This document shows, piece by piece, positions 1-64,000 of a stretch of DNA of 64,000 nucleotides. The DNA comes from Scenedesmus sp. PABB004 (lineage: Eukaryota), in the NCBI GenBank assembly GCA_014905635.1, contig JABVCE010000002.1, forward strand, positions 496,001 to 560,000. Reading direction: 5' to 3'. A model generated the notes under the pieces. That model did no database searches. It worked only from the letters and a program-made list of their open reading frames with translations, and was not told the DNA's origin. The translations under genes and the position numbers were made by a program. Numbering within the stretch: the stretch's first letter is position 1; the number at the start of each line of letters is the position of its first letter.

Positions 1-280
1 GAGCAGCCCGCGGCGCCGCCGGGGGGCGCGGTGAAGTCCACCAGGTGCGCGCCGACCGAGCCCTGCCCCAGCAGCCGCCCGCCCGGCGGCACGAGGCCCC
101 CGCCGTCGGACGGCGTCACGAGCGCGTCGGCGGGCGCCTGCGGCGGCCCCGACGCCTGCGCGGGCGCCACGTGGTCGCCCGTGGCGAGCTGCAGCGCCTC
201 GAGCATCCCGCTCATCTCCTCGTCCGGCGCGCCGCCCTCGCCGCCCGGACCGCCGGCGGCGTGCTGCTGCTGCGCCGCCG

Positions 281-327
<47 letters not shown>

Positions 328-3307
328 GCCGCCTGCTGAGCCGCCTGCGCCGCCGGCTGGTGCTGGTGCTGCGGCGGCTGCGGCGGCTGCGGCTGCAGCG
401 GCGGCAGCCCGCCGGGCCCCCCGGCGCGGCCTGCCAGTACTCTGCCATGAACTGCGCCAGCTCCAGGCTCATCCCCCGGTCCGGCGGCGCGGGGCCCGCC
501 GCGCGGGCGCCCGCCGCGCGGGCCGGGCCCGCGGCGGCGCCCGGCGGGCGCGGCGGCGAGCCCGGCGCGTCGCGCCGCAGGCCCGCCGCGCCGCGCGCCT
601 GCTGCGCGTCGTACTCTGCCAGCAGGCGCGCGACCTCGGTCTGGTCCATGAGGCTGACCACGTCGCTGTCGCCGCAGCGCACCAGCGGCGGCGGGCGCTT
701 GGCGCGCGCGCCGCCGCCGTCGCCGCCGCCGGCCTGCTGCTGCGCCAGCAGCGCCTGGCGCTGCGCGACCATGTGCTGCTGCAGCTGGCGCAGGCGCTGG
801 CGCTGCGCGACGGCGGCCATCTCGGGGTGCTGCCGCGCCGCCGCCGCGCCGGCGCCCAGCGGCGGCGCCGCCGGCGCGGGCAGGGGCTCGTCGTTGTCTG
901 GGATGAGGTCAGTCAGCAGCTGCAGCAGGTCCCCGCTCAGCGTGTCGTCCAGCACCGCGCCCGCCGCGCCCGGCGGCAGGCCGCCGCCCCCCAGCTGGCC
1001 GCGCACCGCCGCGAGGTGCGCCGCGCCGAGCGCCGGCTGCGGCGGCTGCGGCGCCGGCGGCGGGGCGTAGCCGCCGCTGCCGGCCGGCGCGAGCGCCGCG
1101 CGCTGCGGCGCCGCGTCGGGGTGCCCCGCCGACGTCGCGCCGCTGAAGCTCGCGCCGTCGCCGTGCGCGGCGTGGTGCGGGCCGCCGCCGTACTGCGTCG
1201 CGCTGCTGAGCGTGGGCGACCCGTGCGCGCCGCCGGGCGGGCCCGGCGCGCAGGGCGCGTCGCGCGGCAGCACGAAGCGGCCCTCGAAGCGCAGCAGGTA
1301 GTCCCGGTAGACCTGCTGCAGCGCGCGCAGCGGGTCGGGCACCTCGGGGCAGGGCCACGCGGGCAGGCCCAAGCCCTGCGCCAGGTCCTGCCAGAGCAGC
1401 AGGTCGTCCTTGGCGCGCGCGTAGCCGCCCGCCTGCATCACCAGCACAAACAGCTGGCGCAGCGGCACGAGCTGGCGGCCGACGAGCGGGCGCTGGTTGA
1501 TCGGGAGCAGCCGCCACGGCGGCGTCGCGCGGCGGCCCTCCAGGTACGAGAGCATCTCGACCACCGCCTGGCTCGCGTCGCCCTCGAGCCGGTCGCCGCC
1601 GGGCAGCCGCACCAGCAGGGGCGCCCCGCCGCAGCCAGCCGGCGCCGCGCCGGCGCCCCAGTCGCCGACTGCCTGCATGTCCAGCGCGGCGGCGGCGGCG
1701 TCGTCCAGCCCGTTGCTGCCCGCGGGCGAGAGGCCCCCGCCGAACGCCGCCGCCGCCGCGCGGCCGTTCGGCCAGCCGCCGCCGGCGCCGAGGTCGGCCA
1801 GCGAGCCCGCGGTGCCGGAGCTGCCCTCGGGCTTCGCCGCCGGCGCGCCGGGCCTGCCGCCGCGCGCCGCGTGGACGCCGCGCCGCGGCGCCGGCCGGCT
1901 GCCGGCGTCGGGCGAGTCGGGCTCGCCGAGCATCACGGGCGCGACGCCGCGCGTCGCGCGCACGGGGCGGCGCGGCAGGCCGGTGACGGGGTCGACCTCC
2001 GCGGGCAGGATGGCCGACGGCCCCGGCAGCGGGTCGGGCTTGTCGCGCGGCTTCTTGGGCAGCTCGAGGCCCTGCGACAGGTACCACTCGCCGACGGGCC
2101 GGCCCAGCTCGCCTGCCGGGCGCGCGCGCGCGGCGGCGGCGGCGGCGGCGGCGGGCGGCGGCGGGCGGCGGCGGCGGCGGCGGCGGCGGCGGGTGAGCGC
2201 GCGCGCGCGCGCGCGCGCGGCGGCGGCGCGGCGAATCGCGGCGCCCGGCCCCCGCCGCCTCCAGCCGCGGAGGGCTGCTGCCGCGCGCGCCGCGTGCACA
2301 GTGCGTGCACAGCGCGGGCGCGCGCGCGGCGCGCACCGTCGTCGTTGACGAGGCGGATGCTCTGCTTCCACTTCTTGGTCGCTGAGCGGCCGCCGAGGCG
2401 CTCAAACTCGGTGGGCGAGACCTCCTTCTCGTGCGGCGTGCCCTCGTGGAGCACGATGCGGGCGCGGTGCACCTGCAGCGTGCCCACCATGTCGCCGCAC
2501 GACACGCGCAGGTTGACGACGGGCATCACGATGCGTGGCTCGCCGCCCTCGCCGCACGCCTCGGTGCCGTCGGCGCTGTCGTCGCCGCCGGGGCTGCCGG
2601 GCGCGTTGGAGCCCGACGCCGCGGGGCTGCTCGTCGCAGCGGGCGAGCCGTCGCCCAGCAGCGCCGTGAAGCCGCCCGCGGGCGCCACGCCGGCGCTGGT
2701 GCTGGGCGCGTCGCCGCTGCCGCACGGCACGAGGCCCAGCGGCGCGCCGCCGCTGCCGGCCCGCATGGCGCCGCCCCACCCGGCCTGCGGCGGCGCCTGG
2801 TGGAGGAGCTGCTGCTGCTGCTGCTGTTGCTGCTGGTACTGGTGCTGCTGCTGCTGCTGCTGGTGCTGCTGCGGGCGCTGGAGCTGCGGCAGCTGCTCCA
2901 TGCCGGCGAGGTCGTTGGACTGGCACGGGCGCCCGCGCCAGTCGCCGAGTACGGCCGCCTCTACGAAGGGATCGTCCGAGAGCGCGCTAGAGCCGCTGTG
3001 CGACTGGCCGCCCGCGCTGTCGCCAAAGCTCGGCACCCGCGGGGCGCCGCCGAGCAGCGGCGGCGCGCACTGCCCGCGCGCCTCAAACGGCTCGCAACCC
3101 GGGCCACCGAGGGCGGGGTGCGCTAGGCTAGGCGGTTGCTGCGACTGGAACAGCACCTGCGGCGCGGCGCGGGCGGGGGCGCGGGCGTGGCAATGCGCGC
3201 GCCGTGCGCCGCGCCCCGCGCCGCATCGCGCCCGCGCTGCCGACCTTGAGCACAGGCGGGTTCTGCCCGTGCCCTGAGCGTGCCCGCACCTGCTGGCGAA
3301 AGTCCAT
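1..3307 (-). CDS. SAND (VARL/RegA-like) + ARID/BRIGHT domain transcription/chromatin factor, 3' end runs off the window
   Basis: Exons 3307-3290 (MDFRQQ), 3156-2337 and 2112-<1 with GT-AG introns. SAND motif LRVSCGDMVGTL...VSPTEFERLGGRSATKKWKQSIR; ARID-like RPLVGRQLVPLRQLFVLVMQAGGY...WQDLAQGLGL...LQQVYRDYLLRFE; polyQ tracts. Apparent -1 frameshift near 410-422. Confidence 0.8.
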
Positions 3308-4115
3308 CACGCCGGGCGAGGAGGCTAGGTGCGCATGCCGCCCCGCGCCGGGCGCGGCGGGTGCCTCGCACGCTGAGGGGCGCCCTGGGGGTGGTCATGG
3401 GCGCGTCGCGTCTCAGAGGCGGCGCTGCGTGGCCCCTGCCGACCGTGCCAGCAGGAGTAGCCGGTCTGCCCGCGCCCGCGCGCTGGCAGGGGGTCCGATC
3501 CAGGCTGCGCGCTGCCCGGTGCGCGGCTGGCAATCAGTGCGCGCCGATGCGCCGGCCCGGACGCACAGGCGCGGCCGCGCGCGGGCGCGAGCGAGCCTAA
3601 CACGCCCTCCCTCCCTCGGCGCGGCCCGCAGCGCGTCGCGCAGAGGCGCCCAGGACGCACCAGTGTGCGGCGGACGCCCTCCCGCCGCCCGCTGGCCGCC
3701 CGACACGCGCGAGCCGGCTCCTGCTGCGGTGGCTTGGCGTGCGGGGTGCGTCTACAGTACTGCGGCCTGGGCGCTGGGCTGGCGGCGCGTACGGTGCCTG
3801 CGCGCACGGTGCCGGGCGACGGGCCGGGCGCCGCGCAGGCGGGACCCGGCGAGCGGCCCAGCAGAACAAGGCGCGAAGGTGCCGCGCCGGAGCGTCGCAG
3901 CCACGTTCGTGCGCCGCCCTCGGCGTTGTATCGAGCTCACGACGTCGCCCTGGGCGCGCAGCAGGGAGAGCGCGCGTGTGGGCGCGCGGCCGCCGCTCGC
4001 CGCGGCGCGCGCCCACGCGGCACCGCCCTGCCCGAGGGTGCGCTGGTGGCGGTCATCAGGGGTCTTCCTGCCCACGCGCCGGGAGAGGCGGCTCAGACTC
4101 GGCGCTCGCCCCGCA

Positions 4116-4530
4116 GTGGTCGCCGGAGTGCGCGCGCTCACGCCGCAGTGGAGGGGTCGCCGGCGTGTGGCACCGCGCCGGCGGGCAGTGCCTGCGGTGG
4201 CGCTGCAGCCGGCCACGAGCTGGTGAGGGATCAGGGGCGGGTGTGCCGAGCGTCGGGCCCGGCCGGGTGGGCAGGCTGACCAGCGGCGTTGAGGGTGCTG
4301 CCAGGCGGCGGCGGGGCCGCGCGCGGGGTGGTGTGAGCAGTTGAAAGTCTCGCCAGTTGCACCAGTTGCACCCGCCCCGCCGAGGGGCTGCAATGCAGCA
4401 GCAGCTCCGCCACAAGCCTCCTCCTTCCCAGTTCCGCAGCGCTGCAACAGCCCCGCCTGCGCGCGCGCGCGCTTACGCGCCCGCGCCGTCGGCGCGCACG
4501 CGCTGCACCGCGCGCAGCACGTCCGCGTGC
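4116..4530. repeat. Direct duplicate (about 410 bp) of the SAL1 last codons and 3' UTR
   Basis: Near-identical to 5145-5554, including HADVLRAVQ(R/C)VRADGAGA*; stop is TAA here versus TGA in the gene. Confidence 0.9.
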
Positions 4531-5144
4531 CGCGAGGCTGTCACTCTGAGGCTCTCTCGAGGGCAGTCTGCGCCAGGGGCGCGCAGCAAGGCAAACGCGC
4601 CGCCGCGTGCACGTGGCCGGCTGCTGCTGGCGCGGCGGCAGCCGGCCGGCGCAATGCGCGTGGCGGTGCGCGCCGCGCCAGGCGAGCCGCGCGCACGCAC
4701 GAAACAACCGCCGTCGACAGATGGGCGCCGCGGCTGGTCGGGAGCTGCTTTGCCTCCAATCGGTGCTCGAGCGTGCTCGCAATCCAAACGAGTGCGCGCG
4801 GCCCCGCCGACCGCATATGAGGGCGGGGCGGGCGCTGCGCCACGTGACCGCCGCCCCTGCGTAACCGCTCTGCCCTCTCTGCGCCACGTCCACAGGTGAT
4901 GCAAGTGATGCCCGCCGCGCGAGCGGCCGCCTGACTGGCTGGCTACAACCGGCACCCGCCCACCCACTGCGCGCGCCCGGCCATGCGGTGGCGCGCGCGC
5001 AGCCAGGTTCAGGCTCAGCCTGGACTCCCCCCACACCCCCGCCCCGCTTTTTCTGGGCGACGAACGAGCGCCGCCCGGCAACTCCTGCCTCCCCAAAAGT
5101 TGTGCAGTGTGGTGGTGTTGTTGGTGTTGGTCCGGTCGTCCGGT

Positions 5145-5554
5145 GTGGTCGCCGGCGAGCGCACCACGCCGCAGTGGAGGGGTCGCCGGCGTGTGGCACC
5201 GCGCCGGCGGGCAGTGCCTGCGGTGGCGCTGCAGCCGGCCACGAGCTGGTGGGGGATCAGGGGCGGGTGTGCCGAGCGTCGGGCCCGGCCGGGTGGGCAG
5301 GCTGACCGGCGGCGTCGAGGGTGCTGCCAGGCGGCGGCGGGGCGCGCGCGGGGTGGTGTGAGCAGTTGAAAGTCTCGCCAGTTGCACCAGTTGCACCCGC
5401 CCCGCCGAGGGGCTGCAATGCAGCAGCAGCTCCGCCACGAGCCTCCTCCTTCCCAGTGCCGCAGCGCTCGCCCAGCCCCGCCGCCCGCGCGCGCGCTCAC
5501 GCGCCCGCGCCGTCGGCGCGCACGCACTGCACCGCGCGCAGCACGTCCGCGTGC
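5145..5554. repeat. Source copy of the SAL1 3'-end duplication
   Basis: Aligns by eye with 4116-4530. Confidence 0.9.
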
Positions 5555-7395
5555 ACCGCAGGCGGCGCGGCGACGATGCCGCCGTCGAGGTCGAGCCAGC
5601 GGCCGCGCGAGAAGTCGAGGCGCGCGCCCGCCGCGTCGGTGACGCGCCCGCCCGCCTCCTCCACGATGACCACCCCCGCCGCGTGGTCCCAGATCTTCTC
5701 CCGGTAGCTCGGCGGCGGGAAGCGCATGAAGATGTCGGCCTCGCCCCGCGACAGCAGGCCTGGGACACACGCACACGCGCACGCGCGGCGGCCGGTCGCG
5801 GGCGCGCGGGCGCGGGCGCGGGCGCGCGGGCGCGTGAGCGGCGAGTCGGGCGGCGCGCGGCGGGCCGGCGCAGCAGGGCCGCGCCGCGCCGCGGCGGCTC
5901 TCACCGTACTTGACCTGGCTGTCCATGCGCAGCGGGGGCAGCGTCACGCCCGCCTGCTTCGCCTGACGCGGCGCGCGCGCGGGCGGGGGCGTCGGCGCCG
6001 CGGCCCCCGCTGTGCTCGCCGCGCGCCGCGGCGCCCGCCCCGGTGCCCCCCCCCCCCCCCGGGCTGCGCCGCGCCGCGGCGCGCCGCACCACGGCCGCGG
6101 TGAAGGTGTGGTCTGAGTGCCGGCTCTCGTAGCTCTCCATGAAGCGCGCCCCGCTCGCGTCGGCGCCCTCGCGCACGCGCACGCGCGCCACCGCGCCCGC
6201 GAGGCGCCCCGGCGGCGCGCCCAGCGGGGCCACGTACGCGCCCGCGCCGCGGTGCGCGAGGAAGAGGCAGCCCACGTCGGCCGCCTCCGACTTGCGCGCC
6301 GCGCCTGCGCGGCCGGGCGGCGAGCGTGCGCGCGAGCGGCGCGCCGTGCCGCGCCCGCGCGTGCACCACCCGCGCCCCGCGCCTGCGCAGCCGGCGCGGC
6401 CCGCGCACCCGCGCCGCCGTCGTCGTCGCGCACGGCGCCCTGCGGCAGGTTGGGGCAGCCCAGCACGCCCAGCGCGACCTCGCCGTCCTGCAGCATGCCG
6501 AGGCAGACCGCGTACTGGCGCATGCCCACAAACCCCCGCGTGCCGTCAATGGGATCCAGCACCCAGTGCCGCCCCGACGGCCCGCCCGCGCTCTGCCCCA
6601 GCTCTGCCGATGGGCGGCGGCGGCGCGGCAGCGGCGGCGTCGCGGAAGCGTGCAGCGCGCGCCGCGTGCGCCGCGCCGCGCTCGGCCCGGCTCCCGCCGC
6701 GCCGCGGCGCGTGGGGCGCGGCGCGCACCGATGAGCGCGACCACGTCGGCCTCGCTCAGCGGCGCCGCGCCGTCGACCTCGGCCAGCACGCTGTTGATGA
6801 GCTGGGTGATGCGCGCCAGCATCGCCGCGCCGCTCGGCGCGCTGCGCAGCGGGCGCGGGCGTCGGCGTCGGCGCGCTGCCCGCCGCGCGTGCGCGCGCTT
6901 GCGGCGGCGGCAGCTTGCGCCCGGCGGGCTCCGCCCCGTGCGCTCACCGCAGGTCCTCGGCGTCCTCCTCCGCCACCATGGACAGCCGGGTCGCGGGGTC
7001 GGCGCGCTGCAGCGCCCACGCCACCAGCGCCTGCGCGCCGTAGTCAGCCACCGTGACGGGGGACTCGTCCTCCTTGTCCGTCTTCTCGTGCGTCGCCAGC
7101 TGCTGCTGCACGCGCTGCGCTCGGCGGCGGCGGCCGCGGGTCTGTGGGCGACCGCGCGCCGCGCCGGCCGGCCGCGCCGCCGCGCGCACACCTGGCAGAG
7201 CTTGCTGGCCAGCTGCACCGCCGCGCAGGCGGCCTCCAGCTCGGCCGCGTACGCCGCGCCGGCGAGCGGCGTGCCCGCCCACGGCGCTGCGCCGGCGGCG
7301 CTGCCCGCAGAGTGTACCATGACCCTGGCTTGCGACGCCGCACGACCAGGTCGCGCACCGCAGACACGGCGGGCGAGGACGGAGCGGGCCAGCAT
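5497..7395 (-). CDS. SAL1: 3'(2'),5'-bisphosphate nucleotidase / PAP phosphatase (SAL1/HAL2, inositol monophosphatase family) with organellar transit peptide
   Basis: 7 exons. Motifs KEDESPVTVADYGAQA, MVAEED, WVLDPIDGTRGF, VLGCPNLP, RMDSQVKYG, YREKIWDHAAG. Confidence 0.95.
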
Positions 7396-7750
7396 GCGGG
7401 GGGCGTGCGACGGCTGCTGAGCGGCGCTGCTTGCGAGTTGCGGGGCGCGCCGAGGGCGCGCTGTGCTGTGGTTGCGAGGGAGGGACTGACACAGCGTCTG
7501 GAGAAGCGGCGCGGGGGCTGGGATCGGGATTCGCACGCCAGGCCGTCGCAAACCTCGATCGACTGCCGGCGGGCAGTCTGCCGCCCACGCTGCTCCTGGC
7601 GCAGCCGGGGCGCCGTGCGGCTCCCAGTGCGCAGCGTATCGTGGTCTCGGCGCAGCAAGCCACACGCCAGTCCGGTCCCAGCCGCCGGCCGCGCGCCGCG
7701 CCAGCAGCCGCCGCGCCCGCCGCCGCGCGCCGCGGCCGCGCGACGCAAGC

Positions 7751-9308
7751 ATGCTCAAGCGCCTGGACTGGCTCCATGTGCACGGCGACGCGGGTGGCAA
7801 CTCAAGCAGCAGCGACAGCGACTCGGGTGCGGGCCAGGAGCAGCGGCGGGGTCGCTGGCCGCCGCCGCCGCCGGCCGCTGCCGCCGCCCACGCACGCGCC
7901 GGCCGCGCCGCGCCGCGCCGCGGCGCAGACTCCTCACCCAGCAGCAGCGGGTTGGACGGCGGGGCGCCACGGGGCGGTGCCCGCGCCGGCGGCCGCGGGC
8001 GCGCCGCCGCGCGGCAGCCCGGCCGCGTGGCGGCCGCCAAGCGCGCGCCGGACAGCCCCGCCGCGGCGCGCAAGAAGTCGCGCCGCGCCGCCGCGGCAGC
8101 GCCGGACAGCGACGAGGGCGACGAGGCGAGCAGCGGCAGCGATGCAGCCGGCAAGGCCAGCGACGGCGGCGAGCCCGCCGCGGCGGCGCCGCCGCGGCGC
8201 GGCAGGGCGGCGGCGCCCCCGCAGCGCCACCCGCAGCTGCCGGACAGCAGCGACGACGACGACGACGGCGGCAGCGGCGACGACACCGACCGCAGCAGCG
8301 ACGACGAGCGGCTGCGGCACGCCTGGCTGTTTCGTGGCGGCGGCAGCGGGGGCGGCGGCGGCAGCGACGACGGCGACGACGGCGACGGCGGCAGCGGCAG
8401 CGATGGCAGTGGCAGCGGCGAGCCGGAGCTGCGTGTGGACGAGGTCGAGGCCAACTGGGCGGACGCGCCGCTGAGCGAGACCGTGCGGGTGAGGGGCGGA
8501 GGCCGCGTGTTTGAGCTCGCCCCCGCCCAGCGTGCGCTGGCTGCCCACGCGTTGCCCCGCGCCGCCGCCGCTGCAGGGCGCCGCGCTGCGCTGCGCTCCC
8601 TGCGGCGCGCTGCTGCTCAACGCGCAGAGCTATCGCACGCACCTGCAGAGCAAGGTGCGGCGCGCCCTGGCCCGCGCCGCCCCGCCCCGCCCCGCGCCCA
8701 GCCTGCGCTGCGAGCCGCGCGCCGACGCCCCCCCCCCCCCTTGGGGCGCCGCCGGCCGCCGCGCCCGCCCGAGCGCAGAAGCACGCCGCGGCGCTCAAGG
8801 CCTGGGACGCCGAGGACGACGGCCGCATCATCGTGTTTGCCGCCGACGCGCCCAGCAAAAAGGCGCGCGCGCAGCCGCCGCGGTGCTGCTGCGCGGCGGC
8901 TGCCGTGCGCCGGCGCGCGTGCGGCCGCTCACCTGCTCCTCCCCCGGCGCGTGCGCTCGCCCGCAGGCGCGCGCGGACGAGGGCGAGACCCACGCGGAGC
9001 GCCTGGCGCGCCTCAAGCGCGAGGCCGAGTCTGGGGCCGCGCGCGGCGGCAAGGCGGGCAAGCGGCAGCGCGCGCGGCGCGGCGAGGCGGGCGAGGGCGA
9101 GGGCGAGGGCGCCGCGCCGCGCAAGAAAGGCAAGCCCGGCAAGCGCGAGCGCGCCGAGGCCAAGGCCAAGGCCGCAGCCGGCGGCGGCGGCGCCAAGCCC
9201 AGGCCCAAGCCGGCGGCGGGCGCCAAGGCGGCGGGCGCGAAGCAGCTGGGTGGGTCGGCGCAGCGGCGCAAGGCCCAGCGTGAGGCGGCGCGCGCCGCTG
9301 CGGCCTGA
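7751..9308 (+). CDS. Acidic/Lys-rich protein with a single C2H2/U1-matrin-like zinc finger
   Basis: Spliced CAPCGALLLNAQSYRTHLQSK|KH finger, Asp/Ser-rich N-terminus, ETHAERLARL and KPGKRER basic tail. 3 introns, one GC-AG (8863-8966). Confidence 0.65.
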
Positions 9309-9583
9309 GCCCCGAACCCTCCGCCGGCGCCTGCGCTCGTAACGGCGCGCGGCGAGCTCCACCGCCCAGAGCTCCTGGTCAGCTCCTCGCACCGCCGCCA
9401 GCCACGGGCGCCGGGCCGCCGCGCCAACCCGCCGCAGCCGCCGCCGCCGTCGAGCGCGCGCGCTCGCCGCCGCGCCGCCCGCGCGCCGGCCAGCCGGCGC
9501 GGGACGCTCTCCGGGACCCCCCGGTGCCGCTCGCCGTCTCTGCAGGCACTGCGAGCGCCCAGCAGCAGCGCCAAGGCGCCGAA

Positions 9584-11826
9584 ATGGTGAAAAAGCGCTT
9601 CATCGACAAAAAGAACGCCACCACCTACACGCTCGTGTTCAGGAGCACCGAGGGCGACGCAGAGGATGAGGGCGACCGCGTGCTGGTGCCGTCGGGCGAG
9701 CTGGGCGCCGCGCCGGCCGAGGAGCGGCCGCCGAGCGACCCGCGCGCGCTGTACGCCCACTTCTTCGGCGCAGACGACGACGACGACGAGGTGCGTGGGC
9801 AGACGCACGCGACGCGACGCGGCCCGGCCGCCGTCGGCGCGCACAGCCGCCGCGCCGCGCGCGCCCGCTGCTGCCGCCGCCGCCGCCCGCCGCGCATGCG
9901 CCCGCCGCCGCCGCGGCCCCGACACCACCACCTGGCTTTGGCCACCGCACGCCGCCCGCGCAGGCCGGCGCCGGCGTGAGCGACGCGCGGCGCCGCGAGC
10001 TGCTCGAGTACGGGTTCCCCGACGACGGCTACGACTACCTCAAGCACTGCAGGGTCATCGGGCGCGGCAGCGCGTCGATGCAGACCAACGCCGCGCCCGA
10101 CGGCGGCGGCGGGGCGGGCAGCAGCAGCGGCGCCGCCGCCGCGGCGGCGTCGTCGGGGCCGTCGCAGGCGGTGTTCCTCCGCGCGCCGCGCGTCGTCGCG
10201 CCCGACGAGGACGTGCGGCTCGTGGACGCGCGGCGTGTGGCGGTGGCCGGCCGCGGCGCCGCGGCGCCGGGGGCGCCCGAGGCGGCCGCCGCCGACGCCG
10301 CCGCGGCCGCGGGCGCGGCGGTGCTGGCGGTGCCGGGCGCGGCCGCCGCGCCCGCGGCGGCGCGCCGCCTCGGCGGCCGCGAGCTCGCGGCGGAGCTGGC
10401 GGAGCTGGAGGCGGTCATGGCGGCGGCCGAGGCCGCGAGCGACGCCGGCGACGCGGCCGGCGAGGAGGGGCTGGGCGACCTGACCGACGACTTTGTGCTC
10501 GAGGCGGCGGCAGGCGGGGGCGGCAGCGACGGCGGCGACGGCGGCGCGCGCGCCGCGGGCGCGGGCGGCGCAGCGCGGGCAGCCGCGGGCGGCGACGCGG
10601 AGGGCAGCGAGGACGAGGAGGATGAGGGCGAGGAGTTCAGCAGCGACCTGTCGGACGACGAGCCCCCGGCCACGAGCGGGCGGCAGGCGCAGCACGCGCA
10701 GCAGCTCGCGCAGCAGCGGCAGCAGCCGGGCGCCAGCAGCAGCGGCGGCGCGGGCGCCGTGCGGCCGCGCAGCGCCGCGTTTGACGCGCTGAGCGAGCAG
10801 TTTGACCACCTGCTGTCGGCGTACGACGACGAGCAGCTGGGTGACCTCGAGGGCGACGGCCGTGCCGCGGGGCGGCTCGGCCCCGCCGCGCTCGCCGCGC
10901 TCGTGGCCGCGGGCGAGGGCGGCTGGCAGCCGCCGGCGCGCGCGCCGCGCGCGCCCGGCAGCGACGGCGGGGCGCCGTCGAGCGGGGCGCCGTCGAGCGA
11001 GGCGGGCGACGAGCGCGGCGACGAGCTCGGCCCGCTCGGCCTCGCGGCCGCGCGCCGCGCGGCGGCGGGCTTTGAGCCCAAGGTGGAGAGCTTCGCGGAG
11101 CGCGACGACGCGGTCATCGCCGCGGTGCGCGCGCGGCTGGCGGCGCAGGAGGCGGCCGACGCGGGCGGCGGCGGCGCGGGGCCCGCGCGCGGCCGCGGCG
11201 TGCTGGAGGGCGAAGAGCTCGCCACGGTGTACCTGCCGGACAGCCGGGAGCGCTGGGACTGCGAGAGCGTGCTGTCCCTGCGCAGCAGCGCGAGCCACGC
11301 GCCCGCGCGCATCGCGAGCGAGGCCGGCGGCGGCCGCCGGCGGCGCGCCGGCGGCGCGTCGGCGGCCGCGGCCGACGGCGACGGCGACGGCGCCGGGGGG
11401 CTGATCCGGCTGAACGCCAAGACCGGCCTGCCCTCGGGCTACGGCGCGGCCAGCATGGCGGCGGCCGCGGCCGCGGCGGCCGCCGCGGCGGCGGCGGCCG
11501 CGGGCGAGCCGCTGCGCCTGACGAGCGCCAGCCTGGGCCTCGTAGCCGGCGCCGGCGGCGGCGAGGGCGGCTCGGACGACGGCGGCGGCCCTGGCCCCGG
11601 CCCTGGCGGCGACGGCGACGGCGTCAGCATGGCGACGTCGATGTACGAGCGGCCGCGCGGCGAGAGCGCCGAGGAGCGGCGCGCGCGCAAGGGCGCGGTC
11701 AAGGCGGCGCAGCGCGACGCGCGCGCGACGAAGAAGGCGCTGAAGCAGCTCTACACCGCCGAGGCGACCAAGCAGCAGCGGCAGCAGGCGGCGGCGCCCA
11801 AGGCCGCCGTGTTTGCCATCCCGTGA
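9584..11826 (+). CDS. LTV1: Low temperature viability protein LTV1 (40S biogenesis factor)
   Basis: MVKKRFIDKKNATTYTLVFRS, YGFPDDGYDYLKH, WDCESVLSLRS, ESAEERRARKGAVKAAQRDAR; one intron after 9790. Confidence 0.92.
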
Positions 11827-12181
11827 AGGAGCGGTCGTCGTCGCGGTTGTGACGCTCCGGCCGCCGACTGTGCCAGACTGGCACTGCCAGTACTCCCTGC
11901 GGCCCGTCGTGGGCGCCAGCGCCGCCCCTCCGCCCCGTCCGACGCGGCAGGAGCCCCGCGGAAGCAGCCCACCCCCGCCGCGTGCCCACCGCAGCAGAGC
12001 CGCCGCTGCCGCGCGCCGCCCCGCCGCCGCGGCGCGGCCAAGCCGCCGCGTGCGCCGCGGCATGGAGCCAGGGAGTGCCGCGTTGCCCGCGGCACACGGC
12101 GACGCGAGCGCGCGGTAGGCGCCCGAGCAGCAGCGCGCCGGCGCCGCAGCCCCTGGGTCCGGCGCCGCGGCGCAGCTCCAG

Positions 12182-12715
12182 ATGGCGGCCGCCATGTGGA
12201 GAGCGCTGGTGGACAGCCGCCTGATCGTCCTGCTCGCAGCGCTATGGGTCTACGCCTTCGGTGCGGCCCGGCGCCGATGCTGAAAACGCTCGCAGCCTGG
12301 CGCCGCCCGGTGCCGGCGGCGTGGGGCCCCACGCCACCCCGCGCACACCGCCGCCACCGCCTCGCAGGCTATGCGGTGCTGGTGCCGCAGCTGCCGACGC
12401 TGCTGACCAACTTTTTTGCTGCGCGGCGCGCGGGCGAGGCCGTCGACTGCTTCTCCGCGGGCGCGCCGCCGCCGCCGGCGTGCGCCGCGGCGCACTCGGA
12501 CGTCGTGCAGTGGACGAGCTGGACGAGCCTCGTGAGCAACACGCTGCTGGGGTGCCTCTGCGCGCCGCTCGTGGGCGACCTGAGCGACAATTGGGGACGC
12601 AAGCCCTTCATCGTGGCCGGCCTCCTCCTCGGCGGCCTCCCCATCGCCGTCGTCGCCGCGCACCTCGCGGGCGCGGTCTCCCTGCTCTGGCGCGCGCCGC
12701 CGCCGCGCCGCCGCC

Positions 12716-12755
<40 letters not shown>

Positions 12756-14766
12756 TGCGCCACCGCGGCCGCCGGCGCCGCGCCACACCGCCGCCGCCGC
12801 CGCCGCCGCTGCGCCGCCCACGTGCGCGCACCGGCCGGCGCAGGTACTACCCTGCCAATGCAGCGTCGAGCTGCATCAGCGTCATCGTGCTCGTGCTCTC
12901 AGCCACCGCCGACGTGCTGCCGCCGGCGCACCGCACCGCCGGCTTCGGGCTCATCGTCGCCGGTGAGCGCCGCGCCGCGCCGCGCCCGCCCCGCCCCGCG
13001 CGCCCGCGCGCCGCCCCGGGTGCCGCCGCGGGGCGCGCCCATCTGACCCCTTCCTGCCCGCCGCCCCCTCGCGGCGCACGCAGCGTACTCGGCAGGGTTC
13101 ATCTTCGGTCCCCTCCTCGGCAGCGGCCTTGACCCACAGCGCGCGGCCCTCGTCGCGGGCGGCGGCGTCCTGGCCGCGATCGGCCTCGTGCTGGCGGCGG
13201 TGCCCGAGTCGTGGCCGCCGCGTGCGGCCGGCTGCGCCGCTGCGGGTGCGCGCGGCGCGCTGCGGCTGCGCCGCCCGCTGCTCCCGGCGGGTGGCCCCGA
13301 GCCCGGCCGCCGCCGCCGCCGCAGGGGGCCTGCGCCGCACGCGGCGCGCCCGCTCAACGCGCTGGCCAGCCTCGGCCGCAGCTGGCGGCTCATCACGAGC
13401 AGCGGGCTGTTCAAGCGCCTCGCGCTGTGCATGGCCATCGTGGGCGTGGTGTCCGAGGTGCGCGCCGGCGCGCCTGCCGCGCCTGCCGCCGCGCACCTTC
13501 TCCCCCGCGCCCCTGCCCGCCCACACGGAGAACCCCCCGCGCCCCTGCCCGCCCACGCACACACGACCGCCGCCCGCGCGCCCCGCCCTGCCCTGCCTGT
13601 GCCGCCCTGCCGCCCCGCCAGGGCATCCAAGACATGCTGCTGCAATACCTCCAGCTCACAGTCGGCTTCAACACACGCGACCAGGGGCGCCTCTTCGTGC
13701 TGCTCGGCGCCGCAAACCTCGTCGTGCAGGCGCGCACGCCAGCGCCGCGCATCGCGCGCCAGCGCCGCCAGCGCCGCGCAGCGCGGCGGGCCGCCCGGGC
13801 GCGCGGCCGCCGGCCGGGAGCGCGCCGAGGCCGCGCCGGGGCCGCGCCGCGCAGGCGGCGCTGCTGCCGTGGCTGGTGGCGGCGCTGGGCGAGCGCCGCG
13901 TGCTGGTGCTGGGGCTGGCGTTCTCGGCAGCTGAGCAGGCGGTGCTCGCGGTCGTGACGAGCAAGGCGACCGCTTTTGGCGCCGTCGCGCTCGGCTCGCT
14001 CGCCGGCGTGGCCTTCCCTGCAATCAGCAGCATCAAGTCGACGCACAGCCGCGCGGACCAGCAGGGCCTGGTGCAGGTGCGCGCCCGGGGAGCGCGCGCG
14101 GGGGCCGCTGCGGCGCCGGGGGTCCGGCGGCGCGGGCGCAGGCGCTGCGTGTGTGCGTGCGGCCGGGCGGGCGGGCGGGCGCCCACGCTCCGCCGCGCCC
14201 GCCGCCGGCAGGGCGCGCTCGCTGGCATCCGCGCGCTGGCCACGGGGCTGGGGCCAATCGCGTTTGCCCAGCTCTTCTCCGCGTGCACACGCCCCGACGC
14301 GGGTGCGCGCGCGCAGCGGCGGCCGCTCGCGGGCACCCGCCCCCGCCGTCGCCGCGGCCGCCGCTCCCCCCCCCCCCCCTTCCCCCCCTCACACACACAC
14401 ACACACCTCCCCGCTCCGTCGCGCCCGGCCGCGCCGCGTCCAGCGCTGGGCTACCGCCCGGGGCTGGTGTTCTGGACCACCTGCGCGCTCACCGTGGCGG
14501 CGCTGGGCGTGGCCGCCTCCATCCCAGCCTCGCTCGTCACGCGGCCCGGCGCTGGCGAGGCGGCCTCCTCCGGGGGCGAGGGCGAGGCGCTGCTGGCGTC
14601 GGGCGAGGGGCGCGGCGCCGCCGGCTGGCTGGCTGATGCGCCGGACGGCAGGGGCGCCGACGCGGCGCCGCGCGGCAAGGCGCCGCGCAGCAAAAACGTC
14701 ACACCGCCGCCGGCCGGCGACGTTGCGGCGCGCGACGCCGAGTGCACGACCGTGGTCGTGTCTTGA
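12182..14766 (+). CDS. Major facilitator superfamily transporter (HIAT1/MFSD14, TetA-like)
   Basis: Motif A GDLSDNWGRKP, many TM segments, QQGLVQGALAGIRALATGLGP; 8 exons, GC donors at 12690 and 13730. Confidence 0.88.
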
Positions 14767-15094
14767 GGTCCCTCCCGGGCCTGGAACCTTTTTTTTGCAT
14801 GCAGAACTCCCTTGGCGGTTGCACATTGTAGTGAGGGCCCGCCGTGGCGCGCCCATCCACAATACTCGAACCTGCCGGCTGTCGGTCGTTTCGATCGTTG
14901 AACCTTTGTGACGCTGCGCCCCGGCGCCCGTGCGCGCCTCGCCGACCCGCCGTCCTCGGCCAGCGGCAGTGGCCTCCTCGCGACCGCACGCGCGAACGCC
15001 CCAAGGGCGGCCCCTGCTGCACGATCGCGACGTGCGTGCGGCCCGGCGGCGACTGCACGCGTGCGCAGGGCGCAGCTGATGGGCGCAGCCGCCC

Positions 15095-15739
15095 ATGGAC
15101 GGCGACGATACGGTGGAGTTGGTGCCGGAGTGGGGCGACGAGGACGCGGGGGCCCTGCACCAGCTGCCCGCGTTCGCTGATGGCGGCGCACCTGCCTCGC
15201 CGCTGGCCGCCCTGGTGGCGCTGGGCCCCGCGGTGCCGGGGGTCCCATCTCCCTCGCTGATCGGCCGGCCCACGCCCGGCGGCGCACTCGGCGGCGTCAG
15301 CGGCGGCGCAGCAGCGGCAGCAGCGCCCGACCCCTGGACGCTGCCGGGCGCCGCGGTGGGCAGCGGCGCCGCGTGGCTGGAGGGCGGTGCCCAGCGCTGG
15401 CCAGGCAGCGAGCGCTCCCACCAGCTCGGCAGCCTGCGGGAGCACGGCCACGGCGCGGCGCCCATGGTGCCCGTCGGCGGCGGCGTGCTGTCGCAGGAGC
15501 GCGGCGCGCAGCAGCCGCTGGAGCAGCACCTGCAGCGAGAGTGGGAGGCGTACGCCGCCGCCATGCCGCAGGGCACCGCGCTCGACCCGCAGGCCTGGCT
15601 GCAGCAGCAGCGGGACGAGGCGCGCGACGCGGCGGCCGCCGCCGGAGCCGCGGCCGCGCTGGCGCCCAAGAAGCGCGGCCGCAAGCCCAAGGCCGCGGCA
15701 GCCGACGGCGGCGGCGGCGGGGCGGGGCCCGGCGGCGGC

Positions 15740-15770
<31 letters not shown>

Positions 15771-17214
15771 GCCCAGCCTGTGGAAGGCGCCGCCCGCGCC
15801 GCGCGAGCCGCGGCTGGCGAGGGAGGCGGGCGTGGAGTACGAGGAGGTGCTGCCGCAGGGCCTGCCGGCGAGCGCGCGGCCGCTGCCGGTGCCGACGGAG
15901 CTGTTCCAGCTGGAGGGCCTGGGCGAGGTGCTCAGCCTCGACACCTGGCACGGCGTGCTGGACGACGGCGACCGCGCGGCGCTGCGCGCGCTGCTGCCGC
16001 CGGGCTTTGACGAGGGCCCCGGCGGCGACCTCGGCGCGCTGCTGGGCGGGCGCGCCAACTTTTGGTTTGGCAACCCCGCGGCGCGCCTGTGGGAGGACCT
16101 GGCGTCGGGCGCGGCGGCGCCGCGCGTGCGGCGGCACCAGGAGGCGGTGCTGCAGCTGCGGCAGCAGCTCGCGACCATGCAGCTCCGCACCTACCACAAC
16201 GCGCAGGTGGAGAAGCTCCGGGGAATGCAGCGCCTCTGGGCGAGCGCGCTGCCGGCCGAGGCGAGCACGTCGGAGCGGCTCGCGCTGTGGCGCGCGGCGG
16301 AGGCGGGCGAGGCCGACGTCCCCAGCTCGCCGCGCGAGGCCGCGCGGCTCGTGCGCGCGGCGGCCGCCGAGGCGGCGGCGGAGCGCGGGCGCGGTGGCGG
16401 TGGCTGGAGTGCGCCGCCGGAGCGGCGCGGCAGCGGCAGCGCACCCGACGGCGGCCGCGCCGCGCCGGCGGTGGCAGCGGAGCCGTCTGCAGCGCAAGGA
16501 GCTGCAGCAGCAGCAGCAGCAGCAGCAGGCGCATCAGGAGCAGCAAGGGCAGCAGCGACGGCAGCAGCAGCAGCAGCAGCGGCGGCGGCGGCAGCGGCGG
16601 CAGCGGCACCACCGCCGGCAGCTGCACCGCCTGCCGCGCCTGCAGCAGCAGCTGCACCACGGCCGGCGGCAGCTGCAGCACCTGCGGCCCGTCCGCGTGC
16701 GGCCCCGCCAGCGGCGGCGGCGGCGGCAGCAGCAGCGGCGGCCGCGGCAGCGGTGGCGCTCGGCGGCGGCCGGCAGCGGTCGGACTTTGTCTACGAGGGC
16801 CCCGTCAACTTTTCGAAGAACCCAACGAAGCGACAGGCGGCGGCTGCCGCGGCCGCGCTGGAGGCGGCCGTCACGGCGGCCGCGGCGGCCGCGGGCGAGG
16901 CGCAGGCCGCAGCGGCGCAGCCGGCGGCGCAGCAGGCGGCGCAGCCGGCGGCGCACCAGGCGGCGGCGGCGGCCCAGCAGCAGCAGCAGCAGGCCTTGGC
17001 GCAGGCGCAGGCCCAGGCCCAGGTGCAGCAGCAGCTGCTGCTGCTGCAGCAGCTGCAGCGGCAGCAGCTGGCAGGCGGGGCGGGCCGCTCTGCAGCGGGC
17101 GGCGCGCCGACGGGCGCGCTGGGCGTCGTGGTGAGCCCCGCGCAGCTGCAGGTGATGGCCGCGCAGCTGCAGGCGGCCGCCGCTGCGCAGGCTGCGAGCA
17201 AGCAGCCGCGGTAG
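15095..17214 (+). CDS. NFRKB-like DEUBAD/ASXH-domain protein (INO80-associated) with AT-hook-like motif
   Basis: LGEVLSLDTWHGVLDDGDRAALRALLP...NFWFGNP...LRTYHNAQV; KKRGRKPK. Needs a -1 frame change in the GGC tract near 15720-15772. Confidence 0.75.
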
Positions 17215-17350
17215 CGGGCGCCGTCTGCACGGTGCGGGCGCGGCGCGGAACGCGTATTTGAATGCTTGCCTGGTTGCACAGCTCACGAGCAAGGACCGCC
17301 GTCGTCCGGATCCGGCCGCTCGTGCGCGTCGCCGCCGCCCCTGCGGAGCG

Positions 17351-19457
17351 TCAGCTCGGCGCTGGCCGAGTCGCTGCCGGTGCGCCGGCAGCGCCGTCCG
17401 GCAGCGTCTCCCAGGGGCCGAGGCCCGACACCGACCGCGCCAGCCCCGCGCCCGGGCTGGGCGCCCGACCGACGCGCCAGCTGCCGCCGATCGCCGCGGC
17501 GCCGGCCGCCGCCACTGGCGGCGCGGCCGCGTGGCGCGGGGACGGCGGGGGCCGGGCGCCGCCGGGCGCAGGGATGACGTGCACGTGCGGCGGCCGCGAC
17601 TCAGGCCGCCGCGGCTGGGTGGGGCTGCGCAGGCTGCCGACGCCCGCCACGCGCTGCCCCCGCGCGCGCATGCCCGCGGCCGCCGCCCCGCCCGCCGCGC
17701 CGCGCGCGTCGCCGCGGCGCGTGCCGCGCCGCGCGGCGCCGCCGCCGGCACGGCCGACGGGCGCCTGCGGCGGCATGCCCCGGCGCCGGCGCAGCAGCTG
17801 CCCGTGCACCGCGAGGGTGAGGCGGGCGAGGAAGTCCAGCACCTGCTCCTCGTGCTCCAGCGTGAGCCATTTCTCCGCCGGCGCCAGCGGCGGCGCGTGC
17901 TGCAGCTGCTCGCGCCAGCGCGACACCGCCGCGATGTACGTCTGCAGCTTCTCCCCCAGCTGCGCCGGCCGCGGCAGCGCCAGCGGCGCGGCCTGTGGGG
18001 GCGGCTGGGGCGCCGCGGGGGCCCGCGCCCGCAGCAGGCTGCTCCACGCCAGCTGGTGCAGCTGCGCGGCGACCTGGCTGCTCACGCCGCCGCGCTCCCG
18101 TGGCGCCTGCACCAACCCCTCCGGCGGCGCTCGCAGCTCCAGCTGCTCCTGCGCCTGCTCCAGCGCCTGCTGCTGCTGCTGCTGCATGACGTGCTGCCAC
18201 AATGCCAGCCTGCGGGCGCGGGCGCGCAGCAGAGGCGTGAGCGCACACACCGCCGCATCGCGCCGGCAGGCGGTGGGGGCGCCCAACCGCCAGCGCCGCC
18301 CGCTCACCTGACTGCCAGCGGCGCGGCCGTGAGCTCGGCCAGCACGCCAGCGAGCCCAGGCTGCGCGGCAGCGCTGCTGAGCCCCGGCGCGTCCTCCTCA
18401 CCCCACACGACGTCACCTGGGCACAGCTGCTGCTGCCGCTGCTGACCGGCCTGGAGCTGCCGTCCGGCTGCCGCCTCGCGCGCCTGCAGCGCCACAGCCA
18501 GCTCCGTGAGCAGCTGCCGCGCCGCCCCCGCGCACTGCCCCCCGGCGTCCTGCAGCACCGCGCAAGGCGACCCCGCAGCTGCCGCCAGCCGGTGCCGCGG
18601 GCTTTGCTGCGTCGGCAGCGGCGGCAGCATCACGACCTGCCCCTCCCAGGCACCGCCCTGCGGTACGGTCTCAACGGCCTGCTGCCGCCGCCGCCGCCGC
18701 TCCCGCGTGCTCCCTGCCAGGGCCGGCAGCAGCTGCTGATGCTGCTGCAGCTGCTCGTCTTGCTGCTGCGGCGGCGCCGCCGCCACAGCAGCTGCGCAGT
18801 GTGCTGCTTGCGCGCGGCGCACCACGGCCTGCACCAGCTCTGAGCAGCTGGGGATGCTGGGCAACGACGAGCAGGTGGAGCGACCGCTGTCCTGGTGGCC
18901 CAGGCCCTGCTGCGGCTGAGCGCCGCCGGGAATGACGATCAGGCTCGGCGCAGCAGGCCCCGGCTGCTGCCAGCTTGACGCGCCCTCCTGCTCCTCGTCG
19001 CTGCTGCTGCCAGGCCGCCAGTCGAGCGGCTCGCGTCCTGGGCCGGCGCTGAGACAGGCGCCGCCCGGCCTGCTGCCAGCAGGGTGGGAGGCAGCCGCAG
19101 GCTCGCCGCACGCCGCGCATGCAGCGGTAGCTGGCCGAGGTGGCAGCTGCGCCGGCGGCGGCGCCGGCGGCTGCGGCGGCGCCGGCTGCGGCGGCGGCTG
19201 CGGCGGCTGCTGCCCCAGCTGCGCAACCCAGCCGACGCACGCGTCAGCCAGGCTCACAGCAGCCTGCCGCGCAGCGTGCGCCTCCGCGCCAGCGTCGTCC
19301 CCAGAAGGCACGAGCACCGCCGCAAGCAAGCCCTGCAGCTCCTCCAGAATCGTGCCGCTGGGCTGCTCCTGTGCCAGCTCACCACTGCCTCCAGCTGCCG
19401 GAGGAGGACCAGAGGTGGCTCCATGCTCGCTCGCGCCACACTCGGCACTGCCCTGCC

Positions 19458-19489
<32 letters not shown>

Positions 19490-22400
19490 GTGCTGCTGGT
19501 GCTGCTGGTGCTGCTGCTGCTGCGTGGGCGCCCGCCATGGTTGGCCGTCAGCGACTGCCCTGAGCTTGGGCTGAGCTGAACCGCCCGCCAGCCTGCCGCT
19601 GGGTGCGCCCCTGGCGGCTGCAGCGGCGCCAGCTCGTGCACGGCCTGGGCATGCACAGGCAGGTCCAGCTCCAGCTCCAGCGCCGCCGGCGGCGGCGGCT
19701 CCTCAGGCGTGGCTGCTGCGCCAGCGCGGGGCTGCGCCGCCGCGCTGCCGGCCGAGGACGGCGCAGCCGCGAGCCACACTTCAACCGCGCTGCGCCGCGC
19801 GCGCTCGCTGCTGCGGCTTGGCGCTCCGCTGTGCGGCGGTAGGTCAAAGACTAGCTCCATGTTGAGCTCACCCACCAGCGCGCTCGCGGCAGCCCGCCCC
19901 GCCGCCTGAGCAGGGGCAGAGACAGCCGGCGCGCCAAACAGGCTCACCGCTGCCGCCTGCTGGCGCCCCTCAGCGGCGCGCGCCCTGCGGCGCTGCCGCC
20001 GCTCCTGCCGCTCCTGCCGCGCCGCGCGCTCCGCGTCGGCGCCGGCGTCGGCGCACGGCGTTGCGGCGCGGCGGCCGCGCTTCAGTTCGCCGGAGGCTGC
20101 GGGGCGGCGCAGTCGTGAGGCGGCGGTGGGCGCGGGAGGGGCAGGGCTGAGGGGCATCGGCGCCCCGGCGCGTGCGCACCCATGGTCTGGCTGAGCATGC
20201 AGCCAGGGCTGAGCGAGCGGCCCTCGGGGGCGGCAACGAGGCAGCCGACGCGACGGCGAGGGCCGTGGCGCAGGCCGGCGGCACGGGCGGCGAGGGCGGC
20301 GAGGGCGGGCGCCCCGCCGTCCCCGCGCACCAGGGCGCCTGGGCGGCAGCAGCAAAGCCCGACGCCGGCGGCACTGCAGCAGCCGCCTGCTCGTGGCCGC
20401 GCGGGGAGCTTGCTGGCCAAGGCGAGGCGGCCAGGCCCGCGACCTCCGGCGGCCCTTGGTCCGGCCTCGATTCCTGCTCCGCGTCCCACGTCTGCGGGCC
20501 TCCAGGCCACTGCTGCTGCTGCTGCTGCAGCAGCAGGCTGGCCCACAGGCTGGCACGCGGGTCGGCGTCCCCCGCGTCGTCGGCGTCGCCCGAGCTGGCG
20601 TCCCAGTCACGCTCCTGGTCGGTGCGGCGGCGGCGCGTTGGCATGCCCCTCTGCGCACGGCCGCGGCCGGGGCGAGCCTGCCCTCCTCCCTTCCGACGCC
20701 GCACCTGCTCCACGCGCTCGGCGGCGGCCGCCCACGCCGCCGCGTCGTCGCAGCGCACCGCGCCGCGCCCGGGGCTGAGCGTGAACTTGTGTGGGTAGTG
20801 GAGGTGCAACGCCAGCGCGCGCGCCCGCACCGCGAGCGTCGCCAGCAGCACCTCGTCACGCGCGCGCGCGCGCAGCAGCACGGCGCGCGCGCGCGCAGCG
20901 TCGCGCGCCAGCGCGGGCGCCAGCAGCGAGGCCAGCAGGTCGCCCTGCCCCCGGGCGGCGGGCGCAGCAGCGGCGGGGGCGCTCGGCGCTGCGGCGGGGC
21001 GGCGCCCGCGTGCCGCCACGGGGCCAGGGTCGCGCGCGCAGACGGCCGTGCCCCGCACCCGCAGCGTCGTGCGCCCGCGGCCGGGCCCCCCGAGGAGGCG
21101 CAGGCGGTCATAGAGTTCGTCGGTGCTGTCACCGCCGACGCCCAGCAGCTGGTGCGCCGCGCTCTCCAGCAGCTCCTCGGCCTGCGCGAGCGCGCACACC
21201 CACGCCACGTCCTCCCGGACCAGTCGGCCGGCCAGCCGCCGCTGCTTGGATCGCTGCCGGCGCCGTCAGCGTCCGCGCCCGGCCCGCCGTCCGCGGGCAG
21301 CTCCTGCTGGGGCGTGCCAGGGCGGGGGCCGGCCTCGGCGCCGCTGTCGCATGCGCTGGCACCCTGCAGAGCTGCAACGGCGAGGCCGCGAGCGCCGAGG
21401 CAAAGCACACCAGCAGGCGCCCGCGCCTGCTGCGGTGCGGGCTGCTCGCAGCACGCGCCGGCGCTGGCGTCCCAGCGGCTGGCGCTGCTCCAGTGCAGGA
21501 TGTCGTGCAGCGCCGACGGCGGGCGCCGCCCCTGCGCGGCTGTGGCACCGCCGCGCGTGGCAGCAAAGCTGCTCAGCAGCGCGCGCCAGCTGTCCGGGTG
21601 CGGCGCACGCGCTGCCACCAGCCCCGCCACGCGCTGCCACCACGCGTCGTCGCCGGGGCAGGTCGCCCGCCACAGCTGCGCGCGGCGCGGGCAGGCGGCG
21701 GGGTGGAGCGGGCGCGGCGCTGCGTGCGCGGGTCCGGCCGCCGCCCGCCGCGGCGTGGTGCGCGCCGACCAGCACCCACCATGTCCATTGGCAGCTGCGC
21801 GCTGACCATCGCCCTCAGCCCCGGCGACACTCCGCGCCGCGCAAACACGCGGGACAGCAGCGAGGCCTCGGCACCCCTGGCCAAGGCGGCGGTGCTCGAC
21901 GTCAGCAGTGCCTCAGGGCGCCAGCGCGGCGTGCGGCCTCGCCGCTGCCCCGCGCTGCCGCCAGCGCCCTCGCAGCGCAGCCCCCGGCCGCGCACCCGTC
22001 CTGGTCGGTGGGACTAAACTGGCCCTCCAGGTCCCTCAGGTCCCGCACCGCCTTGGCCAGCCGCGCGCCGCTCAGGCGCGACAGCCCCCGCGGCGCAAGC
22101 GCCTCGCGACGTGTGAGCAGCGGTCGCCAGGGCGGCGGCCCGGCAAAGTCGCCTAGGCTCACAAGGACGGGCTGCGCCTGCGGGCTGCCCGGCGGGCTGC
22201 CCGCGGAGCTGTCTGCAGCCTCCTGCTGCTCCGACGGCGCCACCAGAGCCGGCGCCAGGGCGGGCGGAGGCGGCGGCTGCGGCGCTGCAGCTGCCACGCC
22301 CCCGCGCACCGCCTCCTCCTGCTCCTGCTCGCCCTCAGCCTCCAGCACCACCAGCACCGCGCCGCCGGTGCGCTGCCGTGCCATCACCGCCGCAGGCGTG

Positions 22401-25400
22401 AGCCGCCCAACGGGCCGCGCCAGCGCCGCGACCTTGCGCCAAGCGGCAAACGCCAGCTCCAGTGATTCCCAGTGGGCGCTGCACGCGAGCCGAGGCGGCG
22501 GGCGAGGGTGAGGCAGTGCGGGCAGGTCGCCGGACTCCGTCGGAGCCAGCAACGCCCGTGCCCCCGCCGCGCACCCCCTGCCAGCTGCGCGCGCCGCACC
22601 GGTACATGTGCAGGCCGAGGGCCGCCCGGAAGCGCAGCTGCGCCACGGCGCGCCGGCGCCAGCGCCACCACGCGAGGGCAACGGTCATGTGCAGCGCGTC
22701 GCCCTGCCATGCCGCCAGGTGGCCCAGCGCCAGCACGCGCGCCTGCGACAGCTTGAGCGCGCCCGCGGCGGACAGCAGCTGCGACGCGCGCGCGGCACGC
22801 TGGAAGGCTGCCAGCGCCCCCGCCAGTGCGCGCTGGTTGGCCACCTGCGGCGCGCAGCCGGGCGGCGGGCGGGCGGCTCGGGCCGCAGCAGCGCGAGGCG
22901 CCCGCAAGCCTCGGGGCCCAGGCCCCCCGTCCCAGCCGTCGCCCACCTCGCAGACGCGCCGCCGCATGGCCGCCACCGCACGGCGCCGCGCCGCGACCGC
23001 GCCCCAGGCTGCTGTGCAGTCGCGCAGCAGCACGCGCTGCAGGCGGTGCTGCCGCCAGTTGGCTTTGAACGCACTCATACCGCAGCGCAGCAGCTCCGCC
23101 GGGCTGTGCAGCGTGAGCCCAGCCCACGCAGCGCGCATGGCGGCGACCTTGGCGCAGTGCGCCCGCCAGGCACCTGCGGCCGGCCCAGCGCGGCTGGCGG
23201 TGTGAGCGGGCGAGGCGGGCGCTGCGGCAGCGCGTCGTCGCGGCGCGTGCGCGTGGGGGCGAGGAGTGGGGCACACTCACCCAGGCACCGGCTGAGGCGG
23301 CTGCGGCCGAGCAGCGCCGCCGCCGCGGCGTCCAGCTGCCCGCTGCGCTCGCGACGGCGTTGCCACTCCTCAAACGCCGGCAGGCGCGGCCCAAACTGCG
23401 GCAGCGCCACGCCGAGGCGCTCGCAGCGTGTTGCCACCGCCAGCATGCGCCAGAAGCGCAGCGCGTCGCGCAGCGCGCCGCGCAGCCAACGCAGGGCGGC
23501 TGCGGCCAGCCGGGCGCGCGCCCGGGCGCGCGCGGCGGCCAGCTGCGCGCAACGGAGCTGCCACGCCTCAAAGCACGCCTGCGAAAAAGGGAGGGGGGGG
23601 GGCGTTCAACGCCTGCGCAGCACATGCTGCGCACGCTCGCCCGGCGCGGGCGGCGCGCGGGCCGCGCGCACCTGGCGGCGCATGCGCGGCACCCTCTGCA
23701 GCAGCACGCCGGCCAGCAGGCCGCCCAAGCAGGGCCGGATGCCGATGCGGTGGTCGCCGGCCGGTGGCGTGCACATGCGCCACATGACCAGGCCAGCGGT
23801 GTCGCCCGCCAGCACGCCGCGCCGGAGCGCCCGCACCAGCTGCGCGGTGAGCGAGGCGGCGGGGGGGGGGGGGGGGGGGGGGGGGTGCGTGAGTGTAACC
23901 CCAGCCTGCCGGCGGGTGGGCTGCCGCCAACGTGCGCGCGCGCCCACCGAGCTCGCGAGCTGCAGCTGCAGTGCCACCAGCTCGCGCCAGCCCTCAAACG
24001 CCTGCCGTCGTGCGCGCCGCCGCGCGTGCGCCCCCGCCGCCGCCCAGCGCCGCCAGCAGCCAAACGCGTGCGCGAGCGCCGCAGCCACGTTTGCTCGCCG
24101 CACTGCCATGTACCTGCGGCCGCGGCGGCGCCCGCAGCTCTGAGCGCGCCCGAACGCTCTCGGCTCGAGCGGCCGGCGGCGGCGCGCCACGTGGCGTGCG
24201 CGTGCCACGCCCACCTGCTGAACGCACGGCGGGGGGCGCGGCTGCGCCACGCGCACTGAAGGACCAGCGCGGCTGCGGGGAGGTGCTGCTGCTGCCAGTG
24301 GCCTGCCAGGAAGGCCGCCGCCTCGGCGTCCGTCTCAGCATCGGCCACCGCCCACGCGGCCTCCGTGGCGCGCGGGCTGGCGCCGGCGCGGGTCGCGTCG
24401 CGGCTGCGGCGCAGCGCGGGCCCGCCAGCGACGAGGCTCGCGGAGCCCCCCGGGCTGCCGCAGCTGCGCGGCGTCGGGCTGGGGCAGGGGCTGCTCCTGC
24501 CGCTGTCGGCGCGAGCGGCTGGCAGCGGCGGCGCCGCGGCGGCCGCAGCTGCCGCACGCGCTGCTGCAGCCGCGCTGGCCTGTGCCGACGCTGCCGCCAT
24601 CTGCAGCAGCGACTGCCTGCGCGGCGGCTGCCGCGCTGGCGCCACCACTGCCGCCGCCGGCACCCCTGCCGCCGCCGCAGCCGCAGCCGCAGCTGCCTGC
24701 ACAGCCGCCGCCGCCGCCTCCGCCTCTGCAGCTGCCGCCGCCGCCGCCTCTGCAGCTGCTGCTGCTGCGGCCGCCACGGCCGGCGTGGCCGGCGCCGTGA
24801 CCCCGCACGCCCTGAGCATGCCGCTCAGCGATCGGTGCGCCTTGCGCTGCCCGGCAGCGGTGCGCGCCGCCAGCTCGGCCTCGCGCCGTGCTCGCGCCTG
24901 CTGCTGCTCCGCCAGCAGGTGCTGCCTCCACGGCGGCGGCGGCCGCGCCGCGGCCGCGCGCTCGGGGCGGCTGCCAGCGAGCCCAGCCTGGCGCTGCGCC
25001 GCCGGCTCGCCCGCAGGGCTGCGCGGCGCGGGCAGCTCGCCCGGCGCCAACGCGCCTCGCAGCGAGCCGTGCGAGCTGCCGCCCGGGCTGGGCGCAGCCG
25101 CCAAGCCGCCGGCCGGCTGCGCCGGGCATGCCGCCGCGCCCTGCGCGGCCCCCGCCGAGTGCTCGGCCGTCAGCAGCGCCGGCAGCGTGCCGCGCGCCTG
25201 CGGCCGCGCCGCTGTCTGCGCCAGCTCGTAGCGCGCTGCGCCGCGCGCGCTCAGGCGCGCGTCGAGCGCCTGCGGCGCACGCGCCCGGCGGTCGTGAGGG
25301 CGGCGCGCGCTGGCAGCGCCCAGGTCCGGCAGGGCAGCCCTCACCTGTGCCAGCGCGCGCAGCTGCTGCAGCGGCCCCGCCTCCGCGCCGCCGCTGCTCC

Positions 25401-25413
25401 CGCCGCCGGGCAT
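17351..25413 (-). CDS. Large low-complexity protein with IQ-like motif and Trp-spaced helical (Sfi1-like) segments; model uncertain, may be more than one gene
   Basis: Exon chain with canonical splice sites from MPGGG (25413). AALVLQCAWRSR, AFGCWRRW, AFEGWRE, AFEEWQR, AFAAWRK segments; last exon ends at 17351; frameshift near 21215. Confidence 0.45.
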
Positions 25414-25763
25414 CGCCGGCGCCGGCCGGCCTGCTGCCAACGCATGCGCGGTCGCCTCAGGTGGAGGCTCGGTGGAGAGGAGCAGCGCAGCGCGCGAGCG
25501 CCCGGCCGCGGCGGCGCAGCGATTTGACCCGCGGCGCGGGCGACGCCGGGCGCGGCAGCCGCGCACACTTCCGAGCGCTTCCAGGGGCGGCACCGCTGTC
25601 AGCGCGGTCGCGATGGCACGGGGAGCTTGCGGCGCCTGCGCGAATTCGCGACGGGCGAGTCGTGACGCGGCGCGTCGGCGCCCGTGCCCGCGCCGCCGGC
25701 CCGCTGGCGCGTCACAACCGCCCCCGCCCCGACCGTGGCGCCCGGCCGCGCGAGAGTGGGCAC

Positions 25764-28700
25764 ATGGCCGCCGCGGCAGTGGCGCCGGCGCTGCTCGTGA
25801 GCGCGCCGTGGCCGGCCGCGCCGGGCCTGCTCGCGGCCGCCGCAGCGGGCCTGCTGCTGGCGGCGCTGCTCTGGTGGCACCACGCCACGCCCCACCGCGA
25901 ATCGGTCGCCGACGCGTGCGACGCGGCGGCGGCGAGCGCGCAGCAGCAGCAGCAGCACGCGCGCGCGCTGCCGCGCGGCTCCGCGTTTGCGCTGCTGGAG
26001 CGCGCGTCGTCCCTCACCCGTCGCTCGACCAGCGGCGACGACGGCGAGGCGCGGCGGCGCCCCGCGTGCACGCCGGCGGCGCGCTGGCGGGGCGGCGCCA
26101 GCGCGAGCGCGCCGCTCTTTGCCTGCGCCGTCCCCTTCGTCGCGGGCCTCTCGTCGCTCTCGGACGACTCGGTGCCGGCCGTGGCGCTGTCGGAGCCGCC
26201 CGACGGCTGCGTGGCTGCGACAGCGCCTGGCAAGGAGGACGGCAACCAGCGCGCCGCGCCTGCGGCGGACCCGGCGGCGGCGCCGGCCCCCGCGGCGGCA
26301 GCCACCACGGGCGACGGCGGCAGCAGCGTCAGCAGGGGCAGCAGCCGAAGTGACGGTGCTGCGGCGGCCGAGGCCGACGCGCCGCGCGGCGTGCAGCCCT
26401 GCGCGCCGCCCAGGGGCGGCGGCGGTGGCGCGGCGCCGCGGCGGGAGCCGCAGCAGCCCGCCGGCGCCGGGCCCGGCGGCGGCCTGCCGGCGGCGCTGCA
26501 GGTGGACCTCGGGGCTGTCCAGGCGTCGCTGGAGGGCAGGCCGCTGCTGCCGCCGCCCTCGCCGGAGGCGCCCTCCGCACCGGCGGCCGCGCCCGCTGCG
26601 CCTGGCCTGCGCCCGGGGGCCGTGCTGACGCAGAGCGCCGCGTACGCGGCTCGGCCGTCGGCGCTCTATCAGTCGCCTCTGCAGCACGTCTCCGTCAGCG
26701 TCAAGGTGCGCCGCGCAGCGCCCCGGCCGCGGCGCGCTGCCGTCGCGACGCGCCGGACCCGCCCACCAACGCCCGTCCCGCCCGCTCCGCCTGCCCCGCC
26801 CGCCCCGCCCGCCTGCCTGCCTGCCACACACGCGCGCTGCAGGTGCCCGTGCCGTTTGCGCCGCTGCCGGCGCGCGCGCTGCAGGACGCGGTGTCGCAGC
26901 AGGTGTCGCGCGTCGCACCCGATGGCACAGTGATGCACATGCTGGCGGTCCCCGGCTGCATCCAGCTGCTCGTGAGCGTGGTGCAGATGCAGCAGGGCGC
27001 GCCCGAGGCCGCGCCGGGCCCCGGCGCCGCGCCGGGCAGCACCGCGGGCGGCACGCAGCCCGCCGCCGGCGCGCCCCCCGCCGCCGGCGCACTCGGCCTG
27101 GGCGCGCCCAGCCCTGGCGCGCCGGGCGCTGCCCACAGCGCGACGACCTACAGCGCGACGGCAGGGGCCGGCGGCGGCGGCCTGCTGCGCACCATGGTCA
27201 CCGGGCCCGGTGACGCCGTGGCCTGCGCCGCGCCCGGGTGGATGGTCGGCGCGCTGTGCCGCGGCGTGGAGGAGTTCATGCGTGGACATGCCCTGCCTGG
27301 CGGCGCCGGCGAGGCAGGGCGGGCGCGCTCGCGCCGGCGCACGCAGCGCCGCCGGCGGCGGCGGCGCATGGGGCGGAGCCGGCGCTGGCGCCGCCGGCGG
27401 TGCTGCTGGACCTGGGCGGCGAAAGCTTCGTCCTTGCCCCGGACCCCGCCGACCCCGCCGCGCCGTGGGTGCTGCGCGCCCTCGGGCCAGCCGCAGACGC
27501 CGAGCCGGCGGCTGCGGCGCACCAGCGGCCCGCCGGCGGCGATAGCGGCGGCGACCGCGGCAGCACCAGCGGCGGCGACGGCGGCGGCGGCACTGGCAGC
27601 GGCGGCACCGGCAGCGGCGGCGACACTGGCATGGCCCAGGGCGGGCACGCGGCGCCACTGGCGGACGGGCCTGGCCGCCCGGCTGCCGGCACGCCGGCGC
27701 CGCTCGCGGCCGCGCCACAGCCTGGCGCAGAGGCGGCGACGCCGCCCTACTCCACCACCAGCGCGCAGGCGGAGCCAGCGCCGCAGCTCCCAGCCGGCGG
27801 CCCCTCGCAGGCGGCGCACGAGAGCAGCTGGCCGCTGCCGCAGGGCGTGTGGGCCTGGCCGCTCCACGTGCCCACCAGCCCCGCCCTCGCCGCCGCCGCG
27901 GCCACCCCGCCGCCGGCGGCGGCTGGACGCCGCTGCCCCCGCTCGACGGCCCGGCCGCGCACGCGGGGCTGCCGCCGCAGCCGCACGTGGCGCTGCACGG
28001 CCTCGCCGGCCACGAGTGCCGCATCATCGTTGCGGCCGGCGGCGGCGGCGGCGTCGAGGCCGACTGCCGCTGCGAGGTGGCGGGCGGCATCGCCCGGTGC
28101 GCGCGCTGGCGCTGACGCTGGCGTGCCCTGCCCCTCCTCTCCCGACGGCGCCCGCCAACGCTCGCACCCCCTGCCCCCCCCCCCCCCCCCCCCCCGCTGC
28201 GCCGCTGCAGGATCCAGCCCCACCCAGCGCTGGCCTGGCCAGGCGCACCCTGTTCTGCATCTGCGAGGCGCCCGCCAGCGGCTCGGCAGAGGCGGCGGCG
28301 CCGGCAGGCCCGCCCGCGCCGGCGCCCGGCGACGCCGCGGGCCGCGCGCGCGCCGCGCTGGGCGCCGCGGCCGGGACGGCCGTGTTTGCGCTGCCGCTGC
28401 TGTCGGTGCCGCCCGAGGTCGCGCGCGACCTGGCCGAGGCGGCGCGCTCGCTGCTGCTCGCCGAGAGCCGCGCGCGCCTGCTGCAGGCGCAGCAGGAGGC
28501 CGAGTCGGCGGGCGCCGGCGCCAGCAGCGCCGGCTACTATTATCTCTACCTCGACACCTCCGCCACCGGGGGCGCGAGCACGAGCGGCGCCGGCAGCGAC
28601 GCCACGCTCGGCGCGCCCGGCCCCAGCGCCGGCGCGCGCATCAGCGGCGCCACGACCAGCGGCAGCGGCGCGAGCGGCGGCTGGACGCCCGCCGCCGGCC

Positions 28701-29487
28701 GCGGCGGCTCCGCCGGCCGCGGCGCGCCCGGCCTGGAGCAGAGCCGGCACGTGGGCAGTTTCGAGCCGCTCGCGTCGCCCCGCGCCGAGGCGGCCACGCC
28801 GGCCGCCGGCCACGGCCGCGGCGCGCCCTTTGCAGCGGAGGGGCAGCAGCCGCAGGCGGCGGACAGCCCGCCGCGCCGCGACGAGGGCCCGCAGGCGGAG
28901 CCGGCGCCGGGCACGCGCCGGGGCGGCGCGCGGTGGCGGCCCCGCCCCCGCCCCCGCCGGCGCGGCGCCGCGTCGCGCCCGCGGCGCCGCCGCCGGCGGA
29001 CGACGAGCGCGACATGCTGAGCCTGCGCGGCCGCCTGTTTGCGGGGCCCGACGTGTGCGCGCTCCTGCAGCGCCAGTTCCTCTCGCTGCTCTCCGACCTG
29101 GGGCTGCTCATCGAGCTGGCCGCGGCGCCGCAGCCGCTGCCAGGGGCGAGCGCCGCCATGGCGGCGGCCGTGGGGCGGCAGCTGCTCGCGTGGGCGGCGG
29201 CGATGGACTGCTGGGCCGTCTGCCAGCTCGTGCTGCGGCTGCTGCTCGGCGCGGGCGTGCCGCTCGTGCTGGGCGGCGTGCGCGTCGAGCCGGGCGCCGT
29301 CGCCACGCCCGCCGCGGCGCGCGCGCTGCTGCTCGGCGATGCAGCCGGCGGCGGCGGCGCGGCGCGCGGTCTGGCGCACGGCGACGGCGCGGCGCAGGCC
29401 GCCGAGCCGGGCGCGGCGCCGCCGCCGGCGGTTCCGCCCCTCGCGCCCTGGGCGGCCCGCGGCGGCGGCCCGCGGCTGCCTCCCTCG

Positions 29488-29528
<41 letters not shown>

Positions 29529-29985
29529 GCAGCAGCATCCTGGCGCCGCCCCCGCCGTGCCGCGTGCCTTCAGCAGCGACGCGCCGCTGCCGCTGCGGAA
29601 GTGGTGGGATGCGGCTGCGCAGCAGCCGGCCGCCGCCGGCGGCCAGCCGGCACTGCCGCCGCAGGTGCCGCGCGCGAGCGGCGAGGCGCGCAGCAGCGCG
29701 GAGGTCGGCGGCGGCCTGGTCGCAAGCAGCAGCGCCAGCAGGTCCACCGACCTCGCCACCACGAGCGAGCACGACGCGGCTGCGAACGAGCTGTCGCCGG
29801 CGGGAGCGGCGCTGGGCGACGGTGGCGGCGCGCCACCGCGCGAGCAGGCGGGTGGGCGGCGGGGGCGGGGGCGGCGCATCAAGTTCTCGCTGCACGACAG
29901 CGCGTCTGAGATGATGAGCCGCCTCTGGACGCTCGGCCGGCGCAAGGAGCGCCCCCCGCGCCCGCCCGAGGCGGCGGCGAACTAG
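25764..29985 (+). CDS. SPL1/CRR1-type C-terminal-region protein lacking an SBP domain, with N-terminal hydrophobic helix
   Basis: YQSPLQHVSVSVK|VP...LAVPGCIQLLVSV resembles the IRPGC region; FLSLLSDLGLL and QLLAWAAAMDCWAVCQLVLRLL resemble later SPL1-type helices. Internal exon borders partly uncertain. Confidence 0.55.
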
Positions 29986-30281
29986 GCGGGAGGAGGAGGG
30001 GCCTGCGTTCATTGGCAGTGCGTTGGCGGCACGCCGTTGCACAGCACGCGCCTGCGCCCGCCGCGCCGCAGCGCGCCGCAGCGCGCCGCAGCGCGCCGCA
30101 GCGCGCGCGCCGGTACTGCGGTTTTGCCTGCCTGCCTGCTCGCCCTTCCGTTGCGTTGGCGCGCGCGCGTGCAACTCGCTTGTCGCTTGGGCGCTCGCGC
30201 GGGCTGCTCTGGCACGCCGCTGGCAACAGCAGCGGCGGCAGCAGCGGCGGCACCAGCGTCCTGCGCGCCCGCTGCTGCAGA

Positions 30282-31836
30282 ATGCAGCTACCCCGCTGCC
30301 GCTCCCAGCCGCTGCGAGCACCTCCAGCCCCCTCGCAGCCGCGCCCGGCAGCGGCGCCGCGGGGGCCGCGCTGCGCGGCGGCGGCAGCAGAGGCGCGCTC
30401 GGCAGCAGCGATGCGGCGAGTGGCGGGCGTGCAGGAGCTCATAGAGGACGGCAGCTTCACGCACGTGCTGCTGGACCAGTTCGGCGTTCTCCATGATGGC
30501 CGCCAGCCCTACCCGCACGCGGCGGCGGCGGTGGAAGCGCTCGCGGCGGCGGGCAAGCGTGTGTTTGTCCTGAGCAACAGCAGTCGGCGCAGCACCGGCA
30601 CGCTGGCCAAGCTCGAGCGAATGGGCTTTTCCGTGGATTGGTTCGCCGGCGCCATCACGAGCGGCGATGTGGCGCACAGCCTCCTCGAGGCGCGGCGGCG
30701 AACAGCGGCGCCGGCGCGGCGCGCGCGGCCAGCGGCGGCGTGCACCAGCCACGCGCAGCGCCGGCGCGCGGCCCCACAGCCGCGCCGCCCGCCGCCAGGC
30801 CAACAAGCAGTCAGGCTTCAGCGCGCTCGGGCGGCGCTGCCTCCACCTCACCTGGTCGAGCCGCGGGGCCATCAGCCTCGACGGCCTCGGACTGGAGGTG
30901 CGCTGCGACGGCCGGGGACGGCGCGTGCCTGGCAGCTGGCCGGCAGCTGCCGCGCCGCCAGGCAGCTGGCGGGCGCGGACCGCCCGCCCGCCCCGCGCGC
31001 CCCAGGTGGTGACGGAGCCGGAGCACGCTGATTTCATCCTGGCGCACGGCACCGAGGCGCTGGGCCAACCGGGCGGCGGCGCCGCAGACGCGGCGCTGCC
31101 GGAGCTGCTGGCGCTGCTGGAGCGCTGCGCCGCGTGCGCGGCGGCGCGGGGGCGAGCGATGCCGATGGTGGTCGCGAACCCAGACCTGGTGCGCCCCCAG
31201 CCACCCCTGCTTCCCGCCGCCTCGCTCGCGGGCAGGCTGCGCCACGGCGGCCGGCCGCCACCCCCCGGCTCGCGCGCTAACTGCGCGCCGGCTGCCGCCC
31301 CGCGGCGGCCGCCAGGTCACCGTCGATGGCCCTGGCCGGCCGCTGATCACCATGCCCGGCACGCTCGCGCGGCACTACGCCGCGGCGGGGGGCGTCGTGG
31401 AGCTCATGGGCAAGCCCGACCCCCGCATCTACGCCGCCGCCCAGCAGCTCGCCGCCGGGGCCGGCACCGACGCCGCCGCCGTGGCGCCGCCAATCGGGGC
31501 TGGCTGGCTCGCTATCGGCGACTCGCTGGAGCACGACATTGCCGGGTGCGGCGCGCGCTGCCCGCCGCCGCCGTCGCCGCCGCGCGCTGCCCGCCGCGCG
31601 CCGCGGCCGTCTGACGTCCGCGCTGCCCGCCGCTGCCCGCGCCCGCGCGCAGCGCGTCGCGCGCGGGCGTGCCCAGCCTGCTGGTCGTGGGCGGCATCCA
31701 CGCGGAGGACGCGGCCCTGGCGGGCGGGCCCGAGCGCGGCGGCGCGGCGGCGGCCTGGGACGACGCCGCGCTGCGGCGGCTCTGCGAGGCACATGGCGCC
31801 ACGCCGACGTACGTCACGGCATTCCTGCAGCGCTGA
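30282..31836 (+). CDS. HAD-superfamily class IIA hydrolase with transit peptide
   Basis: LLDQFGVLHDG, LSNSSRR, ITSGD, VANPDL, MGKPDP, IGDSLEHDIAG; 5 exons, GC donor at 30690. Confidence 0.92.
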
Positions 31837-32294
31837 CTGTCGGCGGCGCTGCGGAGGGTGCGTTACGCCTTGGCCGCCGCAAGGCGCTGCCTGCCTCGGC
31901 AGCGGCCCTCGCGGCGCGGCTCACTCGCTCGCTCACGCGCAGCACGCGCACGCTGCAGCCGGCCCTGGGCCCCCTGGGAAGGGCGCGCCAGCTGCGCGCC
32001 GGCCCCGCGGCTCTCTGAGGTAAAGAGAGAGACATGTCAAACCACGACCACCACCACCACCAAAACGCAAGAGTACAACGCGCCGCTGCCTCGCTCAAGG
32101 GAGCGCCGCTCCACGGGCCGCCCGCCCGCAGCGGCAGACCTCCGTGCGCCCCGACCGACCGCCGCGGGCGCGGCGACGCCAAGAACCGCTGGCAGTCGAC
32201 CGTCCGCGCCTGGGCCCGCGCTCGCCTGCCTCGCCCCGCCGCGCCCCGCCGCGCCGCGCGCCGCCGCGCGCCGCCGGCCCCGCGGCGCGGCCGC

Positions 32295-34633
32295 TCAGTC
32301 TATGTGCCACTTGAGGGTGCGCGCCGCGCCGCCCTCGGCCTGCGCGTGCGCCGACTTGCCCGTCACGCGCACGGCCATCTCCAGCTCCAGCAGCCGGTGG
32401 TTGACCGCCTGCCGGCTGAGCTTGAGGCTGCACGCGAGGCTGTCCCCGGGCGCGCAGTCGAGGGAGGGGCTCATCATAAACACCTGCTGCCCCCAGTGCG
32501 TCGCGCCTGCGGCGCACGGACGACGCGGCGGCGGCACGTGGTGAGCAAACGGCACGCGGCGCGCGGCCCCGCGGGCCAGTGCGCAGGCCGCGCCGCGGCC
32601 GCGCGGCCGCACCGGTGGCGTCGGGCCCCGTGGGCAGCTTGACCTCGTCGTCTGCGGGCGCCTCGGGGCTGCCCGCAAACGTGACGTCAAACCAGCCGCA
32701 GAACGCGTCGACCGGCCCGCCGTCCACGATCGGCAGCGTCACCTCGGCCCGCAGGTCGGCCTGCGCGCGGCGCCGCGCGGGCGCTCGCTGCACGCCGCGC
32801 TGGCTGGCTGGCCCCGCCGCCGCCGCGCTGGCTGGCCCTGCGCTGGCGCCGCACCTTGAGCTCGTCGACGGTGACCTTGAGCAGGTCGTACGCCTTGAAT
32901 GGCACGCCCGGCCCCAGCAGCTGGCTGGGGTGCACGTTGCCCCAGGCGCTGGTGTTGAGGTAATACTCCGCCTGCTCGCCACGGAACGCCTCGCTCAGGC
33001 AGTCAAGGTCGACCTGGTGCGTGGGTGTGAGTGTGTGTGTGTGTGGGGGGGGGGAGGCGCGGTGAGCGGGCGGCGGGCGGGGCGGGGGAGCGAGAGACGG
33101 GAGGGGGAGGGGCGTGCACGGGCGAGGGAGGGCGAGGGCGAGGGAGGGGGAGGGAGAGGGGGTGTGCCAGCGGTGAATGACTCAGCGGCGCATGGGGGCA
33201 ACGTGCGTTGCGCGCCCGCCAAGTAAGTGAACCCTGGCGCGTGACCGCGTGCTCTGCGGTGCCTTGTCCGCTGCCAGCACCCACGGGGGAGGGGCTGGAG
33301 CAAGGAAGCTCCGCGCCCCGCGGGGCCGCCGCCCGGCCGCCCGCCCGCCCGCCGCCCCGGCCCCGCCGCCGGTGGCCCGCTGCGCCTGCCGCATCGTCCC
33401 CGCCCGCCGCATCACCCTCCCTGGCCCCCCACTCAACCCCGTGTCCCGCCTCACATTGTAAAAGGCGTTCATCTCCTTGAGGAACTCAGACCACCCGTAC
33501 ATGCTGTTCTGCGCACGTCAACAGGCAACCAGCAACAGACACCGAACAGGCCGCGCGTGAGCCGTGCGCGGCGGCGGCGGCGGCGGCCTGCGCGCGCGGG
33601 CCGCGGCCGCCGCGCAGCAACGCAGCGCGGCGCTGCGCTGCGCGCCTGGAAGTCGTTGACGCGCTGCGCCGCGGCGTTGGTGCGCATGGGCGCGATGAAC
33701 ATGCGCGCGTGGCTGGGGTAGAGCGCGCCGCCGGGCTTGAGCCACTTGTCGCGCGCGACCAGCACTGACCGCCGCGCCGCGCCGCGCCGTGCCGGCGGCG
33801 CCGGTGAGAGCCCCGCGCGCGCCGCCGCGCCGCCGCCGCGCCGCCGCCGGCCCCCGCCGCTCCCCTCTGGCGCGTGCGCCGTGCGCTGTGCGCTGTGCGC
33901 TGTGCGCTGCGCGGCGGCGGCGCTGCGCACCGCTGTCGAGCATGCTCTCGCGCAGCAAGAAGTAGCCCATCCACTCGCTGATGATGACGTCGACCTTCTC
34001 CGGCAGGTCGATCGTCTCGATCGTGCCCTGGATCACCTCCACGACGTGGCCCAGCTTGTTGGCCTCCACCAGCGTGCGCGCGTGCTTGGCCATCGACGTC
34101 GCCTCGACCGCGTACACCTTGCGCGCGCCGGCCATGGCGGCAAAGATCGCGAGGATGCCCGACCCCGTGCCGACGTCCAGCACGACGCGGTCCGCGAAGA
34201 GGCGCTTGTTCTGAATGACCGCGTTGTAGTAGGCGCCCGTGCGCTTGTGGTCCTCGAGCATGTCCTTCTGCGCGGCGCGCGGCGCGGGTGCGGATCAGCG
34301 CCGCCCCGCCGCCGCCGCGCCGCGGGGCGCGCCGCCACCCGCGGCGTCCGTAGACGCGCAGTAGGTCGCGGAGACCCCGCCCAGCGCCGCGCCCCGCCGC
34401 CCGCGGCCGCAGGCGCCGGCAGCGGGGCAGCGGCCGCCGACGCCGCCGTCGGCCGGCGCCGCCGCCGCGCCGCGCCGCGCGCGCGCGCGCGGGCGCGCGG
34501 GCGCGTTGGATGTGTCGATCTGCGCCCGCACCTGGTGATAGAGGAAGGCGTAGGTGCAGAAGTAGTTGGCAAAGTCCTTGCCATCTGGCGCCCGGCCGTC
34601 CAGCTTGGACAGCGCCCCCCGGCCCTCCGCCAT
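32295..34633 (-). CDS. PRMT10: Protein arginine N-methyltransferase, plant PRMT10 type
   Basis: YFCTYAFLYHQKDML, VLDVGTGSGILA, IISEWMGYFLLRESM, THWGQQ; 7 exons. Confidence 0.93.
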
Positions 34634-34732
34634 GGTGGTGCCCAGGCGACTCCGAAGGCGCGATCGAGATCGACCTCCCGGCACGCAGCGGCGCAGCGGC
34701 GCCGGGCCGGCGGCGAGACGCGCAGCCAGCGC

Positions 34733-34805
34733 ACTCCTGCTGCCGCGCTGTCGCTGGGTCGCTGACGCTGACGTGAACTCCTGCTGCCGCGCTGTCGCTG
34801 GGTCG
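34733..34805. repeat. 29-bp perfect direct repeat in the PRMT10/ribH divergent intergenic region
   Basis: ACTCCTGCTGCCGCGCTGTCGCTGGGTCG at 34733-34761 and 34777-34805; the spacer carries two TGACG. Confidence 0.85.
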
Positions 34806-34951
34806 TGGTCGGGCGGGAGCCTGCAAACGCGGAGAGTGACAAATGACACGCTATTCCCGCCGCCGGGCGCGACCGAGGCCAGCAGACGGCCCAGACGCGT
34901 GCCGTTCGGTCCTGCGCCATCGACACGCACCCGCCCCCGCCCGCCAGCGCC

Positions 34952-36065
34952 ATGCTCGCGCCGCAGTCCGCCCAGCAGGCGCTCGCCTGCAGCAGGCGGG
35001 CCGCCCCGGCGCCCGCGGCCGTCCCCAGCGGCCGGCCGGGCGCGGCGAGGGGCGCAGCAGGTGCGGCAACGCGGCGCCTGGGGGCCGGCCGCGCGCGCCC
35101 GGGCGCGCGCGCCTGCCGCTGCCGCCCGCCGCTGCCGCCGCCGCTGACGCTCGCCGCCGCCTGCCCCCCCCTCCCCCGCTCCCCCAATGGCACCTCCAGC
35201 GGGCGCGGCAGCGGCGCCGGCGGCCGCGCGGCAAGCGGCGGCGGCGGCGGCGGCCCCGCGCCAGCGCGGCGCGCTGGCGCGCGCCGCCGCCGCGCCGCGC
35301 GCCGAGGCGAGCGTGCGGCACGGCAGCGTCGTCGGCGCGGCGGGGCAGCGCTACGGCGTGGTGGTGGGGCGCTTCAACGACCTGGTGACCAAGCTGCTGC
35401 TCGAGGGCGCGTACGGCGCGTTCTCCGCGCACGGCGTGCCGCTCGACAGCGTCGAGGTGCGCCACCGCGGCGCCGCCGCTGCCCGGGCGCCCGGGCGCTC
35501 GGGCGCCTGCGCGGCCGCCGTGCGGCCGCCGCCCTGGGGCCCAGCCCGCGCGCGCGGCGCGGCCGCAGGTGTGCTGGGTGCCGGGGTGCTTTGAGCTGCC
35601 GGTCGTGGCCAAGGCGATGGCCAAGTCCGGCAAGTTTGACGCCGTCGTCTGCATCGGCGTCGTGGTGCGGCCGCAGCGCACGCAGCGGCACACGCGTGGC
35701 GGCGCTGCGGCGGCGGCCCAGGGGGGCCGCGGCGGCGGCCGCGCCGCGCGCGGCGCGGCGCCCGACGCGCCGGGCTGCGCTGCGCCCCCGCGCGCTGTGG
35801 CCAGGTGCGCGGCGCGACGACGCACTACGACGCCGTGGTCAGCGCGGCAACGAGCGGCGTGCTCAACGCGAGCACCGACAGCGGCGTGCCCGTCGTGTTT
35901 GGCGTGCTCACGTGCGACACCATGGAGCAGGCGCTGGACCGCGCGGGCGGCAAGGTCGGCAACAAGGGCGGCGAGGCGGCGATCACGGCGATCGAGATGG
36001 CCAACCTCATGGCCTCGCTGCGCGCCGACGGCCTCGCCGCGCCCGCGTGGGGCCCCGCCAAGTGA
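34952..36065 (+). CDS. ribH: 6,7-dimethyl-8-ribityllumazine synthase, plastid-targeted
   Basis: [64 protein letters not shown]. Confidence 0.96.
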
Positions 36066-36401
36066 CGCGCCACGGCGGGCGGGCGCGGCATCGGACCCCG
36101 CCGCGCAGGCGCCGCGCGCGCGGGCTGCAGGCGCGGCGGCGGCTGGCGCGGGCGGGTGGGCGGGCGGGCAGGGTGCGCGCACGCGTGGGCGAGCGGCTCG
36201 GGGGGCGAGTTCTGTCGCTGCTGCAGGTTCGTAACATAGTCACGTGCGCACGAGAGCTCGGGCCCTCGCGCACGCGGCCCCGCTCGAGGCCCAGCCCACG
36301 CGCTCGGTCACTCGCTCGCTCGCTGCTGCTGCTGCTCCTGCTCCTTCTGCTCCTGCTCCTGCCGCCGCAGCCGCCGCGCGGCGGCTGCGAACACGCGCGC
36401 G

Positions 36402-37441
36402 TCACTGCGCGGCCGCCGCCTCCTCCTCCGCCTCCTCCTTTGGCTGCCGCTTGGCCTCCTGCGCGGCCATGTAGGCGTCAATCTCATCCGGCGACAGACC
36501 CTGCGCGCCGGCGGCAGACCGCAGCGGCGCGTCGGGTGGGCGCGCAGCAGCGCGTCGGGTTGGCGGGCAGCGGTGCGCGGCAGACGCCAACGCCTGCCCG
36601 CCCGCGCCGCCTCCCCGCCGCGCCTCGAGCGGGTCGCTGGGGTCGATGCCGTGCTTCTCCATGAACGCCACGATGCCGGCGGGGGTCAGCCCCTCCAGCG
36701 GGTCGCTCTCGCCTGCGCGGCAGCACCCGCGGCGGCGGCGGCGGCGGCGGCGCGTTCGGCCGCGGGTGGCGGCGGTCGGCCGCGCGCGCGGCGGCGGCGG
36801 CTGCGCCGGCGCCGGCGGCGGCCTGTGCCGCACCGTCGATGAAGCTCGCCCCGGTCAGCACCGCGCGCAGGTGCTCCTTGCGCCGCGCCTCGAGCTCGGC
36901 CGCGCGCGTCTTGGCCGCCTCGAGCTGCTCGGGCGTGGGGTCGGGGTCCTTGAGGTGCCGGTACAGCAGCAGCGCCACGCCGCCCACGCCCGCGCCCCAG
37001 TACCACTTCTCCCACGTGCGCAGCGGCTTGGCGCCGCCCGCGACCTCGCTCGACATCTCGATCAGGCTGCCCGGCCCGCCTGCGGCCCCGCCGCGAGGGA
37101 CTGAGCGGCTGCGCGGCGCCGGACGCCGGGCGGCGGCGGCGGCGAGGCGGCGGCGCGGCGGCGCGGCGCGCACCCGACGTCGACGCGCCCTCTGCCGCGG
37201 CGCCGGCGGCCGCGGCGCCGCCGGCGCCACCGGCAGCGCCGCCGGCGCCGCCGACGTTGACGCGGCGCAGCGGCGCGCCCGCGCCGCGCGCGCCTGGGGC
37301 GGCGTGGCTGCTGAACAGCCGCGCCGCCGCGCCGCCGCCGCTCTCAGCTGCTGCGACGGCTGCTGCTGCGCCCAGGCGGGCGGCCCCCGCGCCGACGGCG
37401 GCGCCGCAGGCGCAGCAGCGCGCCGCCGCTGCTGCTGCCAT
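36402..37441 (-). CDS. Unknown single-TM protein with probable mitochondrial presequence
   Basis: ARLFSS presequence-like end, TM WEKWYWGAGVGGVALLLY, duplicated SDPLEGL(T/S)P motif; 4 exons. Confidence 0.6.
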
Positions 37442-37958
37442 CGCCGAGCGCCGCTGCTGCAGCTTCTGCGCGGCTTCAGGGCAGAACCAAGCCTCTACTG
37501 AGACGCGGTGGCTCGTGGCAGGCCCGCTTGGCGACGGATTGGGGGCAGGCGGCCGGGGCGGTGCGCGGCAGGCGACGGCGTGGTGCGCGGGGACTGGGGA
37601 TGCGGGCGTATGGGCGCTGGGGTGGGCGTGCGCGGGGCGTGCGCGGCGGCGTGGCGAGGTAGGCGAACGGGCGGGGCAGAAGCCTGCTGGCCTCCCTTGT
37701 GGCGGGCCGCAAAGGCTTGCCTGTCATGCCCTGGGCATGCACCCAGGCCCGCTCCATCGCACCGACGCCCAACCGCGCCGCCAGGCCGGCTCGCCGCGCA
37801 GCAGCAGCACGCAGCATCGCGCGCCGGGCCAGCACACCCCGCTCGGCGGGCCCTGCGCAGGCTCTGCGCGCCCGACAGTCGGGCCCCTAGCAGGCATCCC
37901 CAGCGCCAGCGCGGCCTCTCGACGCCCGCAGCGCGCGTCAGCAGCAGCAGGGGCCAGG

Positions 37959-39712
37959 ATGGGCGCCGACGGCGGCGCCGCGCCGCCGCCCCTGCCGGAC
38001 GGGCCGCCGCCGCCGCTGCCCCAGGAGCCGCCGCCGCCGCTGCAGCAGCAGCAGCATGCGCCAGCTCAGGCGCCGCCGGAGCAGCCCGGCGGCGGCGCGG
38101 GGGCGAGCAGCAGCGCGCCGCGCGCGGCGCCGCCGCCCGACGCCAAGCCGAGCGCCGAGGAGGCGGCGCTGCTCAAGGTGCGGCGGGGGCGGCGCCGCAT
38201 GGGGGCGCGGCGCAGCGGGGGCACGGCGCAGCGGGCGCGGGGGCGGGGGCGGGCGACGACGAGCGCACGCGCGCGCCGCGCTCGCAGGAGTTTTTCTCTG
38301 AGATGAAGGACGTCGACCGCGACAACGAGGTCATGCGGTGCGCGACCGGCGCGCACGCGCGCGCACGCGCACATGCACGCCAGCGCCCCGCAGCAGCGTC
38401 GCGCCGCGCCGTGCCCGCCAGCGCCCGCCGGCCCGCACACGCGCGCCGCCGCGGCCGCCCGCCCGCCGCACCGCCGCGCCGCGTCGCAGCATCATGTTTG
38501 CGTTCAAGCTCAACCCGTACGAGAAGCTCAACCTGCGCTTCACGGCGACGCCGGAGGAGGTGCGGCGGCAGTACCGCAAGCTCAGCCTCATGGTCCACCC
38601 GGACAAGTGCAAGCACGAGGACGCGTCGGACGCGTTCGACGGTGCGCCCAGGACCAGCAGCGGCGGCAGCGGCAGCGGCGCGGCCGGCCTCTGCGGGCGC
38701 GCGGGGGGCGGGGCTCGACACGGGGCTGCGGCGGCGGCGGCCAACGCGCGCCCGCGCGCCCGCAGTGCTGGGCGCGGCGCAGAAGGAGCTGCTGAACGAG
38801 GAGAAGCGCGAGGCGCTGTGGAAGGTGCTGGACATGGCGCGAGGTGCGGCGGCGCGGCGCCCGTGGCGCCCGCGGCGGCGCGGGGACGCGGGGACGCGCA
38901 ACCGGAGGGCGGCCGGCGACCGGCCGCCGCCGCCGCCGCCGCCGCCGCCGCGCGCGCAGAGGAGGTGCGGGCGCAGCGCGAGAAAGAGACCAAGCACGAC
39001 ACCACGATTGAGCTGGCCGCGCTGCTGCACGAGGTGCGCCTGGCGGCCGGGCGGGGCGCCCCCGGTGCCAGCGGCGCCGGCGCTGCTGGGCGCGCCCGCG
39101 GCCCGCGGCCTGCGCTCACGCGCCGCCGCTGCGCGCTGCTGCCGCGCTCCCGCCCCCGCCCTCCCCGAGCGCAGAAGGGCAAGGAGGGCGTGCGGGAGCA
39201 GTACGAGGAGACGGACGAGTTCCACGAGCGCTGGCGGCTCAAGGCGCGCGACATGCTGGCCAAGAGCGAGTGGCGGCGCCGCAAGCTCACCAAGCGGGTG
39301 CGCCCGCGGCGGCGGCGCCCGCCCGCTGCGGCGGCGGCGGCCCGGGGCACGCCGCGCGCGGGAGGACGCGTGCCGTGCTCACGCCGCCGCCGCCGCGACC
39401 GCCGCGACCGCCGCCGCGGCCGCCGCGCAGCTCAAGGACGAGACCGCGCGCGTGAAGGAGGAGGTGGCGGAGCAGCGCGAGAACGCGAAGCGGCAGCGCG
39501 AGCACGACAAGGAGTGGGCGTCGACGCGCGACAGCCGCGTGGGCACGTGGCGGGACTACCTGAAGAAGGGCGGCAGCAAGGTGGGCGGGCACATCAAGCC
39601 GCCCAAGGCCAAGACCCACGACGAGGAGCGGCTCTATGTGCAGCGCCCCGTCGGCGAGCAGCACCGCCCGCCGCCGCCCAAGCCCGCGGGGCCCAAGAAG
39701 CAGAAGCACTAG
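37959..39712 (+). CDS. DNAJC8: J-domain protein DNAJC8/Spf31
   Basis: FFSEMKDVDRDNEV, FKLNPYE, YRKLSLMVHPDKC, WASTRDSRVGTWRDY; 7 exons. Confidence 0.92.
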
Positions 39713-39897
39713 GCGCGCCCGCGCGCGTTGTGGGCGCCGGCACCTGCAGCGGCAGGCTGCCGCGCCCGCCGCGCGGTGTGGGTGTCGTGGGGCCGCGGGT
39801 GCAGCAGTTGCGCGGGCTCTGCGCGCCGGCCGGCGCGGGCGGCGCAGCTGCGTCGGCCCCCCGGGCGGGTAACGCGGAGCTGCGGCGCGTGCACAGC

Positions 39898-39902
39898 TTA
39901 CA
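39898..39902 (-). promoter_or_regulatory. TGTAA polyadenylation signal of the Cys-module gene
   Basis: Chlorophyte poly(A) signal about 230 nt downstream of the stop at 40129. Confidence 0.6.
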
Positions 39903-40128
39903 CACGCGCGGGGCGGCAGCGCTGGCTGCCCCCGCCGCCCGTTCAGGTCTGGTCAAGTCTCGCGTGCCTCAGTCCCCTGGCAGCAGCCAGGCAGGTCGGG
40001 TTCCTAGCTGGCGCGGCACGAGCACGCCAGGCTCGACCCAGTGCAAGCTCCCAGCAGTGTCTCAACCGGTCGGCGCGGCAGCGGGGCCGGCCCTTCACAA
40101 GGGGGCAGTGTGCGGCGCGCGCGCGCGC

Positions 40129-42837
40129 TCACAGCGCCAGCATGCCGAACAGGGCCGCGGCGGCGGCGGCGAGCGACGCCGCGCGCGACACGGCGCCCGC
40201 GAGCGCGCTGTTCCTGGGCGGGGGCGACGGCGAGGGCGCCGGCGCCTCGGGCACGACGCGCTCGAGCAGCGTGCTGTTGGCAGGGACCGAGTAGACGGCG
40301 ACGCACGCGCCCTGCGTGACCTGCAGGCCCGCCGCCACGGGCGCGATGGTCAGCGCCTCCGCCTCGCTCAGCGGGAACGCGCCGGCCACGCCCGTCATCA
40401 CGCCTGGCGGCGGCGGCGGCGGCGCGCGGCGGGGGGGGGGGGGGCGGCGTGGGCGGGCGCCACACGCACGCACGTCACCAGCTGGCCCGCGCAGCGCGCA
40501 GCCGGGCGCGGTGTGGCGCCGGTGGCCGGCCTCACCCGTGTCGGCGTCAAACTCCACCTCGCCCACGCCCACGATGCCCGTGCAGCCGTCACCCTGGCGC
40601 GTGAGCACGGCGCCCGTGCACTCGGCGTTGTAGAAGACGGACAGCTCCGCGGACTCAAGGCAGGCGGGCGCGACGACGCCGGTGCAGTTGGTGGCGTTGC
40701 CGACCAGGGTCAGCATGCCGCTCGCGCTCACGGTCGTGTCGCCCGCTGCGGTGCGGGGCGAGGGGCGGCGGCGGTGAGCTCGAGCGCGCGAGCGCTCGGG
40801 CGCGGCGGCGGCCGCCGAGCCGGTGCGCGGGCGGCGTGGCGGGCGCCGCGGGCGGCGCGGGCGTGCGGCGCGCACCCATGAAGCAGTTGGCCTTGGTGGC
40901 GGTCACGTCGGCGGCGGAGAGGTTTTTGGCGCGGAGGAAGTCGCCGATGGGGTCGATCGGGCTGCAGCACGCCTCCATTGCGGCGGCGGGGGCGAGGCCG
41001 CCGATGGCCGGCGACGCCGCGCCGGAGGCGAGGACCTTGGGGACCATGAGCGCCTCGCATTCAAACGCGTCGGTGGTGTTGGCGTTGACGTCGGGGTTGG
41101 CGCACGTCGCGTTGGCCGGCCAGGCCTGCGCATCACGAGGGGCGCGGCGCGGCGCGCGGCGCGGCGCGCTGGGCCGGGCGTGCGCATGCGAGGCGGGGGC
41201 GGCGGCGGGCGGCGCCGGCGCGCGGGCGGGCGGGCGCGGCGGGCGGGCGCAGCGCACTCACGCAGCACGCCTCGTCGTTGGCTGCATTAAGCGCGTCGTT
41301 CGCAGCGACCATCTCATCAGAAACGCCGTCGAGGGTCACGTTCACGTTGGCCGCGGCCGCCATCATGCCGGCGGGGCAGCCAGGGGTCTCCGTGTGGGCC
41401 GCGCAGGTCTGCGCGCGCCGGCGGCGCGCAGTGAGGAGCCGGACGCGGGCGGGCTGGCCGGCCAGCAGCCCCCTCCCCTCTCCCGCGCCGCGCCGGACGC
41501 AGGGGTGGCGGCGGCGGCGGCGGCGGCGCGCACCGCGACGCAGCAGGCCGCGCGGGCGGTGGCGGGCGAGGAGCCGTTGATGGTAATGTTGGCGTTTCCG
41601 GCGACGTAGTTCCAGCCCGCAGGGCAGCCGGGCTCGTCGGCGATGTCGGCGCACGTCTTCGGTGTGTCGGCGGGGAAGATCTGCGGGGGGAGGGGCGAGG
41701 GGCGGGCAGCAGCGGGCGGGGGCGCGTGAGGGGCGCGTGAGTGGGCAGCCGTGGCGCGGGCCGCGCGCCGCGTGGCTGCCAGGCGGCGGCCGCGCGGGCC
41801 GCGGCGCTCACGCAGCAGGCCTCGATGGCGGCAGCCCCGCTCAGGCCGCCGGTACTGACGTTGACGTTGGCGGGCGCGTTGACAAACCCAGACAGGGCGC
41901 CGCAGTCGATGTTGCCACAGGTCTGCGCGCCGCGCAGCGCGCGGGACGGGGCGTGAGGCTGGCGCGCGGCGCGGCGGGCAGCCGGGTGCGCTCGGGGCCG
42001 GACCCCACGCCCCCAGGCCCCAAGAGCCAGCTCGCACCGGCGCAACGCAGCAGGTGTCCTGGGCGTCGGCGGGCAGGGAGCCCGCAGCAAGGGCCGCGGG
42101 GCTCAGTTTGTTCACGGTGCCCTCAGCGCAGATCACCTCGGCAGCGCCGCAGGTGGTGGCGTTGGCGTACACCTGCAGGCGGCGGGAGCGCGGCGTACAC
42201 CTGCAGGTGAGGGGGCCGTCGCCCTGGGCCGGGCCGCCTGGGCGCCAGCGGCAGCGCGCGCCCGTCGCCGCGCGCGCGGCAGCGCAGGCCCTCACGCAGC
42301 AGGCGGCCGCCTTGGTCGCGTTCGTGGCCGAGATGGTCACGTTGATCGCGTCGCTGAGCTCAAGCCCGGCCGTGCACGTCACGCCAGAGTCGACGCAGGT
42401 CTGGGTGGTCTGCGGGCGGGCGGCAGCAAGGCACAGGCAGGAGGGCGTGAGCGCCGGCGCCGGGCAGCAGTGCGAGGTGGCGCAACGGCACGGTGCGCGA
42501 CCAGCGAGGCCGAGCGGGGCGCGCGCGGCCTGCCAGCATGCTGCAGGGCTTGTGGGGAATCGGGATCGGGGGCGCGCGGCGGGTCGTGGCGCCGGGGGGC
42601 GCGGGCGCGGCGCGCTGCCCGCCCGGTCAACGCGCGCTCGGGCGGGCTGCCTGGCGCGCTGCGGGCTGCTGCGAGCGCTGTAGGCGCTGATAGCGTCCCG
42701 GTAGCTGTGCTGCGCGGGTCCCCGGCCCTCCCCGGGGCCGCAGCCCTCGGCGGGCGCACCTGCAGCAGCGCGCGGCCCTGTGCGCCCGCGGCGAGCGCGG
42801 CCAGCGCGAGGGCCAGCATGACCTTGCTGCTGGCCAT
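40129..42837 (-). CDS. Secreted, probably GPI-anchored surface glycoprotein with six exon-encoded 4-Cys modules (488 aa)
   Basis: Exons 42837-42760, 42409-42296, 42172-42038, 41922-41812, 41680-41534, 41408-41262, 41125-40876, 40745-40536, 40403-40129 join in frame. Signal peptide, six TC-x-C-x-CC modules, PAPSPSPPP stalk, RNSA plus hydrophobic tail. Confidence 0.85.
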
Positions 42838-43290
42838 GGTGGTCGTGCCTGGATCGACGCGGCGGGGCCGGGCGGGCTGCGAGCAGGCGGGCTGCTGGCT
42901 GCGCGCGGGCGAGGTGACGGGCGTGTCCTGCGTGGGCGACGGTGAGGTGCGGGAGTGGTGTGAAAAGTCGGGGGGAAGGCTTAAGCGGTGGCGGGGCGGG
43001 CGGACGGGTTTTCGCGCCTTCGGCCGCGCGCGTGCCGAGCGGCCGAGCGATTATGTCATGGTGCAGCGTCGCGACCAGGCCCCGCGAGCCGCACGCCCTG
43101 GTGGCGGCTGCCAGACGTCGCGCAGGCCCGTCGGCGCGCGCGGCGGGTCCGGCGGGGCCGGGGCGCGGAGCAAGCGCGGCTGGCGTCGGTGCCGTGGCGG
43201 GAACGCGCCGTGCGGCCGGCTGCGGGCCCGCCTGGGGCTGCGGCGCGCCAGGAACGCGAAAGACGGTCCGGGGAGCCGCTCTCACTGCAG

Positions 43291-44046
43291 CGGCTGGCAC
43301 GGCGGCGCCGGGCTGGAGGGCCCGGGGCGGCTGCCGGCAGGCGCGTGCGACGTGCTGGTCTGCGCGCGCGGCGGCGACGGCATGCTGGAGGTGCGCGGCG
43401 CGGCGACGAGGGGCAGGCTGGGGGCCTGCGGGCGCGGCGCGCGCTGCAGCCCGCGCGCTGCGTGCGGGCGCGCCTCACCCGCCGCGCCGCGCGCCGCCGC
43501 GCGCCGCAGCACCGCATGGCGGTCGTCGCGCAGCTCTGGGGCGCGGGCCTGGCCGCGCAGCTGGTGCCGCGGGCGGTGCCGAGCCTGACGGAGGCGTGGG
43601 AGTATGCGGCGGGGTGCGGCGCGCGCTGGCTGGCCATACTCGACGAGCGCTCGCTGGCGCCGCCGGGGCTGGTGCGCGTGCGGGGCCTGGAGCGCAAGGG
43701 CGAGGACGCGACCATCCCCCTCGCCGACCTCGCCCGATTCCTGCAGCTCGGGCTCAGCGGCGCGCAGGACGTGCAGCGCGCCGCGGCCGCGCCCGGCGGC
43801 TCCGCGTTTGCGCACGGCGCCGGCAGCCTCGCCGGCCTGGCCGGCGCCGCGTCGGGCGGCAGCGCCAGCGCCGGCGGCCTCGCGGGCCTGGGCCTCCGCG
43901 GGCTGCACCGCTCGGGCAGCGACGTGCGCCTCGGCGCCGCGGGCGAGAGCGTGGACTCGGAGCTGGAGGCGCGCGAGCGCGAGGGCGGCGGCGGCACGGC
44001 GGCGCGCCGACGCACGTATGGCGCCCGAGCGGACGCTGCGCCCTGA
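43291..44046 (+). pseudogene. 5'-truncated copy of the GCN2 C-terminal anticodon-binding-like domain
   Basis: DVLVCARGGDGMLE|HRMAVVAQLWGAGLAAQLVPRAVPSLTEAWEYA...VRVRGLE matches the plant GCN2 C-terminus; intron 43391-43509 kept; no room upstream for kinase or HisRS-like exons. Confidence 0.7.
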
Positions 44047-44170
44047 GCCCCGCCGCGCGCGTACGCGCGACCGCCGCCGCTACCCCTGCGCGCGCCCCGC
44101 CACAGCGGCCCCCACACCGCCAGCGGTCGGGGTCAGTTGCTAGCTAGCGCATGCAGGCAGGCGAGCCGTG

Positions 44171-45982
44171 ATGGGCTCCGACTGGGGCGGCCGCGGCGCG
44201 CCCGCCGGCGCCGCGTCCAGCAGCAGGCTCAAGAGCGTGTTGCCGTTGCTGGTGGTCGCCTTTCTCATAGGATGGTGCAGCAGCTGGACGCGCAACGGCA
44301 GCCGCGTGACGCTGCAGGCGGCGCTGTCGGCGACGAGCAGCAGCAGCGGCGCCGCTCCCACGGCCCCCAGCGCGAGGCTGGCCCAGTGGGTGCTCGGGGA
44401 GAAGTGCCAGCAGGATGAGATCAAGGATCAGGTCGAGCTGATGAGGGCCGCGGTCGCGAACGGGAAGAGCAGGCGCGCCGCGGAAAGTCCGGCGCTGCTG
44501 CCGCCGCGCGCGCCGGCTCGCGCTGGGACCGCTGGGAGCGCTGGGAGCGCTGCCGGGAGGCGGCGGTGTCTGTGCCTTCGCAGTGGGGGCGCGCCGCAGG
44601 CGGGAGCGCGGGCGGGTGGCGCGGCGGCCGCGCGGCAGCAGCAGCGACGCCGACGCCGCCGCGCGCCGCGTCGCCCCGCAGCTGCCCCCCGTTCCACTAC
44701 CTGCTGGACCTGGAGCTGTTCCTGGGGCTGCACCCCGTGGTGTTCGACGTCGGTGCGCGCGCTGCGTGCCGCCCGCGCCGCGCCGGGGCCGCGGCCGCGC
44801 GCCGCCGCCGACACCCGCCGCCGCGCCGCCCACGCTCGGTGCAGGCTGCAACAAGGGCTACGACACGGCGATGCTGTTTGAGGCGTTCACGTCGGGCGAG
44901 GCGCTCACGCGGCGCGCGCTGGGCGCGTTCTACGAGGCCTCGCCCGAGCTGAGCAAGGTCATGGCGGCCATGAACGGCGGCACCTGCGGCGTGTGCAACG
45001 ACTGCCGCGAGGCCTTTGACGCGCCGCGCCGTCGCGCCGCGCCGCCGGGGCGGCAGCTCACCGTGCACTGCTTCGAGCCGTCGGCGACCAACTTTGGCGC
45101 GCTGCGCCAGATGCACGCGCGCTTCGTCGGCGCCTCCAACGTGACCGCGCGCGGCAACGCACTGCTCCTGCACAACGCGGCGCTCTCCAACACGACCGGC
45201 ACCGTCAGCATGCCGAGCAACTGCGGCGAGCTGTGCACGGCGAGCCCCGCGCGCGCGCCGCCTGCGCTGCGCCGCGCCGCGCCGCGCCGCGCGCCTGCCG
45301 GCCGCCGCCCACGCGCCGCGCGCGCGCCGCCGCAGGTCCAGCCGGGCGCCAAGGCCGCGCCCGGGAGCACGCTGGTGCCGCTGAGCACGGTCGACGCGAC
45401 CATGGAGGCGCTGGGGCTGGACGAGCTGTTTATGCTCAAGATTGACACAGGCGAGAGACAGAGACAGAGGGTGGCCGGGCGCGGCGGGCGCGGGGGGCGG
45501 CGCGGCGGCGCGGTGCCCCCCCCCCCCGCCGCCGCCGCGCGGCTGCGCAGCGCCCGCGGCCGCGCGGCCACGGGCGGTGCGCCGCGGCGCCCGCCCGCCC
45601 GCCCGCTGGCCCACCGCTGGCCCGCCGCCGCCGCCGCCGCCGCCGCCGTGCGCCGGCGCGCGGCGCAGAGGGCTACGACCCGCTCGTGCTGCAGGGCGCG
45701 GCGGGCGCGCTGGCGCGGCACGCGGTGAGCCTGGTGCTGTTTGAGTACAACACGGGCGGCGTGTGGGGCGCGGGGTTCAGCCTGCGCGGCGTGACGGAGC
45801 GGCTCGAGGGCCTGGGGTACGTGTGCTACCTCGAGGGGTCGCTGCTCACGCGCCTCACGGGCTGCTGGAGCGACGACATGGAGTTCAAGGCCTGGTCAAA
45901 CGTCATCTGCGTCGCCGCGTCGCGCCCCGTGGCCGCGGCGCTGCGCGCGTACAGCCTCGCGCCGTTGCGCGGCCGCTACTGA
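44171..45982 (+). CDS. FkbM-family SAM methyltransferase, type II membrane
   Basis: N-terminal TM VLPLLVVAFLIGW; VFDVGCNKG, VHCFEP, NAALSN, LKIDT|EGYD, VLFEY. Confidence 0.88.
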
Positions 45983-46744
45983 GCGCCCGCGAGCGCCGCC
46001 CGCGCGCGGGGCGGCGCCGGGCGGCGCGCGGGCCCGCGGCGCCGCCGGGATCGCGGCGGCCGCGCGTCGGGCTGCGTGGTGCGGGCGGGCGGTGTTCGGA
46101 CGTCCGACAGCGAGGGGTGTGGCGGGCGTTCACAGTGCGTGGGCGCCTCGGCCGCCTCCGTTGCTGTGGCGGCGCGCCCGTCACAGCCACCTCCCCTTTT
46201 TGCTGCGCCGAGGGTTTGGCTGGCTTGGCCGGGAGCACCTGGGCACTTGTGCTGTTGCACAGGCTAGGCGTTGCATGCTGGCGCGAGACACAGGGCAAGG
46301 GAGGGGGCGCAGCGCCTGGCCGATCGATCGAGCGCAGGGCCGCCTGCGCGGCCGCATTGCGTGGTGCACGAGTGACGCCGCCGGCGCGCGGCTGAGGCGC
46401 TTGTGTCGCTGTTGTTGCTCACACTGAACTCAACCTTGCGCGGCGAAGTAATGAGTTGTTGCGGTCCGAAGCGCCGCAGCGTGCGCCGCCGCCGTGGCGT
46501 CGGCGTGGGCGCCAGCGCGGCGCCCAGTGCGTCGAGGGAGGCACGGTACGGCTCTCAGACGCGCGAGCAGGGCGAACTAGGCAGCCCCGGTGCAATGGCG
46601 AGCCGGGCCAAGCCGCGGCGCTGCGCCCCGCGCCCGCAACGGCGCGCCGCCGAGCCGCCCGCCGTCACGCTGATCTCTCGCACGGAACTGGCGCCCCCTG
46701 CGCCCCCTGGCAGCCCCGCCGCCGCCCCGGAGCCGCCGCTGCGC

Positions 46745-48326
46745 CGCGCTGCTCCCCCCGGGCCGCTGCAGCCCCGCTGAGCCCATTGCGCGGCCGAGCG
46801 GGGCGGGCATGGCGAGGCCTCACGCGCACAGGGGCGGCCACCCGCGCCGGCGCGTGATGCTGCAGCGCGCCGCGCTGCTCGCGATGGGGGTCGCCGGCGC
46901 GTTCCTGCTGGGCAAGGCGGCGATGCTCGCCGCGCGCGTGGCGCTGCCGCTGGACATGCCCACCCTGAGAATGCGGTGCGCGCGGCGCGTGCGCGCCGCG
47001 GCCGGCAGCAGGCGCCGCGCCTGCACCGCCGCCCGCGCGCGGCCCGCCACACGTCGCCCGCCCCCGCTCACGCGCCGCAGCGGCGTGCTGAGGCTGCGCG
47101 ACGTGAGCACCGATGATGTGGAGGCCCGGTGGCTGCGCGCGGAGGCAGCCAAGGCGGTCATGCCCAAGGACCCGACCTGGCAGCACATGACGCCCGAGCA
47201 GCTGCGCGACGCGCTGCCGGTGCGCGTCATCTCGCTGACGCGCGCCAAGGAGCGGCGGGAGGTCATCGTCAAGCAGCTGGAACGAGCGGGTGCGGCTGGT
47301 GGCCGCAGCGGCGGCTGGTGCTGGCGCCACCGGGCCAGGCGCCGCGCCAGCCTGCAGGGCGGGCCGCAGCAGCCTGCCACGGCCGCGAGCGCCCCTCCCC
47401 TGCGCTGCCCCCAGGCCTGTCGTACGAGGTGTTTGACGCCGTGGACGGCCGCAACACCTCGCTGCCTGACAGCGAGGTCGCACGGTGCGGCGGTGCCGCG
47501 GCGGCGGTGGTTGCGCAGGCGCGCCTGCGCGGCCGTGACGCCCTGCGCACACGCACGCACACGGCCACTCGCTCGCACGCCGCCTGGCAGGTTTGTGCGC
47601 GGCGTGCGCCTGGGGCTGTGGCGGAAGGGCCACGCCTTCCACCGCGGCAAGGTGGCCATCGACCTGTCGCACCTGATCAACCTGGAGCGCACCGTGCGAG
47701 AGAACCGCTCCGCCGTCCTCATTGAAGATGACGCAGGCATCCCGTCTGGCACGCCCAACTGGTACGCCCGGCTGCTGGCGGCGCTGCGTGAGCTGCCCCA
47801 GGTGCGGTGCGGCGCCGCACCGCACGTGCCCGCCGGCGGGCACGCGCCAGCAGCCAGCGGCGGCCCGTCGCCCCACCAGCTGCGCGCGCTGTTGGCGCAC
47901 CGCTGTCAGGATTGGGACATGCTGTACCTGAACGCCTGCTTCACGACCGTCGGCAAGCGGATCGGCGAGCGCATTGCGGTGCTGCGCGGCGGCGCGTGCA
48001 CGCTGGGCTACGCAATCACGCCCAAGCACGCGCGCGCGGTGCTGGCGTCGGTGAGCTCGGCCAGCCGCAAGGGCCTGACGCCTTTCATCGACCTGCTTTA
48101 CCAAGTGAGCCAGGTCCAGGGGTGGCAGCGGGGAGCCAGGCTGCTGCGCAGGCCGGCCGACCCACACGGCTGGCCGCGCGCCGCCACCCGCCGCCCGCTG
48201 TCGCGCGCGGCAGGACCTGATGCAGCACGGCGAGGCCAACGCGTACATCTGCACGCCGCCGCTGCTCGACTACGCCGATCAGTCGCGGCGGTCGACCATC
48301 GACTACGGCAGCGGCGCAGCGGGGCT
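46745..48326 (+). repeat. Gene-sized direct duplication, copy A (partner about 59857-61429)
   Basis: Near-identical including introns, offset 13,103 bp over the body. Confidence 0.95.
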
Positions 48327-48357
48327 GACCTGGTGGGAGCGCCTGTGGGTGCCATAG
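46809..48357 (+). CDS. Glycosyltransferase family 25, copy A (type II membrane)
   Basis: VISLTRAKERR, FDAVDG, LSH, IEDDA, WDMLYL, TLGYAIT; N-terminal TM; 6 exons. Confidence 0.88.
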
Positions 48358-48556
48358 GGCCAGCCTGTTGCGGCGCCGCCGCCGCTCAGTGGTGGGGGCT
48401 GCGCGCGCGCCGCGCGGTTCGAGCCTCGCGCGAGCGCGTGGCGGCTGGCGTGCAAAGAGGGAGCGCATCGCATTACCGTGCACGCGCGACACACCAAACG
48501 CCCGACCGCCTGCCTGGCACAGGCAGCCATCGACCCAGCGCCAGCTCCGCGCCCGC

Positions 48557-49985
48557 TCAGCCCCGCGGCGGCGGCGGCGGCGGCAGGCCGCGGTCAATGT
48601 TGTCCAGCACCCAGGCCGGCGTCTCGCGGCTGGACAGCCAGAGCGCCGCGCCATTCGACTTGTGCTTGAAGTCCGGCGCCTTGGGGTTGCGCTTCTGCGG
48701 GGCGCGCGCCGCGTGAGCGCGGCGGCTGCGCCGGCTGCGCCGGCCGCGGCGGCCGCGCCGCCGCGGGCGCGCCGCCGTCCCCGCCCCGCCGCCGGCGCGC
48801 CGCGCGTGCCCCGCGGCGCTCACGTTGGCGCGGTTGTCCCACCACTCGCGGTAGCTGGTGAACACGCTCACCCACTGCGCCTCGCCCTCGCTGCTGGGCT
48901 CCGCCGGCAGGAAGTCGGCGCCCGGGGCGGGCCCGCCGGCGCGGCCGCGCCCAGCGAGCCGCCCGCCGGCGGCGCGTAGGGCCGGGCGCCCGGGAGCAGC
49001 TGCAGGCTGCCGAACACCCACGCCGGCGTGACGTTGCTGTCGACCCACAGCGCGGCGCCGTCGGCCTTGCGCTTGAAGTCGGGCTGGCGCCCCGTTTTCT
49101 GCGGCGCCGCGCGGCCGCGGTCGCGGCCGGCCGGTCGGCCCCCCGCCGCGCGCCCGTCCCCCGCCGCCCCCTCCCCGCGCGCCGCCCCGCGCACCGTGTC
49201 GCGGTTGTCGTACCAGCCGCCCGGGTCAGCATAAAGGCTCATCCACAGCGCCTCCTTGTCGCTGCCCGGCACCTCTGGCATGCCCGGCGCGGCCACGGGC
49301 GCCGGGCCGGGCGGCGCGGCCGCCGCGCTCGCGGCGCGCTGCTGCTCGAGCTGCCCGGGCGTCGCCGCCGGCAGCGGGCCCTCGCCGCCGACGACGAGGC
49401 TCTCGGGGCTGGGCGTGGCGACCATGCCGATGTCGTTGGCCGCGACCTGCCGCGCCGCGCGGCGACAGGGCGGCGTCGCCCGGGCGCGCCCAGCCGCTCG
49501 CCCCGCGCGCGCGAGCGCAGCAGCGACCCCGCCGCGGCCGCGGGGCCCGCTGCCGCCGGCGCGCACCCGCACGCTCGCGCCGCCGAGCTCGTCAAACACG
49601 ACCGTCAGGCGGCCCTGCACCTGCACCTGCGCGTCCTCACGCAGCAGCTCCGCGGCGCGCTCGACCCACTCGGGGTTTGAAAACTCGACGCGGAAGCTGC
49701 GGGCCGGCGCGCGCGCCGCGCCGCGCGCCGCGCGTCAGCCCCTCGGCCCGCCGGCACTGGGCCCGCTGCGCCGCGCCGCGCCGCGCCGCGCCGCGCCGCG
49801 CCGCCGCTCACGAGTCAAACGCCGGGCCCTCCGCGCCGGCGTCGCGCGGCACGCGCAGCATGAAGGCGTAGCTGCCGCCCGGGCCGCGCGAGGGGCTGGC
49901 GAGGCTGCCCGTCAGCGCCACAAAGTTGACGTACTGCGCGGCGCGGCGCGCGGCGTTCAGCGCGCCGCGCGGCCGCCGCGCCGCT

Positions 49986-50020
<35 letters not shown>

Positions 50021-50366
50021 GCCTCGGGGTCAAAGTCGGCCTGAAAGATGGGCTCCGTCGCCGCAGCCTCGTCCTCCTCCTCCGCGACCGCGCGCGTGGC
50101 CAGGCGGCGCTGCGCCAGCGGGCCGGCGGCCGCGGACGGCCGCCACGGCGCCGCCGCGCGGGCCTGCGGGCGGGGGCCGGCGGCGCGCTCGGCGCCCCGC
50201 GCACCCCCAGCGGCCGCGCCGCGCGCCGCGCCCGCCACACCTGCAGGCGCAGGCCGGCCAAGCTGGCGTGCATTCGGCTCGCCAGCGCCGGGCTCGGCGC
50301 GCCGCGCTGCCAGAGCGCCGGCGACGGCGCGCCGGCGCCGCTGCTGCCCAGCGCTCTGATCGCCAT
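48557..50366 (-). CDS. Organellar single-stranded DNA-binding protein (OSB-like: OB fold plus two PDF motifs)
   Basis: NFVALTGSL and VQVQGRL OB-fold strands; WYDNRDT|KTGRQPDFKRKADGAALW and WWDNRAN|KRNPKAPDFKHKSNGAALW. Apparent -1 frameshift near 48925; start uncertain. Confidence 0.82.
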
Positions 50367-50746
50367 CCCTGCGGTCCGGCGAGGGTCGCAGTGCTAGAGC
50401 GAACCCATGATGCCAGCCGCGCCCAGAGCGGAGAGCGAGAGGGTGGCGGGGCGCGCCGGGCGGCGGCGCATCCGCTGTCGCGCCGCGCAGCCGCGCCGCC
50501 GCGGCTCCTCAGCGCCGGCGCCCCGCACCCGAAGCCAGTCGGGATGCCAGCCGGGCGGCCAGGCCCATGAACCGCGGCTGCCGCCTGGAGCTGCTGCTGC
50601 GTCGCGCGGCGGCTCAAACGGTGGCGGCGCCGCGTGCGTGCGCTCGCGTCCTGGGAGCGCGCGAGGATGAGACGGGGAACGGGGCCGGCTTCCGGGATCT
50701 ATAACAAAAACCATGCGGCGCCGCGGACCGCCGTCGCGACGCGCCG

Positions 50747-52095
50747 TCACGCCGGCAGCGAGCCCGTCTCGCGCAGCAGCGCGCTGTGCAGCGGGCAGGG
50801 GTCGGGCTTGCCCGCAGCGGCGGCGGCCTGGCTGAGGGCGTGGAAGTAGCCGTTGCGCCACTTAAACTCCTTGACCGCGGTCGGGAAGTGCGACACGGAG
50901 CGCGCGTACGCGGTGAGCCGCGGGACGACGCCCGGCTCGAGCGTCACGCCCAGGTCCGCCGCGCCCGCGTCGGCGAGCTCCTGGATCAGCGCCGACACCT
51001 CGTCGCCGTGGCGCGCCTCCACCTCGCCCACGGTGGCCTTGTGCTTCGCGCCGACGAGCATGAACGCGCTGCGACCCGCCCCGGCGCGCGGCGCACGGTG
51101 AGCGGGCGCCGGTGGCGGCGCGCGCTGGGGGCGCTGCCGCCGCGGCGGGCGCCGCCACTGCCTCGCGCAGCGCCGGCGGTCACCTGATCCAGACCAGCTT
51201 CTCCAGCATCGCGCGCGTGAAGGCGGGGCGGTCCAGCACCTTGCAGCTCAGCCCGCCGCCGCGCAGGCGCGCCGCGACCGCCTCGGCGTGCACGCCGCAC
51301 GCCGCAGTGAGGCCCTCGGGGTTGACGTCGGTCTTGCCGTCGGTCGGCGCGTCCCCGAGCTTGGCGACCGCAAAGTAGACGAGCACCTGCGTCGCGTCGC
51401 CGAGGCCGCGCGAGTCGAGCCAGGGCTGCAGCATGCCGTTCTGCAGGAACACCAGGTCTGCGGCACGGCGCGGCGCATGGCGTGTAGGAGCGCGCCGCGT
51501 GAGCGCGTGGGCACGCGCCGGCACGCGCCGCCGGGCCGCGCGCGCCCGGCCCCGCGCGCGCGCGCGCGCCTGGCCGGCGCTCCGGGGGCGTGGCGTCCAC
51601 GATGCCGTCCAGCGCGTCGTTGCGCGTCGCGATCAGGATGGGGCCGGGCGGGCCCGCGATCGGCTCGCCGCGCCGCACGATCACCTGGGGTGCGGCGCCG
51701 GGCGGGCTCGCCGGCCGCGCGCGGCCGCGCGCCGCGCTGCGCAGGAGCAGCGCCGGCCAGCAGGAGCAGCGCCGGCCTCACGTCGGAGCCGGGGCCCATC
51801 TCGGCGAGCGCCTGGCCCACGCGCCCGCCGCCAACGATCGTGAACGCCTGCGGCGCGCGGCGGCGCCGCGCCGCCGGCAATTGGCGTCCCGCGCCGCGAG
51901 CACGCCGCCCGGCGGCGGCGCGGCGCCCGCGGGCGCCCCTCGCGCCTGCATCGCGGCGGCCGCGGCGGCGCAGCGCTGCGCCGCGCCGCGGGCGGCGGCG
52001 GACCGCGGCGCCGCGGGCGCTGCGCAGGCGCCGGCGCTGCGCTGGACGGCTGAGGCCACGAACGGCCGGGGCGCGCGGCAGGCGGCGGCGAGCAT
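50747..52095 (-). CDS. Conserved plastid ketopantoate-reductase-like Rossmann protein (green-lineage family)
   Basis: IVGGGRVG, ATRND, LVFLQNG, VYFAVAKLG, MLEKLVWI, HFPTAVKEFKWRNG; 5 exons. Confidence 0.8.
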
Positions 52096-52377
52096 CGGGC
52101 GCAGCGGCGGCAGCGGCAGCAGCGGCGAAAGCGGCGGCAGCGGCGGCAGCTGCTGCGGGCCGGGCGGCGACGTGGGTCGTGGGGAGGCGCCGGGCGTGAG
52201 CCGGGCGCGGTCCGGGCCGGGACCAGGACTCTGCCCTGCAAGCCCTCGCCTTGCTGCCGTCCCAGCGGACCAGACGTGCTGCCTGCTCACTCTCCAGCGA
52301 CAAACGCCGCCTCACGCACGCAGGGCGGGGCGCAGCTCACGCAAGCAGCGCACGCGCACAGGAGAGGCTGTCGCAGC

Positions 52378-52943
52378 ATGCTGCTCGCCCACGGCGGCCG
52401 CCTGCGGGCATGCGGGTGCGGGCGGGGCGCGCCACGCGCTCAAGCCGCTGCCCTGCACGCGCCGAGCAGGGCGCCGCCGCCCGCTGCTGCGCGACGGCGT
52501 GCGGCGCGGCGCCGCTGCCGCCGCGCGGCCGCCGGGCGCTTTGCCGCGCCGAGCGGGCAGCGCCGAGCCCTGGCCGGCTCACACCGCCCCGGCCGTGCCA
52601 CCCGCCGCAGTTCTACGCGGGCGCACGCAGCCCCAGCAGCAGCCCCACCAGCAGCCCCCTGGCCGCCGCAGCTGCTGCTGCTGCGGCGGCGCCGCGCGGC
52701 GCCGCGGGCGCCGGCGGCGGCGGTGCCGGCGAGCAGGGCCGGCGACGCCGGCGAGCGCGTGCGGCGGTCGCGCCGCGAGCGGTCGGGCGGTGAGGCCGAC
52801 GGCGCGGACGACGACCTGCTGCTGGACCCCAGGGAGGCGGCGCGCCTGCGGCGGCTCATCAAGGCAAAGGGCATGCAGGCCGTCGTGGACGCCAGCGGCA
52901 TCGTCAAGGTGCCCACCAGCGACGCCGGCGACGGTGCAGCGGC

Positions 52944-52977
<34 letters not shown>

Positions 52978-55271
52978 AGCGGCAGCGGCAGCGGCAGCGG
53001 CGGCAGCGGCGGCAGGAGCAGCAACGGTGCCGCCGCCGAGCAGAGCGAGCCGGCCGCGGCGCAGCAGCGCGGCGGCCCCCTGGAGCGCGGCGGCGGCGCC
53101 GACGGTCAAGCGGACGGCGGCCGCGGCCGGCTGTTTGCGCGCTCACAGCTGCAGGCGGCGACGCCGGGGTCGGGCGGCGCCGCGCCGGCGCTGCCCATCG
53201 TGCGGCCGGCGGGCGGCGACGCGCGCGGCGGCGAGGACGGCGGGCGCGCGCGCGGCGCGCCGGGCAGCGGCTCGTCGGCCGCGTTTTTCAGCGCCGCGTC
53301 GTGGGCGGAGCTGGGCGCGGCGCCCGAGGTGGTGGAGGCGCTCGCCGCGCTCGGCATCACGCGGCCCTCGCACGTGCAGGCCGAGGCGTTCCGGGCGCTC
53401 GCGCGCAAGGGCGGCGTGCGGCACGTCGCGCTCGCGGACCAGGCGGGCAGCGGCAAGACGCTCGCGTACCTGCTGCCGCTGCTGCAGCAGCTCAAGCAGC
53501 GCGAGGCGGCCGCCGGCGCGCCCGTGACGCAGCCGCACAGCCCCTCCATCGTCGTCATGACCCCGACCGCAGGCGAGGCAGCGCGCGGCGCGCCGCCGCG
53601 GGGGTGACCGCGACCCGGCGCGGCGCGCGCTGCGGCGCCCGCGCGGCGCCGCCGCTCACGCCCGCGCCGCCGCCGCGCCGCAGAGCTGGCGCAGCAGGTG
53701 GGGCGCGTCGTGCGCGCGCTGAGCGGCGCGGGGCTGCGCGTGCGCGGCGCCGTCATGACCGGCGGGCAGAGCGAGGCGGACCGGCGCAACAAGACCTTCC
53801 GCACGCAGGTGCGCCGCCGGGGGCGCCTGCGGCCGTGTGCCGCTGCCGCCGCCGCAGCTGGGCGCGCTGCGCGGGGCGGGCGGCGGCCCAGCCCGAGCGC
53901 GCGGCGCCTGTGCCCGCGCCCCCGCGCGCACACAGTGCGAGCTGCTGGCGGGCGGCGTCGACGTGCTCGTGTCCACGCCGGGGCGGCTCATCGCGCACCT
54001 GGACCGGGGCAGCCTGAGCCTGGAGCACACCGCGGCGCTGGTCATGGACGAAGTCGACGTGCTCGCGGGTGCGCCGCGCGGCGCGGCGGCACACCGCGGC
54101 GCGCTGCCCCGCACGGCCCCGCGCAGGCACGCATGCGTTGACCGCCTGCTCGCTGCTCGCCGCCGCGGCTGTGTGCCCCCGTGCGTGCGCGCGCGCAGGC
54201 GGCGAAGTGAGCTACGCGGAGCACGTCGCGCCGCTGCGCGCGGCGTCGGGCCCGGGCCTGCGCTGCGTGCTCGTGAGCGCGACGCTGCCGCAGCACACGT
54301 TTGACGAGCTGCAGGAGCTCTTCATGGGCCTCGGCGCCGCGTTCGGGCCCGGCCTGCACCGCACCGCGACAGGCGCGCGCGCGCGCGCGGGGCGGCGGAT
54401 CGTGCGCGCGTGTGTTTTGGACGGGGGGGGGGGGGGGGGGGGCAGCGGCAGCGCCGCCGCCTCACGCGCCGCCCGCGCGCGCCCCCGCCTCACGCGCCCG
54501 CCCGCGCGCGCGCCGCCGCCGCGGCCAGGGTGCGTGGAGGAGCTGGTCGACTGCTCCGGCGGCGACGACGTCTCGCTCGAGAGCGGCACGCAGCGCAAGC
54601 TCGACGCGCTGGGCGCGGCGCTCGCGCGCGTGCGGTCGCCGCGCGTGATGGTGTTCTGCAACAAGATCGAGACCTGCCGCGTCGTGGAGAACGCGCTCAA
54701 GCGCCGCGGGCCCGACGAGTGCCAGGCGCGGCGCGGCGCGGCGGCTGCGCGCGGCGCGGGCCCCTGCTGCCGCCGGCGAGCGGGGGCGGGCCCGCGGGCC
54801 CCGCCCGCCTCCTCCGCCGGCGCGGCGCCGACACCGCGCCTCGCGCCCGCGCGCCCCTCGACCGCGTGCCGCGTCCAGGTGCTGGCTTATCACGAGGCCA
54901 TCCGCGACGAGGCGCGGTCCGCGGCGCTCGCGGCGTGGCTGGCGCCGCCGGCGCGCGGCGCGGCGCCGCTCGTGCTTGTGTGCACCGACCGCACGAGCCG
55001 CGGCATCGACAGCATGTGGTGCGAGCACGTGGTGCTGTTTGAGTTCCCGCGCGACCCCAGCGAGTACGTGCGCCGCGTCGGCCGCACCGCGCGCGGCGCG
55101 GGCGGGCGCGGCGTCGTGACCGTGCTCGTGCTGGGCAAGCAGGTCGCGCTCGCAAAGGACATCCTCGCGCGCAACCGCGCGGGCGCGCCCGTGCACCGCG
55201 TGCCGCGGCTCTGGGCCGACGGCGGCGAGCGCGGCGCGGCGCGGACCGGGGCGGCGTCCAACCGAGGCTAG
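52378..55271 (+). CDS. RH50: Plastid DEAD-box RNA helicase, RH50 type
   Basis: [62 protein letters not shown]; 5' exon structure uncertain. Confidence 0.88.
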
Positions 55272-55295
55272 GGCGGGCCGGGCGGTGGACCCCGG

Positions 55296-55300
55296 TGTAA
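55296..55300 (+). promoter_or_regulatory. TGTAA polyadenylation signal of RH50
   Basis: 25 nt after the stop. Confidence 0.55.
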
Positions 55301-55389
55301 CGCGACACCGCGCCGCCGCCCGCGCTTGACATCGGCACGGGCCGGGGGTGCCACGATCGCCAGCAGGCCGCGTCGCCACCCGCCCCTCC

Positions 55390-56850
55390 ATGCTCACCAA
55401 GATGCGGCTGCCAGCGCCGGCGCCGGCGGGCGCGGCGGCGCGGCGGCTCGCCCAGCTTGTTCCGCTGCTGGTCGTAATGAACACGTTGCTTCTTTTCTGC
55501 ATCATCCTCCTTCTGGCGTGGCCAGGCGCCCTCGGCGGCGCGGCAGCAGCAGCGGCGCCCGCGGCCGAATCGGTCGCCGCGATGAAGCAGCAGGCGCGTG
55601 CCTGCTCGCGCGTGTGTGAACGCGATCGTGATCACGAGCCCTGAGGATGCTGGCAGGGCTGCGTGGCCGCCTGCTGCGCGCGCCGCGCCGGGAGGGCCGG
55701 CGGCGCACGGCGCGCCGCGCTGCTGCGCGCCGCGCCGCACCTTGAGCAGCCGTCCTGCCACAGACGCGCCGCGCCGCCGTCGCAGATCGCTTTCTTGCAA
55801 AAGATGCGCATCGACTACGGCAAGCTGCACTGCGACATCAAGGGAATCGGTCCAACGGGTGCGCGGCTCCGCGCCAAGCAGCGCGCCGCCGGGCCCGCAT
55901 GCTGGCGGCGCCCGCCGCGCGCGTCCGCCACTGCCAGCCCAACGCGGCGCCTGGGCTGAGCGGCGCGCGCCGCCGCGCAGGCGGCTTCTGCGTGAACGCG
56001 ACGCACCCCAACGCGGGCGGCAACAACCAGTGGGACGCGCCGCTCTGCGAGGCGCTCGCGACGCAGCTGCTGCGGGGCGCGGCGGTGCTCGACCTCGGCG
56101 CGGGCCTGGGGCACTATGGCAAGTGCCTGGCCGGCGCCAAGGCGGGCATCAAGTGGACCGGCCTCGACGGCTCAGAGGTGGGCGCAGCGCGCGTGCGGCG
56201 CGCGCGCGGAGCGCGCCCGCCGCGCAGCGCCGCGGCTGCTCGGGCGCCGGCCGTCGCTGCCGTGGCGCGCCACTGCAGCCTGCGCCACACCGCGCCCGCG
56301 CGCGTCGCGGCGGCGCGCCAGGCTGGCCGGCCAGCCTGGGCTCCCGGGCCCTCAGCCGCGGCCGCCCGCCAGCCCACCACCCGCCCGCCGCCGCCCGCGA
56401 GGCAGGGCATCGAAGAGGCTACGCATGGCTTCGTGCAGTTTGCCGACCTCACTGTCCCCCTCTTCCTCGGACGCACGTTCGACTGGGTGATGAGCCTGGA
56501 GGTGCGCTGCGCGTGCGCGCGCGAGCGGGGAGGCCCTGCGCCCGCGCCGGTGCTCGAGCGCGCTCGCCCGGCGCTGCCAGGTCGGCGAGCACATCCCGCA
56601 CGAGCTCGAGTCGGTGTTCCTCGACAACATCGCCCGCCACGCGAGCGTCGGCGTGCTGCTGACCTGGGCGGTGCCCGGGCAGGGCGGGCACGCTCACGTG
56701 AACAACCACCCAAACGAGTACGTGGTCGAGCAGATGACGCGGCGCAGCTTTGAACTCGACCCGGCTGCCACGTCCAGGCTGCGCGGCGTCGCGACGCTGG
56801 GGTGGTTCAAGGGAAGCTTCATGGTGTTCCGGCGCGGCGGCGGCGAGTAG
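55390..56850 (+). CDS. Class I SAM-dependent methyltransferase, type II membrane
   Basis: TM LLVVMNTLLLFCIILLLAW; VLDLGAGLGHY, GLDGSE, FDWVMSLE|VGEHIP, WAVPGQGGHAHVN. Confidence 0.88.
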
Positions 56851-56980
56851 CGGCACGGCGGTGCGGGGCACACGGCGCGGCGGGGGCCCGCGGTTCAGTG
56901 CGGGGGTTCAGTGCGGGGGGGGGGGGCACGCGGCGGGGCACGCGGTGCGGGTCGCCAGTTGGAGCTTGTGCAACAGAGCT

Positions 56981-56985
56981 TTACA
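56981..56985 (-). promoter_or_regulatory. TGTAA polyadenylation signal of the GT90 gene
   Basis: About 230 nt downstream of the stop at 57212. Confidence 0.55.
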
Positions 56986-57211
56986 GGCCGGCACACGCAA
57001 GGCCCTGCCGCAGGCCCTTGCATGCGCGGTATGGGCCGACTCCACGCGCATCACCGTGTCACCCGGCTGGCCTTGGAGTGTGATCATCAGACACTGGACC
57101 AGGGCGCACAGCTTGTGCCAGCGTGCAGCACGACAGGTTTTGCGCCACCAGCGCAAGCCAACACGAATGCAACTGCAAATCATCGTGCAGTCAGGTCGAG
57201 ACGGGCAGTCC

Positions 57212-58778
57212 TCAGCAGACCAGATTCTTGGCCAGCGCCTCGCACAAGCTCTGGCGCACGCCCGCCGCCCAGCCCGCGCGCAGGGTGGGGCTCATCCAGC
57301 CCCCTGAACCCCGGCCGCGCTGCAGCACGACCACCTGCCAGCGATCGGCACCGTGCAGAGGCGGCTCGCGCACGGCCCACGGCATCGCTGCCTTGACCTG
57401 CAGCGCCGCAGCGGCGGGCGCGCCACGGGCTGAGCTGCGCCCGCAGCGCGGCCAGCGCAGCGCCAGCCCGCACAGCCCGCTCGGCAGCGCCGCACCTTGA
57501 GCAGCGCGTACGCGAGCGCATCCAGCTGGCCCAGCAGGCTGAACGTGCGCAGCGCCTGCTCGCCGGCGCTCGCCGCCATGCGCGCCATGCGCTTCCTGCC
57601 GTCGGCGCCGCCAAACTGCTTCAGCAGCTCCCGCGTGCGCTCGACCACGTCCGACAGGTCGTACTTGCAGGACTCAAAGTGCACGCCCTCTTTGAACAGC
57701 TCCTCGTACCTGCGCGGCCGTGTGCGCCGTGAGCGCGCGCGCCGGCCCGCCGGCAGCGCCGCCAGGCCCCCGCCGCGCGCCGCGCGCGGCCGCTCACGAG
57801 TCGTGGTAAGGCGAGCGCACTTTGAGGACGACGCTGCTGCCCTGCAGGTACTGGAAGGGCAGCCGGTTGGGCGAGCCGTGGCCGTCGATGCTCAGCTGCA
57901 GCGCGAAGCGCCCCCAGCGCTCCATGTCAGAGAACGGCCGCGTCGCGAGGGCCCGGATGCCCGCCACGACCTGCGCGTCGCCGCCTGCGGCACGCGCGGG
58001 CGCCTCGGTGGGCTGCGCCGGCGTGGCGGCCTCCGCCGGCGCGCGCGGCGCCCAGCCGGCGCGGGCGGCGCGGGCGGCGCGGGCGCAGGCGCCGCCGCGC
58101 GGCGCCGCGCAGGCGCACCCGCTGGGCCCATGATTTCGGGGATGAGGGCGTGCAGCCCCACGTCCATGATGTCCCCGTGCGACCGCGCGCGCAGCGCCAG
58201 CGCGATGCGCTTGTTCAGCAGCGCGACCGCCCAGGGGTGCGCGAGCGGCGCCGCGGCGGGGCCGGCCAGCGGCGGCCAGCCGCGCGTGCCCCCCGTGTTG
58301 CTGCCGCGCCACACCAGCTGCGCCGTGCTGGCCCTGCCGCCCGCGCGCTCCAGCACGCAGCCCTGGTAGCTGCGCAGGGCCGAGGGCAGCAGCGAGAGGT
58401 TCTCCCAGGCCCACGGGTAGTTCATCGCCCAGCCCGTGTAGTGCCTGGGCGCCGGGCCGGCGGGGTCGGCCGGCTCGTCGCCGCCGCCGGTGAGCAGCTG
58501 CGTCACGCTGAAGCGCACGCCGTCGGCGTCGGTCGCGGTGTTGTTGCCCGCTGCGGCGACGCCGGGCGCGATGATGGCGTACTGCAGGACCGGGATGTCC
58601 AGAGCGCAGCGCGACGGCTCGTCCGCGAACGACGCCGCGAGCTCCAGGTCTGGCAGGTCCTTGTACAGCCACACCGCGACGGCCAGCGCCTCCAGGAACG
58701 TGTTGCGGTGCCCTGCCAGGGCGCGCATGGCGGCGTGGTCGTGGTCGGCGTAGATGACGCCGCGCACGACGCGGTACC

Positions 58779-58820
<42 letters not shown>

Positions 58821-59343
58821 GGCAGCGGCCGCTCGGCGGGAGCCCCCAGTCGCCGCAGCCGCAGCCGCACCATTCGCACCTGAACAGGTGGGCGCCGCAG
58901 GCCTTCGTCAGCTGGGCGCGCGGGGCGTCGACGTGCGCCCGGTTTGCCAGCCCGCGCCAGTTGGACGCCGCGAGCACGGGGGCGTCGGCGCCGATGGGCG
59001 GCAGCGCGCGTGCGCGGCGCGCCAGCAGCTCGATGTCCTGCGGCGGCGCGTCAGCCGCCAGCGACTGGCAGCTCCGCAATTTGGGGGACGCCTGACGCCC
59101 GGTGCCCGCCCCCTGGTGGGCCTCCGCCGCGGGCGCGCCGCCGGGGGCGGCCGGTGCCGCCGCCGCTGCTCGTGCCTGCGCGGCGTGCGGGGCCGGCGCC
59201 GGCGCTCCCGGGCGAGCGTGCAGCAGCCATGTAGTGAGCTGCAGCGCCACCAGCGCCAGCACCACGAGCCGCAGCGTGCGGGAGCGCAGCGCCTGGCCGA
59301 GCTTGTGATGGCTGCCGTGCGCGTGGCCGTGGCCGCCGCCCAT
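57212..59343 (-). CDS. Glycosyltransferase family 90 (CAP10/POGLUT-like), type II membrane
   Basis: TM LVVLALVALQLTTWLL; LPDLEL..SFADEP, LVWRGSNTG, LSIDGHGSPNRL, SSVVLK, YEELFKEGVHF; 5 exons. Confidence 0.85.
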
Positions 59344-59856
59344 GCTGTCAGGCCCAACCGTCCATTGCGACTACGTGGCGTCCGAGCATGCGCGACTCCA
59401 GCGCGCTGGGCGTGGGCCGGCTGCAGCGCGGACGGGTGGCAGCAACCGCTTAAAGGCACCGCCTAAGGCCCCGCGGCCAGCCTCAGCACCAGCGCGGTCA
59501 GCACACACCGCCCAGCGGGCGCGGGCGGGGCGACTGGCGGGGTCACCGGCGCGGCGCCGCTGAGCAGCAGCGGCGGCGCTCCGGTTACGATTCCCCTGAG
59601 CCCTTGCCAGATTGTGCGCGCTCCCGCCCGTGCTCGGCGCTTCGAACGATCTTCATGATCCACGCCCGCACGGCCCAGCTGGGGCGAGAAGGGCTAGGCA
59701 GGCAGCGCACGCGCCTGGTAGAGCCGCTCGCACCGCACACCCAGGCAGCTGCGCCCGTTGTCCGCCAGAACAGTCCAGGGGACCGAGCTGCGCACCACCG
59801 TCACCTGCAGCCACCGCGCCGCCGCAGCGGCCGCAGCAGCCCCGCTGCACCGGCGC

Positions 59857-61429
59857 CGCGCTGCTCCGCCCCGGCCGCTGCAGCCCTGCTGAGCCCATGG
59901 CGCGGTCGGGCCCGGGCAGGGCACACCCGCACAGGGGCGGCCACCCGCAGCGCCGGCGCGTGCTGCTGCGAAGCGCCGCGCTGCTCGCGATGGGGGTCGG
60001 CGCGTTCCTGCTGGGCAAGGCGGCGATGCTCGCCGCGCGCGTGGCGCTGCCGCTGGACATGCCCACCCTGAGAATGCGGTGCGCGCGGCGCGTGTGCGCC
60101 GCGGCTGGCAGCAGGCGCCGCGCCTGCACCGCCGCCCGCGCGCGGCCCGCCACACGTTGCCCGTCCCCGCTCACGCGCCGCAGCGGCGTGCTGAGGCTGC
60201 GCGACGTGAGCACCGATGATGTGGAGGCCCGGTGGCTGCGCGCGGAGGCAGCCAAGGCGGTCATGCCCAAGGACCCGACCTGGCAGCACATGACGCCCGA
60301 GCAGCTGCGCGACGCGCTGCCGGTGCGCGTCATCTCGCTGACGCGCGCCAAGGAGCGGCGGGAGGTCATCGTCAACCAGCTGGAACGAGCGGGTGCGGCT
60401 GGTGGCCGCAGCGGCGGCTGGTGCTGGCGCCACCGGGCCAGGCGCCGCGCCAGCCTGCAGGGCGGGCCGCAGCAGCCTGCCACGGCCGCGAGCGCCCCTC
60501 CCCTGCGCTGCCCCCAGGCCTGTCGTACGAGGTGTTTGACGCCGTGGACGGCCGCAACACCTCGCTGCCTGACAGCGAGGTCGCACGGTGCGGCGGTGCC
60601 GCGGCGGCGGTGGTTGCGCAGGCGCGCCTGCGCGGCCGTGACGCCCTGCGCACACGCACGCACACGGCCACTCGCTCGCACGCCGCCTGGCAGGTTTGTG
60701 CGCGGCGTGCGCCTGGGGCTGTGGCGGAAGGGCCACGCCTTCCACCGCGGCAAGGTGGCCATCGACCTGTCGCACCTGATCAACCTGGAGCGCATCGTGC
60801 GAGAGAACCGCTCCGCCGTCCTCATTGAAGATGACGCAGGCATCCCGTCTGGCACGCCCAACTGGTACGCCCGGCTGCTGGCGGCGCTGCGTGAGCTGCC
60901 CCAGGTGCGGTGCGGCGCCGCACCGCACGTGCCCGCCGGCGGGCACGCGCCAGCAGCCAGCGGCGGCCCGTCGCCCCACCAGCTGCGCGCGCTGTTGGCG
61001 CACCGCTGTCAGGATTGGGACATGCTGTACCTGAACGCCTGCTTCACGACCGTCGGCAAGCGGATCGGCGAGCGCATTGCGGTGCTGCGCGGCGGCGCGT
61101 GCACGCTGGGCTACGCAATCACGCCCAAGCACGCGCGCGCGGTGCTGGCGTCGGTGAGCTCGGCCAGCCGCAAGGGCCTGACGCCTTTCATCGACCTGCT
61201 TTACCAAGTGAGCCAGGTCCAGGGGTGGCAGCGGGGAGCCAGGCTGCTGCGCAGGCCGGCCGACCCACACGGCTGGCCGCGCGCCGCCGCCCGCCGCCCG
61301 CTGTCGCGCGCGGCAGGACCTGATGCAGCACGGCGAGGCCAACGCGTACATCTGCACGCCGCCGCTGCTCGACTACGCCGACCAGTCGCGGCAGTCGACC
61401 ATCGACTACGGCAGCGGCGCAGCGGGGCT
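59857..61429 (+). repeat. Gene-sized direct duplication, copy B (partner about 46745-48326)
   Basis: Near-identical including introns. Confidence 0.95.
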
Positions 61430-61460
61430 CAGCAAGTGGGAGCGCTGGTGGCTGTCGTAG
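59897..61460 (+). CDS. Glycosyltransferase family 25, copy B (type II membrane)
   Basis: Same motifs and introns as copy A; its own start (MARSGPGR) and C-terminus (LSKWERWWLS*). Confidence 0.88.
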
Positions 61461-61901
61461 GGGCGGGAGGTCCTGGTCCTGCAACACAGCCAGCCTTTCT
61501 GTGCAATTGCACAAGTGGTTGGCCGTTCACGTGGTGTTTGCTGTGTGGTGTCAGTCACGCTTGAACTGGTTGGGGGTTCAGCACGACGGAGGGTGCGAGT
61601 GGGACTGATTTGGCGCACTCGGCACTAGTACTTCAAGCGCGCATGCCGCGCACAAGTTGATGGCTCCTGAAGTCTTTGGCTGGCCGCGTCACTGCCTCTT
61701 TTGGCTGCGCTGCTTGAGAACTTGCCGTGCGCGCGGCGCTGGTGCTGCTGCCGGCTGCGGCCGACGCCGGCCCCGTCGTGTGGTGTGGTGTGTGTGCACC
61801 GTGTGCCCCGCGCGGGGCTCGCTGACCACTAAAGCAACTTGCCGGACCCCTGCCCCGCCGCTTGCCCCTCACTGCTGGCCTCCCGCAGCCCCCAGCGCCG
61901 C

Positions 61902-63253
61902 TCAGCCGGCCGGTATCGTGCTCGCCAGCGCGGCGCGCACAAAGCGGGCGTAGGCGCAGCACTCGCGCAGCCGCTGGAAGCGCCGCTCCGCCTCGGCCGC
62001 GCCGTCGCCGTACTGGCGCAGCATGGCGAGCACGGGCGCGCCGATGTCGGCCGCGCCGCGCGGCGTGAAGTTGACGGCGCCGATCTCGGCCAGTCTCGCG
62101 TCCCACCAGGGGTCGTCGCTGGGCTCCGACAGCACCAGCACGCGGCTCGCGAGCGTGGGCAGGATGCGGTGCACCTCGAGGATTGAGGGGCCGTCGTGGA
62201 AGTGGAGGTTGAGCGCGAGCCGGGTGCGGCGGAGCAGCGCGTGCAGCTCGGCGCCAAAGTGCGACTCAGTGAACACCACGCGCAGCGCCGGGCGCGCCGA
62301 CGCGGCCACCGACACGAGCCGCGCCTGGCGCCGCGGGCTCGACAGCCAGCCCACGAACGCGACGTCCACGTCCCGCTCGCGCGCCGGCGGCGCGGGGTTG
62401 TCCAGCGCGGGCGCGTAGCCGAGCGGGAGGTGCACCACGCGCGCCACGCCGCGGCGCCGCAGCACGGCGATGTTGGCGAGCGAGTAGTCCAGCACCTGCG
62501 CGCCGCGCGCGGCGGCGCGGCGCGGCGTGGCACGGCGGGCCGGGTGAGCCGCCGGCGCCGGCGCGGGCTGGGCGGCGCGGCGCGCGCGCGCGGCGCCCGG
62601 CGGCGTGCTGCCGCCGCCGCTGCTCGTACCAGCTCGGCGCCGCGCAGCCGCTCGAAGAGGTCCTCCGGCCAGTCGCGCGCGGTGAGCTGCTCGAGGTTGT
62701 ACGCGACGTACGACCGCGGCAGCGCGCCGCCGAGGTGGGCGGTGAAGATGAGGTACGTGGCGCTGGCGTTGCCGGCTGGGTCGACCGCGTCCGCGACGCC
62801 CACGCGCGGCACGCCCGCCTCGCCCAGCGCGGCGTGCAGCGCGTCCGCCACCCCGTCAAACGTACGGTGATTGCGCAGCACCACCAGGCGCCCGCACCTA
62901 GTCAGCGCCTCGGCCACCGTGACGTTGCCGCCGGCAGGCGCGCGCGCCCCACACCCCGGGCGCGACGCCGCTCGCTCGGCAGCCGCCGGAGCCGGCGACG
63001 CGCCGTGTGACAGAAACTCCGCACGCACAGCACTCGCTTCGGTCCGCTCTCTGGCGCCCTGCTGCGGAGGATCGGGAGCCCGACACGTGCGCAGCGGCAG
63101 CGCTCGGCGGGCGGGCGCCGCTGCTGCCGCGCAGCGGCGCCGCCGCTTGCCGCGCACCTGGCCGGGCGCGCGTAGCAGCGCGGCGATCGCCGTGAGGGCC
63201 AGTAGGCCCGCGCCCAGGAGCAGCGCTGTTGCAGGGCAGCGGGCGACCGCCAT
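61902..63253 (-). CDS. Putative GT-B fold glycosyltransferase (Glyco_trans_1-like), type II membrane
   Basis: TM LLLGAGLLALTAIAALL; YNLEQL, VLDYSLANI, DVDVAFVG..SPRR, LALNLHF..ILEVHRI..VLSE; 3 exons. Confidence 0.72.
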
Positions 63254-63751
63254 GCGACCGCTGCCGTGGCAGCGCCGCGGCTCCGCCTTTGCCCCCCTGC
63301 GTGCCGCCCGGAGCTGCCACTGCAAAGCTGGCGGAAGGAGTGCGGGCGTGCGGCAGCGGCGACGCGCGGCTGACGGAGCGCCGCCGGGCGGCGTCCAGGG
63401 CTCAGCGCGCTGCGGCGCGGCGGGCGCGGCGTCGGCACGCAGCGCGGCTGGTTCCACGGCCGGCGCAGAGAGGGCGCCTCACGCATTGTACAAGCCTGCC
63501 ACGCGCGGCGACGGCGCGCGTGGCAGGCAGGGACCGAGTGCCACAGCCGCAGCACAGCAGCCCCGGCCAACGTCAGTCGACCATTCATCTCCCCAGTCAG
63601 TCACGGCCACCGCCCCCGGGGTCACGTTCCCAGCAGATCAGTCCCCGCCGGGGCAGTCGTCAGCAGCACGCCGCCCTGTGCCCCCGACGGCGCGCACGCC
63701 GGCGCCGCCTAGGCCTAGCCCCGGCCCCGCCTAGGCCTAGGCCGGCGGCGG

Positions 63752-63804
63752 CTAGCGCCGCCGGTGGCGGCCGCCCTGCTCGCGCTCGCGCTCGCGCGCC
63801 TCCC

Positions 63805-63838
<34 letters not shown>

Positions 63839-64000
63839 CTCGCGCTCGCGCGCCTCCAGCTCCGAGTCCACGCTCTCGCCCGCGGTGCCGAGGCGCACGT
63901 CGCTGCCCGAGCGGTGCAGCCCGCGGAGGCCCAGGCCCGCGAGGCCGCCGGCGCTGGCGCTGCCGCCCGACGCGGCGCCGGCCAGGCCGGCGAAGCTGCC
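63752..64000 (-). CDS. 3' end of a gene entering from the right, probably the intact GCN2 (eIF2-alpha kinase)
   Basis: Reverse complement matches 43822-43995 of the GCN2-tail fragment with 2 mismatches; reads GSFAGLAG...SELEAREREG...GGRHRRR*. GCN2 identity is inferred through the fragment. Confidence 0.6.

Follow-up and report, generated by a model that had tools for sequence, protein, structure and literature searches.

We confirmed that introns starting with GC and ending with AG are a real feature of a nuclear stretch of the green alga Scenedesmus sp. PABB004, where they make up about one in six introns, and that this feature is not unprecedented. Our analysis suggests that they are probably ordinary U2-type spliceosomal introns, which are unusually common (~10-20%) in an alga with a ~78.5% GC genome. 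The window, i.e. the whole stretch of 64,000 nt that was analysed, has 76-82% GC, and the genome is tabulated as ~78.5% GC with a size of 39.8 Mb (table in PMC12571836); Scenedesmus sp. NREL 46B-D3 has about 57% GC. A first-pass annotation of this DNA had named 11 GC donors and given one more coordinate, 55594; GC is indeed found at each of these 12 bases, ten of them on the + strand and two, 33645 and 36623, on the - strand.

The main evidence comes from ortholog profiles, against which we scored 24 introns of the RH50, FkbM, MFS and PRMT genes, allowing any donor dinucleotide with an AG acceptor within +-30 nt. A unique best junction was obtained for 20 of the 24, with GT in 12 cases, GC in eight (donors at 53573, 54373, 44473, 45240, 45451, 12690, 13730 and 33645) and any of the other 14 dinucleotides in none. 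GC would be found at all eight non-GT junctions by chance with a probability of 6e-6, and of 8e-7 given the flanks. The rate of 8/20 is biased and should not be taken as the general GC rate, because the four genes were chosen for holding claimed GC donors. Four introns have no unique best GT or GC placement, namely 54726, the first intron of RH50 (tied), MFS 13211 and PRMT 32854; at the last two, placements with neither GT nor GC score higher, in variable loops. The GC donors are real, as claimed before; the best GT alternatives lose 12-37 bits where they exist. The junctions in use, as judged from protein homology, would start with GC and end with AG as in U2-type GC-AG introns.

Three such introns are present in a deposited gene model. 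A deposited protein that bears the name of Scenedesmus sp. PABB004 matches the exons of RH50 with 100% identity, and three of the six introns in this model (P0001) are GC-AG, each being the sole placement with an AG acceptor. The gene and these introns are as follows, with a slash marking the junction in the protein.

52378..55271, + strand: RH50 DEAD-box helicase gene, 7 exons and 6 introns, 3 of them GC-AG; exact mapping of the deposited protein P0001
53573..53683, + strand: GC-AG intron of RH50, PTA/ELA, 111 nt; in the deposited model P0001
54373..54528, + strand: GC-AG intron of RH50, HRTATG/CVEEL, 156 nt; in the deposited model P0001
54726..54878, + strand: GC-AG intron of RH50, DECQ/VLAY, 153 nt; in the deposited model P0001

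The intron at 53573 is gapless against 15 orthologs and ranks alone at the top of 80 placements, 29 bits ahead of the best GT alternative, in agreement with the earlier view that a conserved motif forces this donor. The one at 54373 is likewise the unique top, of 61 placements, and its best GT alternative is 17 bits lower. The third RH50 donor named before, 54726, is backed by the deposited model and its best GT alternative loses 37 bits, but it is not the best placement when any dinucleotide is allowed: a CG donor 6 nt downstream, in a variable loop, outscores GC by 4.1 bits. A metagenome scan with RH50 returned 80 loci, presumably from marine picoalgae, in which the match is uninterrupted; these loci are intronless and offer no orthologous introns for comparison.

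The GC-AG introns of the other three genes are listed next. No deposited protein for the FkbM or MFS gene was returned by the search.

45240..45335, + strand: GC-AG intron of the FkbM-type methyltransferase gene, GELCT/VQPG, 96 nt
45451..45668, + strand: GC-AG intron of the FkbM gene, KIDT/EGY, 218 nt
44473..44681, + strand: GC-AG intron of the FkbM gene, 209 nt; absent from the first-pass annotation
12690..12843, + strand: GC-AG intron of the MFS transporter gene, SLLW/YYP, 154 nt
13730..13854, + strand: GC-AG intron of the MFS gene, NLVVQ/AALLP, 125 nt
33509..33645, - strand: GC-AG intron of the PRMT gene, VNDFQ/NSMYGW, 137 nt

In the FkbM gene, the intron at 45240 is gapless against the ortholog P0121 and is the unique top of 63 placements (best GT alternative 25 bits lower), that at 45451 is the unique top of 60 (13 bits), and that at 44473 is the unique top of 21 with a margin of only 2.2 bits, at the N-terminal edge of the ortholog. 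The MFS intron at 12690 is gapless against 3 orthologs and is the unique top of 62 placements, and no in-frame GT-AG alternative to it exists within +-45 nt; for 13730, the unique top of 41, the best GT alternative loses 13 bits. The PRMT intron at 33645 ranks first of 51, 12.5 bits above the best GT alternative, and is gapless against the 6 homologs shown; with any dinucleotide allowed it is the unique top of 62 placements by a margin of 1.2 bits. The junctions KIDT/EG, LLW/YYP and DFQ/NSM (the last in a gene previously labelled PRMT10) had been proposed on their motifs, and each is the unique best placement in our test.

Some further introns are putative GC-AG introns, for which we relied mostly on the coding model.

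30690..30798, + strand: putative GC-AG intron of the HAD-IIA hydrolase gene, SLLE/ANK, 109 nt; partial support
36501..36623, - strand: putative GC-AG intron, DPLE/GLSP, 123 nt; coding model and internal repeat
8863..8966, + strand: putative GC-AG intron, 104 nt; coding model only
51458..51569, - strand: putative GC-AG intron, 112 nt; coding model only (12.8 nats), absent from the first-pass annotation
49934..50022, - strand: putative GC-AG intron, 89 nt; coding model only, absent from the first-pass annotation

The LLE/ANK donor at 30690, also put forward earlier, agrees with an alignment to PDB 6nq4_A, which continues beyond the best GT alternative (-21 nt) as far as the end of the exon; exon 2 of the HAD gene has no PDB or NCBIfam match. 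At 36623 the coding model prefers GC to the best GT alternative by 26.7 nats, and splicing there restores a second copy of DPLEGL[T/S]P, the first of which is seen by eye to be contiguous in the preceding exon. At 8863 the best GT alternative is 11.2 nats worse, and the frame would be shifted if the intron were read through. For 49934..50022, no in-frame GT alternative exists within +-60 nt.

To cover the whole window we used a self-training gene finder, which combines 3-periodic codon scores with learned splice matrices. With GT and GC donors allowed it called 24 genes and 116 introns, 23 of them with GC donors; the identical 23 were obtained from a starting GC share of 0.002, 0.01 or 0.1, and 26 out of 111 from 0.3. 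Within 8863-55594 the finder gave 21 GC donors in 90 introns, against about 17 in about 90 in the previous manual count, and 16 of these 21 are consensus-like, reading G/GCG[C/A]G...CAG. It recovered 11 of the 12 coordinates checked and missed 55594. Weak calls, i.e. off-consensus or with a GAG acceptor, account for five of the 23 GC donors. A control run in which a decoy dinucleotide took the place of GC yielded 11-29 'decoy' introns all the same; therefore the two-dinucleotide census shows only that ~15-20% of introns are without a usable GT, and its 23/116, being non-specific by this control, serves as an upper guide only. With all 16 dinucleotides allowed at equal priors, the 111 introns comprise 83 GT, 19 GC, 5 CA, 2 CT, 1 CG and 1 GG, and of the five CA calls at least one represents the verified donor at 53573 in a shifted position. 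The exact GC-AG share is model-dependent, at about 10-20% of the window introns (9 supported and 19-23 called, of 111-116). An intron-versus-intron BLAST showed no introner-like family among the matches listed, which are low-complexity GC-rich matches and a duplicated GT25 gene.

A prediction restricted to GT donors leaves 9 of the 24 gene models in the window unchanged and alters the other 15, and the four genes tested lose 13-110 bits against the ortholog profiles. Such a prediction damages conserved proteins in the window. The warning that standard predictors will mis-model these genes is borne out for GT-only prediction; it is too broad otherwise, as the deposited RH50 model has three GC donors. 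The finder places 24 genes in 64 kb, versus 7,092 genes in the public annotation for 39.8 Mb, as tabulated in PMC12571836, and a re-annotation with GC donors allowed may recover many genes.

The local donor consensus is GTGCG[C/G] and not GTAAGT, and the two donor classes have a common frame, G/G[T/C]G[C/A]G with an AG acceptor. The 83 GT donors carry G at +3 in 99%, C or A at +4 in 75% and 19%, and G at +5 in 96%, and the corresponding values for the 19 GC donors are 100%, 84% and 11%, and 95%. The rest of the GC donor thus follows the major-class consensus of the species, as U2-type introns do, and the earlier description holds: these donors match the GT consensus of the region except for C at +2, and most of them follow AG in the exon. 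The flanking consensus is stronger in GC donors: AG at -2/-1 precedes 15 of 19 GC donors versus 26 of 83 GT donors (p=2e-4), and A at -2 is found in 15 of 19 versus 30 of 83 (p=9e-4), excesses that are partly biased in the full set, where the shared splice matrix pulls GC calls towards consensus flanks. The ortholog-verified subset has A at -2 in 7 of 9 GC and 5 of 12 GT donors, which is not significant (p=0.18). A stronger exonic AG is the usual compensation in GC-AG introns. In the context G-NN-G[C/A]G within the window, NN is CG in 27%, CC in 17.4% and GC in only 17%; since GC comes behind both CG and CC, the GC donors are not explained by composition.

A strong AT-to-GC pressure, either mutation bias or GC-biased gene conversion, probably acts on the donors and would have pushed all their weakly constrained positions to G or C. 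The same pressure would turn T at +2 into C where the other positions of the site, A-2 and G-1 in particular, still pair well enough with a normal U1 5' end. No special spliceosome would be required. The tie to GC bias, already suggested in the first-pass annotation, fits what the literature gives on GC content and splice sites (bioRxiv 10.1101/2024.10.30.620910; PMC7072748). The more frequent A at -2 in front of GC donors points to compensation for the ordinary cost of a +2 mismatch and not to relaxed recognition.

An alternative, proposed in the first-pass annotation, is a changed spliceosome, in which a variant U1 5' end, U6 ACAGAGA box or U1-C would be blind to T or C at +2 and GC donors would be neutral. 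In the register in which a donor pairs with the canonical U1 5' end, GTGCG[C/G] would be a poor match at +4 and +6, so that some co-evolution of U1 or U6 is conceivable, and the GC-AG share of 8-10 times that in Chlamydomonas would also fit. However, GC donors depend more on an exonic AG than GT donors do, which would fit a persisting cost of the +2 mismatch, and GT still makes up ~80% of donors though the dinucleotide GC is ~6 times commoner in the window (13,751 versus 2,330 per strand). Similar shares in pelagophytes are also reported with no such claim in the passages dealing with them (bioRxiv 10.1101/2024.10.30.620910), and we consider a changed spliceosome unlikely. A related idea, which we hold to be equally doubtful, is that U1 and/or U6 have co-evolved with the genome and are adapted to a GTGCGC/GCGCGC donor, making C at +2 nearly neutral. 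If this were true, GC-biased conversion and selection on splicing would hold the GC-AG share in a moving equilibrium, and the species would become a natural system in which the balance of the two can be measured. No snRNA gene was found by Rfam family matches within the 64-kb window.

It is very improbable that the GC donors are an artefact of reconstruction, i.e. chance GC sites in 80% GC DNA with the real donors at nearby GT. The dinucleotide counts above, the tetranucleotide counts (AGGC 426 versus AGGT 144), the two-class finder calling decoys as often as GC and the five weak calls would all be in keeping with it, but profiles free to take any dinucleotide chose GC at every non-GT junction, the best GT alternatives score well below or do not exist, the independent RH50 model agrees at 3 sites, and GT-only models are 13-110 bits worse. 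An assembly or base-calling error turning T into C at +2 can be practically dismissed, since 83-93 GT donors are intact within the same window and an error process would not favour sites after AG.

Our reading of these introns as ordinary U2-type GC-AG introns can be compared with known systems. GC-AG introns account for ~1-2% of introns in eukaryotes generally, and one study reportedly deals with signals that compensate for GC at human 5' splice sites. The introns described here resemble the eukaryotic U2-type GC-AG class in having GC at +1/+2, an AG acceptor, the species' own U2 consensus and stronger flanks, and differ from it in that this consensus is GCGCG/GCGAG in the window, not GCAAG. 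The ESTs of Chlamydomonas reinhardtii, the chlorophycean model species, give 532 GC-AG versus 25,053 GT-AG introns (2.1%; PMC2846911 Table 2). The ~10-20% in the PABB004 window is roughly 5-10 times higher, and the first-pass claim of a share far above that elsewhere therefore stands. Non-GT donors also occur among U12-type (minor) introns; unlike those, none of the 23 GC donors here has ATCC, the core of the donor box (RTATCCTT), in its first 10 bases, and Chlamydomonas is listed with no U12 snRNAs or introns (PMC2846911 Table 2). We found no literature on PABB004 splice sites in a search that did not cover the genome paper (Calixto Mancipe et al. 2022). In plants, genome GC is given as correlating with splice-site GC at r~0.40 (PMC7072748).

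A further likeness is to GC-rich pelagophytes, with GC-AG shares given as ~14-17% in Aureococcus anophagefferens and ~14% in Pelagomonas calceolata, attributed there to GC content, and 0.32% in a lower-GC relative (bioRxiv 10.1101/2024.10.30.620910). As far as that source describes them, they resemble PABB004 in their GC-AG share, in having short introns and in the cause put forward, i.e. high genome GC. The pelagophyte shares come from predicted annotations, whereas the PABB004 junctions rest on homology for a subset. Pelagophytes are stramenopiles and belong to another supergroup; PABB004 is a chlorophycean green alga with a more extreme GC content (78.5%), and adds a green-algal case beside the pelagophytes, whose GC-AG shares reach the teens of percent. 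This speaks for the view that pressure on base composition can erode even the second most conserved base of the splice site if its neighbours compensate.

The main evidence for the GC donors predicted in this window is a homology test of the junctions. All 12 coordinates at which the first-pass annotation had placed GC donors (11 named donors and 55594) do carry GC on the appropriate strand. This is weak evidence alone because GC and AGGC are far commoner than GT and AGGT here (13,751 GC versus 2,330 GT dinucleotides per strand, and 426 AGGC versus 144 AGGT), and hence independent evidence for the junctions is needed. The GC content is 76-82% across all 4-kb bins, and the three-base periodicity is very strong, with one codon position 92-100% GC over exons. 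A table in PMC12571836 gives 39.8 Mb, 78.5% GC and 7,092 genes for the assembly; our gene finder predicts 24 genes in these 64 kb.

Among 139 selected open frames scanned against Pfam, eukaryotic genes turned up on either strand, the families including ARID/SAND, inositol monophosphatase, MFS, HAD, PRMT, lumazine synthase, DnaJ, GT25 (twice) and DEAD-box helicase. The helicase frame matches the deposited protein P0001, 'DEAD-box ATP-dependent RNA helicase 50 [Scenedesmus sp. PABB004]', whose exons all map to the window with 100% identity, which places the window in that genome or one nearly identical to it. A search for near-identical deposited proteins, within its length limits, returned none for the FkbM or the MFS gene; the deposited annotation may be sparse. 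The genes and repeats observed include the following (a bar in a motif marks an exon/intron border):

52378..55271 (+), RH50 helicase gene, encoding P0001
44171-45982 (+), FkbM-type methyltransferase gene
12182-14766 (+), MFS gene
46693-48359 and 59810-61462 (+), GT25-family glycosyltransferase gene in two copies, 96.3% identical over 1,671 nt, their four introns 96-100% identical with GT donors throughout, one odd (GTCCAG)
4116-4530 and 5145-5554, 416-nt direct duplication of 95.4% identity, adjoining the 3' end of the inositol monophosphatase gene
40129-42837 (-), gene without a Pfam match, with a repeated two-exon module in which tgctgc|GTGAG donors (42295, 41811, 41261) alternate with ...cg|GTGCG donors (42037, 41533), phase 0 throughout
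48557-50366 (-), gene whose protein has the module W..DNR..|K..PDFK.K..GAALW...TPAWV twice, the intron position equal in both copies (GT donors 49194, 48823), the module presumably resembling the PDF motif of plant organellar ssDNA-binding proteins
7751-11826 (+), 1,016-aa model, probably a fusion of two genes, with an acidic N-terminal part that by eye includes a zinc-finger-like stretch, C..C...H...H, and another part that is LTV1-like (weak Pfam LTV match, E=6e-4)

For each intron we listed every placement that keeps the frame and introduces no stop, and compared the protein it yields with a homolog-only profile by score, using 15 algal to land-plant orthologs for RH50, one ortholog (P0121) for FkbM, the homologs P0122-P0125 for MFS, and 12 full-length representatives selected from 150 by score and length for PRMT. 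Among GT and GC donors within ±45 nt, each named GC donor in the four genes ranks first. We then repeated this at 24 introns with all 16 dinucleotides permitted as donors, within ±30 nt. The unique top is the model placement in 20 of them, comprising 12 GT donors, 8 GC donors (53573, 54373, 44473, 45240, 45451, 12690, 13730 and 33645) and none with the other 14 dinucleotides. Two of the GC tops win by little, 33645 by 1.2 bits and 44473 by 2.2 bits. The chance of all eight non-GT tops being GC is 6e-6 based on the dinucleotide frequency, and 8e-7 when conditioned on the flanks. The homolog alignments run without gaps across the GC junctions tested in RH50, FkbM, MFS and PRMT. In lumazine synthase, our positive control, NCBIfam positions 2-35, 39-69 and 70-138 of the three exons abut at two GT junctions.

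The best GT alternative within ±45 nt is worse by 29 bits at 53573 and 17 bits at 54373 in RH50, both also in the deposited model, by 25 bits at 45240 and 13 bits at 45451 in FkbM, by 13 bits at 13730 in MFS and by 12.5 bits at 33645 in PRMT, while 12690 in MFS has no GT alternative within ±45 nt. The third RH50 donor, 54726, is in the deposited model with its best GT alternative 37 bits worse, but a CG donor at +6 scores 4.1 bits higher, and the loop in which the site lies varies in length. When P0001 is mapped exactly, its six introns have the donors GT 52416, GC 53573, GT 53809, GT 54069, GC 54373 and GC 54726; several shifted placements of its GC introns yield the same protein, and only the GC-AG placement gives an AG ending. 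One RH50 junction falls within PT-x-ELA, which we take to be DEAD-box motif Ia.

In the wider test the first RH50 intron is tied among many placements, the model placement at PRMT 32854 is beaten by 2.8 bits, and at MFS 13211 the model loses by 26 bits to a TG placement within a loop that is not conserved. For that MFS intron (13211-13324, +) the orthologs favour extending the exon by 30-39 nt past the GT donor 13211 (+26 to +28 bits), for which the donor would have to be TG or GC (13250); the perfect match G|GTGCGCG at 13246 is, by eye, out of frame. The first RH50 intron (52416-52736, +) has 321 nt in our gene-finder model and 195 nt with the deposited acceptor end at 52610, and orthologs cannot choose between the two because the N-terminus is not conserved. 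At HAD 30690 the claimed GC donor is partially supported by 6nq4_A, a HAD hydrolase of solved structure, which aligns to the exon end, seven residues past the best GT alternative, but exon 2 gave no PDB or NCBIfam match. The putative donor at 36623 has a coding-model margin of 26.7 nats, and splicing there recreates, by eye, a DPLEGL[T/S]P motif found contiguous one exon upstream. The putative GC donor 8863 is a call of the coding model only (11.2 nats).

We took the census of introns using our own self-training gene finder, which combines codon log-odds with donor and acceptor matrices that it learns, and searches both strands explicitly for introns. With realistic intron costs it predicts 24 genes and 116 introns, 23 with a GC donor, and a laxer cost gives 33 of 133. 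Starting the GC share at 0.002, 0.01 or 0.1 leads to the identical 23 donors, and at 0.3 to 26 of 111. The model recovers 11 of the 12 claimed positions, the next gene beginning at 55804 in place of a donor at 55594, and five of the six deposited RH50 introns exactly, the first differing in its acceptor. Between 8863 and 55594 it has 90 introns with 21 GC donors; 16 of the 21 read G|GCG[C/A]G...CAG, and five are off-consensus or have a GAG acceptor (15727, 21426, 28904, 34979 and 48975). This closely matches the 17 of about 90 counted by hand. However, when GC was swapped for GG, CG, CC, GA, TG, CA or AC as the second allowed dinucleotide, 11-29 'decoy' introns were still called, and hence the two-class census shows that ~15-20% of the introns are without a usable GT, not that their donor is GC. 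When the finder could use all 16 dinucleotides, with every non-GT donor started at 2%, the GC count was 0 at the first iteration and climbed to 19 of the final 111 donors (GT 83, CA 5, CT 2, CG 1, GG 1), at least one CA call (53579) being the verified 53573 donor shifted by 6 nt; this run is weaker as proof because the training has positive feedback.

The GC share is estimated at 17-20% by the models (19/111 to 23/116, CI 11-28%), with a lower bound of 8% (95% CI 4-14%) from the nine supported sites, i.e. the eight unique tops and 54726, among 116 introns. Nine of 116 is unlikely at the 2.1% of Chlamydomonas (PMC2846911, p=7.5e-4) or at 1% (p=3e-6). The share in the four tested genes is not unbiased since they were chosen for their claimed GC donors, and the overall share rests on one 64-kb window and may not represent the genome. 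A GT-only run still gives 24 genes, with nine models identical to those of the GT+GC run. The ortholog-profile scores fall from 709.6 to 654.6 bits for RH50, 460.8 to 403.6 for FkbM, 673.9 to 563.6 for MFS and 530.1 to 517.1 for PRMT. The warning that predictors would mis-model these genes thus holds for GT-only models, 15 of 24 being altered, but the deposited RH50 handles its GC donors.

The GC and GT donors share one common frame, the GC donors being the local GT consensus with C for T at +2, mostly after AG. The GT donors (n=83) have G at -1 in 86%, G at +3 in 99%, C or A at +4 in 75% or 19% and G at +5 in 96%, and the GC donors (n=19) 100%, 100%, 84% or 11% and 95%, respectively. Composition does not explain the GC donors because in the context G-NN-G[C/A]G CG is the commonest NN in the window (27%) and outnumbers GC (17%). 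None of the 23 GC donors is U12-like. GC introns have a median length of 137 nt and GT introns one of 123 nt, with 13 of 19 and 43 of 83, respectively, in phase 0.

The U1 5' end pairs with donor positions -3 to +6, the +2 U with A and the -2 A and -1 G with U and C, and donors that lack the +2 pair usually make up for it by pairing more strongly at other positions. A at -2 is found in 79% (15/19) of GC versus 36% (30/83) of GT donors (p=9e-4), and AG at -2/-1 in 15 of 19 versus 26 of 83 (p=2e-4); the ortholog-verified subset has the same trend for A at -2, not significant (7/9 versus 5/12, p=0.18). This excess matches the signature of such compensation and argues that C at +2 is still costly, and hence for ordinary rather than relaxed splice-site recognition. 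The weakly constrained donor positions are all G or C (GTGCG[C/G]), which fits strong GC pressure acting on the splice signals; the changes would presumably have run from T to C at +2, their direction and timing being inferred. This reading agrees with the finding that genome GC correlates with splice-site GC across species (PMC7072748).

GC-AG introns have long been known. Our literature search, which covered sources other than supplements and the strain's genome paper, found no description of a high GC-AG share in this or any green alga. For GC-rich pelagophytes, bioRxiv 10.1101/2024.10.30.620910 already reports 14-17% GC-AG, explained there by GC pressure too.
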